From Bacilli bacterium (GTDB lineage Bacteria; Bacillota_I; Bacilli_A; RFN20; CAG-288): 64,000 nucleotides of DNA. The stretch lies in contig CAAGLY010000013.1 in assembly GCA_900770925.1 (NCBI GenBank), positions 182-64,181 of the forward strand, read 5' to 3'. Both the position numbers and the translations under genes were made by a program. Below the pieces are notes generated by a model, which searched no databases, was not told where the DNA came from, and saw only the letters and a list, made by a program, of their open reading frames with translations. Of this stretch, positions 1 to 64,000 are shown piece by piece (positions within the stretch are counted from its first letter, which is position 1; each line of letters begins with the position of its first letter).

Positions 1-231
1 GGTAGATAGAGTCAACAATTTTTTTCAAAATCTTTTAAAAATATTTTTCAAGAAGCAAAAAAGCCCGATTTTTCGGTCGTTTTTCGGAATTTATTTTTTT
101 GAAAATATTCTTCTATGGGTGGTTTTTTAGCTACTGAGTGATTGTTTTTCCTCTGCTTTTCCTCTCTTTTACAGAGATAGGAATTTCAGGGCCGTTTTTT
201 GCTATATATATATTGTTATTTATAAGCAATG

Positions 232-258
232 AAAAACCCCGGCTTTTATCGGCCGGGG
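232..258 (-). terminator. intrinsic terminator after rpiB
   Basis: Stem ccccggc (237-243) pairs with gccgggg (252-258). The A-run at 232-236 on + gives a U-tract on -. It lies 13 nt past the rpiB stop. Confidence 0.6.
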
Positions 259-270
259 TCTAAGAGACAT

Positions 271-714
271 TTAGTGTGTTTTTTCGTAGTCGAGCATCCT
301 ACTGACGCGGACGTCATGGCGTCCATGCCTCGGTTCAGCAGCTAAGAAGATATCGATCCGGCGGAGGATGTCCTCTTTGGACCTATATTTTGCACCGAAA
401 GTAATGACCTTTGCATGGTTATGTTCAACGAGAAGCTTAGAGACTTCATCATTGTATCCGACTCCGGCTAATATTCCGGTTACTTTATTCGCTGCCCTGG
501 CAACGCCTTCGCCGGAAGAACAGACGAAGATTCCTTTATCGGCCTTGTGGTCGCGGATAGCTTCGGCAGCCGGGATAGCAAAAGCAGGATAGTGGCAGGA
601 TTCTTCGCTGTCCGTACCGAAATCGAGGATTTCGATTCCTTTTTCCTGAAGATGGGAAAGAATTGCTTCTTTCCTTATATAACCGCCATGGTCACAGGCA
701 AAGGCAATTTTCAT
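271..714 (-). CDS. rpiB: ribose-5-phosphate isomerase B (RpiB/LacAB family)
   Basis: 147 aa with the MKIAFACDHGG N-terminus and overall RpiB/LacAB family pattern. The tsaC(ywlC)-rpiB neighbourhood matches Bacillus. Confidence 0.85.
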   Translation of the reverse strand: MKIAFACDHGGYIRKEAILSHLQEKGIEILDFGTDSEESCHYPAFAIPAAEAIRDHKADKGIFVCSSGEGVARAANKVTGILAGVGYNDEVSKLLVEHNHAKVITFGAKYRSKEDILRRIDIFLAAEPRHGRHDVRVSRMLDYEKTH

Positions 715-729
715 GTCTGTTTTCTCCCT

Positions 730-1344
730 TTATTTTCCGAAATAGGCTTTGTCGATTTCTTCTTTGGTGATGTCACCCTGGCGGATGACTATCGGAGCAT
801 CCTTAGTCAGGTCGACGACGGTAGTCGGTGTTCCGCTCTGGCATTTTCCTTCTACGAGTCCTTCGACATACGGGGAATCCTTGAAGATGTCAATAACTTC
901 TTCTTCGCTCTTGACGGAAGGCTGTCCGGATAGATTAGCGGAGGTAACCTGCAGTGCAAAAGGAAGACAAGAAAGGAAAGCAAGGAGTTCCTTCTTCCCA
1001 GGAATACGGATTCCGGCAACGTAAGTCCCGAGATGGGTCTGATACGGGGCGTTTTCCTTTGCTTTGACAAGAACGGTCAAAGGTCCGGGAAGGAATTTGT
1101 CCCTAACCCGTTTAATACTAGGAGTAATCTCAAAGTATTTTTCTAACGGGAAATCGGCTGAACACATTACGGCAATCGGCTTTGCCGGAGAGCGTCCTTT
1201 CGCTAAGTCAAGAAGCTTATAGGCCTCCTCACTATCGAAACGGATGCCAAGTCCATAGACCGTCTCCGTCGGAAGGGCTAAGACCTTCCCCTGTTCTAGA
1301 ATCTCTTTTGCTTTTCCGTCATGAAAGGATTCAAGGATCAGCAT
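730..1344 (-). CDS. tsaC: L-threonylcarbamoyladenylate synthase (TsaC/YwlC/Sua5 family)
   Basis: 204 aa with LPTETVYGLG, TSANLSGQP and GTPTTVVD motifs of the YrdC/Sua5 fold. Confidence 0.85.
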   Translation of the reverse strand: MLILESFHDGKAKEILEQGKVLALPTETVYGLGIRFDSEEAYKLLDLAKGRSPAKPIAVMCSADFPLEKYFEITPSIKRVRDKFLPGPLTVLVKAKENAPYQTHLGTYVAGIRIPGKKELLAFLSCLPFALQVTSANLSGQPSVKSEEEVIDIFKDSPYVEGLVEGKCQSGTPTTVVDLTKDAPIVIRQGDITKEEIDKAYFGK

Positions 1345-1347
1345 AGT

Positions 1348-1923
1348 TTAAGCACGCTTACGATGATGCGGATTGAGGATGTTGACGTACTCATCCTTCG
1401 GCTTCTTGCTCTGAAGGTAGGCATAGTATTTGGAGTAAGGATAGCCGTAGTGGGCGCATAAGTCTTTGACAATTACCTTTTTCTGGGTATCGAACGTCTT
1501 TTCGATAGCTGCAAAGCGGATCGTATCGGCATCGCTTTCCTCTCCTAATCCTAAAGAGGAAGGATCAGCAATCAGTCCGTCGCAATAGGCAATCGCCGTT
1601 GCTAGGTTCTTTGCCCGGCGTTCCGTGGCAGTCTCCACTGCCTTCTTTTCCTTGACGGCCGGTTTGCGGCGGGGAAGATTGTCAAGTTCAAAGCGGGATT
1701 TCCAGAGTCCGATGGCTCCGGAAACACGGCTCTTTCCTAAGACACGGACAGAGATTCCGTTGTCTTCGAAAACCTGGTAGGGATCTTCTCCTGCCTTTAA
1801 GGCTTCGACGACTTTCTGCACGAATTCGTCAGTAAAGACGATTTTCCCTTCCGTGCATTTGACGACATTGGGGTTGTGGTTGAGAACACGCTGGGCATGC
1901 TTGGTAAATTTCTTGTTTGCCAT
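1348..1923 (-). CDS. HTH protein resembling the N-terminal OrfA/HTH part of IS3-family transposases, without a DDE domain
   Basis: 191 aa. The N-terminus (NPNVVKCTEGKIVFTDEF...LGKSRVSGAIGLWKSRF) and C-terminus (DLCAHYGYPYSKYYAYLQSK) resemble IS3 OrfA and the HTH_21 start of OrfB. No catalytic domain or inverted repeats are present. The gene is tightly packed between ftsH and tsaC. Confidence 0.4.
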   Translation of the reverse strand: MANKKFTKHAQRVLNHNPNVVKCTEGKIVFTDEFVQKVVEALKAGEDPYQVFEDNGISVRVLGKSRVSGAIGLWKSRFELDNLPRRKPAVKEKKAVETATERRAKNLATAIAYCDGLIADPSSLGLGEESDADTIRFAAIEKTFDTQKKVIVKDLCAHYGYPYSKYYAYLQSKKPKDEYVNILNPHHRKRA

Positions 1924-1942
1924 TGTTTCCTCCTTTTACCTA

Positions 1943-4597
1943 TTATTCCTTATGGCTTTCGTCGTTCTTTGTATCTGTTTCCGGAGAAACTTCCTTGGCC
2001 TCTTCAGCCTTAGGAGTTTCTTCCTTCTTTGCCGGAGCAAATTCCTTCTCTAAATGGTGGACGGTTTCATCATCAGTCGTGATGAGAAGAACCGGAACAC
2101 CGGCATAGGATTCAAGGTGAGTAGCAAAGGATTCCCTAGACCTAGAGACATTCCTTACTTTTCCGTAGTCAAGGAACAGCCTTCCGATATGGCTCGGATC
2201 AGCTGCGCCATGGACACAGGCTTCCTTGAACTCATTGTCGCCGATCGGGTTTCCATGCGCAGTGGCAATGACTAAGACTAAGCGGGAAGGATGTCCTTCT
2301 AAGACTTTATCGATACCGAGATAGTAATAGTTGAATCCTGGATAAAGAATGATGTCTTTCGGATTCTTCGGCTCTGCCTTGTCCTGCCTCTTATGCTCAT
2401 CGACAGGCGGGAGCTTACGGTTCTTCAGAAGGTAGTCGATTTGATCGGAAGTGATGGTTTCGTTCTTGATTAAGGTTTCGGCAATCAGTTCAACATCGGC
2501 ACGATGCTCTTCTAAGAGCTTGCGGCACTGTTCATGGCAGTCATTGATAATCTTGCGGACAGCCGTATCGATCTCAAAGGCAACCTGAGTGGAATAATGG
2601 GCACTGGAAGAAGTATAGTCACGTCCTAAGAAGACGCTTCCTTCCGGTTTCTCATACTGGATAGGACCTAAGTCGCTCCTTCCGTATTCGGTAACCATGC
2701 TACGGGCAATGTTGGTGGCGACCTCAATATCATTGGAAGCACCGGAAGAGACATCGCCAAAGAAGATTTCCTCGCTGGTCCGTCCGCCTAGGTAACCGGT
2801 GATACGGGCAAGCCTCTGGTTCTTTGTCCTGAGGAACCGGTCTTTTTCCGGTGTCCTTAAGACATGGCCGCCAGTACGTCCGCGGGGAACAATGGTAATC
2901 TTCTGGACCTTATCCGAATAAGGCAAGAAGATACCGACGACGGCATGGCCGGCCTCATGATAGGCGACCTGACGTTTTTCGGCCGGATCAAGATGAGATC
3001 TCTTCGCCGGACCGGCAATAGCACGGTCGATGGCCTCATCGATATCGGAAGTGGTGACGGCAGTACGGTTATTACGGACAGCTAAGATAGCGGCATCATT
3101 CCTGATGTTCGCTAAGTCAGCGCCGGAAAAGCCGACTGTACGGGTAGCAATCGAATCGAAGTTGACATCCGGAGCAATCTTCTTATTGCGGGAATGGACA
3201 CGGAGAATAGCGGCACGTCCTGCCTGATCAGGAAGGTCGACCGTAATCGTACGGTCGAAACGTCCCGGACGGGTAAGAGCAGGATCAAGGACATCGGCAC
3301 GGTTAGTAGCTGCGATGACAATGATTCCGGAGTTGTCTTCGAAACCATCCATTTCAACAAGCAATTCGTTTAAAGTCTGCTCGCGTTCATCGTTTCCGCC
3401 ACCCAAACCGGCACCGCGCTGACGGCCGACAGCATCGATTTCGTCGATGAAGATCAGGCACGGAGCATTGGCTTTCGCATTCTTGAATAAGGAACGGACA
3501 CGGCTGGCACCAACACCGACATACCTTTCCACGAAGTCAGAACCGGAGATGGAATAGAAAGGAACATTGGCCTCGCCGGCAACTGCCTTTGCTAATAAGG
3601 TCTTACCGGTTCCAGGCGGGCCGACTAAAAGGACACCATGAGGGAGCTTGGCTCCTAAACGGGTGTATTTATCGGCATTTTTGAAGTAATCGACTAATTC
3701 GACAAGTTCAGCTTTGGACTCATCGCATCCGGCAACATCGGAGAAGCGGACTTTGGATTTTGATGTCTTACGGGCAAGATTGTCGACAAATCCGCCCATC
3801 GGGTTTCCGCCCTGGCCAAGGCCTTTGCTCCTGCGGGAGAAAAGGAAGAAGAAGAGGGCACCGATTAAGACTAAATAGATAACCGGCCTGACCCAGGAGA
3901 GATTGCTTGTCTTCTCTAAGGAGTAGGAATAGGAAACGCCGGAATTGTAGTAATCGACATAAGCGCCGTTGTCGTTCTGGATCTTCACATAGTTGACAAT
4001 CGGCCTAACGTAATGTTCGAACTCTTTGGTGGTAATCTGAACAGTGAAAGAATAGCTTCCTTTCTTCGCAATAGAGAAAGAACCTTTCAGATAATACAGA
4101 TCAGACCTTTCATTGCTCTTGACGACAGAAAGGACAAGATTCTGGTAGTTAGAAGGATTCAGGAGAATTTTCGCTAATGCTCCTTCATTCTTAGTCACTT
4201 CGCCAAGAGTCTTGATATCTTCCTCCTGAGCAAGCTGCTGATAATTGGAAAAATCCGGATAGCCATTCGAATCGGTATCGATCTTGCCGTCTTTATTAAC
4301 ATCGACAGCATAGTAGATATCCTTATTCGTATAGCCTAAAGATGTCGACCGCCTCTTAAATCCGAAGAAATAGATCCTCCTAGAAACGATAGCAATGAAG
4401 ACAAGGGCAAGAACCACAATTCCGCCAAAGCCTTTCTTCTGCTTTGGGCCATTATTGCTGCCCTGTCCAAACGGATTTCTGTTATCGGGAGAATTCTTCT
4501 TCGGCGGCTGCTGATCATCATCCGAAAATTCCCTAAGGGTCTGTTCCTTTCCCATAAAGGAATAGGTCAGGTTTTCGACTTTTTCGGGTTTTGCCAT
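1943..4597 (-). CDS. ftsH: ATP-dependent zinc metalloprotease FtsH with long ectodomain and extra C-terminal domain
   Basis: 884 aa with Walker [17 protein letters not shown] region [19 protein letters not shown] and Zn site HEAGHA. It has two TM segments. SD TAGGAGGT lies 6 nt before the ATG. Confidence 0.93.
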
Positions 4598-4632
4598 GTT
4601 TAACCTCCTATCGATTAGAATAACACACTAAT

Positions 4633-4661
4633 AATATAGAAAAAGAAAGCCGCTCTTTCAA
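4633..4661 (-). promoter_or_regulatory. sigma-70 type promoter for ftsH
   Basis: On the minus strand: TTGAAA (4661-4656), a 17-nt spacer, then TATATT (4638-4633), about 35 nt upstream of the ftsH ATG. Confidence 0.5.
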
Positions 4662-4775
4662 GAAGAATGACCACAGGGAAGTGAAAATAAATTTTTGAGT
4701 AAAGTAGCGCATATAGGGCAATTTTAACCGATTTAGCCCTAACGATTTTCAAATTTGCTTTTGAAAAAGGCACAG

Positions 4776-4806
4776 AGAAAAAGGAAGGGATTGTCTCCCC
4801 TCCTTC
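4776..4806 (-). terminator. intrinsic terminator after the DUF2188 gene
   Basis: On the minus strand a GGAGGGGAGACAATCCCTTCC hairpin is followed by TTTTTCTC, about 45 nt past the stop at 4853. Confidence 0.5.
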
Positions 4807-4852
4807 TTCTCTAAGATGAAAGCGCTCTTTTCAAGCAGTTTTCCAAGTGAAC

Positions 4853-5077
4853 CTAGTTCGACTGGAATTTGCCTTTATGCTGACCTTTGCTCGCTTTGAC
4901 TAAGACAGCCCGGTCGTTGTTCTGAGCACGTGCCTTAGTGAACTCAAGAGCCTCGGCTTTCGTATCGAACAGCTTAATGACCCGTTCCCCACCGGTGTAC
5001 TTCAGCTGCCACTTCCCGTCCGATTCCCGTTTGGAGAGAATATAGGTCTTTCCCGTATTGCGTTTTTCTTCTGCCAT
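4853..5077 (-). CDS. DUF2188-family small protein
   Basis: 74 aa with the GKWQLKYTGGERVIKLFDTKAEALEFTKARAQ pattern of DUF2188. SD TAGGAGGAAA lies upstream. Confidence 0.6.
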   Translation of the reverse strand: MAEEKRNTGKTYILSKRESDGKWQLKYTGGERVIKLFDTKAEALEFTKARAQNNDRAVLVKASKGQHKGKFQSN

Positions 5078-5281
5078 ATTGAATTTCCTCCTATCGCTTC
5101 ATGGTTTATTAAAATGATAAAAACAAAATTAGAAAAATGCAAGGAATAAAAGAGTATTCCCTTTTTTCTCTCCTTATTCTTCTTTATTCCGCTAAGAAAA
5201 TGGTTCGGTTTACAATCAATAATCTATTATCTATGTGTCCGAGAAAACAGACTAGAAAAAAACAGAACAGAACCGAAAAAG

Positions 5282-5323
5282 AAAAAGGCAACCTTTTTCT
5301 TATTGACATAGGTTGCCTTTTTT
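5282..5323. terminator. bidirectional intrinsic terminator
   Basis: Stem aaggcaacct (5285-5294) pairs with aggttgcctt (5310-5319), flanked by an A-run and a T-run. It lies 30 nt past the stop of the XRE gene on the minus strand. Confidence 0.6.
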
Positions 5324-5354
5324 CTATTTGTTCTTTATCTATGCTTACTTACAG

Positions 5355-6482
5355 CTATTGTTTGTTTTCCCGGCGTTCAATTCTCTTGATGAAGTAGAGG
5401 TTCAGGAAATAGAAGGCAACCAACAGCCCGGTGAAGAAAACAGGAAAGAAGATACAGGAGAAGACACCAACGCCGTTTCCGTCCCTTAGGATGACATCCA
5501 CGATGACTAAAGCGGTGAAGACACTGCGGAAAGTCATCAAAGTAATCCTAAAGGATTTTTCCTTTTTCCGGTTGCAGAGGAGGAAGAGAAGGATTCCGAT
5601 AATAAAAGTAACAACTCCGACAATAAAGGTAATCCAGGCAAAGACGCAGTCAATTGTCTCTGTATGGGAGAACCTATCCCATAAGGTTTCTACTCCTCTC
5701 CGGGTATAGAAGGAAGAAAGAGGAAAGACAATAAAGTATTCGATGCAGAAGAACAGAGGAAGGGAGAGCCTATATAGACAGGAAGAATGGCGGATATGAT
5801 CCTTGAAGCGAAGGAAGGCATTAGGATGGAGAGACCGGATTAGCCTGATAAAGGCAAAGAGGACACCGAAGATCGGAATCAGAACAAAGGGCAGAAGATG
5901 ATGGATATTGGAGAAGATACCTCCTGTGAAGCAGAAGATAATGTGGAACAGGGTCAGTCCTAATGTTCCGATCCTTAATAAAAGCTGATCAAGGGAATTT
6001 TTCCGGAAAGAAGGAAGAGAAACAGAGAGGACAGACGTAATCCTGATAAAGATGGTGAACAAAGATATCCTGACTAGGAAGAAGATTCCCCTTCCGGAAG
6101 AATTCCTGATCTGATAGGAGTTCTGTGTGTAAAGAACATCTTCGGTTACCCAGATGTTGATCTTGATGCTATAGAGAATAAGAAGGACAAAAGGATAGAC
6201 AAGATAGAACAGATTGACAAGCGGGAACTTTTCCTTCTCTGTTTTCTTAGGAGCAGGAATTATCTCGCTTTCGCTTTCTGTTTCTCTTCCTAAGAGATAA
6301 TCGGAAGTGACAGAGAAAATATCCGCCAGAATTAAAATATCCTCGACAGAAGGAGCACTCTTCCCGTCTTCCCAGTCAGAGATAGTCTTCTTGTCGACAC
6401 CTAATTTTTCCGCCAGTTCATCCTGGCTAAGCTTAGCATCTCTTCTAAGCCTATATATCCGGAATCCAATATCATTTACCAT
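5355..6482 (-). CDS. XRE-family HTH regulator fused to a multi-pass membrane domain
   Basis: The N-terminal region (RLRRDAKLSQDELAEKLGVDKKTISDWEDGKSAPSVEDILILADIF) is an HTH_3 domain, followed by about 7 hydrophobic segments. I place the start at the second ATG (6482) because GGTGAGGAAA lies 7 nt upstream. The ORF is open to 6503. Confidence 0.75.
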   Translation of the reverse strand: MVNDIGFRIYRLRRDAKLSQDELAEKLGVDKKTISDWEDGKSAPSVEDILILADIFSVTSDYLLGRETESESEIIPAPKKTEKEKFPLVNLFYLVYPFVLLILYSIKINIWVTEDVLYTQNSYQIRNSSGRGIFFLVRISLFTIFIRITSVLSVSLPSFRKNSLDQLLLRIGTLGLTLFHIIFCFTGGIFSNIHHLLPFVLIPIFGVLFAFIRLIRSLHPNAFLRFKDHIRHSSCLYRLSLPLFFCIEYFIVFPLSSFYTRRGVETLWDRFSHTETIDCVFAWITFIVGVVTFIIGILLFLLCNRKKEKSFRITLMTFRSVFTALVIVDVILRDGNGVGVFSCIFFPVFFTGLLVAFYFLNLYFIKRIERRENKQ

Positions 6483-6602
6483 TTCAGATTTCCTCACCAA
6501 CATTATAGCGGAAAGAAAGATGAAGGAGATAAAGATATTTTACAGAAAGAAAATAAAAGCAGAGAAAAGTTTGCTTGTCCTATAGTTTTATCTATAAACA
6601 CG

Positions 6603-6624
6603 AAAAAAACCCGATTTCTCGGGT
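6603..6624 (-). terminator. intrinsic terminator after tRNA-Ala
   Basis: Stem acccga (6609-6614) pairs with tcgggt (6619-6624). The A-run at 6603-6609 gives a U-tract on the minus strand. Confidence 0.6.
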
Positions 6625-6635
6625 TAAATTTCTAT

Positions 6636-6711
6636 TGGTGGAGCTGACGAGGATCGAACTCGCGACCTCCTCCATGCCATGGAGGCGCTCTCCCAGTTGA
6701 GCTACAGCCCC
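6636..6711 (-). tRNA. tRNA-Ala (anticodon GGC)
   Basis: The reverse complement folds as a cloverleaf. The acceptor GGGGCTG/CAGCTCC has G3:U70, the anticodon arm is CCTCC-ATGGCAT-GGAGG, the T-loop is TTCGATC, and CCA is encoded. Confidence 0.93.
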
Positions 6712-6739
6712 AATGATAGCCTTTTAACAGGCGAGGATA

Positions 6740-6768
6740 ATTCTAACCCCTTTTTATCACAGAGTCAA
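6740..6768 (-). promoter_or_regulatory. sigma-70 type promoter for tRNA-Ala
   Basis: On the minus strand: TTGACT (6768-6763), a 17-nt spacer, then TAGAAT (6745-6740), 28 nt before the tRNA 5' end. Confidence 0.6.
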
Positions 6769-6791
6769 CAGAAATCGATTTTTTTTGAAAA

Positions 6792-7502
6792 TCAGAGTTT
6801 AACAGACTTCTGGAACACCCGGTTAAGGATATCCTCACTGAACTCGTTGTTTTTCTCTTTCTCGGTATAATCGGGATCTTCTGCTTTTCTCAGCTCCTCC
6901 TGGAATACACAGGTCAGAACCTCGATGGAGTGATTAGAGACATTATCGTTATTGACGATCCTATCAGCATAATTGGAGCTAGGAGCAATGATTTCCGAAT
7001 ACATCGGAGCAACCGTATTGAGATACTGGGAGACAATGTTCTCATAGCTGCGTCCTCTCTCCTCGTGGTCACGGATAAAGCGGCGGAGGAAGCGGACTTC
7101 CGGAGAAGCCGTGATGAAAACAAGAAGATCTCCCCTAGAGCGGACTTCCTTATCGACAAGGGCCCTGATTCCTTCGATAACGACTAATTTGCGGGGTACA
7201 ATGGTCTCTGTTTCCTGCCTGCGGTTACGGACCTTGAAATCGTATTTCGGTTTCTGAATCGATTTTCCGTTCTTGAGATCAAGGATCTGCTTACGCCTAA
7301 GTTTCCAGTCGAAAGCCTTAGGATGGTCATAGTTGACCGCGTTGCGTTCTTCCCTAGTCCTATTGGACTGGTCACGGTAGTAATCATCCCTAGTAATATG
7401 GGTGACATTCTCCTCACCGACATTCTTGATGACGTTCTTGGCAACATAGCTCTTACCAGAAGAAGAGCCTCCGCCGATCAGGATGATTCTTGGCATATCC
7501 AT
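6792..7502 (-). CDS. udk: uridine kinase
   Basis: 236 aa with P-loop IGGGSSSGKS, then YDHPKAFDW and KPKYDF motifs of uridine/cytidine kinase. There is a C-terminal extension of about 30 aa. Confidence 0.85.
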   Translation of the reverse strand: MDMPRIILIGGGSSSGKSYVAKNVIKNVGEENVTHITRDDYYRDQSNRTREERNAVNYDHPKAFDWKLRRKQILDLKNGKSIQKPKYDFKVRNRRQETETIVPRKLVVIEGIRALVDKEVRSRGDLLVFITASPEVRFLRRFIRDHEERGRSYENIVSQYLNTVAPMYSEIIAPSSNYADRIVNNDNVSNHSIEVLTCVFQEELRKAEDPDYTEKEKNNEFSEDILNRVFQKSVKL

Positions 7503-7563
7503 ACCCCTCCGTTAATTTTCCGGATAATATTATAACGATTAGGAAATAAGACAAGAAGAGATT

Positions 7564-8133
7564 TTAATCAAGGGAACGAATGTCTCTCTCCCTCTGAGCT
7601 GCATTGACAAAGACAATTCCGTGGCAGCCTGCTTTTTCGGCAGCCTGGATATTCCGTACCCGGTCATCGATCCTGACCGTGTCTTCTGCTTTCAGATTCA
7701 AATCCTTTAAGACATAGAGCCAATAATCGATATCCGGCTTAGCGTGATGGATTTCAGCTGAGATGTACCTCTTATCAAAAAGAGGAATCAGCTTGAAGTC
7801 CTCGAGTAATGGACGTAAATGTCCGGAAGAGGCGTTAGAGAGAAGATAGATCTTATATCCTTCCTTCTTCAGCTTCCATTCTGTTTCAATGGTATCCTTC
7901 TTCGGTCTAGCAATCTCGAAGAATTCCTTATCCGCTTCCTCTTTGCTTGTTCCATCCCTCTTTCCGAGTCTTTCCCTGATTTCCGGATAGAGGATATTGC
8001 CTAAATCCCCTTCACGGAAAAGACGGTTTGCTTCCTCCTGCTGCTCCCTAGTGAAATGATGGTTACGGTAATAGACAGCGACTGTCTCCTCAGCAAATAC
8101 GCCGAAGAAATCCATAAACAATACTTTTTTCAT
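7564..8133 (-). CDS. HAD-superfamily hydrolase
   Basis: HAD motif I-like FMDFFGV sits near the N-terminus, with LLSNAS (motif II) and a DD motif at IDDRVRN. I chose the ATG at 8133 (MKKVLFMDFFGV). The track ORF begins at a GTG at 8208 with no RBS. Confidence 0.65.
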   Translation of the reverse strand: MKKVLFMDFFGVFAEETVAVYYRNHHFTREQQEEANRLFREGDLGNILYPEIRERLGKRDGTSKEEADKEFFEIARPKKDTIETEWKLKKEGYKIYLLSNASSGHLRPLLEDFKLIPLFDKRYISAEIHHAKPDIDYWLYVLKDLNLKAEDTVRIDDRVRNIQAAEKAGCHGIVFVNAAQRERDIRSLD

Positions 8134-8310
8134 AATTCTATTGTATTCGGAAAAAGAGGAAAATGTACCAAAGAAAGAAGTCTGTTCATTTCCGTGTTCA
8201 TTTTTCACTAAGTGGACAGGATGGTATTATTTCTCTCTTCTCCATAGAAAAAGGAGACTGACCACAGTCTGTTGACCGTCTCCTTTTCAATCCAGGGTAT
8301 AAAGAATAGG

Positions 8311-8511
8311 CTACTCGCTCTTTACGGCTTCCGGCTTGCTTTTCTTGCTCTTAATAGCGTTTAGGATACGGATAGCAAGAGGAGCAAGAGAAAGAATAAT
8401 AAGTACGATAGAGAGGAAGGCAAGAATAATAGAGCCGAAGAATCCATCGGTTGCATCCAATAAAAAGAAGCCGTAAAAGACTAGCCATGCTTGGAAAAAC
8501 ACATTAAGCAA
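8311..8511 (-). CDS. small membrane protein, start uncertain
   Basis: The protein is hydrophobic with a K-rich tail. The only canonical start is a TTG at 8511, but the frame stays open to about 8740 (see findings). Confidence 0.45.
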   Translation of the reverse strand: MLNVFFQAWLVFYGFFLLDATDGFFGSIILAFLSIVLIILSLAPLAIRILNAIKSKKSKPEAVKSE

Positions 8512-8684
8512 TTCAAAGATCAGGAACCAATTGCCCTTCTTTGCCGGTAGTTTTTTCAGATAAAGGAAGTAAGCGACAGCTGTCCTAATAAGAGCAGCAA
8601 CTAAAGGGATGACCTCAAAGACAACAATGTTAAAGGTGTTGTATTCGAAGGAAGGTCCTCCTCCGGTCGAATTCGGAAATCCGA

Positions 8685-8724
8685 CAAAGAGATAGAGGGG
8701 AACAGAAAGAAGTCTCTGTTCCCC
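8685..8724 (-). terminator. hairpin/terminator after the LTA-synthase-like gene
   Basis: On the minus strand GGGGAACAGA (8724-8715) pairs with TCTGTTCCCC (8706-8697), followed by a T-rich tract. It lies 5 nt past the stop at 8729. Confidence 0.45.
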
Positions 8725-8728
8725 TAGA

Positions 8729-10657
8729 TTAGGAATCCGTCTCTGTCTTACTAACCGATCCTAAGGAATAAGTGTTTCCGCTCGTCACGCCATGAAGAGA
8801 GAAAGTAGCTTCAAATAAGCACTCCTCCTGGAAATAATCTGCCTTATTCAGAGTCAGTTGATAAGAATCCGATGATGTCTTTTCCCTCTCTAACTCATAA
8901 TCCCTCCCCGATACAGTCAGATAAACCATCGGCTGGTCGAGTTCTTCATCTAGTCCATGTTTATCGAGATTATCAATAGTAAAGGTAATTTGGTCTTCTG
9001 CATCCTGATATCCGCACTCCGCTGTGGGAAGCCTACCCCTCCGCTTAAGATAACTATAGGAATAAGGATTATCCTTCAATAGTCCATTGATTACCTGGCT
9101 CTTTCCCTGTAGCTGCCTGTTGATATAATCTTTGCCATAAGTTTCAAGATAGGTGGCCTCATCACTATAAAGATCAACGCCAAGAGCAAGATAAGGAGAA
9201 GACAAGGAGACATTCAGACTGGAAAGGATAGTGGGGAAGATGTCAAAATGAGAGAAGGTCCGCTCTGTTTCTGAACTTCTCTTCTTTGCACTGTTGATGA
9301 AATTGACATAGGTCTTCCGCTGATATCCGCTTTTGTCTGCCTGCTTGCAGAAAGAAGCAGACCTAGTCGGATGATCGCCTAGGATGACAATGGTCGTATT
9401 ATCCCGGACATCCTGAGCAACGTCTTCGTTTCCGTCTTTTCCGAAAAACCAGTTCACAAAGGAAGTTACCTGTCTAGAAGAGCAGGCAATGACATTTGCA
9501 TACTGGGTATCAAAATCATCTTTGCAGTATGAGCAGAGGAATCCATCCGGATGCGAGGAGTCTCCGACATAGAAATGGGTATCAACCGTCAACCTAGTAT
9601 AGTTAAACGGCTTTCCGTTCTCTTGGTAGTTCTTTGCTTTCTCCTTGATTTCGTTTTTTGCAAAACCGAAAAGATGGTAATCCATAAAACCCCATTGGTT
9701 CTCTGCATTCGTGTACCCTTGTCCATAATAGGTGTAGTAATCATGGATAGTATAGTTTCCATGGCTCTGATAATAGAGTTTTCTGCCTGCAAAGGAAGCA
9801 TCGCTTCCGCAGATGAATGTCTGATCATAGCCCTGTGCATTAAGAATATCACCCAAGGAAACAACATTAGGAAAGAAGCTTTCCTGAGTATCCCTGTTAT
9901 TCTGCCCAAGCCCAGTCTTAAACGGAAGTCCGGTCGAATAGGCAAATAGTCCTGCCCTAGTCCAATCCGTATACTCAAGAGCTATTGCTCCGTTTAATGT
10001 CTCCCCGTTACCAAAACATTCGTTCTCAAGGGCAAGGTCAGATAATCCTTCCAGATAGTCCTCTTCAAAGAAACCGCCATGGCTCGTGTCCGAATAGGTC
10101 GTTTCCCTGCTCTCAAGAGTAATCCTGATCAGATTGCGCTTCTTTTCCGGAAAATCCATCATAGCTTCATCGGGTGAAACATAGTTATCGTCAATGAAAT
10201 CAGCTTCCTTTTTCGAATTGGAAATGTATTCGCTGACTCCGAGATAGTCATAAGCCTTGGCAAATGCAGTGGCCGAGAAAGCAATTGACCCGAAAATCGT
10301 GACGGCTAAAGTAAGACAGGAAGCAGCTTTCAGCTTCTTCTTGTCTTTCTTAAAGACAAAGCGGAAAACAAAGATAAGGGCAATAAGCAAAAGGAAAGTA
10401 ATTAGGGAAGGAAGAATAACCGAAAGATTAAACTGCTGCAGGGTGTCTCCTGTAATACCGCTCAATGTCTTAAGCTGGGCAATCAGTTCATAAAGAGACA
10501 GATTAGACCAGGTGTTCCTCATCCAGAAAAGACCGAATCCGAAAAAGAGGAACACATAAATAAAAAGGTAAAGAAGAACGAACAGGATGATCTTTACCGC
10601 TTTTGGAAGCTTATGCTTTGTTTTCTGTGTTTCTTTCTTTCCGTTTTCCTGAGTCAT
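8729..10657 (-). CDS. LTA synthase / phosphoglycerol-transferase family protein (sulfatase domain) with N-terminal TM block and C-terminal extra domain
   Basis: About 5 TM helices precede a sulfatase-type domain (NLI.ITLES.ETT, IVILGDHPTR). The start is set at the ATG at 10657, which sits 7 nt after a consensus -10. The upstream TTG-initiated extension has no support. Confidence 0.75.
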   Translation of the reverse strand: MTQENGKKETQKTKHKLPKAVKIILFVLLYLFIYVFLFFGFGLFWMRNTWSNLSLYELIAQLKTLSGITGDTLQQFNLSVILPSLITFLLLIALIFVFRFVFKKDKKKLKAASCLTLAVTIFGSIAFSATAFAKAYDYLGVSEYISNSKKEADFIDDNYVSPDEAMMDFPEKKRNLIRITLESRETTYSDTSHGGFFEEDYLEGLSDLALENECFGNGETLNGAIALEYTDWTRAGLFAYSTGLPFKTGLGQNNRDTQESFFPNVVSLGDILNAQGYDQTFICGSDASFAGRKLYYQSHGNYTIHDYYTYYGQGYTNAENQWGFMDYHLFGFAKNEIKEKAKNYQENGKPFNYTRLTVDTHFYVGDSSHPDGFLCSYCKDDFDTQYANVIACSSRQVTSFVNWFFGKDGNEDVAQDVRDNTTIVILGDHPTRSASFCKQADKSGYQRKTYVNFINSAKKRSSETERTFSHFDIFPTILSSLNVSLSSPYLALGVDLYSDEATYLETYGKDYINRQLQGKSQVINGLLKDNPYSYSYLKRRGRLPTAECGYQDAEDQITFTIDNLDKHGLDEELDQPMVYLTVSGRDYELEREKTSSDSYQLTLNKADYFQEECLFEATFSLHGVTSGNTYSLGSVSKTETDS

Positions 10658-10664
10658 GGACGAT

Positions 10665-10693
10665 ATTCTAAGATAAAATCTCTGCTGATTCAA
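10665..10693 (-). promoter_or_regulatory. sigma-70 type promoter placed for a leaderless or near-leaderless transcript
   Basis: On the minus strand: TTGAAT (10693-10688), a 17-nt spacer, TAGAAT (10670-10665), then 7 nt to the ATG at 10657. No SD is present. Confidence 0.55.
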
Positions 10694-11093
10694 ACAAATT
10701 TCCTTCTTTTGTTTAATATAACGCCTGATTGATAAAAGAACAGAATTCCGATCAGAACAGATTTCATCCGTTTTTTCATCGTTTATGCGTCCGAAATCAA
10801 ACCCATTTTCGAAAAAACACTTCAACCCCCTTAAAGAAGGACAAAACAAGGAATCTTACGAAAGCGTTTCCACAGGAGAAGGGACCGGTGCTCATTTAGT
10901 TACATCCCTACTACTATTACTTATCGATTCTAGAAGTAAAAGAAATAATCGTCTGTTTCTATGTTTCTTTTATCTGTGTGTTATCTGCATTCAAATATTC
11001 ATTTTTGTCGATTAATACGATGTTTTTTCTATCTTTCAGCCGTTTACTTCTAGATACTTCTAGATATTTTCCAGAAGTGTCTTTCGTCCCGCC

Positions 11094-11438
11094 TTATTTC
11101 GCACTCTGTCTGATCGGAGCTGACTCTTTCCATAAGTATTGATTGCTGATAATTTTTCTAAACCTGATTGCCGCATCATGACTGGCTCCTTCAAGAATAG
11201 CCCCCTGCTTAGGATGGAAATCAGCGGAACTCATATTTTCCCTTGCAGCAACAGAAATAATGTTTGTAAAGCTATGTTCAACAATCACTTTATCTATCTC
11301 ATCAGGCAAAGCACTGCCGTTATATAAGCTGTCTTTGTTGACACAGACGGAAAACCCAGCTGTTTTCCGATAAAAATTTCTTGGATTAAAAGTATTCCGA
11401 TACGCATAGCCGACAACCTTATCGCCAGCCTCCATCAC
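11094..11438 (-). pseudogene. N-terminally truncated GNAT (phosphinothricin-acetyltransferase-like) remnant
   Basis: KVVGYAY..F..R..Y..T...SV.V matches the middle of PAT-type GNATs, but about 60 N-terminal residues are missing. An in-frame TGA lies just upstream at about 11466, and the acetyl-CoA loop is degenerate. Confidence 0.5.
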
Positions 11439-11619
11439 AAGAAAAAGATACTTTCTAGCAATACCTCACCCCGAGTCTAGAATTCATCGAGGCATATTTT
11501 CTTATCTTTCAATGTAAAGCACGTGTTCTCAATATAATGTTACTGATAGCAAGACATTTTGTAACATCTTTTTTCTTCTATCGCAAAGATTGTTATGTTT
11601 TACCTAGTTTTCTAAAAAT

Positions 11620-12822
11620 CTATTCATCTCTAAGCAGCCATCGAGAAGGATCAATAATCTGGATTCCGTCAATTTCATATTCTGGCTGATACGTACGGGC
11701 AATTAATATCTTAGAATAGTTGTCCTTGATTGCTTTTAAGGGCTCGAGTTCCCGTTTCAATGTTGTCTCATCGCTAATACTATAGGCAACCTGGAAATAA
11801 GTCCGCTTATTTTCTTTGATGGCAACAAAATCAATTTCCTTTCTATAGAGTTTGCCAACATAGACCTCATACCCTCTTCTTAGTAGTTCAATAGCAATGA
11901 CATTTTCAAGAACATGTCCATAGTCTAAAGTCTTAGTTCCTAAAAGAGAATACCGGAAAGAAATATCCGCTAAATAAAACTTATCATCTGTCTGAAGATA
12001 TTTCTTGCCTTTAACATCGAATCTTCTCATCCGATAAAAGGCAAAAGCATTGGTAAGATAATCAATATAGCTCTGAATTGTTTTTTTGTTTGCTTTAGTT
12101 CCGTTCTGCAAAAGTCTCGCTTCGATGTTTCGGACAGATAAAAGACTACCAATATTGCTTACAAGAAAATCAAGAAGCATTTCTAAAAGGGGAATGTTAC
12201 GGATGTGTTGTTTCTGAACGATATCCCGGATAATAAGAGCGTTCAGAACATCACGATTCAGATAGTCTCTCCGCCTCTCTTCTCTCTGATAAACGTAGCT
12301 TCCTGGCATACCCCCAATTCTAAGATAGTCATCGAAAGAATCATATACAGATTTCTGAACAGGAAAATACTCAAGGAATTCTCCAAAGGAAAAAGGAAAG
12401 ACAGGAATTTCAAAAGTACGTCCGACAAACAAAGTGGCAAGGTCAGAACTGGAAAGAAATGCGTTAGAGCCAGTGATATAAATATCGTATTTTTCTTCAG
12501 CATGAAGTGAGTTAATTGCTTTTTCAAACCCTTGACATAGCTGAATCTCATCAATCATTAAATAATTCTTTGTGTCTGGCTTATATTTTTTGGATACATA
12601 TTCCAACAGACGATGATATTCATTGATTTCTTCAAATTGGGCCAAATTGAAATTGATTTTGATGATATTGGAACGCGGTTCCGTCTTTCTTATTTCATCG
12701 GAAAATAAATCCAGCAGCTTTGATTTCCCACATCGCCGAATTCCTGTAATTACTTTGATATCGGGTGTTCCCCTACATTCCTTAAGAATCCCCAGATATC
12801 GGTTTCTTCGAATCAGTTTCAT
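11620..12822 (-). CDS. AAA-family ATPase with DUF4143 domain
   Basis: Walker A ITGIRRCGKS, Walker B LMIDEIQ, and a DUF4143-like C-terminal half. The start is set at MKLIRRNRYL (12822). The gene is markedly AT-rich. Confidence 0.75.
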   Translation of the reverse strand: MKLIRRNRYLGILKECRGTPDIKVITGIRRCGKSKLLDLFSDEIRKTEPRSNIIKINFNLAQFEEINEYHRLLEYVSKKYKPDTKNYLMIDEIQLCQGFEKAINSLHAEEKYDIYITGSNAFLSSSDLATLFVGRTFEIPVFPFSFGEFLEYFPVQKSVYDSFDDYLRIGGMPGSYVYQREERRRDYLNRDVLNALIIRDIVQKQHIRNIPLLEMLLDFLVSNIGSLLSVRNIEARLLQNGTKANKKTIQSYIDYLTNAFAFYRMRRFDVKGKKYLQTDDKFYLADISFRYSLLGTKTLDYGHVLENVIAIELLRRGYEVYVGKLYRKEIDFVAIKENKRTYFQVAYSISDETTLKRELEPLKAIKDNYSKILIARTYQPEYEIDGIQIIDPSRWLLRDE

Positions 12823-12998
12823 TATTATTATAGTTATAATATAGCATTCTATTAGCCAAATTTGAATTATTTTCATTTTTGGCTAACAGAAGCGAAGAGA
12901 GGAGCATAAGTTTGTTCAATGCATAATAATTTAGTATTAATACGTAGAGAGCTAGTCCTTATCATTAAAGATGCACAGAATAGCTGTTAAGCTTTAGA

Positions 12999-13169
12999 CT
13001 AGGCACAGCATCTGAATTCCAGCCAAGAATCGTAATTAAGAGTTCCGCCATTGGCTTTATCGGATTCATAAATAGATCCGATCCGAGGATCCGTTCCGTT
13101 TGAATCGGTTCCGCATCCAGTAAGCAGAATCGTATACAAAAGCACTAATATTACTTTTGAGCGTTTCAT
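12999..13169 (-). CDS. small putative lipoprotein (56 aa), not in the ORF track
   Basis: The sequence begins MKRSKVILVLLYTILLTGCG, a signal peptide plus lipobox. SD AAGGATGGTGA lies upstream of the ATG at 13169, and the stop is a TAG at 12999. Confidence 0.4.
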   Translation of the reverse strand: MKRSKVILVLLYTILLTGCGTDSNGTDPRIGSIYESDKANGGTLNYDSWLEFRCCA

Positions 13170-13501
13170 TTCACCATCCTTTTGCGCTAGAAATAAACAC
13201 TTGACCGCATAAGAGACTATGAAAAAGTTCTCTTATGAGATCTGAAATTAATATCCCCCCTCTAGTGATTTCTGTCAATTAATCAGGCATCGTTTCAGGT
13301 TGCAGTTTCTACTATATTGCCAGGAAAAATATGAATCTTTATTTCCAATTTCTATTTTCTTTTAAAGGGTGCTATTTAAATCATCCATCTGTGTTTAATT
13401 AATGCACCAGCAGAATAAAAGATAATGTGTGACCCATTAGTTTTTCTAGAGAATCAAAAGCAAAGGAAACCGGATTTTATCCTTGCTTATTATTTCAAAG
13501 C

Positions 13502-13533
13502 AAAAATCGCCCCATTTTACTGAGGCGATTTTT
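13502..13533. terminator. bidirectional intrinsic terminator downstream of the tRNA-Val/Ser pair
   Basis: Stem aatcgcc (13505-13511) pairs with ggcgatt (13524-13530), flanked by an A-run and a T-run. Confidence 0.6.
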
Positions 13534-13636
13534 CTATTGGCCTATCTGCTTATCAGAGATCTGCTTTCCTAAAATAAGCTTGGCGGTAATAACGAACCAG
13601 TAATGATAGTCATACTTAGTTCAGATAGAAGACGAA

Positions 13637-13728
13637 TGGCGGAGCAGAAGAGATTCGAACTCTTGCTCGGTTATAAGCCGACTGACGGTTTTCAAGACCG
13701 TTCCCTTGAACCGCTTGGGTACTGCTCC
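13637..13728 (-). tRNA. tRNA-Ser (anticodon UGA)
   Basis: A 92-nt class II tRNA with acceptor GGAGCAG/CTGCTCC, anticodon arm ACGGT-CTTGAAA-ACCGT, a long variable arm (TCGG..CCGA), T-loop TTCGAAT, G73 and encoded CCA. Confidence 0.92.
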
Positions 13729-13790
13729 ACAGACAGACAGAACAAAGAACGAAAAAAAGCCACCGTCTGGGATGGCCTTCTTTGCTTTAA

Positions 13791-13866
13791 TGGTGGGCGC
13801 TATAGGGTTTGAACCTATGACCTTCCGCACGTCAAGCGGATGCTCTCCCAGCTGAGCTAAACGCCC
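13791..13866 (-). tRNA. tRNA-Val (anticodon GAC)
   Basis: A 76-nt cloverleaf with acceptor GGGCGTT/AGCGCCC, anticodon arm TCCGC-TTGACGT-GCGGA, T-loop TTCAAAC, A73 and encoded CCA. Confidence 0.9.
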
Positions 13867-13878
13867 AAAGCGTAAGTA

Positions 13879-13907
13879 ATTTTATAGTCTTGTCCTTTGT
13901 TTGTCAA
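13879..13907 (-). promoter_or_regulatory. sigma-70 type promoter for tRNA-Val
   Basis: On the minus strand: TTGACA (13907-13902), a 17-nt spacer, then TAAAAT (13884-13879), 12 nt before the tRNA 5' end. Confidence 0.6.
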
Positions 13908-13991
13908 TCACTTTTTGATTTTTTTCATAATTTTCCTCTTTCCTGATTTTTTAGATAGGAAATAATTTTTTGTTTCTGCTATCATGAATTC

Positions 13992-14390
13992 ATGACAAAA
14001 GACGAACCGAAATGTTCTCTTCTCTTCACTATGCCGGTCTATCTTGCAGCTATATTAGCTGCAGTTATTCTTTTATCTTTCAGAAAGTGGGCATACGCAC
14101 TCATTGTCCTGATTCCTTTAGTTTTCCTCTATCCGATCTGGATGACCTTCATTCAAAGCCGGGATTACAAAGGGAAGAAAAAGTTTCCGTATTACGGATA
14201 CATCCTTCTTCGCTACCTTCTTGTCCTCTTATGTGTCCTTATTCCAGCCCTTCTTTACCACTATATTCCCTTCTTTTCTAATAGTTTAACTGGTTTTTCA
14301 CTACTCATTCCGCCGTCAGAAGTGTTAATCTTATATAGGTTAATTATTCCGGAAACATTATTAATTGAAAGAAAAAGAGAGAAACGGTAA
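13992..14390 (+). CDS. small polytopic membrane protein, AtpI-like by position
   Basis: 132 aa with 4 hydrophobic segments, located immediately upstream of atpB where atpI normally sits. I recognise no sequence motif. Confidence 0.4.
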   Translation: MTKDEPKCSLLFTMPVYLAAILAAVILLSFRKWAYALIVLIPLVFLYPIWMTFIQSRDYKGKKKFPYYGYILLRYLLVLLCVLIPALLYHYIPFFSNSLTGFSLLIPPSEVLILYRLIIPETLLIERKREKR

Positions 14391-14392
14391 AA

Positions 14393-15208
14393 ATGGACTT
14401 CAGCCGAGTAACAGACAAAAACTTTGCCCGTAATATTTCCACCGAGTTCATTGCAAGCAGGGCAACAAGGCTACTGATTATCGTTTTTTCTTTCGTGGTT
14501 TATTTCAAGCAGAAAAAGTATTCCTATAAGGACAAACCCAAAGGAATTGTCAACCTTGCCGAAATCATCGTCGAATTCGGTGACAAGCAGGTCAACGAAC
14601 TCATGGGCAAGCCAAAATACTTTTCTAATTTCGGCGGATATGTCATTCCCTTAGCCGCCTATATCTTCCTTGGCTTTTTCATCGGCAGGATGGGAATTCC
14701 AAACTTCATCGTCCTTGGTCCAGCCAGCGAAGGATACCTAAGGAATGAGCAGAATCTCTTCACCCAGATCAGCCCGCCATTCACAAACCTCGCTTTCACT
14801 AGGACAATCGGTTTACTTACTGTTGTCCTTATCGAACTGACGAAGAGGCGCTGCGATAAATGGAACTACTATAAGCAGTTCATCTTCACCTTCCCTCCGC
14901 TTCTTCCTTTAGCCACGAACTTAGTCCCGATGCTTTCCTTAGGAAGGCGTCTATTTGGAAACGCCTTTGCCGGTTTCTGCATAGAAACCCTTCTCTACTA
15001 TGCCCTGAATTCTATTGGGCATTCCTTCGGTTTGGTTCTAGCACCTGTCATCAGGCCTGCCATACATGCTTACTTCGATGCCTGGGGTGGTATTATCCAG
15101 ACAAGGGTATTTGTCAGGATCACCAGGAGGAACATCGCTCAGCAGGCTCCGGAAAGCGAAGCCGTCGAGCAACAAGCCAAAGCAAGGACGCTTAAGGCCC
15201 ACAGGTAG
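14393..15208 (+). CDS. atpB: F0F1 ATP synthase subunit a
   Basis: 271 aa and polytopic, with the LSLG.RLFGNAFAG motif carrying the essential Arg of subunit a. The operon context supports the call. Confidence 0.88.
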   Translation: MDFSRVTDKNFARNISTEFIASRATRLLIIVFSFVVYFKQKKYSYKDKPKGIVNLAEIIVEFGDKQVNELMGKPKYFSNFGGYVIPLAAYIFLGFFIGRMGIPNFIVLGPASEGYLRNEQNLFTQISPPFTNLAFTRTIGLLTVVLIELTKRRCDKWNYYKQFIFTFPPLLPLATNLVPMLSLGRRLFGNAFAGFCIETLLYYALNSIGHSFGLVLAPVIRPAIHAYFDAWGGIIQTRVFVRITRRNIAQQAPESEAVEQQAKARTLKAHR

Positions 15209-15240
15209 AACAGAAATCGCCAAGTCAAGGAGGCAAATTT

Positions 15241-15549
15241 ATGAATTTCTTATCGAATCTGGTTTTTTTAGCCGAGCAGACTACTACAGAAGCCGCAAAA
15301 TTCGCTAGCTTAGGACAGAGGTACATCGCCATCGGTATCATCAGGATTGCCATGGGCTTCTCCTCCTTAGCAGAAGGTGCTGTTGTTGTCACCGCCATCA
15401 AGGGAAGGTCCCGCAATCCGGAAGCCACCGGCAAGCTCCGTTCTTCTATGATCTTAGGATCCTCCATCTGCGAAACGGTTGCTATCTACGGCCTTGTTCT
15501 CGCTATTCTTAGGATTTTCGTTGCCAACCCGGTTGCTTTAGCCAAGTAG
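15241..15549 (+). CDS. atpE: F0F1 ATP synthase subunit c
   Basis: 102 aa forming a helical hairpin, with polar loop G-(AGG)-SRNPE and the essential carboxylate in ICETVAIYGLV. Confidence 0.9.
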   Translation: MNFLSNLVFLAEQTTTEAAKFASLGQRYIAIGIIRIAMGFSSLAEGAVVVTAIKGRSRNPEATGKLRSSMILGSSICETVAIYGLVLAILRIFVANPVALAK

Positions 15550-15568
15550 AGCAGAAAAGGAACGGGAA

Positions 15569-16171
15569 ATGAAGAAGAAGCTCATTCCGGCTTCCTTATT
15601 ATCTCTTTCCCTGCTAAGGCTGACATCCTGTGAAACAGACAGCAGGTCCGGAAGCATCTCTGACAAGGTCAGCAGCGCTCTTCCGAACCTGTGGATATCC
15701 TTAGCTCAGCTAGCTGCCTTCCTCGTAAGGGTAGCTATCTTCTTTGTGTTTGCCTATAAGCCAATCAAAAAGAAGAGGAAACAGCGCGCCGACTATATTG
15801 CCGGCAACATCAAGGATTCCGAACAGGCAAAAGAAGCCGTAAGCAACAGCGAACAGATCTGCCACGATACCATTAACCACGGCAAAGCCGAGGCAAGCCG
15901 TATTGTCTCTGCTGCCAATAAGACAGCAAAGGATTCAGCAGACGAAATTCTCAAACGGGCAAACGACCAGGCTGATGCTATCCGTGAGCAGGCTAAGAAG
16001 GATGCTGAGCAGATCAAAAAGGATTCCCTTAAACAGACCCATGATGAAATCGTCAATGGTGCCATCTCTGCTTCTAAGGCAATCCTGAAACGCGAACTGA
16101 ATAAGGAAGATAACGATAAGGCAGTCGACGAGTTCCTCAATAAGAGGAAGAAGGAAGAAAAGAATGGATAA
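15569..16171 (+). CDS. atpF: F0F1 ATP synthase subunit b with lipoprotein-type signal
   Basis: 200 aa with an N-terminal signal ending in the lipobox LTSC, one TM helix, then a long charged coiled coil typical of subunit b. Confidence 0.8.
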   Translation: MKKKLIPASLLSLSLLRLTSCETDSRSGSISDKVSSALPNLWISLAQLAAFLVRVAIFFVFAYKPIKKKRKQRADYIAGNIKDSEQAKEAVSNSEQICHDTINHGKAEASRIVSAANKTAKDSADEILKRANDQADAIREQAKKDAEQIKKDSLKQTHDEIVNGAISASKAILKRELNKEDNDKAVDEFLNKRKKEEKNG

Positions 16172-16706
16172 AGCCCTTCTTGAGCATTATGCCTATGCCC
16201 TGTTTTCCCTTTCGAAGGAAGAAAACAAGGAAGAGGAATACCGCACGGAAAGGAACTGGCTGGACCAGGTTTTCAAGGAAAACCCGGACCTGCTCTCTTT
16301 TCTCTCGTCTCCTAGGGTATCCCCTAGAGACAAGGAGAAGATCAGGGATGATGTCTTTAGCAATGATCTTTCCAAAGCCGTGAACGGATTTATCCGGGTC
16401 AGGAGGAAGCGGAAAGCCCTGAAGGAATTCCATTCGATTGTCAAAGCCTACAACCACCTTTACAACGAAGATACCGGCGTACTTGAAGGCCGGGTATACT
16501 CCGCATTTGAACTTAGCGATTTACAGAGGAAACAGCTCGAAGAGGGATTCTCTAAGCAATACCAGAAGAGAGTCACTCTGAGCCAGTTCCTTGAACCTTC
16601 CCTAATCGGAGGAAGGAAAGTCTATATCGGCGATACGTTATACGATAATTCCGTTGACTCACGATTAGAAGCCGTACGGAAAGTCCTATTAGAGAAGCAA
16701 GCATAG
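16164..16706 (+). CDS. atpH: F0F1 ATP synthase subunit delta (OSCP)
   Basis: 180 aa with OSCP-like pattern (YA.ALF..., GG..V.IGD.L.D.S). It overlaps atpF by 8 nt and sits at the expected operon position. Confidence 0.85.
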
Positions 16707-16720
16707 GAAGGAGAAGAACA

Positions 16721-18223
16721 ATGACCGATAGGGATCAGATCAGCAATCTCATCAAGAAAGAGATTCAGAACTACGAAAGTAAAATCGAAACCGACGATGT
16801 CGGTAGCGTCATCTCCGTCGGAGATGGTATCGCAACAATCTACGGCCTTGATAAAGCAAGGTACGGAGAGCTCCTTTCCTTCCCGCATGATGTTTACGGA
16901 ATGGTCAGGAACCTGAACGAAGACAGTATCGGCTGCATTCTTTTAGGAAAAGATATCCTCATCGATGAAGGTGACAGCGTCAAACGGACAGGAAAAGTCG
17001 TCTCTGTTCCTGTCGGCGATGCTCTCTTAGGCCGTACCGTCAACGCCTTAGGAAGGCCGATTGACGGCTTAGGAGACATTAAGGCAGATGTCTATAATCC
17101 GATTGAAGCCCCGGCTCCTGGAATCAGGAAGCGGAAAAGCGTCAATGAGCCTCTCCAGACCGGTATCAAAGCCATCGATTCGATGATTCCGATTGGCAAA
17201 GGTCAGCGTGAATTGATTATCGGTGACCGTCAGACCGGTAAGACTGCTCTTGCTATCGATACCATCATCAACCAGAAAGGCAAGGATGTTATCTGCGTCT
17301 ACTGTGCAATCGGACAGAAGAACTCCACCATTGCCCAGATTGAGAGCAAACTGAAATCCTTCGATGCAAGGAAATACACGGTTATTGTCAATGCTTCAGC
17401 GAGCGAATCAGCTCCAAGGCTTTATGTCGCTCCTTATTCCGCTACCACCAGGGCTGAATACTGGAGGAATCAGGGCAAAGATGTTCTGATTGTCTACGAT
17501 GATCTCTCTAAGCATGCTGTCAGCTACCGTGCCTTATCCTTACTGCTTAAGCGTTCTCCGGGACGCGAAGCTTATCCAGGCGATATCTTCTATCTCCATT
17601 CCCGTCTGTTAGAGCGTTCCTGCAAATTAGATGAGAAATACGGAGGCGGTTCTCTTACTGCCCTTCCGATTGTCGAAACCCAGGCCGGAGATATTTCCGC
17701 CTACATCCCGACTAACGTCATTTCTATCACGGATGGCCAGATCTTCCTGACTACTGACCTGTTTAACCAGGGTCAGCGTCCGGCTGTCGATTCTGGTCTT
17801 TCTGTCTCCCGTGTCGGTTCTTCTGCCCAGTGGAAGGCAAGGAAGTCTGTTGCCTCCTCACTGAAGATTGAGCTTGCCAACTACAACGAAAGGCTAGACT
17901 TCTCCCGTTTCGGTTCGGATCTCGATAGTGTCACCCAGAATGTCTTAAAGCATGGTTCGGTCTTAAGGGAAGTCTTAAAGCAGAAGCAGTATTCGCCTCT
18001 CTCTAGGGCAGATGAGATTATCGATATCTATGTTGCCCAGTCTAAGGCGTTAGATGTTCTTCCGTTAGAGAAGATTCCTTCTGTCTTATCTCAGATCCGT
18101 CTGTCTGTCCATTCTCAGCATCCCGAAGCCATCAAGGACAGGGAAGAGACGAAGAAGCTTTCCGATGAGACAAAGAAAGTCATCAGTGAAGTCGCAAGCG
18201 ACATCCTTAGCGGAAGTCGTTAA
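16721..18223 (+). CDS. atpA: F0F1 ATP synthase subunit alpha
   Basis: 500 aa with Walker A GDRQTGKT, then [50 protein letters not shown]. Confidence 0.97.
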
Positions 18224-18242
18224 TTAATCATAAAGGAAAGTC

Positions 18243-19118
18243 ATGGCAGAATCCTTAATCAATACCAAACGGCGAATCAACACCATCTCCTCTACCGAAA
18301 AGATCACCAAAGCAAGGAAGCTTGTCGCCTCGGTAAAATACCAGCGCTGGAAGAAAAGGTACGTTTCTAACCTTGAATATGCCAAAGAGAGGGAAGAGAC
18401 AAGGTACTCAGCTTTAGCCTGCCTGACTGAAAAGGACAAGAAGCCGAAAACTAGGCTGCCCCACAATGAATCCAAGAAGAGACTCTTTATTGTCAGGACA
18501 TCGACCCTTGGATTGTGCGGCGCCTATAACTACAGTATCTTCAAAAGGCTTGATCCTGTTCTGACCGAAGAGGACGAACTTCTTCTTATCGGAACGAAGG
18601 GTATCAGCCATTATCAGAACAGATCCTATGAGAAGATTGAGGATTACCAGGACTTAAGGAACCGTTTCTCCTTCGGACAGGTCAAGCATCTCCGCCACCA
18701 GACTATCCGCCTGTACAAGACAGGAAAGTATAAGGAAATCCATCTCGTCTATACCCACTATAAGAACTCCCTGAACTTCATTCCGAAGGATGAGATTCTT
18801 CTCCCCTTCTCTCCGAACAGGGAAGAAGCCGATAACCGGAAGAAAGACTATCCGCCGATTCTTGAACCAAACAAAGAGGAGGTCCTTAATAGGACCATCG
18901 CCCACTATCTTGATTCCTTAAGGTATCAGAAACTCGTGGAAAGCGAAATCTCGGAGCTCTGCTCACGCCGCAATGCCAGGGAAACCGCAACCGACTCGGC
19001 AGAACAGATCAGAGGCGAACTCAGGATTCAGTACAACAAGAGCCGTCAGAATGCAATTACACAGGAAATCACCGAGGTGGTTGCCGGTGCAAACGCAGGA
19101 AAGAAAAAAGAAGATTAG
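18243..19118 (+). CDS. atpG: F0F1 ATP synthase subunit gamma
   Basis: 291 aa. The N-terminus (IKRRINTISSTEKITKA) and C-terminus (NKSRQNAITQEITEVVAGA) are the conserved gamma helices. Confidence 0.9.
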   Translation: MAESLINTKRRINTISSTEKITKARKLVASVKYQRWKKRYVSNLEYAKEREETRYSALACLTEKDKKPKTRLPHNESKKRLFIVRTSTLGLCGAYNYSIFKRLDPVLTEEDELLLIGTKGISHYQNRSYEKIEDYQDLRNRFSFGQVKHLRHQTIRLYKTGKYKEIHLVYTHYKNSLNFIPKDEILLPFSPNREEADNRKKDYPPILEPNKEEVLNRTIAHYLDSLRYQKLVESEISELCSRRNARETATDSAEQIRGELRIQYNKSRQNAITQEITEVVAGANAGKKKED

Positions 19119-20558
<1,440 letters not shown>

Positions 20559-20567
20559 TCCAGAGCC

Positions 20568-20978
20568 ATGGATACGTTTACTCTTGTCCTATTAGAGCCA
20601 TCCCAGGAGAAGACGATTGATAAGGTGGAAGAGCTCCTTGTCAAAACCAGCGATGGAGAGAGGGGAATCCTCAGCCATCATATCGATCTTCTTGCGAATC
20701 TGGTCATCTCCGAAAGGAATGTCAAGTACAATAACGCCTGGCATCGTTATGCTATCGGCGGAGGCTCGCTCCGTTTCTCGCAGAAAGAGAACAAAGGCGT
20801 TCTCTGCTTATCTTCCTTCGAGGAAGACAAGGATATTGATTTAGTCCGGGCCGAGAAAGCAAAGAAAGAAGCCGAAGACAGGCTGAAGCAGCAGATCAGT
20901 CTTGTGGAAGAGAAGAAATTCCAGATCCGGCTTGCCCGTGCTGTGAACCGAATCAAGGTCAAAAATTCGGAAAAATAG
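20568..20978 (+). CDS. atpC: F0F1 ATP synthase subunit epsilon
   Basis: 136 aa with a beta-sandwich N-terminus (GILSHH..L) and a helical C-terminus (RAEKAKKEAEDRL). It is the last gene of the operon. Confidence 0.85.
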   Translation: MDTFTLVLLEPSQEKTIDKVEELLVKTSDGERGILSHHIDLLANLVISERNVKYNNAWHRYAIGGGSLRFSQKENKGVLCLSSFEEDKDIDLVRAEKAKKEAEDRLKQQISLVEEKKFQIRLARAVNRIKVKNSEK

Positions 20979-20985
20979 AGAAAAC

Positions 20986-21027
20986 AGGGCCTCTAACCGC
21001 TTTAATCGCGGATAGAAGGCCCTTTTC
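20986..21027 (+). terminator. intrinsic terminator of the atp operon
   Basis: The outer stem agggcc (20986-20991) pairs with ggccct (21018-21023), and the inner stem ccgc pairs with gcgg. A T-run follows. Confidence 0.5.
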
Positions 21028-21081
21028 CTTTCCATCAGGAACAAGAAAAATTATAATGTTATTGCTTAGGAGGTTTTTTCC

Positions 21082-21573
21082 GTGAAAAAATTCGATAACA
21101 TTTCCTGGGATGAATATTTTAGGTCCATCGCTCTTCTCTCTTCTCTCCGCAGTAAGGATCCCCATACGAAAGTCGGCGCCTGTATTGTCTCTCCTGAGCA
21201 TAAGGTCCTCTCTCTTGGCTATAACGGAAGGCCGATCGGTGTTGATGACAAGGAGATTCCCTGGGCCGGCTCGAACGAAGGACGCAGCCTACTTGATTCC
21301 AAGTATCCTTATGTCTGTCATGCTGAACTGAATGCAATCCTGAACTCGAACCATGTCCTGACCGGATCGACAATCTATGTCACTCTCTTCCCCTGCAATG
21401 AATGCACCAAGGCAATCATCCAGTCCGGAATCAAGAAAGTCATCTTCCTCGATGATAAGTATCATGATACCGATAGCGGAGTCGCTGCCCGGAAAAGGTT
21501 AGATAGGGCCAAGATTCCTTACGAGAAATACGAAGGAAGAGTTCCTTCTATCAGCTTCGGACATGAAGAATAA
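21082..21573 (+). CDS. comEB: dCMP deaminase (ComEB family)
   Basis: 163 aa with zinc motifs CHAELNAI and PCNECTKAI. The start is a GTG preceded by TAGGAGGT. Confidence 0.88.
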   Translation: MKKFDNISWDEYFRSIALLSSLRSKDPHTKVGACIVSPEHKVLSLGYNGRPIGVDDKEIPWAGSNEGRSLLDSKYPYVCHAELNAILNSNHVLTGSTIYVTLFPCNECTKAIIQSGIKKVIFLDDKYHDTDSGVAARKRLDRAKIPYEKYEGRVPSISFGHEE

Positions 21574-21814
21574 CACGAACTACCATACCCGTTTCCCCTT
21601 AAAGCGCTGCCTGATTGCCTCTTTAGTCATCCTTCTCTGTGCAGCGATGGTCTTAGGGCTTCTTTATGCCGTCATCAAGAACGAACAGATTACCGATAAA
21701 AGCTGGATATTTGTTTTAGTCTGGGGGATTGTCTTCCTGACTAGGCTTATTGTCTACTGGGTCAGACAGATCCTTTTATTCATTCATACAAGACATGATG
21801 AGAACAAAAAATAG
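21563..21814 (+). CDS. small two-TM membrane protein
   Basis: 83 aa with two hydrophobic helices. It overlaps comEB by 11 nt and ecfA1 by 20 nt, suggesting translational coupling. Confidence 0.5.
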   Translation: MKNNTNYHTRFPLKRCLIASLVILLCAAMVLGLLYAVIKNEQITDKSWIFVLVWGIVFLTRLIVYWVRQILLFIHTRHDENKK

Positions 21815-22676
21815 AACCGAAGAATTATTGAAAAGAGATGCGCATATACCAGAAGATTCCGAGATCTGTCTCGAGCATCTTTCTTTTGGCTATGACGATA
21901 ACACCCTTGCGGTGAAAGATGTCTCCTTTAGCATCAAGAAAGGAGAATATGTCTCCGTTATCGGACATAACGGATCTGGCAAATCTACTCTCTCTAAACT
22001 GATTGACGGCATCCTGGTTCAGAATCAGGGGGAAATCTATATCGACGGCATCAGAAGGACGGATGATAACGCCCTTCTTTTACGGAAGAAGATTGCCCTA
22101 GTCTTCCAGAATCCGGACAGTCAGTTCATCGGAGCGACAGTCCGGGATGATATCGCCTTCGGATTAGAGAATGAATGCGTTCCGAATGAAAAGAGGAACG
22201 AAATCATCGAGAAGAGTGCAAAAGAGGTCGGAAGGGAAGAGTATCTCGACCGGGAACCATCCAATCTTTCCGGAGGACAGAAGCAGAGAGTCGCGATTGC
22301 TGACTGTATCGCCCGCCACCCGGAAATCCTCATCATGGATGAAGCCGGTGCCATGCTTGATCCGAAAGGAAAGAGCGAAATCCGGAAGATCATTTATGAA
22401 CGGAAGAAAAGCAATCCGGATCTGACTATCCTCAACATCACCCATGAAATCGATGAAGCCTATGATTCCGACCGTGTCTTAGTGAGGAACCAAGGTTCCT
22501 TAGTCTTAGACGGATCCCCGGAAGAGGTCTTCCAGGATGATGCCTTCCTTTCCTCTATCCATCTCGATATTCCTTTTGCCCACAAGCTGAACAAGAAGCT
22601 TAAGGAACTCGGACTAGACTATGGGAAGGTCAAGAGCGATAAGGAGCTCAGGGAGAAGATATGTCAATCTCGTTAA
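21795..22676 (+). CDS. ecfA1: ECF transporter ATPase EcfA1
   Basis: Walker A GHNGSGKST, signature LSGGQKQRVAIA, Walker B ILIMDEA. The start is set at ATGATG at 21795. The ecfA1-ecfA2-ecfT-truA order matches Firmicutes. Confidence 0.9.
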   Translation: MMRTKNRTEELLKRDAHIPEDSEICLEHLSFGYDDNTLAVKDVSFSIKKGEYVSVIGHNGSGKSTLSKLIDGILVQNQGEIYIDGIRRTDDNALLLRKKIALVFQNPDSQFIGATVRDDIAFGLENECVPNEKRNEIIEKSAKEVGREEYLDREPSNLSGGQKQRVAIADCIARHPEILIMDEAGAMLDPKGKSEIRKIIYERKKSNPDLTILNITHEIDEAYDSDRVLVRNQGSLVLDGSPEEVFQDDAFLSSIHLDIPFAHKLNKKLKELGLDYGKVKSDKELREKICQSR

Positions 22677-23575
22677 AGAACATCTACTATACCTATGACC
22701 GAGGAACTCCGGCTGAGAAGGAAGCTCTCCGTGACAGGAATCTGATCTTTAATGATCACTGCTTCACTGCCTTAATCGGACGTACCGGTTCCGGAAAGTC
22801 AACTCTCATCCAGCATCTTAACGGATTACTGCTTCCGGATTCCGGAATCGTCGATGCCAACGGATATGTCATCGACAGGACTTTGGAATATAAGAAAAAC
22901 GGAAAAGTCGATGTCCGGGCAAGGAAGAAGAAACACAAGAAGAAGCAGAAAGACATCAAGAGGTTACGTAAACGGGTCGGTCTTGTCTTCCAGTTCCCTG
23001 AATATCAGATTTTCGAGGATTCGGTCGTAAAGGATGTCTCCTATGGTCCGAAGAACTTCGGAAGGAGTGAAGAGGAGGCGAAGAAAGAAGCCAAGACAGC
23101 TCTTAGAAGGGTCGGACTCGATGAGTCATTCGATGAACGCTCTCCCTTTGAGCTCTCCGGCGGAGAGAAGCGCAGAGTCGCTATCGCCGGCATCTTAGCC
23201 CTTAAGCCGGATGTCTTAGTCCTAGATGAACCGACAGTCGGACTTGATGCGAAAGGCGAGAAAGATTTAAGGTCGCTTCTTGTCTCCCTCCATGAAAAAG
23301 GAACCAGCATTATCATAGCCACCCATAACAGGGATGTCGTCCTCTCCTATTGTGACCGGGCGATTGTCTTAAACTATGGAGAGATTGTCAAGGACTGCAC
23401 TCCGCTTGAACTCTTCCGTGACTCCGAATTCAGGGAGAAATCCTTCCTCGAACCGCCGAAAGTCTTCCGCTTTGCTCTCGACTTAAAGAACAGCGGAATT
23501 GATATTGATTTAAATCGTATAAAAGACACTTCTTCTTTAGCGGAAGAAATTGTCCGTGTGAAAGGAGGCAAGTAG
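22661..23575 (+). CDS. ecfA2: ECF transporter ATPase EcfA2
   Basis: Walker A GRTGSGKST, then VGLVFQFPEYQ, signature LSGGEKRRVAIA, Walker B VLVLDEP. Confidence 0.9.
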   Translation: MSISLKNIYYTYDRGTPAEKEALRDRNLIFNDHCFTALIGRTGSGKSTLIQHLNGLLLPDSGIVDANGYVIDRTLEYKKNGKVDVRARKKKHKKKQKDIKRLRKRVGLVFQFPEYQIFEDSVVKDVSYGPKNFGRSEEEAKKEAKTALRRVGLDESFDERSPFELSGGEKRRVAIAGILALKPDVLVLDEPTVGLDAKGEKDLRSLLVSLHEKGTSIIIATHNRDVVLSYCDRAIVLNYGEIVKDCTPLELFRDSEFREKSFLEPPKVFRFALDLKNSGIDIDLNRIKDTSSLAEEIVRVKGGK

Positions 23576-23576
23576 C

Positions 23577-24461
23577 ATGAAGCTTCCTTTAGGAAAATAT
23601 AACTCTTACAATACCTTCCTCCATCGCAGGGATGCCCGAATCAAGCTCGTTGGCATGGTCATCAGGATGGTTGCTGTATTCTTATCCTACGGAAACCAAT
23701 ATAGGGGACTTGTCGTCAGGCTAGGCTTATTTATTATCCTTATGGCGCTATCCATCTTCGGAAAAGCGAGCTTTTCCCGTCTTTTCTCTTCCCTTAAAGT
23801 CCTCTGGATGATGATTCTGATTCTCATCGTCATCAACATCTTCCTTCCGAAATATTCAAGGGAACAGATTCAGGAAAAAGGATTAGCGATTGCCTTCAGG
23901 ATCAAATCCATACCTGTTACCTATGCCACCATCATCAACATTGTCTATGTCATTGTCCGTCTTGTCTTAGTGCTTAGGCTGACCAATATCTTTACGGCAA
24001 CCACTAAGCCTAGGGACAGGACTAACGCCAGGGAGTGGCTCTTAGCTCCCCTAAAACTCCTTTTTATCCCAGTCCATAAGATAGCAAGGTCCATTTCCCT
24101 TGCTCTCCGTTTCATTCCGACTCTGACAGAGGAAACGGATCGGATCAGGAAAGCCCAGGCAAGCCGCGGTGTTGACTTCCAGCAGGGAAAATTCAAGGAA
24201 AAGAGGAAGTCCCTCATTTCCTTAATCATCCCTCTTTTCAGGTCTGCTTTCTCTATCTCGGGAGAACTTGCCGATGCCAGGGAATCAAGAGGATATGATC
24301 CCAATGCCAAACGGACAAGATACCGCGCCTTCAACTGGTCTCTCCGCGATACTTTAGGGGTTATCTTCCTAGCTGCAAGGCTGGCTTCTAGGATCTATCT
24401 TGCCATCAGGAAGTTCGATAGGTTTGCCTACTTAGGCGTCAATCTTCCTAAGATTAGCTAA
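23577..24461 (+). CDS. ecfT: ECF transporter transmembrane component EcfT
   Basis: 294 aa and polytopic, with coupling-helix region ALRFIPTL.EE.DRI.KAQASRG typical of EcfT/CbiQ. Confidence 0.88.
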   Translation: MKLPLGKYNSYNTFLHRRDARIKLVGMVIRMVAVFLSYGNQYRGLVVRLGLFIILMALSIFGKASFSRLFSSLKVLWMMILILIVINIFLPKYSREQIQEKGLAIAFRIKSIPVTYATIINIVYVIVRLVLVLRLTNIFTATTKPRDRTNAREWLLAPLKLLFIPVHKIARSISLALRFIPTLTEETDRIRKAQASRGVDFQQGKFKEKRKSLISLIIPLFRSAFSISGELADARESRGYDPNAKRTRYRAFNWSLRDTLGVIFLAARLASRIYLAIRKFDRFAYLGVNLPKIS

Positions 24462-24466
24462 TCAAG

Positions 24467-25207
24467 ATGAATATCTTTCTCCGTATTGCATTTAACGGGG
24501 CAACCTTCTATGGAACCCAAAAACAGAAGGATAAGCCGACCATTCAGGGGCTTTTCGAAGAACTGCTTTCGAAGATCTATACGGTCCCTGTCAAGGTAAC
24601 GATATCTTCCCGGCTAGACCGGTTTGTCTCCGCCATGGACTTCGGTCTGAGTTTCTTCTCTCCGAGTGACCGCTATAGCCTAGACTATCTGTCTTATTAT
24701 CTAAGAAGAAGGCTTCCTTCTTCCGTTGTCCTGCTCTCTATCGAAGAGAAAGAGGATGATTTCTCTGCCCGCTACTCGGTCAAAGAGAAAACCTATCAGT
24801 ACCTGATTCAGAATAGCGGTAGAGTCAATCCGCTCTTCACTCCTTTTTCATTCGTCCCGAGAAAGAAGCTGGATGAAGAGAAAAGGCGTGAGGCTCTTTC
24901 TCTCTTCCCTGGCATCCACGACTTCTCTTCTTTCTCTGTTCCGGAAGAAGATGACCAATGCATCCTTAAACTGAATAAAGCAGCAAGGAAGCAGAAAAAT
25001 GATAGGTTAATCCTGACTTTCAAAGGAAAATCCTTTCTCCGTTATCAGATCCGGTGCAGGGTAGGAGCCTGCATCCAATACCAGGAAGGGAAGCTGACTA
25101 AGGAAGAAATCAACGCCATGCTTTCCGGGGAAGAAAGAGACTATCAGAAAAGGAAAGCAGAGGCCAAAGGCCTAATCCTGATAAAAACCGAATATGACCG
25201 GAAATAA
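24467..25207 (+). CDS. truA: tRNA pseudouridine synthase A, divergent
   Basis: 246 aa. The N-terminus IAFNGATFYGTQKQ matches TruA (Y.G..F.G.Q.Q), and an Asp is retained in SRLDRFVSA where GRTDxGVHA is expected. Its position after ecfT is conserved. Confidence 0.65.
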   Translation: MNIFLRIAFNGATFYGTQKQKDKPTIQGLFEELLSKIYTVPVKVTISSRLDRFVSAMDFGLSFFSPSDRYSLDYLSYYLRRRLPSSVVLLSIEEKEDDFSARYSVKEKTYQYLIQNSGRVNPLFTPFSFVPRKKLDEEKRREALSLFPGIHDFSSFSVPEEDDQCILKLNKAARKQKNDRLILTFKGKSFLRYQIRCRVGACIQYQEGKLTKEEINAMLSGEERDYQKRKAEAKGLILIKTEYDRK

Positions 25208-25248
25208 AGCTTTCCTTTCTCGGTAAATTGATATAATATTCTTTAGCC

Positions 25249-25932
25249 ATGAAACACAATTCGCAGCGTAAACAGAATTTCATCGAAGTCTGGCATCAGT
25301 ACTTCCGGAAGGAAGACGCTTTGCTGATTCCGAATATCCTCTGTTACTTCCGTATTGCTCTAATCGCTGTGTTCCTGGCCTTATACTTCTATCCGATTAC
25401 TATCGCCGGAAACCGGTATGCAAACATCTATCTTTCCGCAGGCATCCTTGCTATCGCTTCCTACACCGACTTCATCGATGGCTTCATCGCCCGCACCTAC
25501 GATAGGAAATCTCCTTTAGGTTCCATCCTCGATCCAAGGGCAGACAAGCTCCTTCAGGCTGCTATTGCCTGCTCCTTAGTCGCTAAGCTCTACACTTTCC
25601 CTGCAGTCGATCTGATGCTCGGTGTCTTCCTTCTTAAGGAGTTCACCTTAAGGGGACAGGATGTCCACAGGGCGCAGAAAAAGAGGAGCTTCGGAAAAGC
25701 ACGCTGGTACGGGAAAGTCTCCACCTTCATCTTCTATCTTAGGCTGGCGGTCCTGCTCTTCTCCGGACCTAGGCTTGAAGACTGTTCACATTATCAGCGC
25801 CATCTGGTGATTGATTCCTTAGCTACGGTCGCTATTGTCTTCCTTCTCATCGCCCTAGTTGGCTATATCGGATTAGAATATAAGAGGATAAAAGAGGATA
25901 AAGCCTCGAAAAAAGGAGAAACACATGATTAA
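25249..25932 (+). CDS. pgsA: CDP-alcohol phosphatidyltransferase (PgsA-like)
   Basis: It carries the signature DFIDGFIARTYDRKSPLGSILDP.ADKL, which fits D-x2-DG-x2-AR-x8-G-x3-D-x3-D, plus several TM helices. Confidence 0.75.
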   Translation: MKHNSQRKQNFIEVWHQYFRKEDALLIPNILCYFRIALIAVFLALYFYPITIAGNRYANIYLSAGILAIASYTDFIDGFIARTYDRKSPLGSILDPRADKLLQAAIACSLVAKLYTFPAVDLMLGVFLLKEFTLRGQDVHRAQKKRSFGKARWYGKVSTFIFYLRLAVLLFSGPRLEDCSHYQRHLVIDSLATVAIVFLLIALVGYIGLEYKRIKEDKASKKGETHD

Positions 25933-26410
25933 GATTTATAGGTCTCCGAGCTGTTCAAGCTGCCGCAAAGTCAAATTCTGGTTCGACCAGCATAAGATTC
26001 CCTATGAGGAAGTCAATATCCTCAAACACGAACTGACCGAAGAGGATTTAAAGGATAGGCTCAATAAGTCCTTAGACGGAACCGATGAAATCATCTCTAC
26101 CCGCTCTAAGGTCATTCAGGAAAAGAAAATCGATATCGATTCAAGGTCCTTCAAAGAGCTTCTCGCCTTCATCAAAGAGAATCCGACTGTCTTAAAGCGC
26201 CCGATTATCGTCAACGATTCCTCTATCCAGGTCGGATATAACGCCGATGAGATTGAAATCTTCGAGCGGGACAAGCAGGCATACAAGAAAGCGCGTCACA
26301 TCGCCAAGGAGACCTGCAGCGAAGAGAACTGCCCGAACTACAAAGACTGCGTCCATCGCTTTGCCGACCGCATCAAGCATACTTCTTCCTGCGAAGGCGA
26401 CTGCAAATAG
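25925..26410 (+). CDS. spx: Spx/ArsC-family redox regulator with Cys-rich C-terminal tail
   Basis: It begins MIKIYRSPSCSSCRKVKFWF, carrying the CxxC, and has the Spx-like core LKRPIIV. An extra tail of about 30 aa holds 5 Cys. Confidence 0.8.
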   Translation: MIKIYRSPSCSSCRKVKFWFDQHKIPYEEVNILKHELTEEDLKDRLNKSLDGTDEIISTRSKVIQEKKIDIDSRSFKELLAFIKENPTVLKRPIIVNDSSIQVGYNADEIEIFERDKQAYKKARHIAKETCSEENCPNYKDCVHRFADRIKHTSSCEGDCK

Positions 26411-26420
26411 AAAAGCACTT

Positions 26421-26456
26421 AAAAAGCCCATTCTTCGTATGAAGGTGGGCTTTTTC
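26421..26456. terminator. bidirectional intrinsic terminator between spx and the CYTH gene
   Basis: Stem agccca (26425-26430) pairs with tgggct (26446-26451), with inner pairing cttc/gaag. An A-run precedes it and a T-run follows. Confidence 0.6.
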
Positions 26457-26468
26457 TGTGTGAGATTT

Positions 26469-27053
26469 CTACTTTACTTCTAAGGCAGCGTTGATCGCGC
26501 GGGTTTCCTTAGAAAGATTATTGAGCTTGAACCCGATATCGAAGTTCTCGCAGATTTCCTGAAGCGTATTCTGACTCTTAACGGCAGAATCGGAGTCGCA
26601 CTCTAATTCATAGTCGACTTTCTTTCCGTATTCATTCTTGGAGATATCTAAGTCCGTATCCTTGTAGACAGCTTCCCGGCGATGGGTAGTCAGCTCAGCA
26701 AGGATGGAAAGATTAGCAGAAGGAAGATGGAGGGTATCAAGGAAGTCCGCAATATCTCCGCGCGGGAAGATGTTGTGGCTGATTAAGCTATCGGCCTCTT
26801 TCTGGCTAAGATGCTGGTTTTTCTCAAGCAGACCTTCAGAAAGAGGAGCTTTCCTTGTCAGAACAAAATCATCCTGAGTCTTACGGAGACGGATAACCCT
26901 TCCGTACTTCTTCAGCCTGCGATCTTTGCTATCCCTATAGTAGTTAGTCTGAACGATTTCCTTTTCGGAAAAGCCAAGTTTAGAGACTAACCGATCGTAG
27001 TCCTTCTTCGAAAGCAGAATCTTCGACTCGATTTCAATTTTATTGCTTGCCAT
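26469..27053 (-). CDS. CYTH-domain protein (YjbK-like triphosphatase)
   Basis: 194 aa with the N-terminal EIESKILL (ExExK) motif of CYTH. It is adjacent to nadK, as yjbK is to ppnKA in Bacillus. Confidence 0.75.
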   Translation of the reverse strand: MASNKIEIESKILLSKKDYDRLVSKLGFSEKEIVQTNYYRDSKDRRLKKYGRVIRLRKTQDDFVLTRKAPLSEGLLEKNQHLSQKEADSLISHNIFPRGDIADFLDTLHLPSANLSILAELTTHRREAVYKDTDLDISKNEYGKKVDYELECDSDSAVKSQNTLQEICENFDIGFKLNNLSKETRAINAALEVK

Positions 27054-27118
27054 AATTTACCTCGGAACTCGTCTCTATATGATACAATAATTGCAGAAAA
27101 ATAGAAAGCGGAGAGAAG

Positions 27119-27892
27119 ATGAAAGGAACGACTTTTACCATTCATTCCAAGAAATACGAACATCACGAGGGGCTGTGCAAGAAGAGGCAGGCCCAATTGA
27201 TCAGCAAGGGCTTTTCTCTCGACGATAATAACCCCGATCTCATTATCGTTATCGGCGGAGACGGCACCTTTCTAAGAGAAATCCGTGCCCGTGAATTCAA
27301 AGGAAGATATATCCTATTAAATACCGGACACCTTGGTTTCTTCGCCGATTATGATATCGATGAGACAAATAGACTGCTTACTGCCATCATCGAGAAAGAA
27401 CCGGAAGAGGAAAAGCTTACCTTAGGAAAAATCACCAATTCAGCTGGCTTAGAAGATTACTATCTCAACGATGTCTGCATCGAAAGCCTGAAAACCTGCT
27501 GGGTAACCGCTAAGATTGACGGAGAGGTGCTGACCAATATCCGGGGAAACGGAATCGTCGTCTCAACCCCGATTGGTGCGTCTGGATATTCGGCAAGCCT
27601 TGGATCCCCCTTTAGGATCGGTACGCCGCCCGTCTATCAGTTCGCAACAATCGCGCCCTGCTATAACCGCTTATCCTTGAATCCGATCAATAAAGCAATC
27701 ATCAGCAACAATAAAATTCTCTCCATTGAACTGAAAGGCAAGAGGATTCCGGTATTAGACGGAATTCCGCAAGGCAAACTCAGAGATAATAAGTTCATCT
27801 TCACTCCTCAGTCCGATAAGCAGCTGACTCTGCTTCACTTCCGTAAATTAAATGAAATCAGGCGATTAAGAGAAAGGATCTCAGGAAAATAA
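27119..27892 (+). CDS. nadK: NAD kinase
   Basis: 257 aa with IGGDGTFL, NDVCIE and GNGIVVSTPIGASGYSASLGSP motifs. Confidence 0.9.
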   Translation: MKGTTFTIHSKKYEHHEGLCKKRQAQLISKGFSLDDNNPDLIIVIGGDGTFLREIRAREFKGRYILLNTGHLGFFADYDIDETNRLLTAIIEKEPEEEKLTLGKITNSAGLEDYYLNDVCIESLKTCWVTAKIDGEVLTNIRGNGIVVSTPIGASGYSASLGSPFRIGTPPVYQFATIAPCYNRLSLNPINKAIISNNKILSIELKGKRIPVLDGIPQGKLRDNKFIFTPQSDKQLTLLHFRKLNEIRRLRERISGK

Positions 27893-27893
27893 T

Positions 27894-28292
27894 ATGGGTG
27901 GAAACGATACAAATAAAACGTTAGGGATGCCGACTTATGTCTATGTCATCATTATCTGTGTGGCTGCAGTTCTTCTTGCTGTCGCAATCTTCTTTATTCT
28001 CCGCAATGCCAGCAAGAAAAAGAAGATCCGCCTCTCCAACGAACAGGCAGACAAGAAGGTAGAAGACAGTGCAAAGACAGTTTCCTCCGCTTTCGGAGGG
28101 AAAGAAAATATCCTGAATATCTCTTCTCAGGGTTCAAGAGTCTCCATTACCTTAAAGGATATCAGCCTTGCTGACAAAGAGAAAATCAACTCTCAGTTCC
28201 AGGATGCTAGGTACAGGGGAAACAAAATCATCTTAGTCATCGGCTCTAAATCCGAAGAATTCAGGAAGAAATTAGAAGAAGACAGGAAATAA
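27894..28292 (+). CDS. membrane-anchored PTS EIIB-like (glucose-family) domain protein lacking the catalytic Cys
   Basis: 132 aa with one TM helix. SSAFGGKENILNISSQGSRVSITLKD aligns with the EIIB motif (l..lGG..Ni....hCaTRLR..l.D), but Ser replaces Cys. Confidence 0.45.
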   Translation: MGGNDTNKTLGMPTYVYVIIICVAAVLLAVAIFFILRNASKKKKIRLSNEQADKKVEDSAKTVSSAFGGKENILNISSQGSRVSITLKDISLADKEKINSQFQDARYRGNKIILVIGSKSEEFRKKLEEDRK

Positions 28293-28293
28293 A

Positions 28294-28340
28294 AAAGAAA
28301 GGACCATTCTAGGACTCAAAGTCCTAAGTGGTCCTTTTTC
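28294..28340. terminator. bidirectional intrinsic terminator
   Basis: A long stem, aggaccattctaggac paired with gtcctaagtggtcct (28300-28335), is flanked by an A-run and a T-run. It lies between convergent genes. Confidence 0.65.
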
Positions 28341-28373
28341 TTAACTGAATATCTTCAATACTTGCCTAAGGAT

Positions 28374-29120
28374 TCACCACTGAGAATAATCAGATTTATC
28401 TTCAATAAACCAGGTTCGACTAAACTTCATTTTGGTTCCGTTATCTTCAAATATGAAATGACCATGAGAAAAGCCGTTTGTCTGGAAAATCTCATCTGGA
28501 GCACTAATTAGATTCTTCTCTGCCGCCCCTGGAAAATAGGCCTGAATATAGAACCGGCAGTCTACTCCATCTCCGACCTTCGCATAAATTTGAGAGAAAT
28601 CAAAATAGAACGAATCATAGGCGTTATAAAGAGCACAATAAGAATCAAGTTCGCTTGAATAAAAGTAAACAATATCATAATCGTTGGCTTGATAAGGAGG
28701 AAGATTGGATTGAAGCGGGAAATTATCTGCCCTTTGTTTATTACCAGAGTTATCGAGATAGGAAACCACCATACGGACAGAAGGAGTTATCCCTCGAATT
28801 GTTTCACGTGTTCTTAAAGATTCGTTGATTCTAACACCATATGTCAGTTTAATTGGTTTAGACGGATTTGCTTTCCTGGATTCTGTCTTCCATATCGTCA
28901 AACCGATTTCATGCAAAGGTTCAAGGGGTAATTCATGATGCTCTTCCGGTTCGTTCCGCTTCATAGCAAAAAAATTTTCTTTAGTAAACCATTCTGTACT
29001 ATATAATTTTCCGTTCTTATCAGTCTTAAAGTGCGAATCAGTAATAGCAGAAGACTGACTATTTCCACATCCTGAAAGAAGCAAAAAAGGAAGAACGGAT
29101 AGGATTTTAATTTTATTCAT
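28374..29120 (-). CDS. lipoprotein, unknown function
   Basis: 248 aa with a signal peptide and lipobox LLLSGCG. It is the third gene of a three-gene secreted-protein operon. Confidence 0.65.
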   Translation of the reverse strand: MNKIKILSVLPFLLLSGCGNSQSSAITDSHFKTDKNGKLYSTEWFTKENFFAMKRNEPEEHHELPLEPLHEIGLTIWKTESRKANPSKPIKLTYGVRINESLRTRETIRGITPSVRMVVSYLDNSGNKQRADNFPLQSNLPPYQANDYDIVYFYSSELDSYCALYNAYDSFYFDFSQIYAKVGDGVDCRFYIQAYFPGAAEKNLISAPDEIFQTNGFSHGHFIFEDNGTKMKFSRTWFIEDKSDYSQW

Positions 29121-29138
29121 GCCTATTCTCCTTTTTAG

Positions 29139-29819
29139 TTATTGATAGGAAGCATAGTAATTTGCTCCCGAATTGTTCATAAGGATTCTTAATTCGATAG
29201 TGTTATACGCAAAAGCAGAATCCCTAGGATTTGACGAATCCGAGCTTAATGATCCATCACGGAAACGAAGGCTGTATACAACATCCAGGTCCGAATTTTT
29301 CACGTTTTCCATAATTTCAGACAAGTTAAGATGAACTGTAACGCATCGCTTGAACACAACATAATAGGTGTTTCTACTTGGAAATCTAAGAATCTGGCCA
29401 ACACATTCTTTTGTGGTAATATTAGGTAATTCTTCATCCTCGATAAAAGTGCTCATCAAATTAGAATATGAACCTTCTTCATGGCCGAGAATTGGAAAAT
29501 CAGAAGAGTGTTTTGTAATATATTCATCTGAAAGATTCATTCCAACCCATATCTTAGCCGAGAATTTGCTTGTGTCGTTAACGCTTTGGACCGGTTCTTC
29601 TTTCCTCGCCAACCACACTCTTTCCTTATCTTCAGTATAGGTATCATAAGAGAAAGGAAAAACATTCTCCTGGCCGATTAACCCATCCGAATACCCAACT
29701 CCATATTCGTCATGATAAGCAAAGCCATCCGAAGATTCAGCCGTTGGTTGATTCTCCTTTTGGCATCCCGTAAGAAGGGAAAGCATTGCGAGAAATATTG
29801 ATGCTCTTTTAAAATTCAT
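29139..29819 (-). CDS. lipoprotein, unknown function
   Basis: 226 aa with a signal peptide and lipobox LLTGCQ. SD AAAGGAGGC lies upstream. Confidence 0.65.
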   Translation of the reverse strand: MNFKRASIFLAMLSLLTGCQKENQPTAESSDGFAYHDEYGVGYSDGLIGQENVFPFSYDTYTEDKERVWLARKEEPVQSVNDTSKFSAKIWVGMNLSDEYITKHSSDFPILGHEEGSYSNLMSTFIEDEELPNITTKECVGQILRFPSRNTYYVVFKRCVTVHLNLSEIMENVKNSDLDVVYSLRFRDGSLSSDSSNPRDSAFAYNTIELRILMNNSGANYYASYQ

Positions 29820-29835
29820 ATCCTATAGCCTCCTT

Positions 29836-29967
29836 TTAACTTAGAGATATAGATGACTTTCGACTATACACAGGGCCAATGACACGATTAGAGCTGGTTT
29901 CTGTAGGGACATAAAAGGCGGATAACATCATAAGTGAAATTAAAGAGCAGAACCTTTTTTTCTTCAT
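29836..29967 (-). CDS. small secreted/anchored peptide (43 aa), not in the ORF track
   Basis: An ATG at 29967 is preceded by a perfect SD (AAAGGAGGATTAT). The sequence MKKKRFCSLISLMMLSAFYVP is signal-like. The stop TAA at 29836 lies 17 nt before the next gene. Confidence 0.5.
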   Translation of the reverse strand: MKKKRFCSLISLMMLSAFYVPTETSSNRVIGPVYSRKSSISLS

Positions 29968-30193
29968 ATAATCCTCCTTTTGGCCGAGTTCGGTCATCTT
30001 CATTCTAGTCAGTCAAGTAAAAAAACAATTCATTCCAACAAGAAGAAACAAGGAAAAAAAGAAAAAAACAAAGTATACAAGCCGTTTTTCGTAAGTAATC
30101 AGTTTGTTTTGTAAGCGCTTCATTGCAACAAATATTTTGATTATAAGAGGCTATCCCAAAGGAAATCTTATAACAGATCAATAGTCCGGCATT

Positions 30194-30231
30194 AAAAAAA
30201 GACAGAAGGCACAAATGTCAGTTTCTGTCTT
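30194..30231 (-). terminator. intrinsic terminator after maf
   Basis: Stem aagacagaa (30199-30207) pairs with ttctgtctt (30223-30231). The A-run at 30194-30200 gives a U-tract on the minus strand. Confidence 0.65.
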
Positions 30232-30238
30232 TTCTCGA

Positions 30239-30808
30239 TTACTGAACGATTCCTAATTCAACCAGATCATCTTCAAGGTCTTCAATCGGAAGTCCCCTGA
30301 TATTGGAGTACTCTCCTTCAATGATTTTCGCATTGATGAAGTCCTTGTCCTGAATACCATAGGCACCCGCCTTATCAAACGGGGAACCAGTTTCAATGTA
30401 TTCGGCAATTTCCCTGTCAGCCCTTTTCTCCCTGAAAAGCTTGCTGACACAGATACGATGTCTGAGTTCCTGACCGCCTTTATAGATACAGTAAGCGGTA
30501 ATGACCTCATGGGTATTGCCGCTAAGTTCTCTCAGCCTACGATAGACATCCTGTTCATCTTTAGGCTTTCCAAGCTGCTCTCCTCTAAAGGATACCCTAG
30601 TATCAGCAGAGATAATAACATCCTTGGGATAGTCCCTAGAGACCTTGCATCCTTTGCCTTGGGCTTCCCTAAGGCAGAGCTTTCTGACATCCTTCGATTC
30701 GATCTTCCGTTCCTCGAAAGAGGAAGGAACAACCTTGAAAGGAGTATCGCCGAGGATTTCGGCTAAGAGTTCCTGTCTCCGCGGAGACTGACTAGCTAGA
30801 ATAATCAT
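30239..30808 (-). CDS. maf: Maf-family nucleoside triphosphate pyrophosphatase
   Basis: 189 aa beginning MIILASQSPRRQELL, with DKAGAYGIQ near the C-terminus. Confidence 0.88.
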   Translation of the reverse strand: MIILASQSPRRQELLAEILGDTPFKVVPSSFEERKIESKDVRKLCLREAQGKGCKVSRDYPKDVIISADTRVSFRGEQLGKPKDEQDVYRRLRELSGNTHEVITAYCIYKGGQELRHRICVSKLFREKRADREIAEYIETGSPFDKAGAYGIQDKDFINAKIIEGEYSNIRGLPIEDLEDDLVELGIVQ

Positions 30809-32514
30809 TATTCCGCCTTTCCTGCCGGAGAGTAGTTCAGAATAACCGGTATGACAATCGGACGGCGCTTGCTTTCCCGATAAAGGAAGTGGGAAGTTAC
30901 ATTACGGATAGCATTCTTAATTTCCGGATAGCTTGGCTTGCCTTGGCTTTGCCTTACCCGGGTAACCTCAATACCGATAATCTCACTCGCTTTCTTCTGC
31001 CTGGATTTCTTGTTCGAAGTGATGAATCCTTTAGATTCGACAACCGGAGAAGAGACAAGCCTATTCCGTTTCGGATCGATGACAACAAAGACAGAGACCC
31101 TGCCTTCGTTAATTAATGTCGTCCGTTCCTTAATGACAGCGTTCGTGATACCGACCGGATTATTTCCGTCAATATAGATGTTCTCACCTGGATAGGTGAT
31201 GTCGCTCTTAACGACCTTATGGTTGACTAGCCTTAAGACATCTCCGTTATTGCAGACGAAGGTGTGATCCTTGCTAAGTCCGCATTCTACTCCGATACGG
31301 GCATGGAGCTTAAGCCTGCGATATTCACCATGGATCGGCATGAAGTAATGAGGGCGGGCAAGTTTCTGAAGGAGGCGCCTTTCCTGTCTCGAAGCATGAC
31401 CGGAAGCATGGAGGTTATTGAGAACAGAATTCGTGATAACCTGAGCACCCAAACGTTCAAGACCATTGATTAAAGCGTTGATTGCAGCAGTGTTTCCCGG
31501 AATGACAGAAGAAGAGAAGACGACCGTATCACCAGGTAAAACATGAATAAAGCGATGTTCGCCGCGGGCAATACGGGAAAGAACTGCCCTAGGCTCGCCT
31601 TGGTTACCGGTGCAGAGAATCGTAACTTCATTCGGAGGGAGCGTACGGAGCTGATCAGGACCGGCTAAATATTCATCCGGAACCTTGATGTAACCAAATT
31701 CCCGGGCAGCATCGACATTTGCTTCCCTAGAACGGCCGAAGATAACAATCTTACGGCGGAACTTCCTACTCGTTTCGATAATCTGCTGGATACGGCAGAT
31801 GTTGGAGGAGAAAGTGGAGATAATCAATCGTCCTGGAGCTTCCGAGAAGACGTCCTCAATACCTTGGATGACCGTCTTTTCCGAACGGGTATATCCTTCT
31901 TTTTCGGCGTTAGTCGAATCGGCCCTTAACAGATCGATTCCCCGGTCTCCGAAATGAACCAGCTTCGATAAATCGAAATCCTCATCGACAGGAGTAAGGT
32001 CAATCTTAAAATCGCCTGTCTCGACAATCGTCCCCTGAGGAGTAGTGATATAAAGGCCATAGGCATCCGGAATAGAGTGAGTGACATGGAAGAACTCAAT
32101 TTTAAAATCGCCGAGATGAATAACGGATTCACCATCGAATTCCTTGATTGCCGTCGTTGTCCGGAGCTTATTGTCTTCCAGCTTATGCCGGATTAGGGTT
32201 GCCGCAAGCTTAGGAGCGTAGATGACCGGAATATCCCTCTGCTGAAGAAGAAAAGGAATACCGCCGATATGATCTTCATGTCCGTGGGTGATTACCCTTC
32301 CGCGTATCTTGCTCTTGTTCTGGACAAGATGCGTAAAATCCGGAATGATGTAGTCGATGCCGGGCCTTGTAGCATCAGGAAACCTGACACCGCAGTCAAT
32401 GATCAGGATGTTGTTTTCATCCTCGATACAATAAAGATTCTTGCCGACTTCTCCTAGTCCGCCAAGAGCATAAACCTCTACAGGCGAAGAAAGATTCTTT
32501 TTAGTTGGGGCCAT
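30808..32514 (-). CDS. rnj: ribonuclease J
   Basis: 568 aa with metallo-beta-lactamase motif HGHEDHIGG, then ADSTNAE, HASGHAS and PIHGEYR.L (beta-CASP). Confidence 0.93.
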   Translation of the reverse strand: MAPTKKNLSSPVEVYALGGLGEVGKNLYCIEDENNILIIDCGVRFPDATRPGIDYIIPDFTHLVQNKSKIRGRVITHGHEDHIGGIPFLLQQRDIPVIYAPKLAATLIRHKLEDNKLRTTTAIKEFDGESVIHLGDFKIEFFHVTHSIPDAYGLYITTPQGTIVETGDFKIDLTPVDEDFDLSKLVHFGDRGIDLLRADSTNAEKEGYTRSEKTVIQGIEDVFSEAPGRLIISTFSSNICRIQQIIETSRKFRRKIVIFGRSREANVDAAREFGYIKVPDEYLAGPDQLRTLPPNEVTILCTGNQGEPRAVLSRIARGEHRFIHVLPGDTVVFSSSVIPGNTAAINALINGLERLGAQVITNSVLNNLHASGHASRQERRLLQKLARPHYFMPIHGEYRRLKLHARIGVECGLSKDHTFVCNNGDVLRLVNHKVVKSDITYPGENIYIDGNNPVGITNAVIKERTTLINEGRVSVFVVIDPKRNRLVSSPVVESKGFITSNKKSRQKKASEIIGIEVTRVRQSQGKPSYPEIKNAIRNVTSHFLYRESKRRPIVIPVILNYSPAGKAE

Positions 32515-32664
32515 GATAAATATTACCTCTGCAAAGAGAAAAGACTGAATTGCTGAAAATCGAGTCTATCCGTCTTGTTTGTCGGTAATATTTTAGACAA
32601 GTCAAAATTATTAAACAAGGGGATAGATAGAAAAAAACGCTTTTATGGAAAAAAGAAACCGATG

Positions 32665-33213
32665 CTAAATAGCAACAGCATCCGGATCTTTATGGAAAGG
32701 ATCCTTCTGGTCGATTTTGTCGATATAAAGAATACCATCAAGATGATCGTATTCATGCTGGAAGACAATAGCCGGATATCCGGAAAGGCGGAGAACGACA
32801 TTCTTGCCGGAGACAACATCGAATGCTTTCCTCGTGATCTTGAAATAGCGGTAGACATATCCGGGGACATCCTTAGGAACAGAAAGACAGCCTTCACCCG
32901 AAGTAAGATAGGCGCGTTTGACACTGGAAGAGACAATCTTCGGATTGACTAACCCGAATTCATACTGCTTTCCGTTTCCGTCATCGAAATAGATAGCGAA
33001 CCTTCTCTTCGATACGCCAATTTGCGGTGCAGCAATACCGACACCGGAACGGATACGGTGCTCCTCCGCATATTTTTCATCCTGACTAAGCTTTAAATAC
33101 TCGACCCTGTCAAGTAATAGCTTACGGTCTTCTTCACTGATCGGTTCTACGACTTCCTGTGCCTTAGCATGAAGCACATCATCTTTATACGTGTAAATTT
33201 TAAATGGTTCCAT
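32665..33213 (-). CDS. def: peptide deformylase
   Basis: 182 aa with GVGIAAPQIG, EGCLSVP and QHEYDHLDG motifs. Confidence 0.93.
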   Translation of the reverse strand: MEPFKIYTYKDDVLHAKAQEVVEPISEEDRKLLLDRVEYLKLSQDEKYAEEHRIRSGVGIAAPQIGVSKRRFAIYFDDGNGKQYEFGLVNPKIVSSSVKRAYLTSGEGCLSVPKDVPGYVYRYFKITRKAFDVVSGKNVVLRLSGYPAIVFQHEYDHLDGILYIDKIDQKDPFHKDPDAVAI

Positions 33214-33272
33214 TTGGGTAAGATTATAGCATTATCAGCCGATAGTTCCGCATAAAATGCTATAATCAAGTC

Positions 33273-33602
33273 ATGAATAGAGAAGAATTCGAAGCAGAAG
33301 AGTTCGACTTCATTGACAAAGTCAGACAGACTGCCTTATACCGGAAAATCAAAGAACTCTCCGATGAAATCAATCAGGATGATGAGCTGAAAAAGCTCAG
33401 TCAGGAGAGAGACGCTCTCTTTGCAAAAGCAAGGGAAAGGAAAGACGGAGAGGAGAAAGAAAAGACAATCCAGTCAGCCAAGGAAAAGGATACTAAGCTA
33501 TTAAACAGCGAAAAAAGGAGAGAATATCTCTTCTACTACAATAAGAGGCAGAGAATCCTTAACCATCTGACTTCGAAACTGACACAGGAAATCAGGCTAT
33601 GA
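33273..33602 (+). CDS. YlbF/YmcA-like coiled-coil protein (UPF0342-like)
   Basis: 109 aa, helical and charged. It lies upstream of rsmD-coaD, as ylbF does in Bacillus. Sequence similarity was judged only by eye. Confidence 0.4.
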   Translation: MNREEFEAEEFDFIDKVRQTALYRKIKELSDEINQDDELKKLSQERDALFAKARERKDGEEKEKTIQSAKEKDTKLLNSEKRREYLFYYNKRQRILNHLTSKLTQEIRL

Positions 33603-34150
33603 TCAGAATCATACAGGGAATATATAAAGGACGTTTTCTCAAAATACCCGATAGTAAGGTCACCCGTCCGACAAGGGATAAAGTCAGACAGGCTATCTTC
33701 AACGCCATCCGGGATAAGGTTGTCGGTGCAACCGTCCTTGATCTTTTCGCGGGTAGCGGAGCAAGGGGACTTGAGGCCCTATCTAGAGGTGCGAAAGTTG
33801 TCTACTTCAACGACAAGAACAGACAGACTTTCCAGACTCTGAAAGAAAACATTTTCTCTCTGAATCCGGAAAAAGGAAGTGTTGTCCTCTCCTTAAGCGA
33901 CTACCGTCTGTTTTTAAAGAAGTATCAGGATGTGAAGTTTGATTTAGTCTTCCTCGATCCTCCCTATCATAGGGAAATCAATACCGACACCATCAAAAGG
34001 AGGATAGAGAGGAATAGGCTTAGCGATAACGCACTGATTGTCTCCGAACAGGAGATAATCAATCCGGAAATCAAAGGTTTCGCACTGAAAGAATACCGCT
34101 ATGGACAGAAACATGTCGGAATCTACCGTAAAGGAGCAATTCAGAAATGA
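33599..34150 (+). CDS. rsmD: 16S rRNA (guanine966-N2)-methyltransferase RsmD
   Basis: 183 aa with RPTRDKVRQAIFN, SAM motif DLFAGSGA.GLEALSRGA, and DPPY. Confidence 0.88.
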   Translation: MIRIIQGIYKGRFLKIPDSKVTRPTRDKVRQAIFNAIRDKVVGATVLDLFAGSGARGLEALSRGAKVVYFNDKNRQTFQTLKENIFSLNPEKGSVVLSLSDYRLFLKKYQDVKFDLVFLDPPYHREINTDTIKRRIERNRLSDNALIVSEQEIINPEIKGFALKEYRYGQKHVGIYRKGAIQK

Positions 34151-34638
34151 AAACTGCCGTCTATCCTGGATCGTTTGATCCCTTAACCAATGGGCATGTC
34201 GATGTTGCCCTCCGTGCCGCAAAGATCTTCGATGAGATTATCATCAGGGTTGCCGATAATCCGGAAAAGGAAGGACGCTATCTTTTCAATGCAGAAGAGA
34301 GAGTCAGCTTAGCCAAAGCTGTTTTCAAGGATTACCCAGACATCAAAGTCGTCTGCTGCACAGGACTTGTCGTCAAGGAAGCAAAGAAGCTTCATGCTCA
34401 GGCCTTAATTCGCGGATTACGTGCCGTCACGGACTACGAAGCCGAATACCAGAGGCATGAGGTCAATGAGTTTATCGAACCGGATATCGATAGGGTCTAT
34501 CTGATGGCGCATAAGGATCAGGCTTTTGTCTCTTCAAGCAACATCAAGGAAATTTTCTTCCATGGAGAAGATATTTCCCGCCTTGTTCCTTTGCCGGTGT
34601 TAGAAGCCAGGAAGAAAAAGAAGGAGGAAAAGAAATAA
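34147..34638 (+). CDS. coaD: phosphopantetheine adenylyltransferase
   Basis: 163 aa with AVYPGSFDPLTNGHVD and IRGLRAVTDYEAE motifs. It has an ATGA overlap with rsmD. Confidence 0.93.
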   Translation: MKTAVYPGSFDPLTNGHVDVALRAAKIFDEIIIRVADNPEKEGRYLFNAEERVSLAKAVFKDYPDIKVVCCTGLVVKEAKKLHAQALIRGLRAVTDYEAEYQRHEVNEFIEPDIDRVYLMAHKDQAFVSSSNIKEIFFHGEDISRLVPLPVLEARKKKKEEKK

Positions 34639-35312
34639 TGGATGACACAAAAGTACTGATTGTCAAAGAAAATGTCCTTGCCAAGAACGAGGAAGAAGCT
34701 GCTCTTGTCCGGAAGGAATTAAAGGAGAACCGCGTTTATTTCATCAATGTCAGGTCCTCTCCGGGAAGCGGAAAGACAACTCTTCTGACTAAACTGATTC
34801 CGCTGTTAGAGGAAAAAGGCCTCCGAATCGGAGTATTAGAAGCCGATATCGACGGCAAAGAGGATAGGGATACCATCAAAAACGAGACAAAGGCAAAAGT
34901 CATCCAGGTCCATACCTCCGGCGCCTGCCATAGGACCGCCCAGAGGACAAAGGAATCCATAGAAGCCCTTGGATTAGATGATGTCGATGTCGTCTTCCTT
35001 GAAAATATCGGAAACCTGGTCTGCCCTGCCGAGTTCGATACCGGTGCAGATCAGAACAGGGTTCTTCTCTCTGTTCCGGAAGGAGTCGATAAGCCCTTAA
35101 AGTATCCGCTCAGGTTCAAAGTCGCTCCCCTTGTTGTTGTTACCAAGATGGATACCCTTCCTGCCTTTGACTTCTCCTTCGATAGGTTCAACCTCAATGT
35201 CCGGAAACGGAATCCGAATGCAGTGATCTATGCCGTCTCTGCCAAAGAGAACAAGGGCATAAATACACTCGCTGATTACCTATACAAGAATATTTCAAAA
35301 GCCATCCGCTGA
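34638..35312 (+). CDS. hypB: HypB-type G3E-family metallochaperone GTPase
   Basis: 224 aa with P-loop SSPGSGKTTLL, ENIGNLVCPAEFD (the CPA metal/switch motif) and VVTKMD. Its start overlaps the coaD stop (TAATG). Confidence 0.8.
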   Translation: MDDTKVLIVKENVLAKNEEEAALVRKELKENRVYFINVRSSPGSGKTTLLTKLIPLLEEKGLRIGVLEADIDGKEDRDTIKNETKAKVIQVHTSGACHRTAQRTKESIEALGLDDVDVVFLENIGNLVCPAEFDTGADQNRVLLSVPEGVDKPLKYPLRFKVAPLVVVTKMDTLPAFDFSFDRFNLNVRKRNPNAVIYAVSAKENKGINTLADYLYKNISKAIR

Positions 35313-35377
35313 TCCGGGTGGCTTTTTCAGTTAGGAAAAAGGCAGCAAAAAAGGCCGCTTTTCAGCAGCCTTTTGTT

Positions 35378-36253
35378 TTATTTGACGTAAGTCTGGAATC
35401 CGTAGATGTCGAGCATCCTAGAAGCGACATCCGTGGAAGAGGTAAGAGATAAGGAAGCAAACGGAGTGACGATTGCACGGGTAGGAGTAGAACGGATGAA
35501 GGCAGTGTCCTTCTTTCCAGCAGCTTTATCCGCATCATAACCGGCTGTATCGGTGATGTAGTTGGTAGCAGTCTTATCCTTGGTGAAGGCAACGAAGAAC
35601 GGAGTAGGAAGGGTTCCGCCATCTTTTTCAGCAGTAAGATCAGCTTTCAGCTTCTCTTCAGTGACTTCGCTGTTCTTGTGATTCTCATCGTTATTAAGAT
35701 AGACATCACGGACCTTATTCTGAACATCCCTCTGTTCTTCCAGAGTGATATTGCTGTTGTCATAGAGGGCATACTGACCCTGATTGGTGTTGGATTCATC
35801 ACTATCGCCCGGTTTCCAGGCAACATTGACACAGTAGAATTCGATCTTGGCGTTTTTCTTGTTGAAGTTGTTGTACCAGGTCTCGACATGGCTCTGCCTA
35901 GAATCGCATCCGTCGCAGTTATCCTTATAGAAGAGAACAACGAATCCGTCTTTATCTTCGCTGATCGAGAAGGAAGTCTTTCCTTCACCGACAGCTTTTC
36001 CGGATTTATCGGTTCCGTCGATTTTCTTGTTCAATTGTTCATAGGTGATAGCGTGAGAGGAGAAGAAATTGGATTTGCTGTCATTAACCATGCTGGAAAT
36101 ACCCTTGACAGCATACGGGATAGCGACAACAACACCGACGACAAGTCCGACGATAAGTAAAACCTGTAACCAAGCAGCTTCCTTAAACCATTCCCATGCG
36201 GCTACCGCATGAGCTCTGCCGGCTCCTTTTTTCTTATTCTCCTTAGAACTCAT
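35378..36253 (-). CDS. membrane-anchored thioredoxin-fold protein
   Basis: 291 aa with an N-terminal TM helix and an extracytoplasmic domain carrying VVLFYKDNCDGCD (CxxC). SD GGGAGGA lies upstream. Confidence 0.55.
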   Translation of the reverse strand: MSSKENKKKGAGRAHAVAAWEWFKEAAWLQVLLIVGLVVGVVVAIPYAVKGISSMVNDSKSNFFSSHAITYEQLNKKIDGTDKSGKAVGEGKTSFSISEDKDGFVVLFYKDNCDGCDSRQSHVETWYNNFNKKNAKIEFYCVNVAWKPGDSDESNTNQGQYALYDNSNITLEEQRDVQNKVRDVYLNNDENHKNSEVTEEKLKADLTAEKDGGTLPTPFFVAFTKDKTATNYITDTAGYDADKAAGKKDTAFIRSTPTRAIVTPFASLSLTSSTDVASRMLDIYGFQTYVK

Positions 36254-36317
36254 TGAAGGTCCTCCCGTCGATATAACACACGCACACGACTATATATACG
36301 GCAAATTATAAACTAGA

Positions 36318-36391
36318 TGGTGCCCCGAGCCAGAATCGAACTAGCAATTGATCCTTACCAAGGATCCGTTATACCACTTAACTAAGGGGGC
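36318..36391 (-). tRNA. tRNA-Thr (anticodon GGU), acceptor stem imperfect
   Basis: A 74-nt cloverleaf with D arm GTTA-AGTGGTA-TAAC, anticodon arm GATCC-TTGGTAA-GGATC, T arm GCTAG-TTCGATT-CTGGC, A73 and encoded CCA. Positions 6:67 (C.C) and 7:66 (U.U) do not pair. Confidence 0.75.
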
Positions 36392-36410
36392 AGAAATAAC
36401 AGCGACAATT

Positions 36411-36439
36411 AATATACTTAATCCGAAAGGCAATGTCAA
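36411..36439 (-). promoter_or_regulatory. sigma-70 consensus promoter for tRNA-Thr
   Basis: On the minus strand: TTGACA (36439-36434), a 17-nt spacer, then TATATT (36416-36411), about 20 nt before the tRNA 5' end. Confidence 0.65.
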
Positions 36440-36535
36440 TAAAGGAGACATGTTTTTCTTCTTTTTTGCCTCTTGGAGGGGTATAGGGAAGGAGACCATG
36501 CGATGGTCTTCTTCTCTCCCTTTCATTTTCTGTTC

Positions 36536-36718
36536 TTACTTGTCTTTCCTAATAGCGAACACAAAAGAGGAAATGAATCCGATAATTGCCATTAGACCTC
36601 CGGCTGTAGCAAACCCATAATTGAAATCATAGGATTCGAAATTACTGGCTATCAGCCTAATAACACCAGAGAGCCTGACTGCCAGAGAAAGAATAAACAG
36701 CTTTGCATTTCTTTTCAT
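36536..36718 (-). CDS. small membrane protein
   Basis: 60 aa with two hydrophobic segments. The start is set at the ATG at 36718, 9 nt after AGGAGGG. The track ORF begins further upstream at 36748. Confidence 0.5.
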   Translation of the reverse strand: MKRNAKLFILSLAVRLSGVIRLIASNFESYDFNYGFATAGGLMAIIGFISSFVFAIRKDK

Positions 36719-36765
36719 TTTTCCATCCCTCCTACTACTCGTCTTCAAAAACTTCTACTACTCAC

Positions 36766-38370
36766 CTAATCTTTTTTCAGAGCCTTTTTAAATAAGGTTA
36801 AGGACTCTTCCCGGATGAACTTCACTTCCCTTGTCTTATACTTCAGGATGTTGACTAATCCGATATGGCTCGGATTCTTCTTCACGTCTTTCTTCTTAGC
36901 CACCATTATTGTACCATTAGAAAGATGAGACAGGTAAAGACAAAGTTCTCCGGCAAGACGGAGAATCTCTTCTCCCTCACCCTGAAGAATCACAACATGG
37001 GCGCCTGGATAATCCTTCACATGCAGGAAGGTATCTTCCTTCCCTGCTTTCTTAAAGGTCAGCTCTTCGTTCTGGAGTCCATTCCTTCCGAAGCCGATTT
37101 TCCCTTCAGGAACTATCAGATAATGGGGATCATAGGAGTGTTTCTTAGAGACTTTATAAACCGTATTCCGCCCCTGCTTTTCCTTAATATATCCTTCTTC
37201 TAAGAGCTCGCTCTTAAGTTCCCTGATATCTCTCGGAGTACCATCCGTGACTTCCCTCTGCTTCTTTTCCAGGTAGAAAGAATCCTCCTTGCACTTCTGA
37301 ATCAGGTCCTTAAGGATCGTCAGGGCCGCCTTCGCCTTCTGGTACTTCCGGAAATAGTAATTTGCATTATGCGGAGCATCAAGTCTCGGATCCAAAGGAA
37401 TGTTCTCCCCCTCCTTTTCTAATACTTTATCGCCTTTTTTAATCTCCGCCTGGTACTGATAGATCCTCTGCCCGTAGGTAAGATACTTCCTTCTTTCCTT
37501 AGCAGTAGATAGATCCTGTTCCAGATTGATTTCCTTTTTCTTATTGTTCTTGATCGCCTTATTGATCAGAGCAAGAAGCTCTTTCACTTTCTCAAGCCGG
37601 GCAATCTCCTTCTGATCCAAGACAAAACAGGAATAGAGATCTTCCGTCTTCACTTCCTTAGCACCCTCTAATCCGAAAGGAAAAGAAAGAATGTCTTTCT
37701 TATAGACATAAAGTGACTTTGACTGCTTCCTTCCCTTAAGCGTTTCGTTCAGGTCATTTCCTTTTGCCACATACTGTTTAAGATAACGGAGGGTAGCATT
37801 AGGAAGATAAGGTCTAGCCTCCTCCGGATCTTTCCTTTCCAAAGGAAGAGAAGGACGGGTTAAAGGATAGTTATAGATTGCATTGCGGGTAAGAAAAATG
37901 CCTTGCTCAATATCCGTGTGTTCATGATAAAGAGAGACAATCTTTCCGTAAGGATAAGCAATGATATAGCAGTTCGGACGGTTCGGAAACAATTCAAAGA
38001 TCAGATCATATCCAGTATTGATATTACTGATATCCGTCCTATCTGCCTTGATCTTGAACGAGATGATTCTTTCTCCCTGATGCTTAACTACATCAAGGAC
38101 CGTGCCGCCATAGAGCTTTTTCAGTGAATTATAGAAAGGACTCGTATCCTCAATCTTACTGAATCTCCCTAATGAGAAGCAGATAAAAGGATTTGTCGGA
38201 TCCAATGAAAAAATCAGTGACCCGTGATGGAGTCCCTCTCCCTCCTTCCGGACATAAGGAAGAGCATAGTCTTTGGCATTCAGGGCAAGAGCACGTCCGA
38301 TTCTGGCTCCCGTCCTTTCTTTCTTCAGTGAATCAGAAATAATCTGTAAGGATAAATTATCAACTGGCAT
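36766..38370 (-). CDS. rqcH: RqcH / NFACT-family ribosome quality-control protein (fibronectin-binding protein A family)
   Basis: 534 aa with an NFACT-N domain at the N-terminus, a central coiled coil, and a DUF814/NFACT-R region (DYPGAHVVILQ). Confidence 0.8.
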   Translation of the reverse strand: MPVDNLSLQIISDSLKKERTGARIGRALALNAKDYALPYVRKEGEGLHHGSLIFSLDPTNPFICFSLGRFSKIEDTSPFYNSLKKLYGGTVLDVVKHQGERIISFKIKADRTDISNINTGYDLIFELFPNRPNCYIIAYPYGKIVSLYHEHTDIEQGIFLTRNAIYNYPLTRPSLPLERKDPEEARPYLPNATLRYLKQYVAKGNDLNETLKGRKQSKSLYVYKKDILSFPFGLEGAKEVKTEDLYSCFVLDQKEIARLEKVKELLALINKAIKNNKKKEINLEQDLSTAKERRKYLTYGQRIYQYQAEIKKGDKVLEKEGENIPLDPRLDAPHNANYYFRKYQKAKAALTILKDLIQKCKEDSFYLEKKQREVTDGTPRDIRELKSELLEEGYIKEKQGRNTVYKVSKKHSYDPHYLIVPEGKIGFGRNGLQNEELTFKKAGKEDTFLHVKDYPGAHVVILQGEGEEILRLAGELCLYLSHLSNGTIMVAKKKDVKKNPSHIGLVNILKYKTREVKFIREESLTLFKKALKKD

Positions 38371-38573
38371 AGCCAGAATATTATAAGTCAGATGCCAGAT
38401 TTAGTTAATTCTATCATCACCGAAAACGTTTAAGTCTTAATTCTCATTCCTAAAGCATTAACAGCTTATCGCCTGTTCGCAAAGTACTATTTCCGTTACT
38501 TTGAATTAGTTTTCTGTCTTTGTTATCCATTATTACAACATGTATAATCTGGTTAAAATAGAAAGGGGCAAAC

Positions 38574-38942
38574 ATGAAAAAATCATTATTGTTATTCGTC
38601 CCTTCTCTGTTCAGGTTCAATTCCTGTGCAAAGAAGGAGGTAACTCTTCGCTTCCAGTGCTGCGATATCAAAACAGACAAAAAAGGAAATGATTACTTTG
38701 TCGACTCGAAAGACTACCATCATTATGCTTTAGTATTCACTTACGAATACGGGCATGTCCTTGATGATGGTGATGTTAAAAACAGGGAAGACCGTGTCGG
38801 CAGAATGTATCCTCCGCAAAGCCAGTGTAATTGCGCACATATCCTGAGAGGATGCTCCTTATCTAAAAAGAAAACATCTAATGATTTGGAAGCGGGAAGG
38901 AAACTGAAAAAGAACCTTACCTTCTATTTCCATGCAACATAG
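38574..38942 (+). CDS. putative lipoprotein, unknown function
   Basis: 122 aa beginning MKKSLLLFVPSLFRFNSC, a signal peptide with lipobox. SD AAAGGGG and a plausible TTGTTA-17-TATAAT promoter lie upstream. Confidence 0.5.
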   Translation: MKKSLLLFVPSLFRFNSCAKKEVTLRFQCCDIKTDKKGNDYFVDSKDYHHYALVFTYEYGHVLDDGDVKNREDRVGRMYPPQSQCNCAHILRGCSLSKKKTSNDLEAGRKLKKNLTFYFHAT

Positions 38943-39125
38943 AAAAAAGAATTCGTTAAAAGAAAATCCAGTCATGCATTCCCTAGGAAAGGAAAAGCTA
39001 AAAAGTACGATGAAATCAGGACTTTACAAGCTTTTCTGATCCTTCATCCGCTAAAGCTTAAATCATATAGAGCAGGATGCCCTTGATAGAGCAGATACAA
39101 ATACGGATATCCTAATTCCGGCACG

Positions 39126-39172
39126 GAAAAAGGCTGCCTTTGAACCATAGAAAGGTTCTAGGGCAGCCTTTT
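39126..39172 (-). terminator. strong intrinsic terminator after the 33-aa ORF
   Basis: Stem aaggctgcc (39130-39138) pairs with ggcagcctt (39162-39170), with inner pairing gaacc/ggttc. The A-run on + gives a U-tract on the minus strand. Confidence 0.65.
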
Positions 39173-39174
39173 CC

Positions 39175-39276
39175 TTAGAAGTCGAGTCCGTTACCGTTGA
39201 ACAGGGCTTCGATGTGAGCAAGAACTAAGCTTAAGAAGAGAGCTTTCTTGCTTTCCTTTTTGAAATCAGTAGTCAT
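39175..39276 (-). CDS. 33-aa ORF with its own promoter, SD and terminator, not in the ORF track
   Basis: An ATG at 39276 lies 6 nt after AAGGAGGC. The peptide is MTTDFKKESKKALFLSLVLAHIEALFNGNGLDF, ending at TAA at 39175. TTGTAA-17-TATAAT lies about 95 nt upstream. Confidence 0.45.
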   Translation of the reverse strand: MTTDFKKESKKALFLSLVLAHIEALFNGNGLDF

Positions 39277-39468
39277 CTTGTTGCCTCCTTGTTGATGTGC
39301 CATTCGAATACGGATACGGAAAAAGACGTCGTCGTATCTTCTTTGTCGTCCAAAATCGAAATGGAAAGGTATTATAGGGGCAGAAAAATCAAATTACAAG
39401 TCCAAATGAAAGAAAGCGTTTTCTAAGAAAAAGATTCATCAAAAGGAAAACATGATATAGTTAAAGCT

Positions 39469-40167
39469 ATGAAACAGAACTGGAAAGAATATCTAGATAA
39501 GGAACTAGTCAGACATCACGATAATAACGATGTCCTGAAGAGGAAAAGGACTGCCTTCTATCAGGACAAATACAATCGTTATCTAAACGAAGGAAGGAAC
39601 AAAGAGAACGCTGACGCTCAGATTCAGAAAGAGATAAAGCAGCAGATCAAAAAGAGGGATACTCCGGACATTGCCGAATTAAAGACTACCTTCAACACTG
39701 CTTTTGCCAGTATCCTTTTTTCCGTCTTAGAAGTTATTCAGCTGCTCTTTTCCAAGAACAGGTCCTCCATTTTCAGGTTTACGTTTTTCTATTTCCTTGC
39801 CCTCTTTTTTGTCTTAATCAGGCTTGCTTTCAAAAGAATCCGTTTCAGTATTCCCAATATCATCTCCGTCGGATTAAGGTCCGCTTCCGTTCTAGCCACC
39901 ATCATCCAGCTTTTTCCTTTTCTGACCACATATAAAGGAAAAATCAGGATGCCGGACTATCTCTTCCCCGGTTATATCAAGGCAACTGAGCTATTAGAAA
40001 AAGGCAGTACCGCTCTTCCGAGGACAAAAGTTCTCTTTCTGACCGACAGGATAGTCTCTATCCTGCTTGTCCTCTTTTCCTTAATCCTCTATATCCGGAA
40101 AAAGAGGGAGACAAAGAAAAAAATCAGCCATAAGCTTCTCCACTTTGAGCTCGGAAAAGAAGAGTAA
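39469..40167 (+). CDS. membrane protein, unknown function
   Basis: 232 aa with a charged N-terminal 70 aa followed by about 4 TM segments. Confidence 0.55.
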   Translation: MKQNWKEYLDKELVRHHDNNDVLKRKRTAFYQDKYNRYLNEGRNKENADAQIQKEIKQQIKKRDTPDIAELKTTFNTAFASILFSVLEVIQLLFSKNRSSIFRFTFFYFLALFFVLIRLAFKRIRFSIPNIISVGLRSASVLATIIQLFPFLTTYKGKIRMPDYLFPGYIKATELLEKGSTALPRTKVLFLTDRIVSILLVLFSLILYIRKKRETKKKISHKLLHFELGKEE

Positions 40168-40260
40168 AGATTCAAAGAGAGCAAAGTAAATCTTGTATTA
40201 TCCTAAAAAAAAGGATATCTTTTTTCTTGTTTTTAGTCGTTCGCAAACGGAGGAAGCCAA

Positions 40261-42378
40261 ATGAACGAGAAGAAATTCGACGTAGTTTCCAATTACGGCA
40301 TCGATGTCTTCAACGATAAGGCAAGGAAGGATTACCTCTCTCCGAACATCTACCGGGAACTCAAGGCAACCATTGAAAAGGGTTCAGCCCTGAATCCGGA
40401 ATTAGCAGACGACGTTGCAGAAGGAAGGAAGAACTGGGCACTGAGCAAAGGAGCTACCCACTATACCCACTGGTTCGAGCCTCTTAACGGGCTGACTGCC
40501 GGTAAGCATGACTCTTTTATTTCCGTTCCGGACAAGAATGGGAAAGTAAGGATGGAATTTTCCGGAAAAGAACTGATCAAAGGTGAACCGGATGCCTCCT
40601 CTTTCCCTTCTGGCGGACTTCGTGCCACCTTCGAGGCAAGAGGATACACAGCCTGGGACTGCACTTCTCCTGCTTTTGTCATCCATGACGAATACGGAGC
40701 CGTCTTATATATCCCGACTGCTTTCTGCTCCTACACAGGAGAAGCCCTCGATGAGAAGACGCCTCTTCTCCGTTCCATGGACTATCTAAGTGATCAGTCT
40801 ATCCGGGCTCTCCGCTTATTAGGAGACAATAAGACCTCTAGAGTCTTCACTAGCGAAGGACCAGAGCAGGAATATTTCATCCTCGATGCCGATGCCTATG
40901 AAAAAAGAAAAGACCTTGTCTATACCGGACGTACTCTCTTTGGAGCCGTATCGCCGAAAGGACAGGAAAGGGAAGACCATTATTTCGGTCCTATCCGGGA
41001 GAAAATCATCTCCTTCAGGCAGGAAGTCAACGAGAACCTCTGGGTATTAGGAATCCCTGCTAAGACCGAACATAACGAAGTCGCTCCGAGCCAGCATGAG
41101 CTGGCGACGATCTTCAGTCAGACGAATATCGCTGCCGATCAGAACGAAAGGGTGATGCTGATCCTGAAGAAAATTGCGAAGAAACACGGATTTATCTGCC
41201 TTCTCGGCGAGAAACCGTTCAACGGAGTCAATGGCTCAGGAAAGCATAACAACTGGTCTATTAATACGGATACCGGAGTCAATCTCTTCTCTCCTGGAGA
41301 CAAACCGAAAGACAATAAACAGTTCCTTGTATTCCTTACAGCCGTTATTAAAGGAGTCGATGAATTCGGCGGGCTTCTCCGGTGCTCTGTCGCCACCTAC
41401 GGAAACGATTTCCGTTTAGGGGCCAATGAGGCGCCTCCGGCTATCCTTTCCATCTTCCTCGGAGATGAGCTCGAGGAAATCGTCGAGAATATCATTTCCG
41501 AAAAAAAGGACAAGAAAGGAAAAGAGTCCAGCAAGTTACTTACCGGCGCTAAATCCCTCCCTGTCTTAGCGAAGGATACGACAGACCGTAACCGTACTTC
41601 GCCTTTTGCATACACAGGCAACCGCTTTGAATTCCGTATGGTCGGCTCTGAGCAGAATATCGCCACCCCGAATACAGTACTGAACACCATTACCGGCTAT
41701 GAACTGAAAGACTTTGCTGATACAGTCGAGAAAGCAAAGGATAAGGATCAGGCCATCAATGACTGGATCCGAACAAACTTAGCCAAACATTCAAGAGTCC
41801 TCTTCAATGGAGACGGCTACTCGGATGCCTGGGTCAAAGAAGCAGCGAAGAGAGGGCTCCCGAACCTTAAGACGACAGTCGAAGCAATCGATGTCTTAGC
41901 TGAGCAGAAAGTCAGAGATTTGTTCACTCAGTCTAAAGTATTAAGCAAAACCGAACTCCTTAGCCGTGCAAACATCAAGTATGATAGGTATGCAAACCAA
42001 GCCATCATTGATGCAAAGACCATGTCCCACATGGCTCATAAGCAGTATCTCCCAAGTATCAATAAAGCACTTGCTAAGATGGCAAAGGAAGTGAAAGACT
42101 TAATGGAAACTAAGCTTCCTATCCCAGAAACAACTATCGCTTCAATCAATAAGATTTCTATTCTGCTTGATCAGGCAGGAAAGGCAACGGATAAGCTTGA
42201 CTCCCTGATTGAGAAAGCAAAGAAGTTCCACGGAAGAGACTTAGCGGTCTATAGCCGTGATAAACTTCTTCCGGCAAGGCATAGCCTACGTGAGCCAATC
42301 GATGCCCTTGAGCTCTTAATCAGCAAAGAAGATTGGCCGGTTCCCTCCTACGGAGACCTGCTCTTCCACATTATTTAA
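40261..42378 (+). CDS. glnN: glutamine synthetase, type III
   Basis: 705 aa. The length and the N-terminus (FGIDVFND...ATHYTHWFEPL.G..A.KHDSF) are characteristic of GSIII. NEVAPSQHE and GSGKHNNWS are the catalytic motifs. Confidence 0.88.
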   Translation: MNEKKFDVVSNYGIDVFNDKARKDYLSPNIYRELKATIEKGSALNPELADDVAEGRKNWALSKGATHYTHWFEPLNGLTAGKHDSFISVPDKNGKVRMEFSGKELIKGEPDASSFPSGGLRATFEARGYTAWDCTSPAFVIHDEYGAVLYIPTAFCSYTGEALDEKTPLLRSMDYLSDQSIRALRLLGDNKTSRVFTSEGPEQEYFILDADAYEKRKDLVYTGRTLFGAVSPKGQEREDHYFGPIREKIISFRQEVNENLWVLGIPAKTEHNEVAPSQHELATIFSQTNIAADQNERVMLILKKIAKKHGFICLLGEKPFNGVNGSGKHNNWSINTDTGVNLFSPGDKPKDNKQFLVFLTAVIKGVDEFGGLLRCSVATYGNDFRLGANEAPPAILSIFLGDELEEIVENIISEKKDKKGKESSKLLTGAKSLPVLAKDTTDRNRTSPFAYTGNRFEFRMVGSEQNIATPNTVLNTITGYELKDFADTVEKAKDKDQAINDWIRTNLAKHSRVLFNGDGYSDAWVKEAAKRGLPNLKTTVEAIDVLAEQKVRDLFTQSKVLSKTELLSRANIKYDRYANQAIIDAKTMSHMAHKQYLPSINKALAKMAKEVKDLMETKLPIPETTIASINKISILLDQAGKATDKLDSLIEKAKKFHGRDLAVYSRDKLLPARHSLREPIDALELLISKEDWPVPSYGDLLFHII

Positions 42379-42415
42379 AAAAGATCGGGGTAGCTAACGC
42401 TACTCCGATTTTTGT

Positions 42416-43162
42416 TTAATCTAGGATCTTTACCGGCCTGAAACCGAGATAGTCACCAGAGGCAAAGGTATAAAGGATTCCGTTATGTTCTCCCCGGATA
42501 GAGTCATGGAAGTGCTCTTCGCCATGGCAATGGGAGTAGACAACCTGTTCGACCTGATATTTCTCGGCTATTTTCGTAAATACAGAATCGCTCTGAAGGA
42601 TATTCGTTGGCGGATAATGAAGGAACCTGATGAATTTATGGTATCCGGCTTTGATGGCAGCTGCGAATGATAGTTCAAGCCGCCTGGCTTCCCGGTTAAT
42701 GAGCTTCTCGCTCTGTTTTTCCTGTGCCTCATCAAACCCGACAATCCGATTATTCCGCTTGTCGATATAAAACGGACCTTCGAAGGTGAAACCTTTTGTT
42801 CCGACTAGTGCATAATCCTGATAGACGGCAAAATTATTCTGGAGGAAAAAGAGACGGTCTTTATAGAGTTCATTCAGTTTACCAGTCTTATTTGACTCCC
42901 AGAAATGATCGTGATTGCCTCTTAGGAGGATCTTATGGCCGGGCAAGGATAGAATAAAATCCAGGTCCTTGCCAGCTTCCTGAATATCCTTGCCCCAGGA
43001 ATGATCTCCGGTTAACACTAAAGTATCTTCCTCTTTGACAAGGGAAGCGATATTTCTCTTTGCTTTTTCTTCGTGATTCACCCAGACCTTACCGAATTTA
43101 TCCATAGATTTATCCGGATTAGAGAAACTGAGATGAAGGTCTCCTAATGCATAAAGTGCCAT
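42416..43162 (-). CDS. metallophosphoesterase
   Basis: 248 aa with GDLHLS, GDHSWG, GNHDHFW and H.HGE motifs of the calcineurin-like phosphoesterase fold. Confidence 0.8.
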   Translation of the reverse strand: MALYALGDLHLSFSNPDKSMDKFGKVWVNHEEKAKRNIASLVKEEDTLVLTGDHSWGKDIQEAGKDLDFILSLPGHKILLRGNHDHFWESNKTGKLNELYKDRLFFLQNNFAVYQDYALVGTKGFTFEGPFYIDKRNNRIVGFDEAQEKQSEKLINREARRLELSFAAAIKAGYHKFIRFLHYPPTNILQSDSVFTKIAEKYQVEQVVYSHCHGEEHFHDSIRGEHNGILYTFASGDYLGFRPVKILD

Positions 43163-43254
43163 AGTTATCCCCGTTAATTAGTATATTCCAGGAAGCCTTC
43201 CTTTTCATCATCCGCTTGCTTGAATGGCTTTAGGAATCTAGCTAAAATTAGATT

Positions 43255-44010
43255 ATGAAAAAAGAAAACCGTTTTCTCCTGCTTTCCTTTGTCTCCTCTC
43301 TTTTTCTCTGCCTCGGTTTTTCTTTCCTTCCCATTCAGAACTGGGTCAGTTCATTGTGGAAGTCCAATCTGATTGAATCTTCCTTTTATTTTATTCTCCT
43401 AGCCTTAATCTTCTTTGACTGTAGAAAATACCTGCGCAAAGAGAAAAAAGACCATCCCTCTTTTTTCTATTCCGTTCCTTTTCTTCTGGTCTGTTCCTCA
43501 AACCTTCTTTATGTCCTCTGTTTCAGACAGAAAGTAACCGATTCATTTAACCCAAGTGTCTTCTTCACTAGTCTTCTAGTAAGGATAATTAAAGTCAGGA
43601 TAGAGGAGCTGCTTTTCCGTGTCCTTCTTCTGCAGTTTTTAGATTCTGTCAGGAAGGACACGAAACAGAAAAGAATCCTCCTGATTTTCATTATCTCCCT
43701 CTGCTTTGGATTAAGGCACCTTGTCAATCTATACGGAAAAAGTCCTCTTCCTGTTCTAGAACAGGTCGGATACACCTTCTTCCTCTCTCTCTTCCTGACT
43801 AGCTATACCCTTTTCTATTCTTCTATCCTTATCTCAATCCTTTACCACTTCCTCTTTAACTTCCTCAACCAGCTCATCATCACTACCTTCTTTACACTTA
43901 ATACCGATACTTATTATCTTCTCTTCTCTATCGGGGCAGGACTTATCGTTCTTCTCTTCTATCTCATCTGTTCTATAATCAGAGGCAAAGGAAAGAAAAA
44001 GAATGCTTAA
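43255..44010 (+). CDS. CPBP-family intramembrane glutamic endopeptidase
   Basis: 251 aa and polytopic, with EELLFRVLLL, FGLRHL and HFLFNF motifs. Confidence 0.8.
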   Translation: MKKENRFLLLSFVSSLFLCLGFSFLPIQNWVSSLWKSNLIESSFYFILLALIFFDCRKYLRKEKKDHPSFFYSVPFLLVCSSNLLYVLCFRQKVTDSFNPSVFFTSLLVRIIKVRIEELLFRVLLLQFLDSVRKDTKQKRILLIFIISLCFGLRHLVNLYGKSPLPVLEQVGYTFFLSLFLTSYTLFYSSILISILYHFLFNFLNQLIITTFFTLNTDTYYLLFSIGAGLIVLLFYLICSIIRGKGKKKNA

Positions 44011-44770
44011 CCTCCCTTTTGACTTATATCCTATCCTGATTGCCCTTTCTATTCTCATCGATAGGATCCTTATTGAAGTCTATTTCCGGAAAAACAGACT
44101 CGGAAAGAATAACGCCATTGCTTTCGAACTGAACCTAGTAATCGCTGCCTTTAGGGGAGTAATCGGCGGAATACTAAGGCAGAATCTATATGACTTCATT
44201 GAAAACCCAAAAAATTATCGGTTCACCTGGGCAAGGACCTTCTTCGGAGGTCTGCTATTCGGAGCAGGAAGTTTTCTGATCGGATATTTTCTCATTATCC
44301 GGAAGAAGTATCCTCAGTCCTTATCTCCGATTCTTACTTTAGCAGGAGCCTGTATTCCCTTAAGCCACGGAATAGGAAGAATCGGATGTGTCCTAGATGG
44401 ATGCTGCTACGGAAAAGAGATTCCTTCCTCCTCTCCTTTTTACCTGATGGGAATCAAGTTCAATACCACCAGTACAAAAGTCTATCCGACAAATCTCTTT
44501 GAATCCGTTTTTCTTCTGCTATTAGCTTCTATCCTGCTTTACCTGGCATTCAAGAAACATAGCCAGTACACACTTCCTATCTATAGGATCAGCTATGGAA
44601 TCTTCCGTTTTCTGATTGAGTTCCTCCGCGGAGATCACCGCGGAAGCTTTATCCCCGGAATCAGTCCGAGTCAGTTCTGGGCAATCCTCCTTCTTATCGG
44701 AGGCATTGTTTACCTTTCTATCCTTCTCTTCCGGGCAAAGAAAAAGAATAGCCAGAAGCCATCTAAATAA
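44003..44770 (+). CDS. lgt: prolipoprotein diacylglyceryl transferase
   Basis: 255 aa with GRIGCVLDGCCYGKE, PTNLFES and EFLRGDHRG motifs. It overlaps the CPBP gene by 8 nt. Confidence 0.9.
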   Translation: MLNLPFDLYPILIALSILIDRILIEVYFRKNRLGKNNAIAFELNLVIAAFRGVIGGILRQNLYDFIENPKNYRFTWARTFFGGLLFGAGSFLIGYFLIIRKKYPQSLSPILTLAGACIPLSHGIGRIGCVLDGCCYGKEIPSSSPFYLMGIKFNTTSTKVYPTNLFESVFLLLLASILLYLAFKKHSQYTLPIYRISYGIFRFLIEFLRGDHRGSFIPGISPSQFWAILLLIGGIVYLSILLFRAKKKNSQKPSK

Positions 44771-44774
44771 CTCA

Positions 44775-44826
44775 TCTACTTAGTAACTTAGTTAGTAACT
44801 TGACTTACTAAGTAAGTTGCTAAGTA
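44775..44826. repeat. 52-bp palindromic element, copy 1
   Basis: The sequence is tctacttagtaacttagttagtaacttgacttactaagtaagttGctaagta. It matches 46270-46321 at 51 of 52 positions and is itself a stem (14+7 bp) with a 6-nt loop. Confidence 0.9.
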
Positions 44827-44858
44827 TCACTCATTTATGCTATACTTTTTTTAGAAAA

Positions 44859-46265
44859 ATGAACTTTATAGACCTAAAAGAAGGAATACCTTTTGAAACA
44901 ACCCAAGTTGAATTCAAAGAAAGACTGAATCATAAAGATAGCTTTTCCTATCTGAAAACAGTCTGCTCTTTTGCAAACACAAATGGTGGCTTTCTTTTCA
45001 TCGGAGTCAACGACACCAATCGTGAACTAAACGGAAGGGACATCCACACCGCCGAGCAGGAAGTAAATTATCTGCTTGCTAATTGCGCAGAGCATCTTGA
45101 TCCAAATGTCGGATTAGATTTTTCCTATTTAAGCTATACAGAGGGAAAATATCAGAAATGGATTGTCCGAGTCAAAGTAAAAGAATCTAACCAAAAGCCA
45201 GTCCTACTCGGATACCAGAAGAGGGTAACTGCCTTTATCCGCAAAGAGGGAAGATCAATAGCCGCCACTGCAGACGAAATCCGAGCTAGGTTAATCTCCT
45301 CATCCTCTTCCTCCTTCGATTCATTCGAAACAGATGATCACTTTGATAGCAAAGACTTTTCCGTTCTGTTTAACAGCTACCGGCAAGAGAATAACGGGAG
45401 GGAGCTTTCTTTAGCGAGACTCCAATCCATCGGTTTTGTCACCGAAAACGGATATCTGACAAAGGGAGCTTTGCTTTTTAAGGATAGCTGCTTCGATCCA
45501 ATAACCACTATTCATCTCCGCTATTGGAAAGGATTAGATAAAAGTTCTGACACTAGGTTAGACAACAAGGAGATGGTTGGAAATCTAATCACACAGAGAA
45601 AGAACAGGATTGATTTCATCTTGCGCCATTCAGAAACCGGAATTAAGAAAACCTTATATAGTGGGGAAAAGATTGCTTCTTATCCTGAACTAGCAATACG
45701 TGAAGCAGTTACCAATGCATTAGCTCATCGAAATTATTTTAGGCACGGAATGGAGATAGGAGTTGATATCTTTGATGACCGAGTCGAAATCCTTTCTCCT
45801 GGGTCCGCTTATGGAGGAAAGATAAGGAAAGGTGATAAAGATCTCCTATCCTTATATCCATGGAGACGGAATCAGATTATCTGCAATGTCTTTTCTCTCC
45901 TACACAGGAGGGAGAAAAGTCGATCGGGATTTGAAAAAATCAGGGCAAGCTATCATCTCTATTCTTCCGACCGGCAGCCAGTCATAGACTGCGATGAGAC
46001 GGTTTTCAAGATTACCTTATTTGATTGCCTCTATGAATCCCCTAGGGATAAGATTAAAAAGAACGGAAATCAGAATTATCAGGAAATCATCGCCTTCTGT
46101 TCTGTTCCGAAATCTGCGGTCGAGATAGCCAACCATCTCGGTATCCAATCTAATTCCAGTTTCCGACTCAAATATATCAAGCCTCTGCTTGACTCGGATC
46201 TTCTTTTCCGTATCGGAAAAGAGAATAGTCCGAAGCAGAAATATACTTCTGTTAAACCGAACTAG
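44859..46265 (+). CDS. AlbA_2 (Schlafen-like divergent AAA) plus HATPase_c_4 domain protein, putative DNA-binding regulator
   Basis: The N-terminus (E...QVEFKE......KTVCSFANTNGGFLFIGV) matches the AlbA_2 domain, and AIREAVTNALAHRNY matches HATPase_c_4. The start is set at the ATG at 44859, because the track ORF starts inside the repeat. Confidence 0.75.
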   Translation: MNFIDLKEGIPFETTQVEFKERLNHKDSFSYLKTVCSFANTNGGFLFIGVNDTNRELNGRDIHTAEQEVNYLLANCAEHLDPNVGLDFSYLSYTEGKYQKWIVRVKVKESNQKPVLLGYQKRVTAFIRKEGRSIAATADEIRARLISSSSSSFDSFETDDHFDSKDFSVLFNSYRQENNGRELSLARLQSIGFVTENGYLTKGALLFKDSCFDPITTIHLRYWKGLDKSSDTRLDNKEMVGNLITQRKNRIDFILRHSETGIKKTLYSGEKIASYPELAIREAVTNALAHRNYFRHGMEIGVDIFDDRVEILSPGSAYGGKIRKGDKDLLSLYPWRRNQIICNVFSLLHRREKSRSGFEKIRASYHLYSSDRQPVIDCDETVFKITLFDCLYESPRDKIKKNGNQNYQEIIAFCSVPKSAVEIANHLGIQSNSSFRLKYIKPLLDSDLLFRIGKENSPKQKYTSVKPN

Positions 46266-46269
46266 GCTC

Positions 46270-46321
46270 TCTACTTAGTAACTTAGTTAGTAACTTGACT
46301 TACTAAGTAAGTTACTAAGTA
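46270..46321. repeat. 52-bp palindromic element, copy 2
   Basis: This is a direct repeat of 44775-44826 with 1 mismatch. It begins 5 nt after the stop codon, as copy 1 does after the lgt stop. Confidence 0.9.
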
Positions 46322-46341
46322 CAGCACCAATCCGCTAAGAT

Positions 46342-47205
46342 CTACTCCCTCAATCCTAGGAATCTTCCCATATCTTCGAAAGTATCAGCCCTAAAAAGAC
46401 ATTCCTTGTCTAATCCGGAAGCATAGAGGTTTCCGTCTTTGAACCCGATAACATTAAAGCCTGCTGTTCTAGCCGAGATGACTCCGGCAGAAGAATCCTC
46501 AATGACAATAGCCTGGCTTTTGTCCTGGATTGAGAGTCCGAGTGCAAGCTCGGCATAAATCCATGGATGAGGCTTGCTTGCCCTTTCCCCTAAAGTGCCA
46601 TAGCTTCCTTTTTCTTTCTGCTTTCCGCCAGTGATGATGGCGTCATAAAAATCCGTCGGTTTTCCAAGTCCGAGAAGAGAAAAGGCCGATTCGATTTCTC
46701 CTATCGCTTTATAATCCAGTCCGCTAGTCGCAAGTCCGATCTGTATTTCTTTATTTTTAAGGCAGAAAAGAAACTCTTTCAGTCCTTCTCTTGGCTGAAA
46801 GGCATCTGTCTTTTCCTTTCCGGAACGGATTCTTTCTAGTCTTTCTTTGGTTAAAGCATGATAGACCTTCAAGGCATCATTCCTAGAGACAGGAATCTTA
46901 TATTTCTCTAAGCAATAGGATAAATGCTCCGCCGTTGTGAATCCGGATACATAAGGAAGGTCATCTTCCGATAAGGTGAAATCAGGATGATGAGATACTT
47001 TCCCGATTGTTTCCTGAATCCTTCTGATCCAGAACTCTTCGCTCTTTACGCTTGTTCCGTCAAGATCCATCCTGACATAGCGGACAGGCTTAGAAAAAGG
47101 AACCGTTTTCCTTTTATAAATACAGTCTACTCCGCCCTGATTGACCTCAACGTCTGTATCCTGTCCATCCTGACTGAATCGGATTCCATTGACTCGGTAA
47201 TTCAT
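46342..47205 (-). CDS. HAD-IA family hydrolase (beta-phosphoglucomutase-like) with N-terminal extension
   Basis: 287 aa with motif I VRMDLDGTSV, motif II GLATSG and motif IV VIEDSSAGVISARTAGF. Confidence 0.7.
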   Translation of the reverse strand: MNYRVNGIRFSQDGQDTDVEVNQGGVDCIYKRKTVPFSKPVRYVRMDLDGTSVKSEEFWIRRIQETIGKVSHHPDFTLSEDDLPYVSGFTTAEHLSYCLEKYKIPVSRNDALKVYHALTKERLERIRSGKEKTDAFQPREGLKEFLFCLKNKEIQIGLATSGLDYKAIGEIESAFSLLGLGKPTDFYDAIITGGKQKEKGSYGTLGERASKPHPWIYAELALGLSIQDKSQAIVIEDSSAGVISARTAGFNVIGFKDGNLYASGLDKECLFRADTFEDMGRFLGLRE

Positions 47206-47376
47206 CTCTTTATCCTCTTTGATATTCTATCATTTCCACAGCCATCCTTGATAAAAGAAGACTCCTCAAAATCCAAGAAAAGTGCCTTATTCTTTTTGAG
47301 ATTTGCCTCTCAGGAAGCTTGTTTTCATGCTAATATGATAGAAGAATAAAGATGCCGGAAAAGAAAGGATATTACG

Positions 47377-48276
47377 ATGAATAGAATCCTGATTGACTTA
47401 ACGATATTAACCGATGATGAACAGAAAAAAGCCGGATACGGAATCAAGCTTTTCAAGCAGAAAAAAGAAAATACCGAACTTATCTTAGTTGGAAAAATAG
47501 ATAATCTTCTGACCTTAGATTCCTTCCAAGGAATAACGATAATTAACTATAAGGATAAAGAAGAAGCCTTAGAATTCTGCTTTGCCCAAGTCAAAGAGAA
47601 AAAGTGTGATGCCATCGTTTCTTTCCGTGACCGCTTAGAAATGGCAGCAGCTTCGAATAAGTTCCTTATTCAGAAAGAGCCGTCTCCTCTTTATGTCACT
47701 TCCTATGCAAATGCCTATACCGGAAAATGGACTCTGTTAGGGGATTTCGGCTATCAGACAAATCCAAGCGAGAGCGATTATCTGAACTACTTAACCGAAA
47801 GGAAGACTATTCTTCTTAAGTTCAACGGCAGGAAGAATCCCGTTGCCAGATTTCTCCTTCCATCGGGATTATCAAGGGATGAAAGCATCACTTCTGTAAT
47901 CCGTGAAAGGAAGAAAGATAAATCCTATAAAGGAGAAATCGAATCCCTTCATAGGCTAGAAGCCGATTCGGATATCCTTATCGGAAATCCGAATTTAGTC
48001 TGTGCAACGATTTCCGGCATCGAGCAAGGTATTACAATCTATAACGAATATCTTGAGCAGGGAAGGAATGCCTCTATCCAATATAAGATGGGAGGAGCTC
48101 TCATCAAGAAACTAAGACAGAAGTTTGAATCCTCAATCGATAAGAAGTTCACTTCCGGAGGAAGGCTGCTTTATGGGTTTGATAAACCGGTTGTCATTAT
48201 CCGAAAGGACACGGCTGCTGGCGGAATAAACGCCTGTCTGAACCTTGCGGATAATGCGGCAAATAGCCTGAAATAG
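47377..48276 (+). CDS. divergent PlsX-like (phosphate acyltransferase family) protein
   Basis: 299 aa. LLGDFGYQTNPSESDYLNYL aligns by eye with the PlsX motif llDvGAN.d..pe.L.qfa, and the C-terminus GGINACLNLADNA aligns with the PlsX C-terminal helix. The N-terminal AvDaMGGD motif is not conserved. Confidence 0.45.
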   Translation: MNRILIDLTILTDDEQKKAGYGIKLFKQKKENTELILVGKIDNLLTLDSFQGITIINYKDKEEALEFCFAQVKEKKCDAIVSFRDRLEMAAASNKFLIQKEPSPLYVTSYANAYTGKWTLLGDFGYQTNPSESDYLNYLTERKTILLKFNGRKNPVARFLLPSGLSRDESITSVIRERKKDKSYKGEIESLHRLEADSDILIGNPNLVCATISGIEQGITIYNEYLEQGRNASIQYKMGGALIKKLRQKFESSIDKKFTSGGRLLYGFDKPVVIIRKDTAAGGINACLNLADNAANSLK

Positions 48277-48278
48277 CC

Positions 48279-49037
48279 ATGAATATCCTAATCAAGCTTT
48301 CTGGCATTGAAAACAAAGAAGAACTGATTACAAGGATCAAGAAAGAAGCCTTAGACAGCTCTTCCTCTTTCGAATTCTATTTGGATTGTCCTTCTAGTGA
48401 ATTTACAAAATTCGAAGGGTTCGATAAAATCCATCGTTTTCAGAATGATGGGGTTGCTCTTTCTGCTGTTATCCAGAAAAAGGAAGAGACAGATGGCCCG
48501 ATTCTTTATCCTTTAAACAGTTTAAATGATAAGCCTTCCTATCTTTTTGTCCTCAATAAGGAGAACGATTCCGTTGCCGAAAAGAGGATTAGCACCTTTT
48601 ACTCTTTTGTCAAAGAAGATAGCCTCACTATATCTCTTTTCTCTAACAGCTTATTTAGTGAAGGGTATCCGATTAAGGAAAACTGGAATAAAGAATCCGT
48701 CACTGAGCTATTCACGAAAGAAAACTCCTTCTCCGTCTTAAGCCAGTACGATTTTCAGCTCCTCTCGGATGCTTTCCTTACCATTAAGGCATTCAAGAAG
48801 AAAGAAAAAGAGAGCAAGAAGACCCTATTTTCCGATGTCGGGAACTACTTCTTCAAGAACTACATGTCTCACCCTAAGGATCTGACAAGGGAATTAATGC
48901 TTTCTTCCTATGGTAGGACATGGAAGGAAGAGGTCCTTTATTTCCAGATAACAAAAAAAGGAACAAGGAAAGAGTATCTTTCCCTGTTCCGGCTTAGGAA
49001 ACTCTATCAGAAGAATCACTTAACAATCTTAAAATAA
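48279..49037 (+). CDS. hypothetical protein
   Basis: 252 aa, starting 3 nt after the PlsX-like gene. I recognise no motif. Confidence 0.5.
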   Translation: MNILIKLSGIENKEELITRIKKEALDSSSSFEFYLDCPSSEFTKFEGFDKIHRFQNDGVALSAVIQKKEETDGPILYPLNSLNDKPSYLFVLNKENDSVAEKRISTFYSFVKEDSLTISLFSNSLFSEGYPIKENWNKESVTELFTKENSFSVLSQYDFQLLSDAFLTIKAFKKKEKESKKTLFSDVGNYFFKNYMSHPKDLTRELMLSSYGRTWKEEVLYFQITKKGTRKEYLSLFRLRKLYQKNHLTILK

Positions 49038-49330
49038 GCAAGAAGGAAGACAAGCAAAGCCTGCAGAAGGAATAATCCGATATTAATGAAGAGAAATTTC
49101 CGATGGCCGAGTTTATCCTCAAGACGGATTTCCTTTGACAGAATATAGACAAGCAGAACTCCGGAAGCACCGAAGAAAACAGAAGAGACAAGTACTTCGC
49201 TGAGCTTATACCGTTTTCCGTCTCCCCGAACTCCTTTGACATAGGCAAGGGAAGACCTGACGCCAAAAAGAAAACCGACAAAGACAACAAAGATTGCCCA
49301 ATAAGATGGAATTGAAAAGGATAGAATCAT
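49016..49330 (-). CDS. small membrane protein
   Basis: 104 aa with 3 hydrophobic segments. No clear SD is present. I preferred it over the overlapping 48994-49290 frame. Confidence 0.4.
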   Translation of the reverse strand: MILSFSIPSYWAIFVVFVGFLFGVRSSLAYVKGVRGDGKRYKLSEVLVSSVFFGASGVLLVYILSKEIRLEDKLGHRKFLFINIGLFLLQALLVFLLAYFKIVK

Positions 49331-49338
49331 GAGATAGA

Positions 49339-49368
49339 GAAAAAGGGCTCCGGATTAGATGGAGCCCT
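49339..49368 (-). terminator. intrinsic terminator after the ABC permease gene
   Basis: Stem agggctcc (49344-49351) pairs with ggagccct (49361-49368). The A-run gives a U-tract on the minus strand. Confidence 0.65.
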
Positions 49369-49383
49369 TCCTTTCATTAATGT

Positions 49384-51087
49384 TTACTTCTTCTTCAGGT
49401 ACTTGATGCAGTCAAGCGTGACGGCAGCAAGAATGATAACGCCCTTGATGGCGAGCTGGTAGTTTGCATCGGTGATACCAATCATCGGCAGAATGACGCA
49501 GATAGCCTGGAAGATGAGAGCGCCGATAACGACACCGGAGATCTTTCCGACACCGCCAGAGAAAGAGACACCGCCGACGACACAGGCTGCAATAGCATCG
49601 TTTTCCCTACCCTGACCTGTCCTTGCACGGACATTGCCGGAATAGATGGCGAAGATGCTACCGCCGATACCATAGTAGATACCGGCAAGAATGAAGACGC
49701 CTAATGTAACCTTGAAGACATTAATACCGGAGACGGCTGCTGCCTCCGGGTTACCACCGACAGCGAACCTGTTCTTACCGAATTTTGTCTTATTCCAGAT
49801 AACCCACCTGACGGCAATACCGATAATTGCCCAGAAAATCATAATCGGGAAATCGGTGCCGTCCCTAAGTCCTTTACCAGAGATAATAGCAGCGACCTTT
49901 TCATCCGGCCTTCCCGTGAATTGGTTGCTCGTCCTACCGGCCATGAGACCGAAGGTGAAGAGCTGAGTGGCAAGAGTAGAGATGAACGGATGCCTCTTGA
50001 ATTTAGCAGAGAAGAAGCCGGCTAAACCGGAAATTGCTGTACAGGAGGCGATGGAGAGAAGGAACGCAAAGACAACACGGAGGCCAAGAGGGATTCCAGA
50101 GACGTTAACGGCATGTCCGAAGAATCCTAACGCTGTCGTACCGCTTGTTGTAACAAGCCTGCCTGTAAATACGGCTGACCTACCGACTAGACGTCCGATG
50201 CTTAAGTCGGTACCGGCTAAGACAATCAAGCCGGCAACGCCGAGTGCTAAGAACCTACGTGGCGCAGTCGTGTTAAGGATAAGAATAAGGTTTGAACCAT
50301 TTAAGAGGAACTCGCCAGACTGGACTGCATAGACAATCGTTGCGATGATGATAAGAAGGAGGATAGTAAGGTATAGACCGTTTTTCAGAAGGAAGCCTTT
50401 GACCGTAAAGTTGTTGACGTAATTTTCTTTCTTCTGTTCTAACCTATAGAGAGGAGGAAGTTTTTTGTTATTGATCTTTTCCCTGTAAGAGAATTTATTG
50501 ACATAGAGAGTATGAACTCTATCCTGGCATTCATCCTTTACATCCTGAAAGGCAACATTCGCATCGTTGCATTTCTGGACATATTCGACCTTGAGATCAT
50601 CAAGTGCCCTCTTTTTCTGCTTATTGAATTCTTTTTCCTTGCCGGCCTCAGGTTTCTTGTTCGCCCATTCAGCTGTATAAGTTTTCCTCGCTTCTTCGTT
50701 ATCTTTCTTATACTGAGCAAGTTTTGTCTCTTTTTCTGCTAAAGCAGCTTTGATGATTCCTTCGTTCTTTGCTTTTTCCTGAGCAATAAGCTTGGAATAG
50801 CTTGCCTGAATGAAATCAATTGCCGCTTTGACCTTTTCGGCAATCTGCGGTTTCTTCTTTAAGCGGACAATATCCGCTTTCTTGATTTCTTCCTTGTCTT
50901 TAGCAATCAGCTTGTCTTTCGTCTCTTTATCAAGCTGTTTGTATTTCTTCAGATTAGCGATTTCGTTCTTCAGTTCCTCGATTTTGGTAACGCCATCCCG
51001 ACGAAGATCATCGAGTTCGGCCTGCCTTTTTTCGATTTCAGGAATGAAGGACTGTTCAGTCAGAACATTTGTATTAGTCGTATCCAT
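49384..51087 (-). CDS. mglC: CUT2-family sugar ABC transporter permease (MglC-like) with N-terminal coiled-coil extension of about 230 aa
   Basis: The C-terminal 340 aa or so are polytopic with BPD_transp_2-type motifs (GTDLSIG, GRENDAIAACVVGG). The N-terminus is K/E-rich and helical. A strong SD (AGAGGAGAA) precedes the ATG at 51087. Confidence 0.8.
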   Translation of the reverse strand: MDTTNTNVLTEQSFIPEIEKRQAELDDLRRDGVTKIEELKNEIANLKKYKQLDKETKDKLIAKDKEEIKKADIVRLKKKPQIAEKVKAAIDFIQASYSKLIAQEKAKNEGIIKAALAEKETKLAQYKKDNEEARKTYTAEWANKKPEAGKEKEFNKQKKRALDDLKVEYVQKCNDANVAFQDVKDECQDRVHTLYVNKFSYREKINNKKLPPLYRLEQKKENYVNNFTVKGFLLKNGLYLTILLLIIIATIVYAVQSGEFLLNGSNLILILNTTAPRRFLALGVAGLIVLAGTDLSIGRLVGRSAVFTGRLVTTSGTTALGFFGHAVNVSGIPLGLRVVFAFLLSIASCTAISGLAGFFSAKFKRHPFISTLATQLFTFGLMAGRTSNQFTGRPDEKVAAIISGKGLRDGTDFPIMIFWAIIGIAVRWVIWNKTKFGKNRFAVGGNPEAAAVSGINVFKVTLGVFILAGIYYGIGGSIFAIYSGNVRARTGQGRENDAIAACVVGGVSFSGGVGKISGVVIGALIFQAICVILPMIGITDANYQLAIKGVIILAAVTLDCIKYLKKK

Positions 51088-51104
51088 TTTCTAATTTCTC
51101 CTCT

Positions 51105-52598
51105 TTATAAGTACTTTGCAGAAAGTCTTAACAGCTCTTCCTGATTGGTTTCCTTCGTGTTGACAACACCGGCAAGATGATAGTTGCTCCTTACCGCGAT
51201 ACGGTTAGTGATTCCTAAGATTTCCGGCCTTTCAGAGCTGACCACGATACAGGTTTTGCCTTCCTTGGCAAGATTGATAATCAATTGATAGATTTCATAC
51301 TTAGCACCGACATCAATACCGCGGGTAGGCTCATCAAGAAGGAAGACATCCGGATTACGTTCAAGCCATTTTCCGATGATTACTTTCTGCTGGTTTCCGC
51401 CGCTAAGAGCGGAAATCAGATCATTCGGTCCCCTGCACTTGGTGTGCCTAGTGTAAATTTCACGGACCGTGGCTTCTTTCCTCTTTCCATCGTTAAGGAA
51501 ACCTAATGTCTTATACTTATCGAGATTTGTAATTGTCGTATTGAACGTCAGAGTTCCTTTCATGAACCTTCCGTTTGCTTTACGTTCCTCAGTGACAAAG
51601 GCGAAGTTATAATCCCTGGCTTCTTTCGGTGAACGGAATTTTACCTGTTTGCCGTTAAAGAAGATTTTTCCGGTCTTAATGGTACGGATACCGAAGAGAG
51701 TTTCCAGTAATTCGCTTCGGCCAGCACCGACAAGGCCATAAACACCGAAGATTTCACCTTTACGGACAGAAAAGGAAATATCACGGAGAAGAGGAGCATA
51801 CCTAGTAGAAAGATTCTCCACTCTCAGGATTTCCTCGCCTGGAGTATTGTCTACCGGCGGGAAACGCTGAGTCAGGGAACGGCCGACCATAGCAGAAATC
51901 AGTTCGTTCCTGTTGGTATCCTTTGTTGCTTTCGTCCTGATCCTTTCACCATCACGCAGAACAGAGACTTCATCGCATATTTCGAAGATTTCATCCATCT
52001 TATGGGAGATATAAACAAATGAAACACCCCGTTTGCGTAAGTCACTGACAATCTTGAAGAGCTTGCGGACTTCCGGTTCTGTCAAAGATGAGGTCGGTTC
52101 GTCTAAAACAATAATCTTTGCGTTATAGGACACAGCCTTAGCGATTTCCACCATCTGACGCTGAGAGACTGACCTCGTGCGCCTGCGCTGTTTAGGGTTG
52201 GCGTTGATTCCAAGGCTCTCGAAGAGACCTTTCGTTTCAAATAACCTGTAGTTTTCATCGACAAGTCCGCCACGGGTCTTGTAGCGTCCAAGCCACCTGT
52301 TATCCAGAACGGTCCTATCTAAGCACTGATTGAGCTCCTGGTGAACCATAGCAACACCGTTTTCAAGGGCATCTTTCGGATTTTCGAAATTGACGTTCTT
52401 GTCATCGAAAATAATACTTCCGTCGTCCTTTGCATAAATACCGAAGAGGCACTTCATCCTAGTGGACTTACCTGCTCCGTTTTCACCCATCAATCCCCTG
52501 ACTGTTCCACGCTTAACAGAAAGATTGATATTTTTAAGAACATGATTTTTTCCGAAAGATTTGCTTAAGTCATGGATTTCAAGTATGTTTTCTGTCAC
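51105..52598 (-). CDS. mglA: CUT2-family sugar ABC transporter ATPase (MglA-like, duplicated ABC domains)
   Basis: It has two ABC cassettes (GENGAGKST, LSVSQRQMVEIAKA, IIVLDEP; second LSGGNQQKVIIGKWL, VFLLDEPTRGID). The start is set at the GTG at 52598, 8 nt after AAGGAGG. Confidence 0.88.
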   Translation of the reverse strand: MTENILEIHDLSKSFGKNHVLKNINLSVKRGTVRGLMGENGAGKSTRMKCLFGIYAKDDGSIIFDDKNVNFENPKDALENGVAMVHQELNQCLDRTVLDNRWLGRYKTRGGLVDENYRLFETKGLFESLGINANPKQRRRTRSVSQRQMVEIAKAVSYNAKIIVLDEPTSSLTEPEVRKLFKIVSDLRKRGVSFVYISHKMDEIFEICDEVSVLRDGERIRTKATKDTNRNELISAMVGRSLTQRFPPVDNTPGEEILRVENLSTRYAPLLRDISFSVRKGEIFGVYGLVGAGRSELLETLFGIRTIKTGKIFFNGKQVKFRSPKEARDYNFAFVTEERKANGRFMKGTLTFNTTITNLDKYKTLGFLNDGKRKEATVREIYTRHTKCRGPNDLISALSGGNQQKVIIGKWLERNPDVFLLDEPTRGIDVGAKYEIYQLIINLAKEGKTCIVVSSERPEILGITNRIAVRSNYHLAGVVNTKETNQEELLRLSAKYL

Positions 52599-52626
52599 TC
52601 TTTCTTCCTCCTTCATCATTGAAGAA

Positions 52627-52654
52627 GGGATGCTATGAAGATTCATAGCATCCC
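52627..52654 (-). other. perfect 12-bp intercistronic hairpin between the binding-protein gene and mglA
   Basis: gggatgctatga (52627-52638) pairs with tcatagcatccc (52643-52654) around a 4-nt loop. No U-tract follows. Confidence 0.6.
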
Positions 52655-52677
52655 TCATTTTCTTGCTTATCGGCAGA

Positions 52678-53790
52678 CTACTTTTCTAATGCGTGATACC
52701 AATCCTTGATGATGTTACCCTGTGCAACACCCTGACCCTGAGAGCCAGAGCCGACAAAGTAGGCATTAGAAACGGAAGAGAGATCAGCAACACCGCTGTT
52801 ATCGGATTTCTTCGGCTGACGATTGAAGAAGACAACCGGTTTGCCAGCAGCTTTGTCGAGATAAGTCTTATAGTTAGCGTGAGTGATGATGTTGAAAGCG
52901 AAGGCATCGTAGTTGCCGCCGAGCTTGGCATCGACCTGTTCCTGGAGCTTAGTATCATCGGTACCTTCACCAGCGACAACAGTGACTTCGAAGCCTAATG
53001 CCTTAGCATAGTGCGGAAGAGCCTTTGCATAGGTTTCCTGGATAAAGTTATCGTTCTGAGAATAAAGAGCGACAAGTAATTTCTTTCCCTTGACTGCCGA
53101 ATCTTCAGCAACATTGACATAGTTACCCGGTTTTAAGGTGTCTGCATTCTGTTTAGTAACAGCAGCGAACTGAGTCTGGATAACATGGCTGTTTAATTCA
53201 TCGAGATTTAAGGAAGCACGTCCGCCATAGTTAGCAGAGATAACAGGGTTAGTTCCCTTGACCCTATTAGCTAAAACTAAGGCAGTAGCAAGAGCTTGAT
53301 CATCACCATTCTGGGAAACAGAACCGGCAAGCGTGCCCTTCTTGATCCTGTCGCAGGCAGTTCCAAGAGCATCAAAGCCGACAATCGGAGTGCCCTTTAA
53401 AAGACCAGTAGCGTTAGAAGCAGCGATAGCCATACCATCGTTGTTAGAGACGATGAAATCGAGCTTTCCTTTATACTTCTTAACCCAAGTCTCGACCTGG
53501 ACCTTAGCAAAAGCATCATTCCAGGAACCAGTGGTATCCGTGCAGGTAACACGGGTGAGTTCCTTAGCCTTGAATCCGCCTTCAGCAGCAATAGAATTTA
53601 AAGCATCAACACAGCCTTTGGTACGATCTTCGGCTTCCGGGTTTCCGTCTTCGCCGACAAGAATGGCATAACCGAGTTCGCCATCAGAGATAGCATTCTT
53701 CCAGGACCATTCCTTGGCAGTGGTCTTGTTGCATCCGACAGTAGCACCGGCTAATAAAACTAACGACAGGAACGAAACGAGCTTTTTCAT
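52678..53790 (-). CDS. sugar-binding lipoprotein of the MglB/type I PBP family, circularly permuted
   Basis: 370 aa with lipobox ATVGC and SD AAGGAGA. The motifs SNNDGMAIAA, IVGFDA and GTLAGSV (normally in the C-terminal half) come before LYSQNDNF, PVVFFNRQP and AYFVGSG (normally in the N-terminal half). Confidence 0.8.
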   Translation of the reverse strand: MKKLVSFLSLVLLAGATVGCNKTTAKEWSWKNAISDGELGYAILVGEDGNPEAEDRTKGCVDALNSIAAEGGFKAKELTRVTCTDTTGSWNDAFAKVQVETWVKKYKGKLDFIVSNNDGMAIAASNATGLLKGTPIVGFDALGTACDRIKKGTLAGSVSQNGDDQALATALVLANRVKGTNPVISANYGGRASLNLDELNSHVIQTQFAAVTKQNADTLKPGNYVNVAEDSAVKGKKLLVALYSQNDNFIQETYAKALPHYAKALGFEVTVVAGEGTDDTKLQEQVDAKLGGNYDAFAFNIITHANYKTYLDKAAGKPVVFFNRQPKKSDNSGVADLSSVSNAYFVGSGSQGQGVAQGNIIKDWYHALEK

Positions 53791-53845
53791 ATTTTTTCTC
53801 CTTTTTGTTTTTCCTCAAGGGGGCGTTCAATAAGACTGGCCATCC

Positions 53846-53874
53846 TTAAGCGCTTAAATTCTAAACCGCTTACA
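53846..53874. promoter_or_regulatory. cre/LacI-family-operator-like sites in the mgl promoter region
   Basis: There is a palindrome ttaagcgcttaa (53846-53857). Next to it, tctaaaccgcttaca (53860-53874) reads TGTAAGCGGTTTAGA on the minus strand, overlapping a TAGAAT -10 candidate. Confidence 0.35.
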
Positions 53875-54013
53875 TAAATTAAAAAATGGAAAAAACAACA
53901 CTGAAATTGAAAAAATCTACACACAAACAAACATTCAAAGACAAAAATTCCACTTTTTCTCTGTTTGCTTCTCTAACCTTATTAATAGGGAAAACTTGAA
54001 AATGAATCCCCTT

Positions 54014-55027
54014 TTACAAATTGCTCAGAATTTCCCCCTGAACATAAACCGTGTATTCGTTTGCCCTTGTCTCGGTAAAATCATCAGGAAGTGCCTTATT
54101 GTTGAGAAGGCAGTCAGCAATCTCAACGCAGGTCTTCGCCTGCTTTTTTTCTTCGTTTTTCACCGTTCCGGAAAGCAAACCTTTCTGCCTATACTGAATG
54201 CCGATATCCGTGCCATCGACACCGAAAACAGGGAAAGGAAGAGAGTCAGAGGGATCATCGGAAACAAGGTCGTTCTCAATCAGATAGTCGACCGCACCAA
54301 TTGCCCTATCATCATTGTTGGAAAGCACCAATTCAATCTTGTCTCCGAACTGCTCGTACCAGTCTTTCCTGATAACCTTTGCCTCATCGCGGCTCCAGTT
54401 GCAGTAACTAGAAGCAAGGATCTCGGTCTGATAGCCATCCGTTTTTAAGGTATTCAGTACCGAATTGCTTCTCTTCTCTGTATCCTGATTTCCGATTTCG
54501 CCCTTTAATAGGACAAGCTGAATCACACCGTCATGATTTTTATCGTATTCGGAAAACAGTCCGTCCTCTGTTTTAAAGAGGGTTTCTACCCTCTTTGCCT
54601 GGCTACTCCCCTCAAAGAGAGGATCCGTTCCGACAAAGAAGATATTCTTATTCGTCTTCCGTCCGCGGATCCTATCCGCATCAAGAGGCTGACGGTTAAA
54701 GAAAATAACCGGAATATCTTTTTTGGAGACTTTATCGATAATCGCGCCGGAAGAAAGCCGGTCGACAAGGTTGATGAACCTCCTCTTGCTGTTCCCGCTG
54801 TCCCTAGCATCCACAATCGATTCGTTCTGCTGAATCTGAGAATTCGAGGCGTACTTCACGCTATAGGAGTATCCTTTCCCATCTAATTCAGCCTGGAGCG
54901 CGTGGTTCAGAGACCTGATGAAGGTATCGTTCTCGTTATAGATGAAGACGGATGCCTCCGTCTTCTTCTCTCCGCACGAAACAAGAAGAAAGAGACAAGA
55001 TAAAAGTAAGTAGCTTCTATTCTTCAT
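54014..55027 (-). CDS. type I periplasmic-binding-protein lipoprotein (canonical MglB-like order), sensor partner of the adjacent kinase
   Basis: 337 aa with lipobox LVSCG. The motifs VFIYNENDTF, IPVIFFNRQP, FFVGTD, LSNNDDRAIGA, VFGVDG and GLLSGTV occur in the canonical order. Its start overlaps the kinase stop by 11 nt. Confidence 0.75.
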   Translation of the reverse strand: MKNRSYLLLSCLFLLVSCGEKKTEASVFIYNENDTFIRSLNHALQAELDGKGYSYSVKYASNSQIQQNESIVDARDSGNSKRRFINLVDRLSSGAIIDKVSKKDIPVIFFNRQPLDADRIRGRKTNKNIFFVGTDPLFEGSSQAKRVETLFKTEDGLFSEYDKNHDGVIQLVLLKGEIGNQDTEKRSNSVLNTLKTDGYQTEILASSYCNWSRDEAKVIRKDWYEQFGDKIELVLSNNDDRAIGAVDYLIENDLVSDDPSDSLPFPVFGVDGTDIGIQYRQKGLLSGTVKNEEKKQAKTCVEIADCLLNNKALPDDFTETRANEYTVYVQGEILSNL

Positions 55028-56741
55028 TGTCTTTCACCTCCGAAAGCGGAATATTTATTTCAATCCTCGTTCCGTCATCGGGTGAGGATTCAATCTTGAT
55101 GTCTGCTTTTTCTCCGTAATAAATGCGTAAACGCTGATAGACATTCGAGATTCCTACTCCGTTATGGATGTTCTTATCCTTCCTGGATTTCTTGATCTCT
55201 TCCAGCTTCTCCGGAAGGATTCCGCATCCATTGTCCTTAATGGTGAACTTAAGGAAACCTTCCTGGGTATATCCTTTGATGAAAATCCTGGCCTTATGGT
55301 CTGTCGTCTCCCCAAAACCATGGACGATGGCGTTCTCGACAATCGGCTGAAGAATCAGCTTGATAATCGGAAGGTTCCTGATTTTATCCTCAGCATCAAT
55401 CTCAAAGCCGAACGTCTCTCCAAAGCGCATCTTCTGAATCTGAAGATAGTATTTGACATGGCTTAGTTCATCCTTGACCGGAATGATATTCTTTCCCCGG
55501 GAGATTGAGATGCGGAAGAAACGGGAGAGAGCCACAATCCTATTCTGTGCCTTCTCCTTTTCGTCTTCATCAATCAGATAGATGATAGAATCAAGGGTGT
55601 TATAGAGGAAATGCGGATTAATCTGATTCTGTAAAGCTCTTAATTCCGCTTTATTCCTTTCTTTCTGTTCTTCTAGAATCTCCGTTGCCAGGTTATGGAT
55701 TTTATTCCTCCTCTTTTCAAAGGAACGGTTAAGAGACTCGATTTCCTTAGTTCCCTTCTTATCAAAGCTGCTCTGAATCTGGAAATCGAGGTTCTCAACG
55801 TTTTCCCTCTCTTTCTGAAGACGGACAAGAGGAGTGGAAATCTGCGTAGAGACCAAGAAAAAGATGAAGAGGAAGACAAGTAAGATAACCAAAGAATAAA
55901 TACCGCAGTTAATCAGGAACGTTTTCTTTGTTTCATATAGTTCATTTATGTTTGTTTTTATAGCAACTCTCCATCTTGTCTTTGGAATGGTTGAAATAAA
56001 AAGAAAGAAGGAGTCTCTGCTTTCTTCATATGACGTGCTTCCGATAACTGTATCGGAGATTATCTTCTTTTCCTTATCCGTGACCGTCCCCGAGCAATAG
56101 ACAAGCCGGCCGTCATTATCGTAAATATAGACATGTCCGCCTTTTCCAAGGCGGGTCTCATCAATGATAGAGGCAATCGAGTCGAACTGATAGACAATAT
56201 GGATAACGGCAACGTTCTTGCCGTTATCGTATTCAAAATATTTTGAAACATTGAACAGAGATGCCGAATCCACACGGGAAAAGACATTTAAGGAAGGAGT
56301 AGTAAAAGAAGCGATGAACCAGTTTTCCAGTCTTACTTCCTCCTTGCTTTTTTCGTTTTTGAAGTTGCTGGATGAGGCAATCAGATTACCCTGTTCATCA
56401 AAAAGAGAAAGAGAGCTGATAGAAGGCGTGATGATACGGATTTCATCAAAGAAATTATCCGCTGTTTCCGTGATGGTTTCCTCTGTTTCATTCACTAGGC
56501 GTTTCTGAATGGCATCAGAGGCATTGACGACTTCACTGATATAGTTAGAATAATTCGAGATTGCCTGTTCTGAGGTAGAAACAACCTGTTCCCTGTAGGT
56601 GTTCTCCACATTACCGGAATAGGTGAAGGTAACAATCCTGAACCTTCCGGCAATTAAAAAGAGAAAGCTGATAACAAAGACAGTAAATAGCTCCGTCTTT
56701 AAAGACAGACGGCTATGAAAGCTTCTTTTTCCGGTAGTCAT
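55017..56741 (-). CDS. sensor histidine kinase (YesM/LytS-type His_kinase plus HATPase_c) with extracellular sensor domain
   Basis: It has two TM helices flanking an ectodomain of about 270 aa, then LQNQINPHFLYNTLDSI (the His box of the His_kinase family), and ENAIVHG and DNGCGI (N and G boxes). The start is set at the ATG at 56741 (MTTGKRSF), overlapping the regulator gene by 29 nt. Confidence 0.8.
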   Translation of the reverse strand: MTTGKRSFHSRLSLKTELFTVFVISFLFLIAGRFRIVTFTYSGNVENTYREQVVSTSEQAISNYSNYISEVVNASDAIQKRLVNETEETITETADNFFDEIRIITPSISSLSLFDEQGNLIASSSNFKNEKSKEEVRLENWFIASFTTPSLNVFSRVDSASLFNVSKYFEYDNGKNVAVIHIVYQFDSIASIIDETRLGKGGHVYIYDNDGRLVYCSGTVTDKEKKIISDTVIGSTSYEESRDSFFLFISTIPKTRWRVAIKTNINELYETKKTFLINCGIYSLVILLVFLFIFFLVSTQISTPLVRLQKERENVENLDFQIQSSFDKKGTKEIESLNRSFEKRRNKIHNLATEILEEQKERNKAELRALQNQINPHFLYNTLDSIIYLIDEDEKEKAQNRIVALSRFFRISISRGKNIIPVKDELSHVKYYLQIQKMRFGETFGFEIDAEDKIRNLPIIKLILQPIVENAIVHGFGETTDHKARIFIKGYTQEGFLKFTIKDNGCGILPEKLEEIKKSRKDKNIHNGVGISNVYQRLRIYYGEKADIKIESSPDDGTRIEINIPLSEVKDNEE

Positions 56742-58308
56742 CCGGTGACCTTCCCGTGTACTTCTTAAAACAGTGCGAGAAATAATAAGGATCCGCATAG
56801 CCGACGTCTCTCGCAATGGTGATAATCCGGTTATTCGCATTCGAAAGCAGATCAAGCGCCTTCTTCCTTCTAAGTTCCGTCATCCTCTTAGTGAATGATT
56901 TTCCGTTTTTCTTTAGAATAGCGGAAATGTAACTAACAGAATAAGCAAGCTCATTAGCAACATCATCAATAGACAGACCAGGATTCGTGAAGTTTGCTTC
57001 TAAGAATTTCTGTATCCGTTCATAGGAGGATTCAAGTCCGGAAAGACGCTTGGATTCATTGACTTTGATTACCCGCTCTGCAATCTGATAATAGTACTCA
57101 ATTAACGAAGTGGGCGTCTTTATCCGATAGAGAGTGTCCCTGATTTCAATATGAGAGTCGAATCCTAGGTAGAAATCATTGAGGGAGATACAGGCTTTGA
57201 GGAGAGCATCAAGAATGTTCGAGAGAATGTAGTTATAGTTTTCCTTATACTGGGGGGTAGAAATCTGTAGGATCAGCTTCTTGATTTTCTCTTCTGCCTC
57301 TTCCTTCTTCCCGTAAGAGAGAAAGTAAGTAAGGTTACGGTATTCGTTCTCATCGACCTTGCCGCTGTTCCCGCTATCATTCTCCTCTTTCTCTAAGTCC
57401 GCAAAAGAAAAGACCATGTTCTGTCCTAAGACAGTCCGGTATTCAAGAGAACGTTTGGCATGGCGGAACAGTTTCCGGTAGTTAATCGGTTTTTCCCTGA
57501 TATCGCTGACACCGCAGGAGATTGAGATATTTCCTCCGCGTTTCACCCTAGCTAAGATACTATTCAGAGATAGAATCAGCTCTTCGCCATTCACCTTCTT
57601 ATCACTTTCTAAGAGAAGGACAAACTGGTTATCGTTCAGGAACTGATAATAGGTAAACCGTCCGTCTCCGAATTCCTTATCGATATTCTTCTTCAGGAAG
57701 AAGTAGAAAAGATCCTGCTGTTCGAATCCAAGGTCCTCCTTATCGGAATCAAAGACAATAATCCTCTGATACTCGTGATTAAGATCAATTCCGTCCTCAA
57801 CAAGTTTTCCGTTGAAGTTATCACTGATTTCCTTCACTTTAATCAGAAGATTCAGATCTTCAGACTGAAGGAAGCGAACAGAGTCCCTTGCTTTCTGTTC
57901 CAGATTCTTCCTGTTCCTATCCTTGTGATACTGATTATCGAGAATTTCCTTTGCTTTATTCAGCGTAGAAAGAAGCTCATCCTTAAACACCGGCTTAGTC
58001 AGATAGCCGACCACTCCCAAGGAAATGGCTTCCTTAGCATAGTCAAAGGAATCATATCCGGAAACAATGATGGACTGAATCAGAGGAAGTTCCCTTTTGA
58101 AGTGCTTGATCAGATCAATTCCATCGACATACGGCATGCGGATATCCGTGATCAGGATATCCGGAGCCAAAGAGATTCCGTTCTCCGATGCATCGTATCC
58201 ATTCTCAAAACAGCCAACGACCTCAAACTGGTCGCTGAGCTTAGTCAGAATCGATTTCAATCGGCTTCGGACAGACTCTTCGTCATCCGCAATAATTACC
58301 CGGTACAT
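56713..58308 (-). CDS. response regulator with AraC-type HTH output (YesN-like)
   Basis: 531 aa with a receiver domain (VIIADDE, DILITDIRMP, TKP) and a C-terminal HTH_18/AraC domain (GYADPYYFSHCFKKYTGRSPDDYR). Confidence 0.85.
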   Translation of the reverse strand: MYRVIIADDEESVRSRLKSILTKLSDQFEVVGCFENGYDASENGISLAPDILITDIRMPYVDGIDLIKHFKRELPLIQSIIVSGYDSFDYAKEAISLGVVGYLTKPVFKDELLSTLNKAKEILDNQYHKDRNRKNLEQKARDSVRFLQSEDLNLLIKVKEISDNFNGKLVEDGIDLNHEYQRIIVFDSDKEDLGFEQQDLFYFFLKKNIDKEFGDGRFTYYQFLNDNQFVLLLESDKKVNGEELILSLNSILARVKRGGNISISCGVSDIREKPINYRKLFRHAKRSLEYRTVLGQNMVFSFADLEKEENDSGNSGKVDENEYRNLTYFLSYGKKEEAEEKIKKLILQISTPQYKENYNYILSNILDALLKACISLNDFYLGFDSHIEIRDTLYRIKTPTSLIEYYYQIAERVIKVNESKRLSGLESSYERIQKFLEANFTNPGLSIDDVANELAYSVSYISAILKKNGKSFTKRMTELRRKKALDLLSNANNRIITIARDVGYADPYYFSHCFKKYTGRSPDDYRKKKLS

Positions 58309-58488
58309 GTATTTCCTTTGAATCCGTTGATTTCCTTCTAGTAGAGATTATACGGCATAAAGGGCTTTCTGTGCAGAAAAACGCCTGTTTTCCTCTGTTT
58401 CGGAAGAACAGAGTTTAAACAGCTCTCTTCTTTCAATTCGAAAAACATCCAGACTTTCTTAGAAAGATACACAAGAAGAGAAAAGCTA

Positions 58489-58517
58489 TTCAAGAAAGCG
58501 GTTAGATGTTTTATAGT
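58489..58517 (+). promoter_or_regulatory. candidate galKT promoter overlapping a cre-like box
   Basis: TTCAAG (58489-58494), a 17-nt spacer, then TATAGT (58512-58517). The spacer contains AGAAAGCGGTTAGA, which has 2 mismatches to TGAAAGCGGTTACA-type cre sites. SD AGGAGA lies 9 nt before the ATG. Confidence 0.4.
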
Positions 58518-58543
58518 ATCATTCGGATTAGGAGAAAATTTTC

Positions 58544-59707
58544 ATGGATCTGAATCAACTCATTAAATCATTTGAAACAACATTCCCAGAAGCAGGAGAG
58601 CCTCGGTTATACAGGGCTCCCGGACGGGTGAACCTCATCGGAGAACACATCGACTATAACGGAGGACATGTCTTCCCCTGCGCCTTAAGCGTCGGAAACT
58701 ATGGCGTAGTCTCTGACCGCGAAGACAAAGAACTTCATCTCTTCAGCGAAAACTTCGCTGATAAAGGCATCGTCATTTCCGATATCGGTTCCATCGAATA
58801 CAGAAAAGAAGACGGCTGGACCAACTATGTCAAAGGCGTGGTCAAGGCCTTCCTTGATCACGGACACAAAATCAGCCATGGTTTTAATATCTATGTCAAA
58901 GGAAATATCCCCGGTTCCGGATTATCTTCAAGCGCTGCCTTGGAAGTCCTTGCTGCCACGATCCTCAATGACACGTTCTCCTTCGGATTAGACGGAACGA
59001 CAATCTCCCTCTATTCCCAGGAAGCCGAGAACAAGTTCTGTGGCAGGAACTGCGGAATCAGGGATCAGTTCGCTTCGGCAAACGGAAAGAAGGATAGGGC
59101 ACTTTTCTTAGACTGCGCTACGCTTAGCTGCACCTATGTCCCTCTCCATCTCAAAGGATATAAGATTATCGTTACAAACTCCAATAAGCCTCATAACTTA
59201 GTCACTTCCCACTACAACGACCGCAGAAAAGAGTGCGAGGAAGCTCTTCATGACTTACAGAAGGAACTGAAGATCAAGAACCTCTGTGAACTCACACCGG
59301 AAGAATTCGGAAAACATGAGCATCTGATCAAGAACGATATCTGCCGTCAGCGTGCCAGATTCGCTGTCGAAGAGGAAGACCGGACAAAGAAAGCCGTTGT
59401 TGCTCTTCAGAATGATGACCTTCTCACTTTCGGCAGACTGATCAACGAATCCGGAGACGGACTACGTTATGCCTATGATGCCACCTGTAAAGAAATCGAC
59501 ATCCTTGTCGATGAGGCAAGAAAACAGGATGGATGCATCGGTTCCCGTGAGACCGGAGGAGGTTGGGGAGGTAATACGATATCCATCGTCAAAGAAGATA
59601 AAGTCGATGCGTTTATCCTGAATGTAGGCAAAGCCTATAAGGAAAAGAGCGGACTGAGAGCAGACTTTTCCCTGCTTGATGTCGACGATGGCGGAAAGAG
59701 GCTCTGA
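58544..59707 (+). CDS. galK: galactokinase
   Basis: 387 aa with GRVNLIGEHIDYNGG, GSGLSSSAALEV and CGI-(AGG)-DQ (the GHMP/galactokinase signatures). Confidence 0.95.
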   Translation: MDLNQLIKSFETTFPEAGEPRLYRAPGRVNLIGEHIDYNGGHVFPCALSVGNYGVVSDREDKELHLFSENFADKGIVISDIGSIEYRKEDGWTNYVKGVVKAFLDHGHKISHGFNIYVKGNIPGSGLSSSAALEVLAATILNDTFSFGLDGTTISLYSQEAENKFCGRNCGIRDQFASANGKKDRALFLDCATLSCTYVPLHLKGYKIIVTNSNKPHNLVTSHYNDRRKECEEALHDLQKELKIKNLCELTPEEFGKHEHLIKNDICRQRARFAVEEEDRTKKAVVALQNDDLLTFGRLINESGDGLRYAYDATCKEIDILVDEARKQDGCIGSRETGGGWGGNTISIVKEDKVDAFILNVGKAYKEKSGLRADFSLLDVDDGGKRL

Positions 59708-61215
59708 TGAATATCCACTCTAGTATCAAGAAGCTGGCTTCCTATGCCTTAAACAAGCAGCTGATCAGTCAAGAAGAGTATTACTACAGCATCAACCTTC
59801 TTTTGGATGTCCTTGATTTAGATGAGTTCGAAGATGACGGAAAAGAATACAGGAATGTCTCTTTGGAAGAGACATTAACAGAAATACTTGATTACGCCTA
59901 CGAAAAGAAAATCCTCAAGGAAAACAGTGTCGTCTATCAGGATCTGCTAACCGCGAAAATCAGGAACTGTTTTACTCCCCGTCCGGATGAAGTGGTCCGC
60001 AAATTCAATGAACTAGAAAAAGTCGGTTCTGAAAAGGCAACTGATTATTTCTATAACCTATCCATCAATAGCGACTATATCAGGTCTTATCGTATTGAGA
60101 AAGATCTCAGCTGGAAGACACCCTCTCCATACGGAGATTTAGATATCACCATCAATCTTTCTAAACCGGAAAAAGATCCTAAAGCCATCGCTGCTGCAAA
60201 GTTGAGGAAACAGACGAGCTATCCAAAGTGCTTCCTCTGCAAAGAGAACAGGGGATACCGGGGCACCCTTACTCATCCGGCAAGAGAAACAATCCGATAC
60301 ATTCCGCTCAAATTATCCGGAGGAGACTATTATCTCCAGTACTCGCCTTACTCTTATTATCCAGAGCACTGCATTGTCTTCAACAAAGAACATATCCCTA
60401 GGATAGTCAACCGGAAGACCTTCGAGCACTTAGTGGACTTTGTCGACCTTTTCCCGCATTACAGGCTTGGTTCTAACGCAGACCTTCCTATCGTCGGAGG
60501 AAGTATCCTGACTCACGATCACTACCAAGGCGGGAGATATATCTTCCCGATGTTCTTAGCAAAGGATGTTTTCTCTTTCACGTTCAAAGGATATGAAAAC
60601 ATTAAGGCAAGCTATCTTTACTGGCCTCTTTCCGTTATCCGTCTGAAAGCAGAAAACAAAGAAGAACTCATCAATCTCTCTGATAAGATTCTGAACTGCT
60701 GGCGTGAATATAGTGATGAGAGCTGCTTCATTCTCGCTCACACAGACAGCACTCCTCATAACACAATCACTCCTATTCTTCATAAAGAAGGAAACGAATT
60801 CATCAGGGATTTGACTCTTAGAAACAACATCACGACAGAACAGTATCCATTAGGTGTCTACCATCCGCATCAGGAATACTGGAACATCAAAAAAGAGAAT
60901 ATCGGTCTTATCGAAGTCATGGGCCGTGCTATTCTTCCTTCCCGTCTGAAAGAGGAAAGGAAAATCGTTGCAGAAAGGGTCAAAGACGGAAAAGACCTGA
61001 ACGAGAATCCAAGTGTTGCAAAGCATACTTCTTGGTTAAACCAGTTCCAGGATCGTTTCAACGGAAAACAAAGCCTAAAAGAAATCGATTCTATCTTGGA
61101 AGAGGAAATCGGTCATACCTTCCAACATGTCCTTGAATGTGCCGGTGTCTATAAGCAAAACGAAGAAGGATATGAAGGCGTAAAGCGTTTTATCCAGTTC
61201 GTCAACAAAGACTAG
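59707..61215 (+). CDS. galT: galactose-1-phosphate uridylyltransferase (type 2, Gram-positive form)
   Basis: 502 aa. The length and motifs (KCFLCKEN, YYPEHCIVFN, LTHDHYQGG) are typical of the roughly 500-aa GalT family. Its start overlaps the galK stop (TGATG). Confidence 0.9.
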   Translation: MNIHSSIKKLASYALNKQLISQEEYYYSINLLLDVLDLDEFEDDGKEYRNVSLEETLTEILDYAYEKKILKENSVVYQDLLTAKIRNCFTPRPDEVVRKFNELEKVGSEKATDYFYNLSINSDYIRSYRIEKDLSWKTPSPYGDLDITINLSKPEKDPKAIAAAKLRKQTSYPKCFLCKENRGYRGTLTHPARETIRYIPLKLSGGDYYLQYSPYSYYPEHCIVFNKEHIPRIVNRKTFEHLVDFVDLFPHYRLGSNADLPIVGGSILTHDHYQGGRYIFPMFLAKDVFSFTFKGYENIKASYLYWPLSVIRLKAENKEELINLSDKILNCWREYSDESCFILAHTDSTPHNTITPILHKEGNEFIRDLTLRNNITTEQYPLGVYHPHQEYWNIKKENIGLIEVMGRAILPSRLKEERKIVAERVKDGKDLNENPSVAKHTSWLNQFQDRFNGKQSLKEIDSILEEEIGHTFQHVLECAGVYKQNEEGYEGVKRFIQFVNKD

Positions 61216-61236
61216 CCAATCATCACCGAAAGAAAG

Positions 61237-61260
61237 GCCGCCCTACAAGGCGGCTTTTTC
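61237..61260 (+). terminator. intrinsic terminator after galT
   Basis: Stem gccgcc (61237-61242) pairs with ggcggc (61249-61254), followed by TTTTT. Confidence 0.65.
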
Positions 61261-61296
61261 AAAAAAATTCCGGAAGAGGGTGCCCGGAACTTTTTT
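61261..61296. terminator. second, bidirectional hairpin terminator between galT and rhaD
   Basis: Stem ttccgg (61268-61273) pairs with ccggaa (61284-61289), flanked by an A-run (61261-61267) and a T-run (61291-61296). Confidence 0.5.
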
Positions 61297-61321
61297 GTGT
61301 TCCATCGTATTCTATAGATTA

Positions 61322-62173
61322 TTAATGATTTTCTTTTACAGAAAGGAAATCCCAGCGAACAATATTTTCGAGTTTAAAGAGATGAATCAGCTCTAACCTA
61401 TTTTCGTCCGTGATGGTGTTAATAATTTTCCGTTCACCAATCAGGTTGTAGATCTGTGCTGCTTTTTCAACAGTTTCAATCAAACCGAAAGTTTCATCCA
61501 GAGTCTTACCAGCCCCATAAATACCATGTCCTGCCCAGACAACAATGCGGAAGCTCTTCCTCTTTTCAGCAGTGGCCTGACCAATCGAATCGGTTCCACA
61601 GAGCATCCAAGGAAGAACACCAACCCCTTCTGGATAAACGACGATGCATTCGGTAGACCTCTGCCATAAAGTATGCGAGAACTTAGCTTCATCCAGTGGA
61701 TGGACATAGGTCCTTGCAAGAAGGTTCGTCGGGTGGCAATGCCTGACAACACGATGCTCTGGATCTTTTTCAAGACGTGCCCTATGGGACATCAAATGGG
61801 CAGGAAGCTCGGAAGTAAATCTTCCACCATCTTTATATCCCCATAAGAGTTCGGCATTCTGTCCGTCTTTGGCAATGCGGATGATTCCAACATTGTTTTC
61901 CGGATCTCCTTCGATGTTCTTCAAATACTTTCCTGTACCTGTGACTAAGAAAATCTTTCCTGCTAGTTTGCTTGCATTTAAAGAAGAACGATTTACGCCA
62001 GCAAAAGGAATCACACGGATAACATGATTCAAATCCAAGTATTCCTTTACTTCCTCTTCTTTCAACAGATAGGAAATATTTCCACCATTTCTTTCATCCC
62101 ATCCAAGGCGGTACCTATTCGATGCCGTCTTCTCAAACTCGACTAAAAAAGGTGCTTTTAAAATATCTTTCAT
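61322..62173 (-). CDS. rhaD: rhamnulose-1-phosphate aldolase (class II aldolase family)
   Basis: 283 aa. GWDERNGGNIS, HCHPTNL and GHGIY are typical of RhaD. It is adjacent to rhaA and rhaB. Confidence 0.85.
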   Translation of the reverse strand: MKDILKAPFLVEFEKTASNRYRLGWDERNGGNISYLLKEEEVKEYLDLNHVIRVIPFAGVNRSSLNASKLAGKIFLVTGTGKYLKNIEGDPENNVGIIRIAKDGQNAELLWGYKDGGRFTSELPAHLMSHRARLEKDPEHRVVRHCHPTNLLARTYVHPLDEAKFSHTLWQRSTECIVVYPEGVGVLPWMLCGTDSIGQATAEKRKSFRIVVWAGHGIYGAGKTLDETFGLIETVEKAAQIYNLIGERKIINTITDENRLELIHLFKLENIVRWDFLSVKENH

Positions 62174-62176
62174 TTT

Positions 62177-63442
62177 TTATCTCCGTTTCGATAAGACATC
62201 ATTTTCATACCGAATTGCTTCCGTATAGTAGTCTTCTTCTAATCCCTGGCGAAGCAGATATTCCTGCCAGATTGCAGAGAAGGGAAGCCTCTTTGCTCTT
62301 TCCTGTAGGAACCTAAGTTTCGAGAAGTCTGCTTCATCCTGAAGGGTTTTCCTCTCTTCATTGGGAAGTGTAGCAGCATAGAGAAGTGCTTTCTGCCTAG
62401 ACCGTTCGCCAGTGACCCATGCAATAATACGGTTGATAGAGGCATCGAAATAATCCAGTCCGATAATGACTCTCTGATCCGCATGATTCCGGATGATTTC
62501 TTTTGCGACTTCTTTTAATTCATCATCAAAGAGAACAACGTGATCGGAATCCCAACGGACAGGACGTGAAACATGAAGAGCAACCTTATCATGGAAGGCA
62601 AGAAGAGCAGAGATCTTGTCCGAGACATACTCTGTCGGATGATAGTGTCCCCTGTCCCTCAGACAGGAAATATGGTTCCTAGCAGCATAGTTCTGATAGA
62701 ATTCATTGCTTCCGACCGTAAAGGATTCCAGTCCAATACCAAAAGTCTTCGATTCAACAGCCGGGAGAACATATTTCTTATCATAAGGATAAGAAAGAAT
62801 TTCATCTAAGGACTTCTTTAAACGAAGACGTGGATTCAAACGATCCGCAGGAACATCCTTATAGCCATCTGGAATCCAGATATCCATTAAGGCCTGGGTA
62901 TGGAACGCTTTTCCTAATTCCTCTGTGATCTTAAGACAGGAAATACCATGCCGGACCCAAAACTCACGGACATTCTCATTTGGAGAAGATAAGGTCAGAT
63001 TATCTTTCACCATCGGATGTGAAAAATAAGTCGGATTAAAGTCTAAACCTGCTAAGCCGATTTCCTTTCCAAACTCAATCCATGGCTTGAAGTAATCAAT
63101 GGTGTACTCATCACGGTCCACCTTTCCTTTATCCTTTCCTAAGAAGGCATAGGAAGCATGAAGATTCAAGCGTTTGACACCTGGCCTTAAAAAGAAAGCC
63201 TCTTTGATATCTGCCCTAAGTTCTTCTGGTGTCCGGGCACGTCCTTTGTAATTTCCCGTTGTCTGGATTCCACCAGCAAGAGAATCCGAACCATCAAATC
63301 CTAAAACATCATTGCCTTGCCAGCAATGAACAGAGACCGGAATCTTAGCGACACGTTCTATCGCCTTCTCCGTATCAATTCCGAATTCAGCATATTCTTT
63401 CCTTGCTTCCTGGTAATTCTTCTCAATCTGTTCTTTATTCAT
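62177..63442 (-). CDS. rhaA: L-rhamnose isomerase
   Basis: 421 aa with VSVHCWQGNDV.GF and HVSRPVRWDSDHVV motifs characteristic of RhaA. Confidence 0.9.
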   Translation of the reverse strand: MNKEQIEKNYQEARKEYAEFGIDTEKAIERVAKIPVSVHCWQGNDVLGFDGSDSLAGGIQTTGNYKGRARTPEELRADIKEAFFLRPGVKRLNLHASYAFLGKDKGKVDRDEYTIDYFKPWIEFGKEIGLAGLDFNPTYFSHPMVKDNLTLSSPNENVREFWVRHGISCLKITEELGKAFHTQALMDIWIPDGYKDVPADRLNPRLRLKKSLDEILSYPYDKKYVLPAVESKTFGIGLESFTVGSNEFYQNYAARNHISCLRDRGHYHPTEYVSDKISALLAFHDKVALHVSRPVRWDSDHVVLFDDELKEVAKEIIRNHADQRVIIGLDYFDASINRIIAWVTGERSRQKALLYAATLPNEERKTLQDEADFSKLRFLQERAKRLPFSAIWQEYLLRQGLEEDYYTEAIRYENDVLSKRR

Positions 63443-63444
63443 TC

Positions 63445-64000
63445 TTATTCTCCTTTATGAATTACTTTTTGATAAGACTCATATTTTTGTTTCCAATCTT
63501 CAACATCTTCCGGATAGAAGATCTGGCTATCAATAGACCTTCCAATCGCTTCTCTAGCTTCTACCCTGTTTTTGTAGACGCCATGATGAAGAAATTGACA
63601 TACACTATTTCCAAGAACAGTCGACTCACTGGAACCAGTCACTACTCTTCTTGCTAAAGAATTCGCCGTATACTGATTTAGAACGGAGGCTTGATTCCCG
63701 CCTCCGACAATCAATAGGGAATCTAGTTCCTGGCCTGTCAGAGCCAGAAGCTTATCGAAGATTGTCTTATAGGCAAGTGCCATAGAAACATAAATCCTCT
63801 TCCTCCTTTCACCAGGAGAGGCGGGCTTCTTCTGACCCGTCTTTTCAAGATAAGAATCAATTTTTCTTAGCCTGTCACCTGGTGTTTCAAAAAGCGGATC
63901 ATCCACATCAAGATAGGAATCCATATCCCCTGCCTTAAGAACTAGATCCTTGATTTCACTAACGGAAATCGGAATACCTTTTTTCTCGTAATCCTTTCTT
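63445..64000 (-). CDS. rhaB: rhamnulokinase (FGGY family), C-terminal part; the gene continues beyond the window
   Basis: The frame is open to the window edge. IVGGGNQASVLNQYTANSL...V.TGSSESTVLGN is the FGGY C-terminal domain. The gene sits next to rhaA and rhaD. Confidence 0.8.
   Translation of the reverse strand, partial: RKDYEKKGIPISVSEIKDLVLKAGDMDSYLDVDDPLFETPGDRLRKIDSYLEKTGQKKPASPGERRKRIYVSMALAYKTIFDKLLALTGQELDSLLIVGGGNQASVLNQYTANSLARRVVTGSSESTVLGNSVCQFLHHGVYKNRVEAREAIGRSIDSQIFYPEDVEDWKQKYESYQKVIHKGE

What the first reader, a model, noticed from the sequence alone, without database searches (positions are those of the whole stretch)
1..64000. AGG is decoded as methionine rather than arginine (sense-codon reassignment) throughout the window
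Wherever the supplied standard-code translation shows an R derived from AGG, homologous families have an invariant or near-invariant Met or a hydrophobic residue. Invariant Arg positions are written with CGN.

Codons I read directly from the DNA:
- atpD 19311: VRCIS-AGG-GSTEG, family IAMGS.
- atpD 19404: LG-CGC-AGG-FNVLGE.
- atpD 19722: YYE-AGG, family HEM.
- atpD 19770: FGQ-AGG-NE.PG, family GQMNEPPG.
- atpD 19794: CGT-AGG-CGT, family ARMRV.
- atpD 19821: GLT-AGG-AEYFRD, family GLTMAEYFRD.
- atpD 19929: [16 protein letters not shown], family [12 protein letters not shown].
- atpA: 17126, 17369, 17450 and 17465.
- galK 59060: CGI-AGG-DQ, family GIMDQ.
- ftsH 2678-2680, minus strand: EYG-AGG-S, family EYGMS.
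- rnj 31315-31317, minus strand: GEY-CGC-AGG-L, family GEYRML.

In atpD there are 10 AGG and only 3 ATG codons, and the other 20 Arg are all CGN. AGG therefore appears to be the majority Met codon.

Stops look standard. rsmD/coaD share an ATGA overlap at 34147-34150, galK/galT share TGATG at 59705-59709, and Trp is TGG. This is not the Mycoplasma code.

From memory, an AGG-to-Met code was inferred computationally (the Codetta screen of Shulgina and Eddy, 2021) for a clade of uncultivated Bacilli. This contig looks like a member or relative of that clade.

Consequence: every table-11 protein from this window, including the ORF track, is wrong at each AGG. None of the four tRNA genes here has a CCU anticodon, so the decoding tRNA lies elsewhere in the genome.
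Basis: partly seen in the sequence, partly recalled or inferred. Interest (0 to 1): 0.95.

Follow-up and report, generated by a model that had tools for sequence, protein, structure and literature searches.

The report
AGG codon read as methionine
This piece of an uncultivated human-gut bacterium (genus Candidatus Enterosoma) uses the codon AGG for methionine instead of arginine; the change is real, but it was published for this clade in 2021, so the window is one more example of a known alternative genetic code.

Summary
All 14 cited AGG codons are in frame. Across 61 ORFs AGG is 23.8 per 1000 codons and internal ATG only 6.0.

A Codetta-style tally against 80 standard-code genomes puts AGG on Met columns (log-odds +76 for Met, −141 for Arg). 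Every other well-sampled codon recovers table 11. In three close standard-code Enterosoma relatives the window's AGG aligns with Met in 143 of 303 cases and with Arg in 1.

Against a second recoded species (~78% nucleotide identity), AGG exchanges only with ATG (16 + 6 times) and never with CGN or AGA. AGA exchanges with CGN, so it is still Arg. E. coli and PDB comparisons extend the result to both ends and the middle of the window.

The decoding tRNA is not in the window. An identical tRNA(CCU) with A73, G2:C71, C3:G70 and U20 lies on 21 contigs with recoded flanks. One of those contigs shares an assembly with a 99.8% copy of the window's right end.

This is the AGG→Met code of Shulgina and Eddy (2021), so it is already known. 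New side observations: ATG is retained mainly where AGG would be flanked by G, and one atypical gene has AGG at a basic-residue position.

The parts
1..64000 (.). Coding sequence written in a code where AGG = Met: 448 in-frame AGG against 112 internal ATG in 61 ORFs. Only AGG deviates from table 11.
   Evidence: Codon counts. Per-gene counts show AGG >= ATG in nearly all genes. Codon-to-residue tallies.
14393..20978 (+). atp operon (atpB-E-F-H-A-G-D-C). It supplies the 63 AGG columns of the 80-genome tally. atpA is 16721-18223 and atpD is 19131-20558.
   Evidence: Pfam content of the identical contig. tblastn against 80 genome loci.
30808..32514 (-). RNase J gene with 15 AGG codons. In 117 standard-code relatives these positions are M 0.63, L 0.16, T 0.09, I 0.07 and R 0.01.
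1943..4597 (-). ftsH. The 8 AGG codons aligned to E. coli FtsH face Q, M, V, F, A, L, F and S, with no Arg.
40261..42378 (+). Type III glutamine synthetase. The 8 AGG codons face M, M, I, L, M, L, K and L in PDB 3O6X. AGA faces R in 5 of 7 and CGT faces R in 8 of 10.
49384..63924 (.). Sugar ABC transporter, galK/galT and rhaD/rhaA/rhaB genes. The AGG codons aligned to E. coli orthologues are mostly M, L, V, I or A.
6636..6711 (-). tRNA-Ala(GGC). Together with tRNA-Ser(UGA) 13637-13728, tRNA-Val(GAC) 13791-13866 and tRNA-Thr(GGU) 36318-36391 it makes up all tRNA genes of the window. None has a CCU anticodon.
11620..12876 (-). AAA_14/DUF4143 ATPase gene of atypical composition (GC3 0.32; AGA 12, ATG 5, AGG 2). 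The AGG at residue 35 faces K, R, R, K, K and Q in six homologues. It may be a recently acquired gene that still carries a donor-code Arg codon.
28374..29819 (-). Two genes with no Pfam match and low GC3 (0.31-0.35), in which ATG outnumbers AGG. They are absent from the syntenic locus of the sister recoded species, so they are probably an insertion.

Best explanation
[quoted passage not shown] It translates AGG as methionine and all other codons as in table 11. AGA and CGN remain arginine, ATG remains methionine and the start codon, and TAA, TAG and TGA remain stops.

Inferred mechanism: AGG is read by a dedicated tRNA with anticodon CCU. This tRNA has lost the arginine determinant A20 and carries the methionine determinants A73, G2:C71 and C3:G70, so MetRS charges it rather than ArgRS.

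Inferred history: ancestral Arg-AGG codons were replaced by CGN. AGG then spread by synonymous ATG->AGG change until it became about 80% of internal Met codons.

Shown here: the codon-level signal, the AGG/ATG synonymy, the retention of AGA as Arg, and the existence and sequence of the tRNA in this clade. Inferred, not shown: charging of that tRNA with Met, its presence in this exact genome, and the order of evolutionary events.
For: (1) Composition. AGG is 23.8 and internal ATG 6.0 per 1000 codons. Reading AGG as Met restores ordinary Met and Arg contents.

(2) Tally against 80 standard-code genomes, 63 AGG columns. The majority residue is M in 21, L in 17, I in 7 and R in 2. Mean R frequency is 0.03. 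Log-odds are Met +76.3 and Arg -141.5. All other well-sampled codons recover table 11.

(3) Three close standard-code relatives (AtpD 81-86% identical). The window's AGG faces ATG in 53/105, 63/129 and 27/69 cases. Pooled residues are M 143, L 59, I 35 and R 1 of 303. Their own AGG (Arg) faces CGN in the window.

(4) RNase J. The 15 AGG positions are M 0.63 and R 0.01 in 117 relatives, whereas CGN positions are R 0.73.

(5) Sister recoded species GCA_037313815.1 (20 genes, 4563 codons, ~78% nucleotide identity). Window AGG faces AGG 103 times, ATG 16 times and no Arg codon. Window ATG faces AGG 6 times. CGN and AGA interchange freely with each other but never with AGG.

(6) E. coli orthologues at both ends of the window. 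Of 84 aligned AGG, 18 face M, 16 L, 8 V and 3 R. CGT faces R in 39/63 and AGA in 9/23. PDB 3O6X covers the middle of the window.

(7) An identical 77-nt tRNA(CCU) lies 13 nt upstream of tRNA-Arg(CCG) on 21 distinct contigs whose ORFs are AGG-rich and ATG-poor. It folds as a cloverleaf with G1-G7 paired to C66-C72, A73, and the D-loop AGCAUGGUA, which gives U20. The neighbouring tRNA-Arg(CCG) has A20. One such contig, ERZ28576020 scaffold_269, is in the same assembly as scaffold_272, which is 99.8% identical to window 52-64 kb.

(8) Codon usage matches the published recoded genomes: AGG 209-235, AUG 59-69 per 10,000, with CGU the top Arg codon.
Against: There is no peptide-level evidence here, and none was found in the papers read. 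The tRNA(CCU) gene is not in the window and was not recovered from the window's own assembly (ERZ27229687), so the link to this genome is by co-occurrence and clade membership only. C35 departs from the A35 methionine determinant, so charging by MetRS is inferred from other identity elements. tRNA-Arg(UCU) could read some AGG by wobble, so a minority of Arg incorporation cannot be excluded. Two of the 63 AGG columns are Arg-majority, and one AGG in an atypical gene sits at a basic position.
Confidence: 0.95

Rival explanations
1. AGG is decoded ambiguously: mostly Met through tRNA(CCU), with an appreciable share of Arg through wobble reading by tRNA-Arg(UCU).
For: The 2021 paper raises this possibility and notes reduced AGA use in the clade. 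AGA is still used at 8.7 per 1000 in the window, so a tRNA(UCU) must be present. ATG-coded Met sit in more Met-conserved columns than AGG-coded Met: 0.58 against 0.30, and 11/22 against 18/84 versus E. coli.
Against: AGG occupies invariant Met columns of AtpD, such as 19722 and 19770 with Met in 80/80. AGG makes up 80% of internal Met codons, which is hard to reconcile with frequent Arg misincorporation. The difference in conservation is also expected from mutational neighbourhoods, because AGG can be reached in one step from Lys, Thr, Ser and Arg codons.
Confidence: 0.1
2. AGG still means Arg, and the lineage has replaced most of its methionines and many hydrophobic residues with arginine.
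For: None beyond the formal possibility. Table-11 ORFs remain open.
Against: It would put Arg at universally invariant Met positions and in hydrophobic cores of every protein examined. It would give proteins with 0.4-0.7% Met. It cannot explain why AGG exchanges with ATG 22 times and with the five other Arg codons 0 times between two recoded species. It does not explain a tRNA(CCU) lacking A20.
Confidence: 0.01
3. AGG is reassigned to another hydrophobic amino acid (Leu or Ile) rather than Met.
For: Leu and Ile are the second and third commonest residues at AGG columns.
Against: Log-odds are Met +76.3 against Leu -11.9. The same spread of L, I and V is seen at the window's ATG columns. Within the clade AGG interchanges with ATG and only sporadically with Leu or Ile codons. 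The tRNA carries MetRS determinants.
Confidence: 0.02
4. The pattern is a sequencing or assembly artefact, for example a systematic T->G error in ATG.
For: None.
Against: DNA that is 99.97-100% identical to the window was assembled independently from many samples and several studies. ATG is kept at gene starts and at 20% of internal Met codons. A diverged species shows the same code.
Confidence: 0.005

Closest known systems
AGG->Met code of a clade within GTDB genus UBA7642 (Candidatus Enterosoma): Shulgina and Eddy 2021, eLife 10:e71402 (PMC8629427). Re-detected in bioRxiv 10.64898/2026.04.02.715157 and discussed in PMC13092985.
   Same: The same codon and the same new meaning. AGG dominates over AUG (published 209-235 against 59-69 per 10,000; window 238 against 60). 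CGU is the preferred Arg codon and AGA is retained as Arg. The tRNA(CCU) has A73, G2:C71, C3:G70 and no A20, lies directly upstream of tRNA-Arg(CCG), and is identical across genomes. The habitat (primate gut) and the nearest standard-code relatives are the same.
   Different: Nothing in kind. The paper listed three species from baboon and human faeces. Here the protein flanking the tRNA defines at least four lineages (98, 84, 67 and 59% identity) that share the identical tRNA. The window differs by about 22% in nucleotide sequence from another recoded MAG, GCA_037313815.1. Whether the window belongs to one of the three published species was not resolved. Its codon usage is nearest to UBA7642 sp002297045, but its GC content is 0.438 against 0.458-0.462. 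Identical DNA occurs in human gut metagenomes of the Fiji cohort PRJNA217052.
AGG->Met in some green-algal mitochondria (Noutahi et al. 2019, as cited in PMC8629427)
   Same: The same codon is reassigned to the same amino acid.
   Different: That is an organellar genome of a eukaryote and an independent event. Nothing here suggests an organelle: the window has a bacterial atp operon, ftsH, rnj, sugar operons and Shine-Dalgarno motifs.
CGG->Trp in another RFN20 lineage (Candidatus Onthovivens) and in Anaerococcus; CGG->Gln in Peptacetobacter (PMC8629427)
   Same: They are Arg-codon sense reassignments in Bacillota, and one is in the same order.
   Different: A different codon is involved. In the window CGG behaves as Arg: R 0.57 in close relatives, best log-odds for Arg, and exchange with CGT, CGC and AGA in the sister species.
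Mycoplasma/Spiroplasma code (table 4, UGA = Trp)
   Same: It also occurs in a wall-less or reduced Bacilli-related lineage, and some MAGs of this clade are labelled 'Mollicutes'.
   Different: In the window UGA ends 6 ORFs, including the rsmD/coaD and galK/galT overlaps. Conserved genes are full length with UGA as stop, and Trp positions are TGG.

Membership tests
AGG->Met recoded clade of Candidatus Enterosoma (UBA7642) | AGG codons align with Met-type (Met and nonpolar) columns of conserved proteins, which is the Codetta criterion | tested here: met
   At 63 columns the log-odds are Met +76.3 and Arg -141.5. RNase J: M 0.63, R 0.01. E. coli: M 18 and R 3 of 84. PDB 3O6X: 0 Arg of 8.
AGG->Met recoded clade of Candidatus Enterosoma (UBA7642) | AGG is the dominant Met codon (published AGG 209-235 and AUG 59-69 per 10,000) and CGU is the preferred Arg codon | tested here: met
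   Window values are AGG 238, internal ATG 60, CGT 116, CGC 73, CGG 72, CGA 18 and AGA 87 per 10,000, compared with the published table.
AGG->Met recoded clade of Candidatus Enterosoma (UBA7642) | AGG and AUG are used interchangeably within the clade | tested here: met
   Against GCA_037313815.1: AGG to ATG 16 times, ATG to AGG 6 times, AGG to any Arg codon 0 times. In RNase J, P0002 and P0003 have M at some of the window's AGG positions, and P0002 has R at the window's ATG position.
AGG->Met recoded clade of Candidatus Enterosoma (UBA7642) | AGA is kept as Arg | tested here: met
   AGA exchanges with CGN (11) and AAA (12) in the sister species. It faces R in 9/23 positions in E. coli and 5/7 in PDB 3O6X.
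AGG->Met recoded clade of Candidatus Enterosoma (UBA7642) | The genome encodes a tRNA(CCU) with Met identity elements (A73, G2:C71, C3:G70), without A20, next to tRNA-Arg(CCG) | tested here: inconclusive
   The gene is not in the window or in the 9.4 kb beyond its end. An identical gene with exactly these features is on 21 contigs with recoded flanks. One of these contigs is in an assembly that also holds a 99.8% copy of window 52-64 kb. That is co-occurrence, not physical linkage.
AGG->Met recoded clade of Candidatus Enterosoma (UBA7642) | Phylogenetic position inside genus UBA7642/Enterosoma | tested here: met
   Tested by nearest neighbours only, with no tree built. The best standard-code AtpD locus is 'Candidatus Enterosoma sp.' at 86%. 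The RNase J relatives at 77% are named Candidatus Enterosoma sp.. Enterosoma is the name given to UBA7642. The two nearest RNase J clusters, at 95% and 86%, are themselves recoded.
AGG->Met recoded clade of Candidatus Enterosoma (UBA7642) | Met is actually incorporated at AGG (protein-level proof) | not testable with these tools
   No proteomic data are available. None is reported in the papers read.
Table 4 (UGA = Trp) Mollicutes-type code | In-frame UGA at Trp positions | tested here: not met
   UGA terminates 6 ORFs and takes part in two stop/start overlaps. Conserved genes are full length with UGA treated as stop.
CGG->Trp or CGG->Gln recoded Bacillota | CGG at Trp or Gln columns | tested here: not met
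   CGG has best log-odds for Arg, faces R at 0.57 in close relatives, and exchanges with other Arg codons.

The most novel reading that the evidence does not exclude
The recoding has left a secondary, previously undescribed constraint. The remaining ATG Met codons are not random leftovers. They are retained by selection where AGG would be flanked by G, plausibly to avoid Shine-Dalgarno-like GAGG/GGAGG strings inside genes. In addition, the recoded clade is wider than the three species of 2021: at least four lineages share one invariant tRNA(CCU), and this human-gut lineage may be an undescribed species.
Probability: 0.3. Interest if true: 0.45.

Novelty: already known. Interest (0 to 1): 0.3.

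Why it matters
Practical consequence: every table-11 translation from this organism is wrong at about 2.4% of residues. Such mistranslated proteins are already in public protein collections. The RNase J clusters of this clade, for example, are stored with 0.4-0.7% Met. Gene calling, homology searches, structure prediction and metaproteomic searches for this gut lineage need a custom code.

Biological context: this is one of very few sense-codon reassignments in free-living bacteria, and an advanced one, because the reassigned codon has become the majority codon for its new amino acid. The window adds nothing fundamental to the 2021 description.

It does show that the code is carried by abundant human-gut strains. 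It also shows that one invariant tRNA serves lineages as far apart as about 78% nucleotide identity. Finally, it offers two testable side observations: context-dependent retention of ATG, and a possibly mis-coded acquired gene.

Tried and rejected
(1) The genome-contig scan with AtpD returned 80 loci, none of them recoded. The loci were used as outgroups instead.

(2) I looked for the tRNA next to the window. The source contig extends about 26 kb past the window end. The 9.4 kb I could reach holds no tRNA.

(3) I could not recover the tRNA locus from the window's own assembly, ERZ27229687. Look-ups work by exact protein sequence only and all 12 are used.

(4) I had recalled PRJNA217052 as a baboon data set. 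That was wrong: it is the Fiji human cohort.

(5) Classifying the tRNA(CCU) by similarity to Met or Arg tRNAs was uninformative. Only two tRNA(CAU) genes and no outgroup Enterosoma tRNA-Arg(CCU) were among the held loci. The published claim that it descends from an Arg tRNA therefore stays untested here.

(6) A scan of viral contigs for the tRNA found nothing.

(7) Two explanations for the flanking-G effect were rejected. It is not a general G|AG junction bias, because AGY and AGA are not avoided after G. It is not a genome-wide depletion of GAGG or GGAGG.

(8) No second reassignment was found. ATA, CAA and AGA look noisy only because they are rare and sit at poorly conserved positions.

(9) The protein from 63445-63924 is not on record under my start codon.

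(10) The third homologue search was not spent, because the answer was already clear.

Full report
OBSERVATION

The window holds about 61 long ORFs on both strands. It has four tRNA genes: Ala-GGC, Ser-UGA, Val-GAC and Thr-GGU. atpD has exactly 10 AGG, 3 ATG, 20 CGN and 0 AGA. The ATGA (34147-34150) and TGATG (59705-59709) stop/start overlaps are real.

Over 18,805 codons, AGG is used 448 times (23.8 per 1000) and internal ATG only 112 times (6.0). The other Arg codons are CGT 218, CGC 137, CGG 135, CGA 34 and AGA 163. Stops are TAA 35, TAG 20 and TGA 6. Read with table 11, the proteins would have 6.0% Arg and 0.6% internal Met. With AGG as Met they have 3.65% Arg and 3.0% Met, which are ordinary values.

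INDEPENDENT TEST OF THE MEANING OF AGG

I fetched 80 genome loci around AtpD homologues (64-86% identical). None shows AGG-rich, ATG-poor usage, so all serve as standard-code outgroups. I aligned the window's proteins to them by tblastn. I then tabulated, for each window codon, the residues in columns covered by at least 20 genomes.

- The 63 AGG columns, all in the atp operon, have mean frequencies M 0.30, L 0.21, I 0.13, V 0.08 and R 0.03.
- The majority residue is M in 21 columns, L in 17, I in 7 and R in 2.
- A Codetta-like log-odds score gives Met +76.3, Leu -11.9 and Arg -141.5.
- Every other codon with a reasonable sample returns its table-11 meaning.
- Individual cited columns are strongly Met, for example 19722 and 19770 with Met in 80/80.

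CLOSE RELATIVES

Three standard-code relatives are the closest: a 'Candidatus Enterosoma sp.' MAG and two unnamed Bacilli/Firmicutes MAGs, with AtpD 86, 85 and 81% identical.

- They have ATG opposite the window's AGG in 53/105, 63/129 and 27/69 aligned codons.
- Pooled residues are M 143, L 59, I 35 and R 1 of 303.
- Their own AGG codons (Arg) face CGT, CGC or CGG in the window.
- All seven cited atpD codons are ATG in all three relatives.

A search with RNase J gave 117 standard-code relatives at 71-78% identity. In these the 15 AGG positions are M 0.63, L 0.16, T 0.09, I 0.07 and R 0.01, while CGN positions are R 0.73. The same search gave two closer clusters (95% and 86%) that are themselves Met-poor.

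The DNA of the 95% cluster comes from MAG GCA_037313815.1. It is only about 78-79% identical to the window in nucleotide sequence, so it is a different species. Over 20 shared genes and 4563 codons:

- Window AGG faces AGG 103 times, ATG 16 times and an Arg codon 0 times.
- Window ATG faces AGG 6 times.
- CGN and AGA interchange freely with each other and never with AGG.
- AGA exchanges with CGN (11) and AAA (12), so it is still Arg.

This synonymy pattern is the strongest single result. AGG and ATG form one class, and AGA plus CGN form another.

REST OF THE WINDOW

E. coli K-12 orthologues were fetched for ftsH, gal, rha and mgl. They give 84 aligned AGG facing M 18, L 16, V 8, A 7, I 6 and R 3. 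CGT faces R in 39/63 and AGA in 9/23. Type III glutamine synthetase against PDB 3O6X gives M, M, I, L, M, L, K and L at its 8 AGG codons, and R at 5 of 7 AGA codons. No other codon deviates. The signal therefore covers the left end, middle and right end of the window.

ORIGIN

DNA identical or nearly identical to the window occurs in many independent gut-metagenome assemblies. One is a 90-kb ENA contig that contains the whole window. Several others come from PRJNA217052, which is the Fiji human cohort. This rules out an assembly artefact.

THE DECODING tRNA

No tRNA(CCU) lies in the window or in the 9.4 kb beyond its end. From the features described in the 2021 paper I built a pattern. It specified a CUCCUAA anticodon loop, a T-loop, G70-C71 and A73, followed within 30-60 nt by the anticodon loop of a tRNA-Arg(CCG). 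I scanned the metagenome collection with it.

Eight of the 22 hits carry an identical 77-nt tRNA(CCU), a 13-nt spacer and a tRNA-Arg(CCG). Their flanking ORFs are AGG-rich and ATG-poor, for example 111 against 30 and 82 against 33.

The tRNA folds into a canonical cloverleaf. Read from the sequence:

- G1:C72, G2:C71, C3:G70, C4:G69, G5:C68, G6:U67 and G7:C66, with A73.
- D-loop AGCAUGGUA, which gives U20.
- A 5-bp anticodon stem and anticodon CCU.

The adjacent tRNA-Arg(CCG) has A20. These are exactly the published features.

The 609-614-residue protein next to the tRNA has no Pfam domain and only five homologue clusters, all Met-poor. Contigs for four of them, at 98, 84, 67 and 59% identity, were fetched. 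Those of the first three carry the identical tRNA. The 59% form is the same gene as on the scan contig L118, which also carries it. In all, 21 distinct contigs hold this tRNA.

One of these contigs, ERZ28576020 scaffold_269, comes from the same assembly as scaffold_272, which is 99.8% identical to window 52-64 kb. The codon usage of that lineage is also the closest to the window's. This is co-occurrence, not physical linkage. But since every lineage has the same tRNA, the inference that the window's genome has it too is strong.

COMPARISON WITH WHAT IS KNOWN

Shulgina and Eddy (2021) reported AGG->Met in eight genomes of three species within GTDB genus UBA7642. They gave AGG at 209-235 and AUG at 59-69 per 10,000 codons, CGU as the preferred Arg codon, and the tRNA described above. 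UBA7642 was later named Candidatus Enterosoma. Later work re-detects the reassignment and takes it as established.

The window's values (AGG 238, ATG 60, CGT 116, CGC 73, CGA 18, CGG 72, AGA 87 per 10,000; GC 0.438) fall in the published range. They are nearest to species UBA7642 sp002297045. I could not decide whether the window belongs to that species or to a further one. Either way this is the known code in the known clade, so the novelty class is 'already known'. No protein-level confirmation was found in the papers read.

RIVAL EXPLANATIONS

- Proteome-wide Met->Arg replacement under the standard code is contradicted by the invariant Met columns, the AGG/ATG synonymy and the tRNA.
- Reassignment to Leu or Ile is contradicted by the log-odds and by the specific exchange with ATG.
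- An artefact is excluded by the independent assemblies.
- Partial ambiguity, with some Arg inserted through tRNA(UCU) wobble, cannot be excluded without proteomics.

SIDE OBSERVATIONS

(a) The choice between AGG and ATG depends on context. I excluded the first 30 codons and pooled the window with other recoded loci.

- ATG is 35% of Met codons after a G, against 12-14% after A, C or T (p = 2e-12).
- ATG is 29% before a G, against 10-17% otherwise (p = 5e-10).
- After CG, GG or TG it is 47-65%, but after AG only 15%.
- The effect holds within genes: Mantel-Haenszel odds ratio 4.2 for a preceding G, and 8.7 for preceding CG, GG or TG.
- It also holds at Met positions conserved in standard-code relatives: 45 AGG to 3 ATG with no flanking G, against 8 to 5 and 16 to 5 with one.
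- It is not a general G|AG junction bias, nor a genome-wide k-mer depletion.
- Sites that keep ATG would pair better with a canonical anti-SD sequence if they were AGG: mean -6.45 against -5.49 kcal/mol, p = 5e-4. The difference lies entirely within the preceding-G class.
- Canonical SD motifs are enriched upstream of the window's genes: GGAGG in 12/61 against a 1.3% background.

Avoidance of internal SD-like strings is therefore a plausible but unproven cause. The AG|AGG exception remains unexplained.

(b) The gene at 11620-12876 (AAA_14/DUF4143) has atypical composition. One of its two AGG codons faces K, R, R, K, K and Q in six homologues. This would fit a recently acquired gene that still carries a donor-code Arg codon. 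It rests on a single codon.

(c) Two low-GC3 genes at 28374-29819 are absent from the syntenic locus of the sister species.

(d) ATG is over-represented in codons 2-16 of my longest-ORF calls, 13 ATG to 9 AGG. This most likely reflects over-extended N-termini.

VERDICT

The phenomenon is striking but already published. Confidence that AGG is read predominantly as Met in this organism is about 0.95. Interest as a new finding is low to moderate, at 0.3.

Noticed in passing
whole window, plus recoded loci L094, L098, L118, L123, L127, L130, L132: Residual ATG Met codons are concentrated where AGG would be flanked by G. ATG is 35% of Met codons after G against 12-14% otherwise, and 47-65% after CG, GG or TG but only 15% after AG. 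The within-gene odds ratio is 4.2-8.7. Sites that keep ATG would bind a canonical anti-SD sequence more strongly if they were AGG. The cause is not established.
   Followed up: partly
window 11620-12876 (-): An AAA_14/DUF4143 ATPase gene has atypical composition (GC3 0.32; AGA 12, ATG 5, AGG 2). The AGG at residue 35 faces K, R, R, K, K and Q in six homologues. It may be a recently acquired gene with a donor-code Arg codon that would now be read as Met.
   Followed up: partly
window 28374-29819 (-): Two ORFs with no Pfam match and low GC3 (0.31-0.35), in which ATG outnumbers AGG, lie between the Maf gene and the 132-residue gene. The sister recoded species (L098) has these two neighbours directly adjacent, so this is probably an insertion.
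   Followed up: partly
L105, L109, L115, L116, L118, L121, L123, L125-L131, L134-L143: One invariant 77-nt tRNA(CCU), a 13-nt spacer (two variants...ATTATCA and ...ATTCTCA) and a tRNA-Arg(CCG) lie on 21 contigs. A tRNA-Leu(CAG) lies just beyond the adjacent 609-614-residue clade-specific protein, which has no Pfam domain. That protein splits the recoded clade into at least four lineages (98, 84, 67 and 59% identity), more than the three species of 2021.
   Followed up: partly
L118 8000-11500 and 12234-13103; L129-L131 1-826: In two lineages the tRNA(CCU) locus has extra genes nearby. L118 has about 3.5 kb of small ORFs between the 612-residue gene and the tRNA. An AbiEii toxin (type IV toxin-antitoxin) gene lies downstream in L118 and in L129-L131. 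The tRNA locus may be a hotspot for insertions.
   Followed up: no
window ORF starts (first 16 codons of the 61 ORFs): ATG is over-represented among Met-type codons 2-16 of the longest-ORF calls: 13 ATG to 9 AGG, against 99 to 439 elsewhere (p = 4e-5). The most likely reason is that true starts are internal ATGs. AGG shows no sign of being used as a start codon.
   Followed up: no
public protein collection (P0001-P0003, P0121-P0125): Proteins of this clade are stored translated with the standard code, with 0.4-0.7% Met and R at AGG positions. Database entries for this lineage are systematically wrong.
   Followed up: no
window-wide 4-mer statistics: GATC (observed/expected 0.51) and GGCC (0.54) are the most under-represented tetranucleotides, which suggests restriction-modification pressure.
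   Followed up: no

Follow-up and report, generated by a model that had tools for sequence, protein, structure and literature searches.

AGG is probably read as methionine in an ATP synthase operon and surrounding genes of a gut Bacilli bacterium, a rediscovery of a published sense-codon reassignment

The ATP synthase operon and its AGG codons

The window, i.e. the whole stretch of 64,000 nucleotides that we analysed, contains a complete F-type ATP synthase operon from atpB to atpC (Table 1). As gene proxies, we used 59 non-overlapping long ORFs with 18,523 codons, which terminate in TAA (34), TAG (20) or TGA (5). Translation with table 4, in which TGA encodes Trp as in Mycoplasma and Spiroplasma, was rejected because the conserved genes are all intact under table 11 and TGA ends five of the ORFs. 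ORFs on the opposite strand at 15225-15666 were also rejected; these are short shadow ORFs within atpE and atpF.

The window sequence is part of the ENA gut-metagenome contig ERZ27229687:k119_164300 (90 kb). An identical AtpD protein is indexed in 29 assembly-collection blocks, and 24 contigs carrying this AtpD were read. Moreover, identical window proteins are indexed in 29-67 blocks; for the ORF at 63445-63924, the look-up returned no record. Because identical proteins are present across many assemblies, we conclude that the window is not an assembly artefact.

Table 1. Position of the genes, codons and motifs discussed in the text
Feature	Position in window	Strand	Details
AAA_14/DUF4143 ATPase gene	11620-12876		low GC, standard-code-like usage
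ATP synthase operon, atpB to atpC	14393-20978	+	complete, F-type
atpB, subunit a	14393-15208	+	271 aa; 14 AGG, 3 internal ATG, 4 CGN; PF00119
AGG-CGT in LSLG-[AGG]-[CGT]-LFGN of atpB	14945-14950	+	CGT encodes the essential stator Arg
atpE, F-type ATP synthase subunit c	15241-15549	+	102 aa; 4 AGG, 2 internal ATG, 2 CGN; PF00137
AGG aa27 of atpE, just ahead of helix 1	15319-15321	+	GQ-AGG-YIAIG
AGG aa35 of atpE, within TM helix 1	15343-15345	+	IGII-AGG-IAMGF
AGG aa56 of atpE, polar loop	15406-15408	+	G-[AGG]-S-R-N-P-E
CGC, conserved loop arginine of subunit c	15412-15414	+	column R23 K12, n=35
AGG aa91 of atpE, within TM helix 2	15511-15513	+	LAIL-AGG-IFV
atpF, subunit b	15569-16171	+	200 aa; 5 AGG, 0 internal ATG; PF00430
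AtpF lipoprotein signal MKKKLIPASLLSLSLL[AGG]LTSC	15569-15631	+	AGG at 15617-15619 (aa17); lipobox LTSC; Cys21 at 15629-15631
AGG aa54, AtpF membrane helix	15728-15730	+	FLV-AGG-VAIFF; column L34 M4 T4, n=44
atpH	16164-16706	+	
atpA	16721-18223	+	
atpG	18243-19118	+	
atpD	19131-20558	+	
atpC	20568-20978	+	
Lipoprotein gene pair	28374-29819		low GC, standard-code-like usage
lgt, prolipoprotein diacylglyceryl transferase	44003-44770	+	PF01790

AtpE has the features of subunit c, i.e. a two-helix hairpin, an R-N-P loop, and Glu78 in the ICETVAIY motif of helix 2; however, two hydrophobic segments are present only if AGG is translated as Met. The closest solved structure is the c-ring 3ZK1 (E = 1.2e-10), which we take to be the two-carboxylate Na+ ring formed by ATP synthase subunit c of Fusobacterium nucleatum. 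The two proteins share a Glu in helix 1 (GIGEG against LAEG) and the E-[S/T]...Y motif in helix 2; 3ZK1 is only a distant homolog, however, and Thr67 of the motif is Val in AtpE.

The original prediction stated that four AGG codons in atpE are in frame, and we found all of them at the expected sites. The two codons within the membrane helices align to hydrophobic or small residues (aa35: A13 I5 C5 V3 M3 L2, n=33, with M in 3ZK1; aa91: L25 I5 M3 C1, n=34), and the codon ahead of helix 1 lies in a poorly conserved column (A4 G4 L2 N2 V2 I2, n=21). In the polar loop, AGG faces only M13 I13 V9 (n=35), and six relatives read GM[A/S]RNPE. The proposal that the conserved loop Arg is encoded by CGC is borne out by its column, and so is the hydrophobic or Met character of the AGG column. 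By contrast, the proposal that AGG directly precedes this Arg was incorrect: the codons are G-AGG(15406)-TCC(15409)-CGC(15412)-N-P-E, so that AGG lies two residues before the Arg (G-M-S-R-N-P).

A similar arrangement was observed in atpB, in which all 43 homologs have R opposite the stator CGT and the AGG just before it aligns to L26 F8 M4 V3 I2. From atpH to atpC (16164-20978, + strand), there are 47 AGG codons, many of which are at classic Met positions, as exemplified by GR-AGG-PSAVGYQ and LT-AGG-AEYFRD in AtpD.

In atpF, the AGG at 15617 is in frame in the h-region of the lipoprotein signal (SLSLL-AGG-LTSC), as had been claimed, and the remaining AGG codons are at 15644, 15728, 15776 and 16145. 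The PROSITE PS00013-type lipobox rule calls for K/R in the n-region, an uncharged h-region, and [LVI][ASTVI][GAS]-Cys with the Cys at 15-35. We used the pattern form of this rule as a proxy for a dedicated predictor. AtpF conforms to the rule if residue 17 is M (with Cys21) but not if it is R, while four other predicted lipoproteins satisfy it under either reading of AGG. The lipobox LTSC is kept in seven relatives (L001-L005, L008 and L013), and the presence of lgt in the window indicates that the lipoprotein pathway is present. Further into the protein, relatives L001-L003 read FLVMV at the aa54 motif, and both FLV-AGG-V and LNK-AGG-KKE have M in all three nearest relatives among the matches listed.

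Hydrophobic cores, profile scores and homologous columns

Over the 59 ORFs, there are 441 internal AGG codons (238 per 10,000) but only 110 internal ATG codons (59 per 10,000). Among the Arg codons, CGT is the commonest (118 per 10,000), followed by AGA (84) and CGG (71), and the GC content of the window is 0.438.

We defined hydrophobic cores as 19-mers with a Kyte-Doolittle value of at least 1.6, ignoring AGG in the scoring. The share of AGG codons located in such cores (10.4%) was similar to that of ATG (15.5%; p = 0.18 for AGG against ATG) and of Leu codons (14.8%), whereas the shares of CGN (2.7%), AGA (1.9%) and Lys codons (1.5%) were much lower (AGG against CGN and AGA combined: Fisher odds ratio 4.5, p = 3.7e-8). 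By the mean Kyte-Doolittle value of the flanks of +/-7 residues, AGG could not be told apart from Arg or Lys codons; because only the core and upper-tail measures of hydropathy make this distinction, our conclusions from hydropathy rest on those.

The original prediction was that replacing Arg by Met at AGG would improve the recognition of helices and signal peptides. Using Kyte-Doolittle segments and the lipobox pattern as proxies for this comparison, we found that both improved: the number of hydrophobic segments increased from 55 to 64, and the lipobox of AtpF was restored. Subunit c gained one segment (1 to 2), as expected for its hairpin; subunit a likewise gained one (2 to 3), and EcfT (23577-24461) gained four (4 to 8). 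Pfam scores also improved with AGG as Met, i.e. from 80.1 to 93.2 bits for ATP-synt_A (PF00119), from 40.6 to 46.4 bits for ATP-synt_C (PF00137), from 265.1/116.8/48.3 to 272.1/131.7/56.1 bits for the domains of the alpha subunit, from 230.1 to 250.0 bits for the gamma subunit, and from 237.3/62.2 to 251.1/72.8 bits for the domains of the beta subunit. Over these five ATP synthase subunits, the total gain was about 93 bits; GlnA-III gained approximately 10 bits.

Querying reference genomes with AtpD gave at least 80 related loci, and the window proteins were aligned to 80 loci by tblastn. A Codetta-style likelihood was then calculated from the columns in which 10 or more homologs are aligned. 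For AGG (74 aligned columns), the values were +81.0 for Met, +0.9 for Leu and -111.1 for Arg. The same likelihood returned the standard meaning for 56 of 60 control codons; the four exceptions (AGA, ATA, CAA and TGG) had 3-9 columns each, and margins of a few log units. CGG behaves as Arg by this measure, and AGA, with seven columns, is weakly supported as Arg by the alignment, although it is as scarce in hydrophobic cores as CGN.

The highly conserved columns point in the same direction. Met columns (at least 80% conserved) contain AGG in 10 cases and ATG in three, and the 38 Arg columns conserved to the same degree contain CGN (36) or AAT (2), and never AGG. As AGG accounts for 74 of the 159 'Arg-box' columns, its absence from all 38 has a chance of about 1e-10. 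AGG is also rare in conserved Leu columns (1 of 68) and Ile columns (1 of 49). In all 80 aligned loci, the residues facing the AGG codons of the window follow the order M > L > I, and essentially none of these relatives has AGG itself in these columns. The residue profile of AGG columns (M 0.27, L 0.22, I 0.13) is similar to that of ATG columns (M 0.35, L 0.17, I 0.09). Finally, in the Thermotoga maritima structure 2CE7, the residues opposite six AGG codons of the gene for FtsH (1943-4597, - strand) are L, V, H, V, L and M. In total, every test agrees, and these sequence comparisons strongly support that AGG is read as Met in the window. With AGG as Met, the apparent arginines of the c-ring helices, the subunit a helices and the AtpF signal would be methionines.

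A tRNA(CCU) and the decoding of AGG

An AGG-to-Met code was described by Shulgina and Eddy (eLife 2021; PMC8629427) in eight faecal MAGs of baboon and human origin. The tRNA(CCU) of these genomes derives from tRNA-Arg, lacks A20, has A73, G2:C71 and C3:G70, and is located immediately upstream of tRNA-Arg(CCG); charging by MetRS is presumed (PMC8629427). The only tRNA genes in the window are tRNA-Ala(GGC), tRNA-Ser(UGA), tRNA-Val(GAC) and tRNA-Thr(GGU), and we detected no genes for tRNA(CCU), MetRS or tRNA-Arg(UCU) in the window or in the approximately 10 kb past its right end. The 10 kb of right flank, read on contigs L095 and L096, had no tRNA(CCU), and on the left, where the contigs end 180-1,600 bp past the window edge, there was no further tRNA.

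We therefore searched metagenome contigs with a pattern that combined an anticodon loop with CCU, a T-loop and the acceptor end G70-C71-N-A73-CCA with a second anticodon loop, containing CCG, further downstream. The pattern had 13 matches, including eight contigs with an identical 77-nt tRNA(CCU), GGCCGGGTAGCTCAGCATGGTAGAGCAACCGTCTCCTAAGCGGTTTGTCACGAGTTCGATTCTCGTCTCGGCCACCA. These eight contigs have a GC content of 0.40-0.46 and 216-243 AGG codons per 10,000, and on all of them tRNA-Arg(CCG) is located 13 nt after tRNA(CCU). In its D-loop (AGCATGGTA), the tRNA(CCU) has U20 rather than A20, whereas the adjoining tRNA-Arg(CCG) has A20. Moreover, the anticodon loop CUCCUAA is one base off the CUCAUAA loop of elongator tRNA-Met, and there is no long variable arm, which is a Leu-type feature. 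Because G70, C71 and A73 were forced by the pattern and the CUCCUAA loop was part of it, these features are not independent evidence; the U20 D-loop, the anticodon stem of 5 bp, the fact that the eight copies are identical and the AGG-rich surroundings lie outside the pattern. On contig L111, translation of AGG as Met increased the scores of AcnX (274.4 to 295.4 bits) and Oxidored_FMN (181 to 194.9 bits), while that of Pyr_redox_2 dropped (126.2 to 119.3 bits). The recovered pair fits the description of the published tRNA(CCU) and tRNA-Arg(CCG) pair, and the genome of the window presumably carries such a tRNA(CCU).

These observations are consistent with a scheme in which a tRNA derived from tRNA-Arg and with a CCU anticodon would have lost its Arg identity with A20 and gained the Met-like acceptor features A73, G2:C71 and C3:G70, such that MetRS could charge it with Met. 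AGG would thereby have become the main internal Met codon, approximately fourfold more frequent than ATG; ATG would remain the usual start codon, and Arg would be encoded by CGN and AGA.

We considered four alternatives to the reading of AGG as Met. Under the standard code, AGG would be Arg, and the lineage would tolerate arginines at Met positions and within membrane helices. In agreement with this idea, translation with table 11 disrupts none of the ORFs and the Pfam domains are still detected; however, the idea entails 46 extra arginines in hydrophobic cores, R in place of invariant Met in AtpA, AtpB and AtpD, and a broken AtpF lipobox. It also conflicts with the Arg log-likelihood of -111, and it would leave the window with internal ATG as its only Met codon, at about a quarter of the normal Met level (231-262 per 10,000 in outgroups). 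By these alignments and counts, the standard-code reading is effectively refuted, and we regard its probability as extremely low. Similarly, sequencing or assembly errors, or editing of AGG to AUG in the mRNA, would have to account for 441 sites that all involve a single codon, in proteins that are identical in many independent assemblies, and for a dedicated tRNA(CCU) on contigs with similarly AGG-rich coding. We know of no G-to-U editing of mRNA in bacteria, and the probability of an artefact or of editing is negligible.

Another hydrophobic residue, i.e. Leu or Ile, would explain why many AGG columns are rich in these residues in homologs; however, ATG columns have a similar M/L/I profile, the likelihood favours Met over Leu by about 80 log units, AGG occupies 10 of the 13 conserved Met columns but hardly any conserved Leu or Ile columns, and the recovered tRNA(CCU) is of the Met type rather than the Leu type. 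Thus, this alternative is highly improbable. Finally, AGG could be decoded ambiguously, mostly as Met but with a meaningful fraction of Arg inserted through wobble by tRNA-Arg(UCU), giving Met/Arg mixtures, as raised in PMC8629427. Because AGA is still used, a tRNA(UCU) must exist, and a few AGG codons are at polar, unconserved sites, e.g. aa265 in atpB, which aligns to R3 V2 T2 K1. On the other hand, none of the conserved Arg columns contains AGG, and the codon is common in TM cores and at sites where Met is invariant; Arg inserted there at a substantial rate would be harmful. In addition, the level of AGA, which is below that in outgroups (84 against 134-293 per 10,000), fits with a lowered demand for tRNA(UCU). 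This placement of AGG indicates that any Arg fraction is small; we regard ambiguous decoding as improbable, and AGG is presumably decoded unambiguously as Met.

The Enterosoma lineage and other reassigned arginine codons

The genomes with the AGG-to-Met code belong to a clade of uncultivated Bacilli corresponding to the GTDB genus UBA7642 (Enterosoma), family CAG-288, order RFN20 (PMC8629427). The code was identified again in bioRxiv 10.64898/2026.04.02.715157 and in NAR 2026 (PMC13092985). In the reassigned genomes, Met is encoded mainly by AGG (209-235 per 10,000, with AUG at 58-69) and Arg preferentially by CGU, and the GC content is 0.42-0.46, while outgroups have 6-54 AGG, 231-262 AUG and 134-293 AGA per 10,000 (PMC8629427). 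The window has the same signature, i.e. AGG dominant over a depleted ATG, CGT as the top Arg codon, lower AGA, and GC within the range, with the published counts referring to Pfam-aligned codons and ours to whole ORFs.

Among the matches listed, a reference MAG of Ca. Enterosoma sp. is closest to the window, with 86% identity in AtpD. This MAG and all 80 aligned loci use the standard code at the AGG columns of the window, and the three published reassigned species are absent from the 80 loci among the matches listed. Based on the codon signature and the identity to the nearest neighbour, the window very probably derives from the UBA7642/Enterosoma lineage and uses the published AGG-to-Met code. 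The window and this clade have in common the codon, its new meaning, the usage signature and the primate or human gut habitat. The finding is, therefore, a correct rediscovery of a rare sense-codon reassignment that has been known since 2021, and the window adds no new phenomenon.

In CGG usage (71 per 10,000) and GC content, the window is intermediate between the three published species, and indexed copies of its genes occur in 29-67 assembly blocks. For these reasons, we tentatively suggest that it represents a human-gut AGG-to-Met lineage outside the three published species that has, in addition, recently acquired the low-GC genes with standard-code-like usage listed in Table 1, although we consider this combination unlikely. 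In the AAA_14 gene, both AGG codons are outside the Pfam envelopes and the scores are, therefore, identical under either reading. If the low-GC genes were recently acquired, natural horizontal transfer would have carried them from one genetic code into another, and their residual AGG codons would now be mistranslated as Met.

AGG-to-Met is among very few reassignments of sense codons in bacteria. With AGG as Met, translation with table 11 would misplace Arg for Met at 2.4% of codons, i.e. 441 residues in the 59 ORFs. As a result, predictions of TM helices and signal peptides break and homology scores fall; one helix of subunit c is missed, and so is the lipobox of AtpF. Thus, pipelines for such MAGs need a check of the genetic code. 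We found no protein-level or other experimental validation of AGG as Met in the literature searched; the highly expressed ATP synthase subunits offer concrete AGG-containing peptides for gut metaproteomes.

Other reassignments of Arg codons are known. According to the account in PMC8629427, which cites Noutahi et al. 2019, the mitochondria of some green algae also translate AGG as Met. As far as that account goes, these share with the window the codon and its Met meaning; however, they differ in being organellar genomes, in the independent origin of the code and in the history of the tRNA. Among bacteria, CGG has been reassigned to Trp or Gln, and CGA and CGG to Trp, in RFN20 Bacilli/Onthovivens, Anaerococcus, Peptacetobacter and Absconditabacteria (PMC8629427). 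As in the window, these are bacterial Arg sense codons with a new meaning, and one of the cases is in the order RFN20. By contrast, the reassigned CGG and CGA codons are rare and are found in low-GC genomes, whereas AGG in the window has rebounded to high usage at a GC content of approximately 0.44.

Genes with atypical AGG and ATG usage

Reading AGG as methionine adds about 10 bits in total to the Pfam scores of type III glnA, a gene that contains as many AGG codons as internal ATG codons, as opposed to a ratio of about 4:1 elsewhere in the window. In the two predicted lipoprotein genes (28374-29819), which have a low GC content of 0.37-0.38, ATG is at least as frequent as AGG, and they differ in this from most other ORFs examined.

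The GC content of the AAA_14/DUF4143 ATPase gene is 0.358, as against a mean of 0.445 (sd 0.034) over the genes, and its codon usage resembles that of the standard code (AGG 2, ATG 5, AGA 12). Several metagenome contigs end between this gene and atpB. The gene may be a variable island or a recent acquisition from a standard-code donor.

Coordinates of the genes and residues considered
Feature	Position	Strand	Remark
AAA_14/DUF4143 ATPase gene	11620-12876	-	adjoins tRNA-Ser/tRNA-Val at 13637-13866
AtpE Glu44	15370-15372	+	second carboxylate, helix 1 (LAEG)
AtpE Glu78-Tyr83	15472-15489	+	helix-2 E-T-x-x-x-Y
Predicted lipoprotein	28374-29120	-	adjoins 29139-29819; no Pfam match
Predicted lipoprotein	29139-29819	-	adjoins 28374-29120; no Pfam match
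glnA type III	40261-42378	+	AGG 8, internal ATG 8

Contig ends and tRNA(CCU) pattern matches

Because all contigs carrying the leftmost genes of the window (left end, positions 1-270; contigs L091-L094) terminate 180-1,600 bp past the window start, an assembly-breaking repeat, e.g. an rRNA operon, is suggested at this end.

Two metagenome contigs matching the tRNA(CCU) pattern, L105 and L108 (GC content 0.52-0.53), are from unrelated organisms in which ATG has a normal frequency of about 233 per 10,000. In their tRNA(CCU), with U1, G70-C71 and A73, only the acceptor end matched the pattern, and this tRNA does not count as evidence of reassignment.

Subunits b and c of the ATP synthase

AtpF is a predicted lipoprotein, with the lipobox LTSC and Cys21 in its N terminus (15569-15631), and this feature is kept across the Bacilli family of the window (reference loci L001-L005, L008 and L013). 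It resembles the lipoprotein annotation of Mycoplasma AtpF.

Subunit c has two carboxylates, i.e. Glu44 in helix 1 besides Glu78 of the helix-2 motif. This combination corresponds to the two-carboxylate Na+-binding motif and suggests that the ATP synthase is Na+-coupled. The best solved match, the 3ZK1 c-ring, has the same helix-1 Glu.

Follow-up and report, generated by a model that had tools for sequence, protein, structure and literature searches.

The closest described relative of the protein reported here is MglB-2 of Treponema pallidum (TpMglB-2; Tp0684; PDB 5JX2, 6BGC and 6BGD), a circularly permuted glucose-binding lipoprotein described by Brautigam et al. in 2016 (PMC4990184). Its N-terminus lies directly before N-lobe strand 4, which gives an N-lobe strand order of 5-4-6-1-2-3, and the stretch corresponding to the linker discussed below was described as a 'fourth hinge/connection' (PMC4990184). 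The class was named 'Type Ic / Cluster Bc', and homologues were noted in Gram-positive gut bacteria; those chosen were the ones whose 'N-termini matched well' (PMC4990184), a choice that would leave out proteins with the chain order described here. It has also been suggested that the permutation relates to lipid tethering. Natural permutation of MglB has thus been known since 2016, and the protein encoded at the present locus, A, is a second cut-site variant. A preliminary description of the locus took such a permutant to be new to the family, which is wrong given TpMglB-2 (PMC4990184) and the Pfam model of the relocated piece, PF18610. A search of open-access full text for cut sites other than that of TpMglB-2, or for repeated permutation among binding proteins, yielded the TpMglB-2 paper alone.

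The window analysed here is a stretch of 64,000 nucleotides of DNA from a Bacilli bacterium of the gut. The features discussed below are all on its minus strand, and are listed in the direction of transcription, with the parts of A following its gene.

55017-58308, minus strand: two-component pair upstream of B (Pfam)
56713-58308, minus strand: AraC-type response regulator (Pfam)
55017-56855, minus strand: histidine kinase ORF, with dCache_1, His_kinase and HATPase_c
54014-55027, minus strand: gene of protein B, 337 aa, a canonical-order MglB-like lipoprotein directly upstream of A
53798-53803, minus strand: Shine-Dalgarno sequence AAGGAG of A, 7 nt upstream of the ATG, read from the sequence
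52678-53790, minus strand: gene of protein A, 370 aa plus stop, a permuted MglB-type sugar-binding lipoprotein
53731-53790, minus strand: lipoprotein signal peptide of A, aa 1-20, MKKLVSFLSLVLLAGATVGC, with Cys20 presumed lipidated
53146-53709, minus strand: A aa 28-215, equivalent to residues 147-325 of the E. coli MglB (EcMglB) precursor by BLASTP, residue map and tblastn
53083-53145, minus strand: linker of A, aa 216-236 (about 21 residues), leading from the old C-terminus to the old N-terminus; the gap between the EcMglB matches
52882-53082, minus strand: block N1 of A, aa 237-303, the old N-terminus and N-lobe strands 1-3; Peripla_BP_7 region
52681-52881, minus strand: block N2 of A, aa 304-370, N-lobe strands 4-5 and the final helix QGNIIKDWYHALEK
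51105-52658, minus strand: MglA-like ATPase, 517 aa, with two ABC cassettes (Pfam ABC_tran in two stretches); aligns to E. coli MglA
49384-51087, minus strand: MglC-like permease, 567 aa, with BPD_transp_2 at aa 268-555 (Pfam)

The chain of A begins with the old C-terminal half and passes through the linker into the old N-terminal half. The first part (aa 28-215) holds a degenerate calcium loop, the C-lobe strands and helices and the old C-terminal region, and is marked by the motifs GYAILVGEDGNPEAEDRT, SNNDGMA, IVGFDA and GSVSQ. Block N1 carries LLVALYSQNDNF, EVTVVAG and AFAFNII, and the strands of block N2 carry PVVFFNRQP and AYFVGS, the VFFNRQP/YFVG span being A317-348. The ORF is intact, as first described, with AAGGAG 7 nt before the ATG and a signal peptide that runs to Cys20 and ends in ATVGC. 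This Cys is invariant among the 50 homologues aligned (as C19, the alignment and the AF2 model both being made without Met1, so that model residue i is A residue i+1), and A is presumed on these two grounds to be tethered as a lipoprotein; the AF2 pLDDT is below 50 at model residues 1-20. By tblastn there is no stray second copy of any segment of A upstream of A or within the gene. The Rfam and tRNA scans of the window returned only four tRNAs, unrelated to A.

The claim that the two halves of A are swapped relative to B is borne out by BLASTP, which gave exactly two significant matches in inverted order (A240-365 with B27-151, E 7e-11, and A36-166 with B166-297, E 2e-10). In a shuffle control, the best of 500 shuffled B sequences scored 25.8 bits, compared with 49-54 bits for the real matches. 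The same inversion had been proposed against E. coli MglB, and it is present in matches to the real K-12 sequence (A25-215 with Ec147-325, E 7e-20; A237-364 with Ec27-150, E 2e-16), whereas B is colinear with EcMglB (B8-315 with Ec11-303, E 5e-44). By Pfam profile, A is a type I sugar-binding protein of the kind that serves CUT2 transporters: Peripla_BP_4 matches it in two stretches (E 9e-31; 107.7 bits against a cut-off of 35.1), the best of which, A39-180, covers profile positions 122-257, while B has a single colinear match. PF18610 (Peripla_BP_7) matches at A236-303. Relative to canonical MglB/GGBP, then, the chain of A is not colinear, and its new termini and linker (about A216-236) lie where they had been placed, the termini falling just before the calcium-loop equivalent in the EcMglB alignment and residue map. 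All 14 of the peptide strings originally quoted are present in A and B within one residue of their given positions, but some of the Arg residues in them are Met, as AGG codes for Met in this window (B 'SNNDDRAIGA' is SNNDDMAIGA, and A 'ACDRIKKG' is ACDMIKKG). The two BLASTP matches are unchanged with AGG-corrected sequences. If A were expressed in E. coli without recoding, Arg would replace Met at positions 148 and 176. Two other ideas on the origin of A were set aside. Its derivation by fusion of adjacent B-type and A-type genes is unsupported, both halves being equally far from B (~27% identity), and an echo between its two ends ('KEWSW'/'KDWY') is not a duplication, as its two parts align next to each other in EcMglB (HWAANQG followed by WDLNKDG).

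The AF2 model of A, a confident AlphaFold2 prediction (pLDDT 90.6, pTM 0.86), agrees with this layout. It has an alternating strand-helix pattern, and its secondary structure follows the expected order of C-part, linker, N-lobe strands 1-5 and helix, with the strands of block N1 at model residues 236-241, 267-272 and 295-298 and no regular secondary structure in the linker (model residues 219-235). All top Foldseek matches are sugar-binding proteins. A aligns with 5JX2 over ~325 columns (TM 0.61-0.63, E 3.5e-18) and with canonical GGBPs over only ~190, while P0051, a homologue with the TpMglB-2 order, aligns over ~395 and ~253 columns, respectively. Foldseek is a sequential aligner, and these counts serve as a proxy for a permutation-aware superposition; the two proteins differ as predicted from their two cut sites. 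The last helix of A would probably pack on the C-lobe, given the domain boundary of GGBP. The reading of A as a real and intact protein in which the MglB/type I binding-protein fold is naturally circularly permuted is supported.

TpMglB-2 is the best solved relative of A by both sequence (E 2e-35) and fold (E 3.5e-18), and yet two order-inverted stretches are needed to align them. By phmmer, A34-313 is colinear with Tp82-384 straight through the linker, and A304-366 corresponds to Tp chain residues 9-73. The VFFNRQP/YFVG block of ~65 residues lies towards the C-terminus of A but towards the N-terminus of TpMglB-2 (~15-60 of the 5JX2 chain), so that the segments run C>N1>N2 in A as against N2>C>N1 in TpMglB-2-type proteins. 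Judged by this order, A adds a second topology to the permuted 'Type Ic' subfamily, with its cut immediately ahead of the calcium loop. In both proteins the old termini are fused, which argues for common ancestry. The A-order variant would have arisen through duplication, fusion and truncation, after which termini would have shifted.

The ten sugar contacts of EcMglB listed in PMC4990184 (D14, F16, N91, H152, D154, R158, W183, N211, D236 and N256) map to D247, F249, N323, N50, E52, R56, W90, N117, D140 and Q160 of A. Seven are identical, the change of N256 to Q160 is as in TpMglB-2, and the remaining two (H152 to N50 and D154 to E52) differ from both proteins. This set is compatible with the binding of a hexose, the putative ligand. 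Of the EcMglB calcium ligands (D134, N136, D138, Q140, Q142 and E205; S29, K31, D36, E38, G40 and D111 in A), D138 alone is identical, as D36, while E205 is conservatively replaced by D111. The EF-hand-like site is mostly lost.

Segment mapping assigned the A order to 65 of the 120 best homologues. Of 80 species-representative loci, 54 have it, most of them from uncultured gut Bacilli, so it is clade-wide. The best 150 representatives of a family of ~3,100 members were available, and chain order was counted over 135 representatives. Among these 135 there are six chain orders, with at least 12 switches of termini by parsimony, and close or sister pairs (54-63% identity) differ in the start of the chain alone. 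Further cuts are seen: in P0125 and P0137 the chain is cut immediately ahead of the GTVSQN strand, in P0169 ahead of the VFGVDA strand, and in P0153 and P0161 behind the first strand-helix unit of the C-lobe. Cut sites were mapped by coordinate-based rotation; most canonical proteins, having no linker, went undetected when doubled sequences were searched with the A-order profile. In a neighbour-joining tree of the re-ordered sequences (301 columns; some internal nodes weak), the A and Tp orders and one further order, H2, form (P0201 excepted) a permuted superclade apart from canonical sequences with bootstrap 99, within which a mostly-Tp clade has bootstrap 59. The superclade is consistent with one original fusion event. 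P0051 shares 60% identity with A, and its N2 block is N-terminal (A315-367 matches P0051 32-84 at 70% identity). It is nested in an otherwise all-A clade that includes A (n = 16, bootstrap 100; 61-63% identity) and shares no more than 34% identity with any other Tp-order protein, which indicates that termini moved after the fusion. By parsimony the A order, rather than the crystallised TpMglB-2 order, may be ancestral in the superclade, although this is tentative. One possible tandem-fusion intermediate (P0143) was seen; no protein of the form N2-C-N1-N2 was present among 378 sequences, and no vestigial duplicated N2 block was found downstream of the P0051 stop or of P0125, upstream of A, or elsewhere in the window. 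Two apparent cases of A order in Treponema (T. socranskii and T. saccharophilum; tblastn range 35-363) have the TpMglB-2 order by HMM domain mapping, tblastn having joined out-of-order pieces.

The ATPase and permease genes lie directly downstream of A on the same strand, and A ends 19 nt before the ATPase gene; the permease has a charged N-terminal extension of ~265 aa before BPD_transp_2. The genes galK and galT adjoin the operon. The full layout (response regulator, histidine kinase, canonical binding protein, permuted binding protein, ATPase, permease) recurs at locus L083, and a canonical paralogue stands upstream of the permuted gene in ~30 related loci. The most likely role of A is that of a putative lipid-anchored hexose receptor for the adjacent MglA/MglC-type (CUT2) ABC importer, with glucose, galactose or a similar hexose as the most likely ligand. 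The chain would pass from lipidated Cys20 into the calcium-loop remnant and first C-lobe strand, continue through the old C-terminus and over the linker of ~21 residues (aa 216-236) into the old N-terminus, and then build N-lobe strands 1-5 in order, ending in the helix that runs into the calcium loop of canonical MglB. A different division of labour is suggested by two binding-protein genes side by side, and by the divergence of the calcium site and two sugar ligands of A: the canonical B would serve the transporter, and A would be a sensor or decoy. This is improbable, as it is A that has its own Shine-Dalgarno sequence and lies 19 nt upstream of the ATPase gene, and B whose gene overlaps that of the histidine kinase at its end. 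Moreover, loci without the canonical paralogue (L001, L087 and L096) keep the permuted protein with the ATPase and permease, and TpMglB-2 binds glucose and was assigned to its own ABC transporter (PMC4990184). The context of B, by analogy with three-component sugar sensors, suggests instead that B is probably a sugar-sensing partner of the adjacent kinase.

The permuted order itself might be questioned, since the window apparently comes from a metagenome-assembled genome (MAG) of an uncultured organism, and the order could reflect contig chimerism or wrong joining of a tandem pair. Such an artefact of assembly or gene calling, already doubted in the preliminary description, has a negligible probability: a 99%-identical gene with the same neighbours occurs in an independent MAG (L003), the cluster of exactly identical sequences (100%) has 77 members, GC content along the gene shows nothing unusual, and the order is retained in over 100 diverged homologues (29-86% identity), all of which carry a lipoprotein signal peptide of their own. 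That A is an ordinary 'Type Ic' protein, with the chain order of the crystal structure, is also very improbable, even though TpMglB-2 is its best PDB match and the Peripla_BP_7 model matches it. This reading is refuted by the segment order (the VFFNRQP/YFVG block at A317-348 rather than ~15-60) and opposed by the shorter Foldseek alignment of A than of P0051, and by the absence of a second N2 block upstream of A or in the window. Somewhat less remote, but still unlikely, is convergence, in which the A and TpMglB-2 orders arose by independent fusions of canonical MglB genes. Such events plainly take place in the family: P0169 is sister to canonical P0170 and P0161 to canonical P0162 (bootstrap 100 in both cases), and P0201, with A order, sits in a canonical-derived clade. 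For A and TpMglB-2, however, the colinearity through the linker, the single clade of A, Tp and H2 orders (without P0201), and the nesting of P0051 all stand against it. As a whole explanation, we give a probability of about 0.85 to A being a permuted type I fold with its own cut site and the sugar receptor of a CUT2 importer, the ligand being putative. We also lean towards viewing MglB-type lipoproteins as a natural hot spot of circular permutation, with at least four orders beyond the canonical and TpMglB-2 ones, at least 12 switches, and the A order possibly ancestral.

For A itself the result is modest, and the family-wide pattern weighs more. Several independent cut sites, repeated switching among close relatives and a possible tandem-fusion intermediate would be unusually direct natural evidence on how permutation proceeds, and the pattern points to the positions at which the type I binding-protein fold accepts new termini. 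This matters for models of protein evolution in which permutation proceeds by duplication, and for designing glucose sensors from permuted or split GGBP. If the hot-spot reading is true, the family offers a ready natural series on how binding-protein folds tolerate or gain new termini. All permuted forms inspected are lipoproteins, but the nearest canonical relatives (P0152, P0162 and P0170) are lipoproteins too; this bears on the lipid-tethering suggestion.

Among known systems, canonical MglB of E. coli and Salmonella (GGBP; PDB 2FVY, 2GBP and 1GCA; Peripla_BP_4) belongs to the same family as A and shares its predicted two-lobed fold, at 29-33% identity per half, with seven of ten sugar ligands identical and ABC partner proteins of the same type. 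In A, however, the halves are swapped, a 21-residue linker is present where GGBP has none, and the calcium site is degenerate; A is predicted to be lipid-anchored, whereas GGBP is a soluble periplasmic protein. B is a paralogue of A in the same operon and Pfam family, likewise a lipoprotein but of canonical order, and may be comparable in role to sensor-associated binding proteins such as that of XylFII-LytS (PDB 5XSJ). TpMglB-2 is closest to A: both are lipoproteins whose old C- and N-termini are fused via a homologous linker and Peripla_BP_7 region, both keep most sugar-binding residues, including Gln at the position of EcMglB N256, and both operons carry an MglA-like ATPase and a permease. 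They are ~27-34% identical. Most calcium ligands are missing from A, in which Asn and Glu stand at the positions of TpMglB-2 His89 and Asp91. The chain of TpMglB-2 begins before N-lobe strand 4 (VFFNRQP) and stops after strand 3, while that of A starts with what remains of the calcium loop and the first strand of the C-lobe and stops after strand 5 and the next helix, so that N-lobe strands 1-5, unlike those of TpMglB-2, are contiguous.

The sugar-uptake genes form a single six-gene locus on the minus strand (49384-58308), which includes the permuted MglB-type lipoprotein (protein A) and a paralogue of canonical order (protein B). The locus and its neighbours are:

56713-58308, minus strand: AraC-type response regulator, first gene
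55017-56855, minus strand: dCache/His_kinase sensor kinase, ORF as listed, second gene
54014-55027, minus strand: protein B, 337 aa, third gene
52678-53790, minus strand: protein A, 370 aa, fourth gene
51105-52658, minus strand: ABC ATPase with two cassettes, fifth gene
49384-51087, minus strand: BPD_transp_2 permease, sixth gene
after the permease, opposite strand: galK-like and galT-like ORFs, named from their own sequences alone
48279-49037, plus strand: ORF of 252 aa without Pfam match, adjoining the operon and the 299-aa ORF
47377-48276, plus strand: ORF of 299 aa without Pfam match, adjoining the operon

The protein A gene has an AAGGAG Shine-Dalgarno sequence 7 nt 5' of its ATG, and its signal peptide is of the lipoprotein type, with Cys20 as the last residue. 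The kinase ORF as listed shares 143 nt with that of the regulator; its true start is therefore probably downstream of the listed TTG. The permease carries a Lys/Glu-rich N-terminal extension (aa 1-265) ahead of its MglC-like BPD_transp_2 domain, and no Pfam match was found in these ~265 aa. Long permeases (545–614 aa) also adjoin permuted binding proteins in four relatives' loci (L001, L083, L087, L096).

The halves of protein A are swapped relative to B, confirming the preliminary description, whose peptide strings are correctly positioned to within ±1 residue. BLASTP aligns A240-365 with B27-151 (7e-11) and A36-166 with B166-297 (2e-10), with no other significant match, while shuffled B (500 shuffles) never scored above 25.8 bits against A. 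The inversion relative to E. coli MglB holds against the retrieved E. coli K-12 mglB sequence: A25-215 matches residues 147-325 (7e-20) and A237-364 matches 27-150 (2e-16), while B is colinear with it (5e-44). Pfam Peripla_BP_4 matches two stretches in A and one in B. As had been proposed, a linker (A216-236) joins the old termini, and the new termini fall between the equivalents of ...HWAANQG and WDLNKDG... of E. coli MglB, directly before the calcium loop. Protein A is a true natural circular permutant and not an artefact.

The AlphaFold2 model of A (50 homologues in the alignment; pLDDT 90.6, pTM 0.86) lacks Met1, so its numbering is that of A minus 1. It runs from C-lobe strands and helices (37-158) through a long helix (161-177) and two short strands (202-210) to an unstructured linker (219-235), followed by five strand-helix units (strands at 236-241, 267-272, 295-298, 318-321 and 342-347) and a final helix (352-366). 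The top Foldseek match in the PDB is TpMglB-2 of Treponema pallidum (5JX2; E 3.5e-18, TM 0.61–0.63, ~325 columns). Only ~190 columns align to canonical glucose/galactose-binding proteins (GGBPs), which is what a sequential aligner should give with a permuted chain. Hinge 1 of GGBP is at residues 109-111, right after AYYVG; the final helix of A would therefore lie against the C-lobe, making four crossings between the lobes in A, as in TpMglB-2.

Seven of the ten sugar-contact residues of E. coli MglB are identical in A. Changes at these positions include H152 to N50 and D154 to E52, and Q160 of A is Gln as in TpMglB-2; the calcium ligands are largely lost. With ATPase, permease and galactose genes adjoining, A is most likely a lipid-anchored hexose receptor, which would hand its sugar to the adjacent ABC importer. 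Three-component sugar sensors exist, and B, the dCache kinase and the AraC-type regulator (54014-58308, minus strand), directly upstream of the permuted gene, look like one controlling the transporter; judging from gene order, they probably sense sugar and induce the operon. The full layout recurs in L083.

AGG codons in the window stand at conserved Met positions, such as A aa148 (ACD[AGG]IKKG vs ACDMIK in homologues) and B aa241 (SNNDD[AGG]A). Aligned with E. coli MglA, the MglA-like ATPase has AGG opposite Met 7, Leu 3, Ile 2 and Arg 1 times, and CGN and AGA mostly opposite Arg. ATG is scarce (8.7 vs 23.3 per 1000 codons for AGG). [quoted passage not shown] The window has no tRNA with anticodon CCU. 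Two residues change in A (aa148, 53347-53349; aa176, 53263-53265) and ten in B, and the permutation result is unaffected.

Protein A can be divided into blocks C (aa 35-215), N1 (aa 236-303, N-lobe strands 1-3) and N2 (aa 304-370, strands 4-5 and the last helix). Among the best 120 homologues, 65 have its order C>N1>N2 and 54 the TpMglB-2 order N2>C>N1. One-genome-per-species contigs hold 517 stretches encoding relatives; in the best 80, the A order occurs in 54 loci, whose sources are MAGs of uncultured gut Bacilli or 'Mollicutes', Candidatus Enteromonas and Anaeroplasmataceae; one of them (L003, 'uncultured Mollicutes bacterium UMGS1247') is 99% identical to the window. The remaining 26, of TpMglB-2 order, belong to Treponema, T. 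socranskii and T. saccharophilum among them, or to a few Bacillota. A canonical paralogue lies directly upstream of the permuted gene in ~30 A-order loci, as in the window. Several MAG records with the Bacilli-type operon (L010, L034, L038, L021, L039) are titled Alistipes onderdonkii, Bacteroidaceae, Escherichia coli, Oscillospiraceae or Lachnospiraceae, probably through errors of binning or naming. T. socranskii ATCC 35535 has two TpMglB-2-order paralogues ~1.5 kb apart in one locus (L048:3211-4410 and 5902-7104). The metagenomic P0121 (759 aa), a close relative of A with an A-order binding domain, carries ~410 extra N-terminal residues, with 'GENGNWWIGE/DTG' motifs repeated in them, between lipobox and binding domain. 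An A-order subclade of 483–608 aa (P0135, P0139, P0140, P0142, P0144, P0148, P0151, P0156) has insertions of at least ~100 residues that separate the C-part from N1, in or near the linker.

Other chain orders occur in intact lipoproteins among the best 150 of ~3,100 representatives, examined by domain mapping and sequence inspection after 1.84 billion representatives had been searched with a profile. P0125 and P0137 (two samples each) are cut just before the GTVSQN strand, an order supported for P0125 by L083, with the six-gene layout of the window. P0169 (two samples), EcMglB-like in sequence and joined by an unrelated linker, is cut before VFGVDA; P0153, found on 18 contigs beside ATPase and permease genes, and P0161 (5 contigs) are cut after the first C-lobe strand-helix unit. 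P0143, a 671-aa lipoprotein (L091:256-2271), is a full tandem fusion, N1N2C-N1N2C, of two complete canonical MglB units head to tail; with one 4.2-kb contig its support is weak, but it is the sort of intermediate required by the duplication model. We infer that permutation arose by duplication, fusion and truncation. Searches for a redundant intermediate, or for a vestige of duplication in the DNA, found none.

A tree of 135 representatives, all rotated to a common start (301 columns, 100 bootstraps), is neighbour-joining alone with several weak inner nodes; on it Fitch parsimony gives 12 changes of termini. A permuted superclade (bootstrap 99) unites 40 A-order, 16 TpMglB-2-order and 2 GTVSQN-cut sequences, and parsimony tentatively makes the A order its root state. 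P0051 is 60% identical to A, yet has the TpMglB-2 order, and is nested in the otherwise all-A clade of protein A (n=16, bootstrap 100); it is 61–63% identical to A-order proteins and only 34% to any other of TpMglB-2 order. It is present on two contigs, in a binding protein-ATPase-permease operon, and its AlphaFold2 model (pLDDT 76) aligns over ~395 columns to 5JX2 and ~253 to GGBPs, the contrast with A predicted by two different cut sites. P0141 (TpMglB-2 order, two samples) falls inside a second clade that is otherwise all-A (bootstrap 100), and the A-order P0123 (at least 24 contigs) and P0062 are placed among TpMglB-2-order sequences. P0169 and canonical P0170 form a pair (bootstrap 100, 63% identity), as do P0161 and canonical P0162 (bootstrap 100); the A-order P0201 lies within a canonical-derived clade that also holds P0161 and P0153. 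No description of the cut-site variant of A or of the multiple switching was found in the searchable literature.

The closest PDB sequence to A is Tp0684/MglB-2 of T. pallidum (5JX2, E 2e-35), for which Brautigam et al. (2016; PMC4990184) reported "an unusual, circularly permuted topology", in which the N-lobe strands run 5-4-6-1-2-3 and a fourth hinge is present. The name 'Type Ic / Cluster Bc' was proposed there, and homologues were recorded both in treponemes and in Gram-positive gut bacteria. Pfam PF18610 (Peripla_BP_7) also matches A236-303. The earlier claim that no natural permutant had been described in this family therefore fails, while that of a genuine permutant stands. A has the same fusion of the old termini as TpMglB-2 but different chain termini, and phmmer aligns the two in inverted stretches (A34-313 with Tp82-384, A304-366 with Tp9-73). 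Natural permutation of MglB is thus already known, and what protein A adds is a new cut site.
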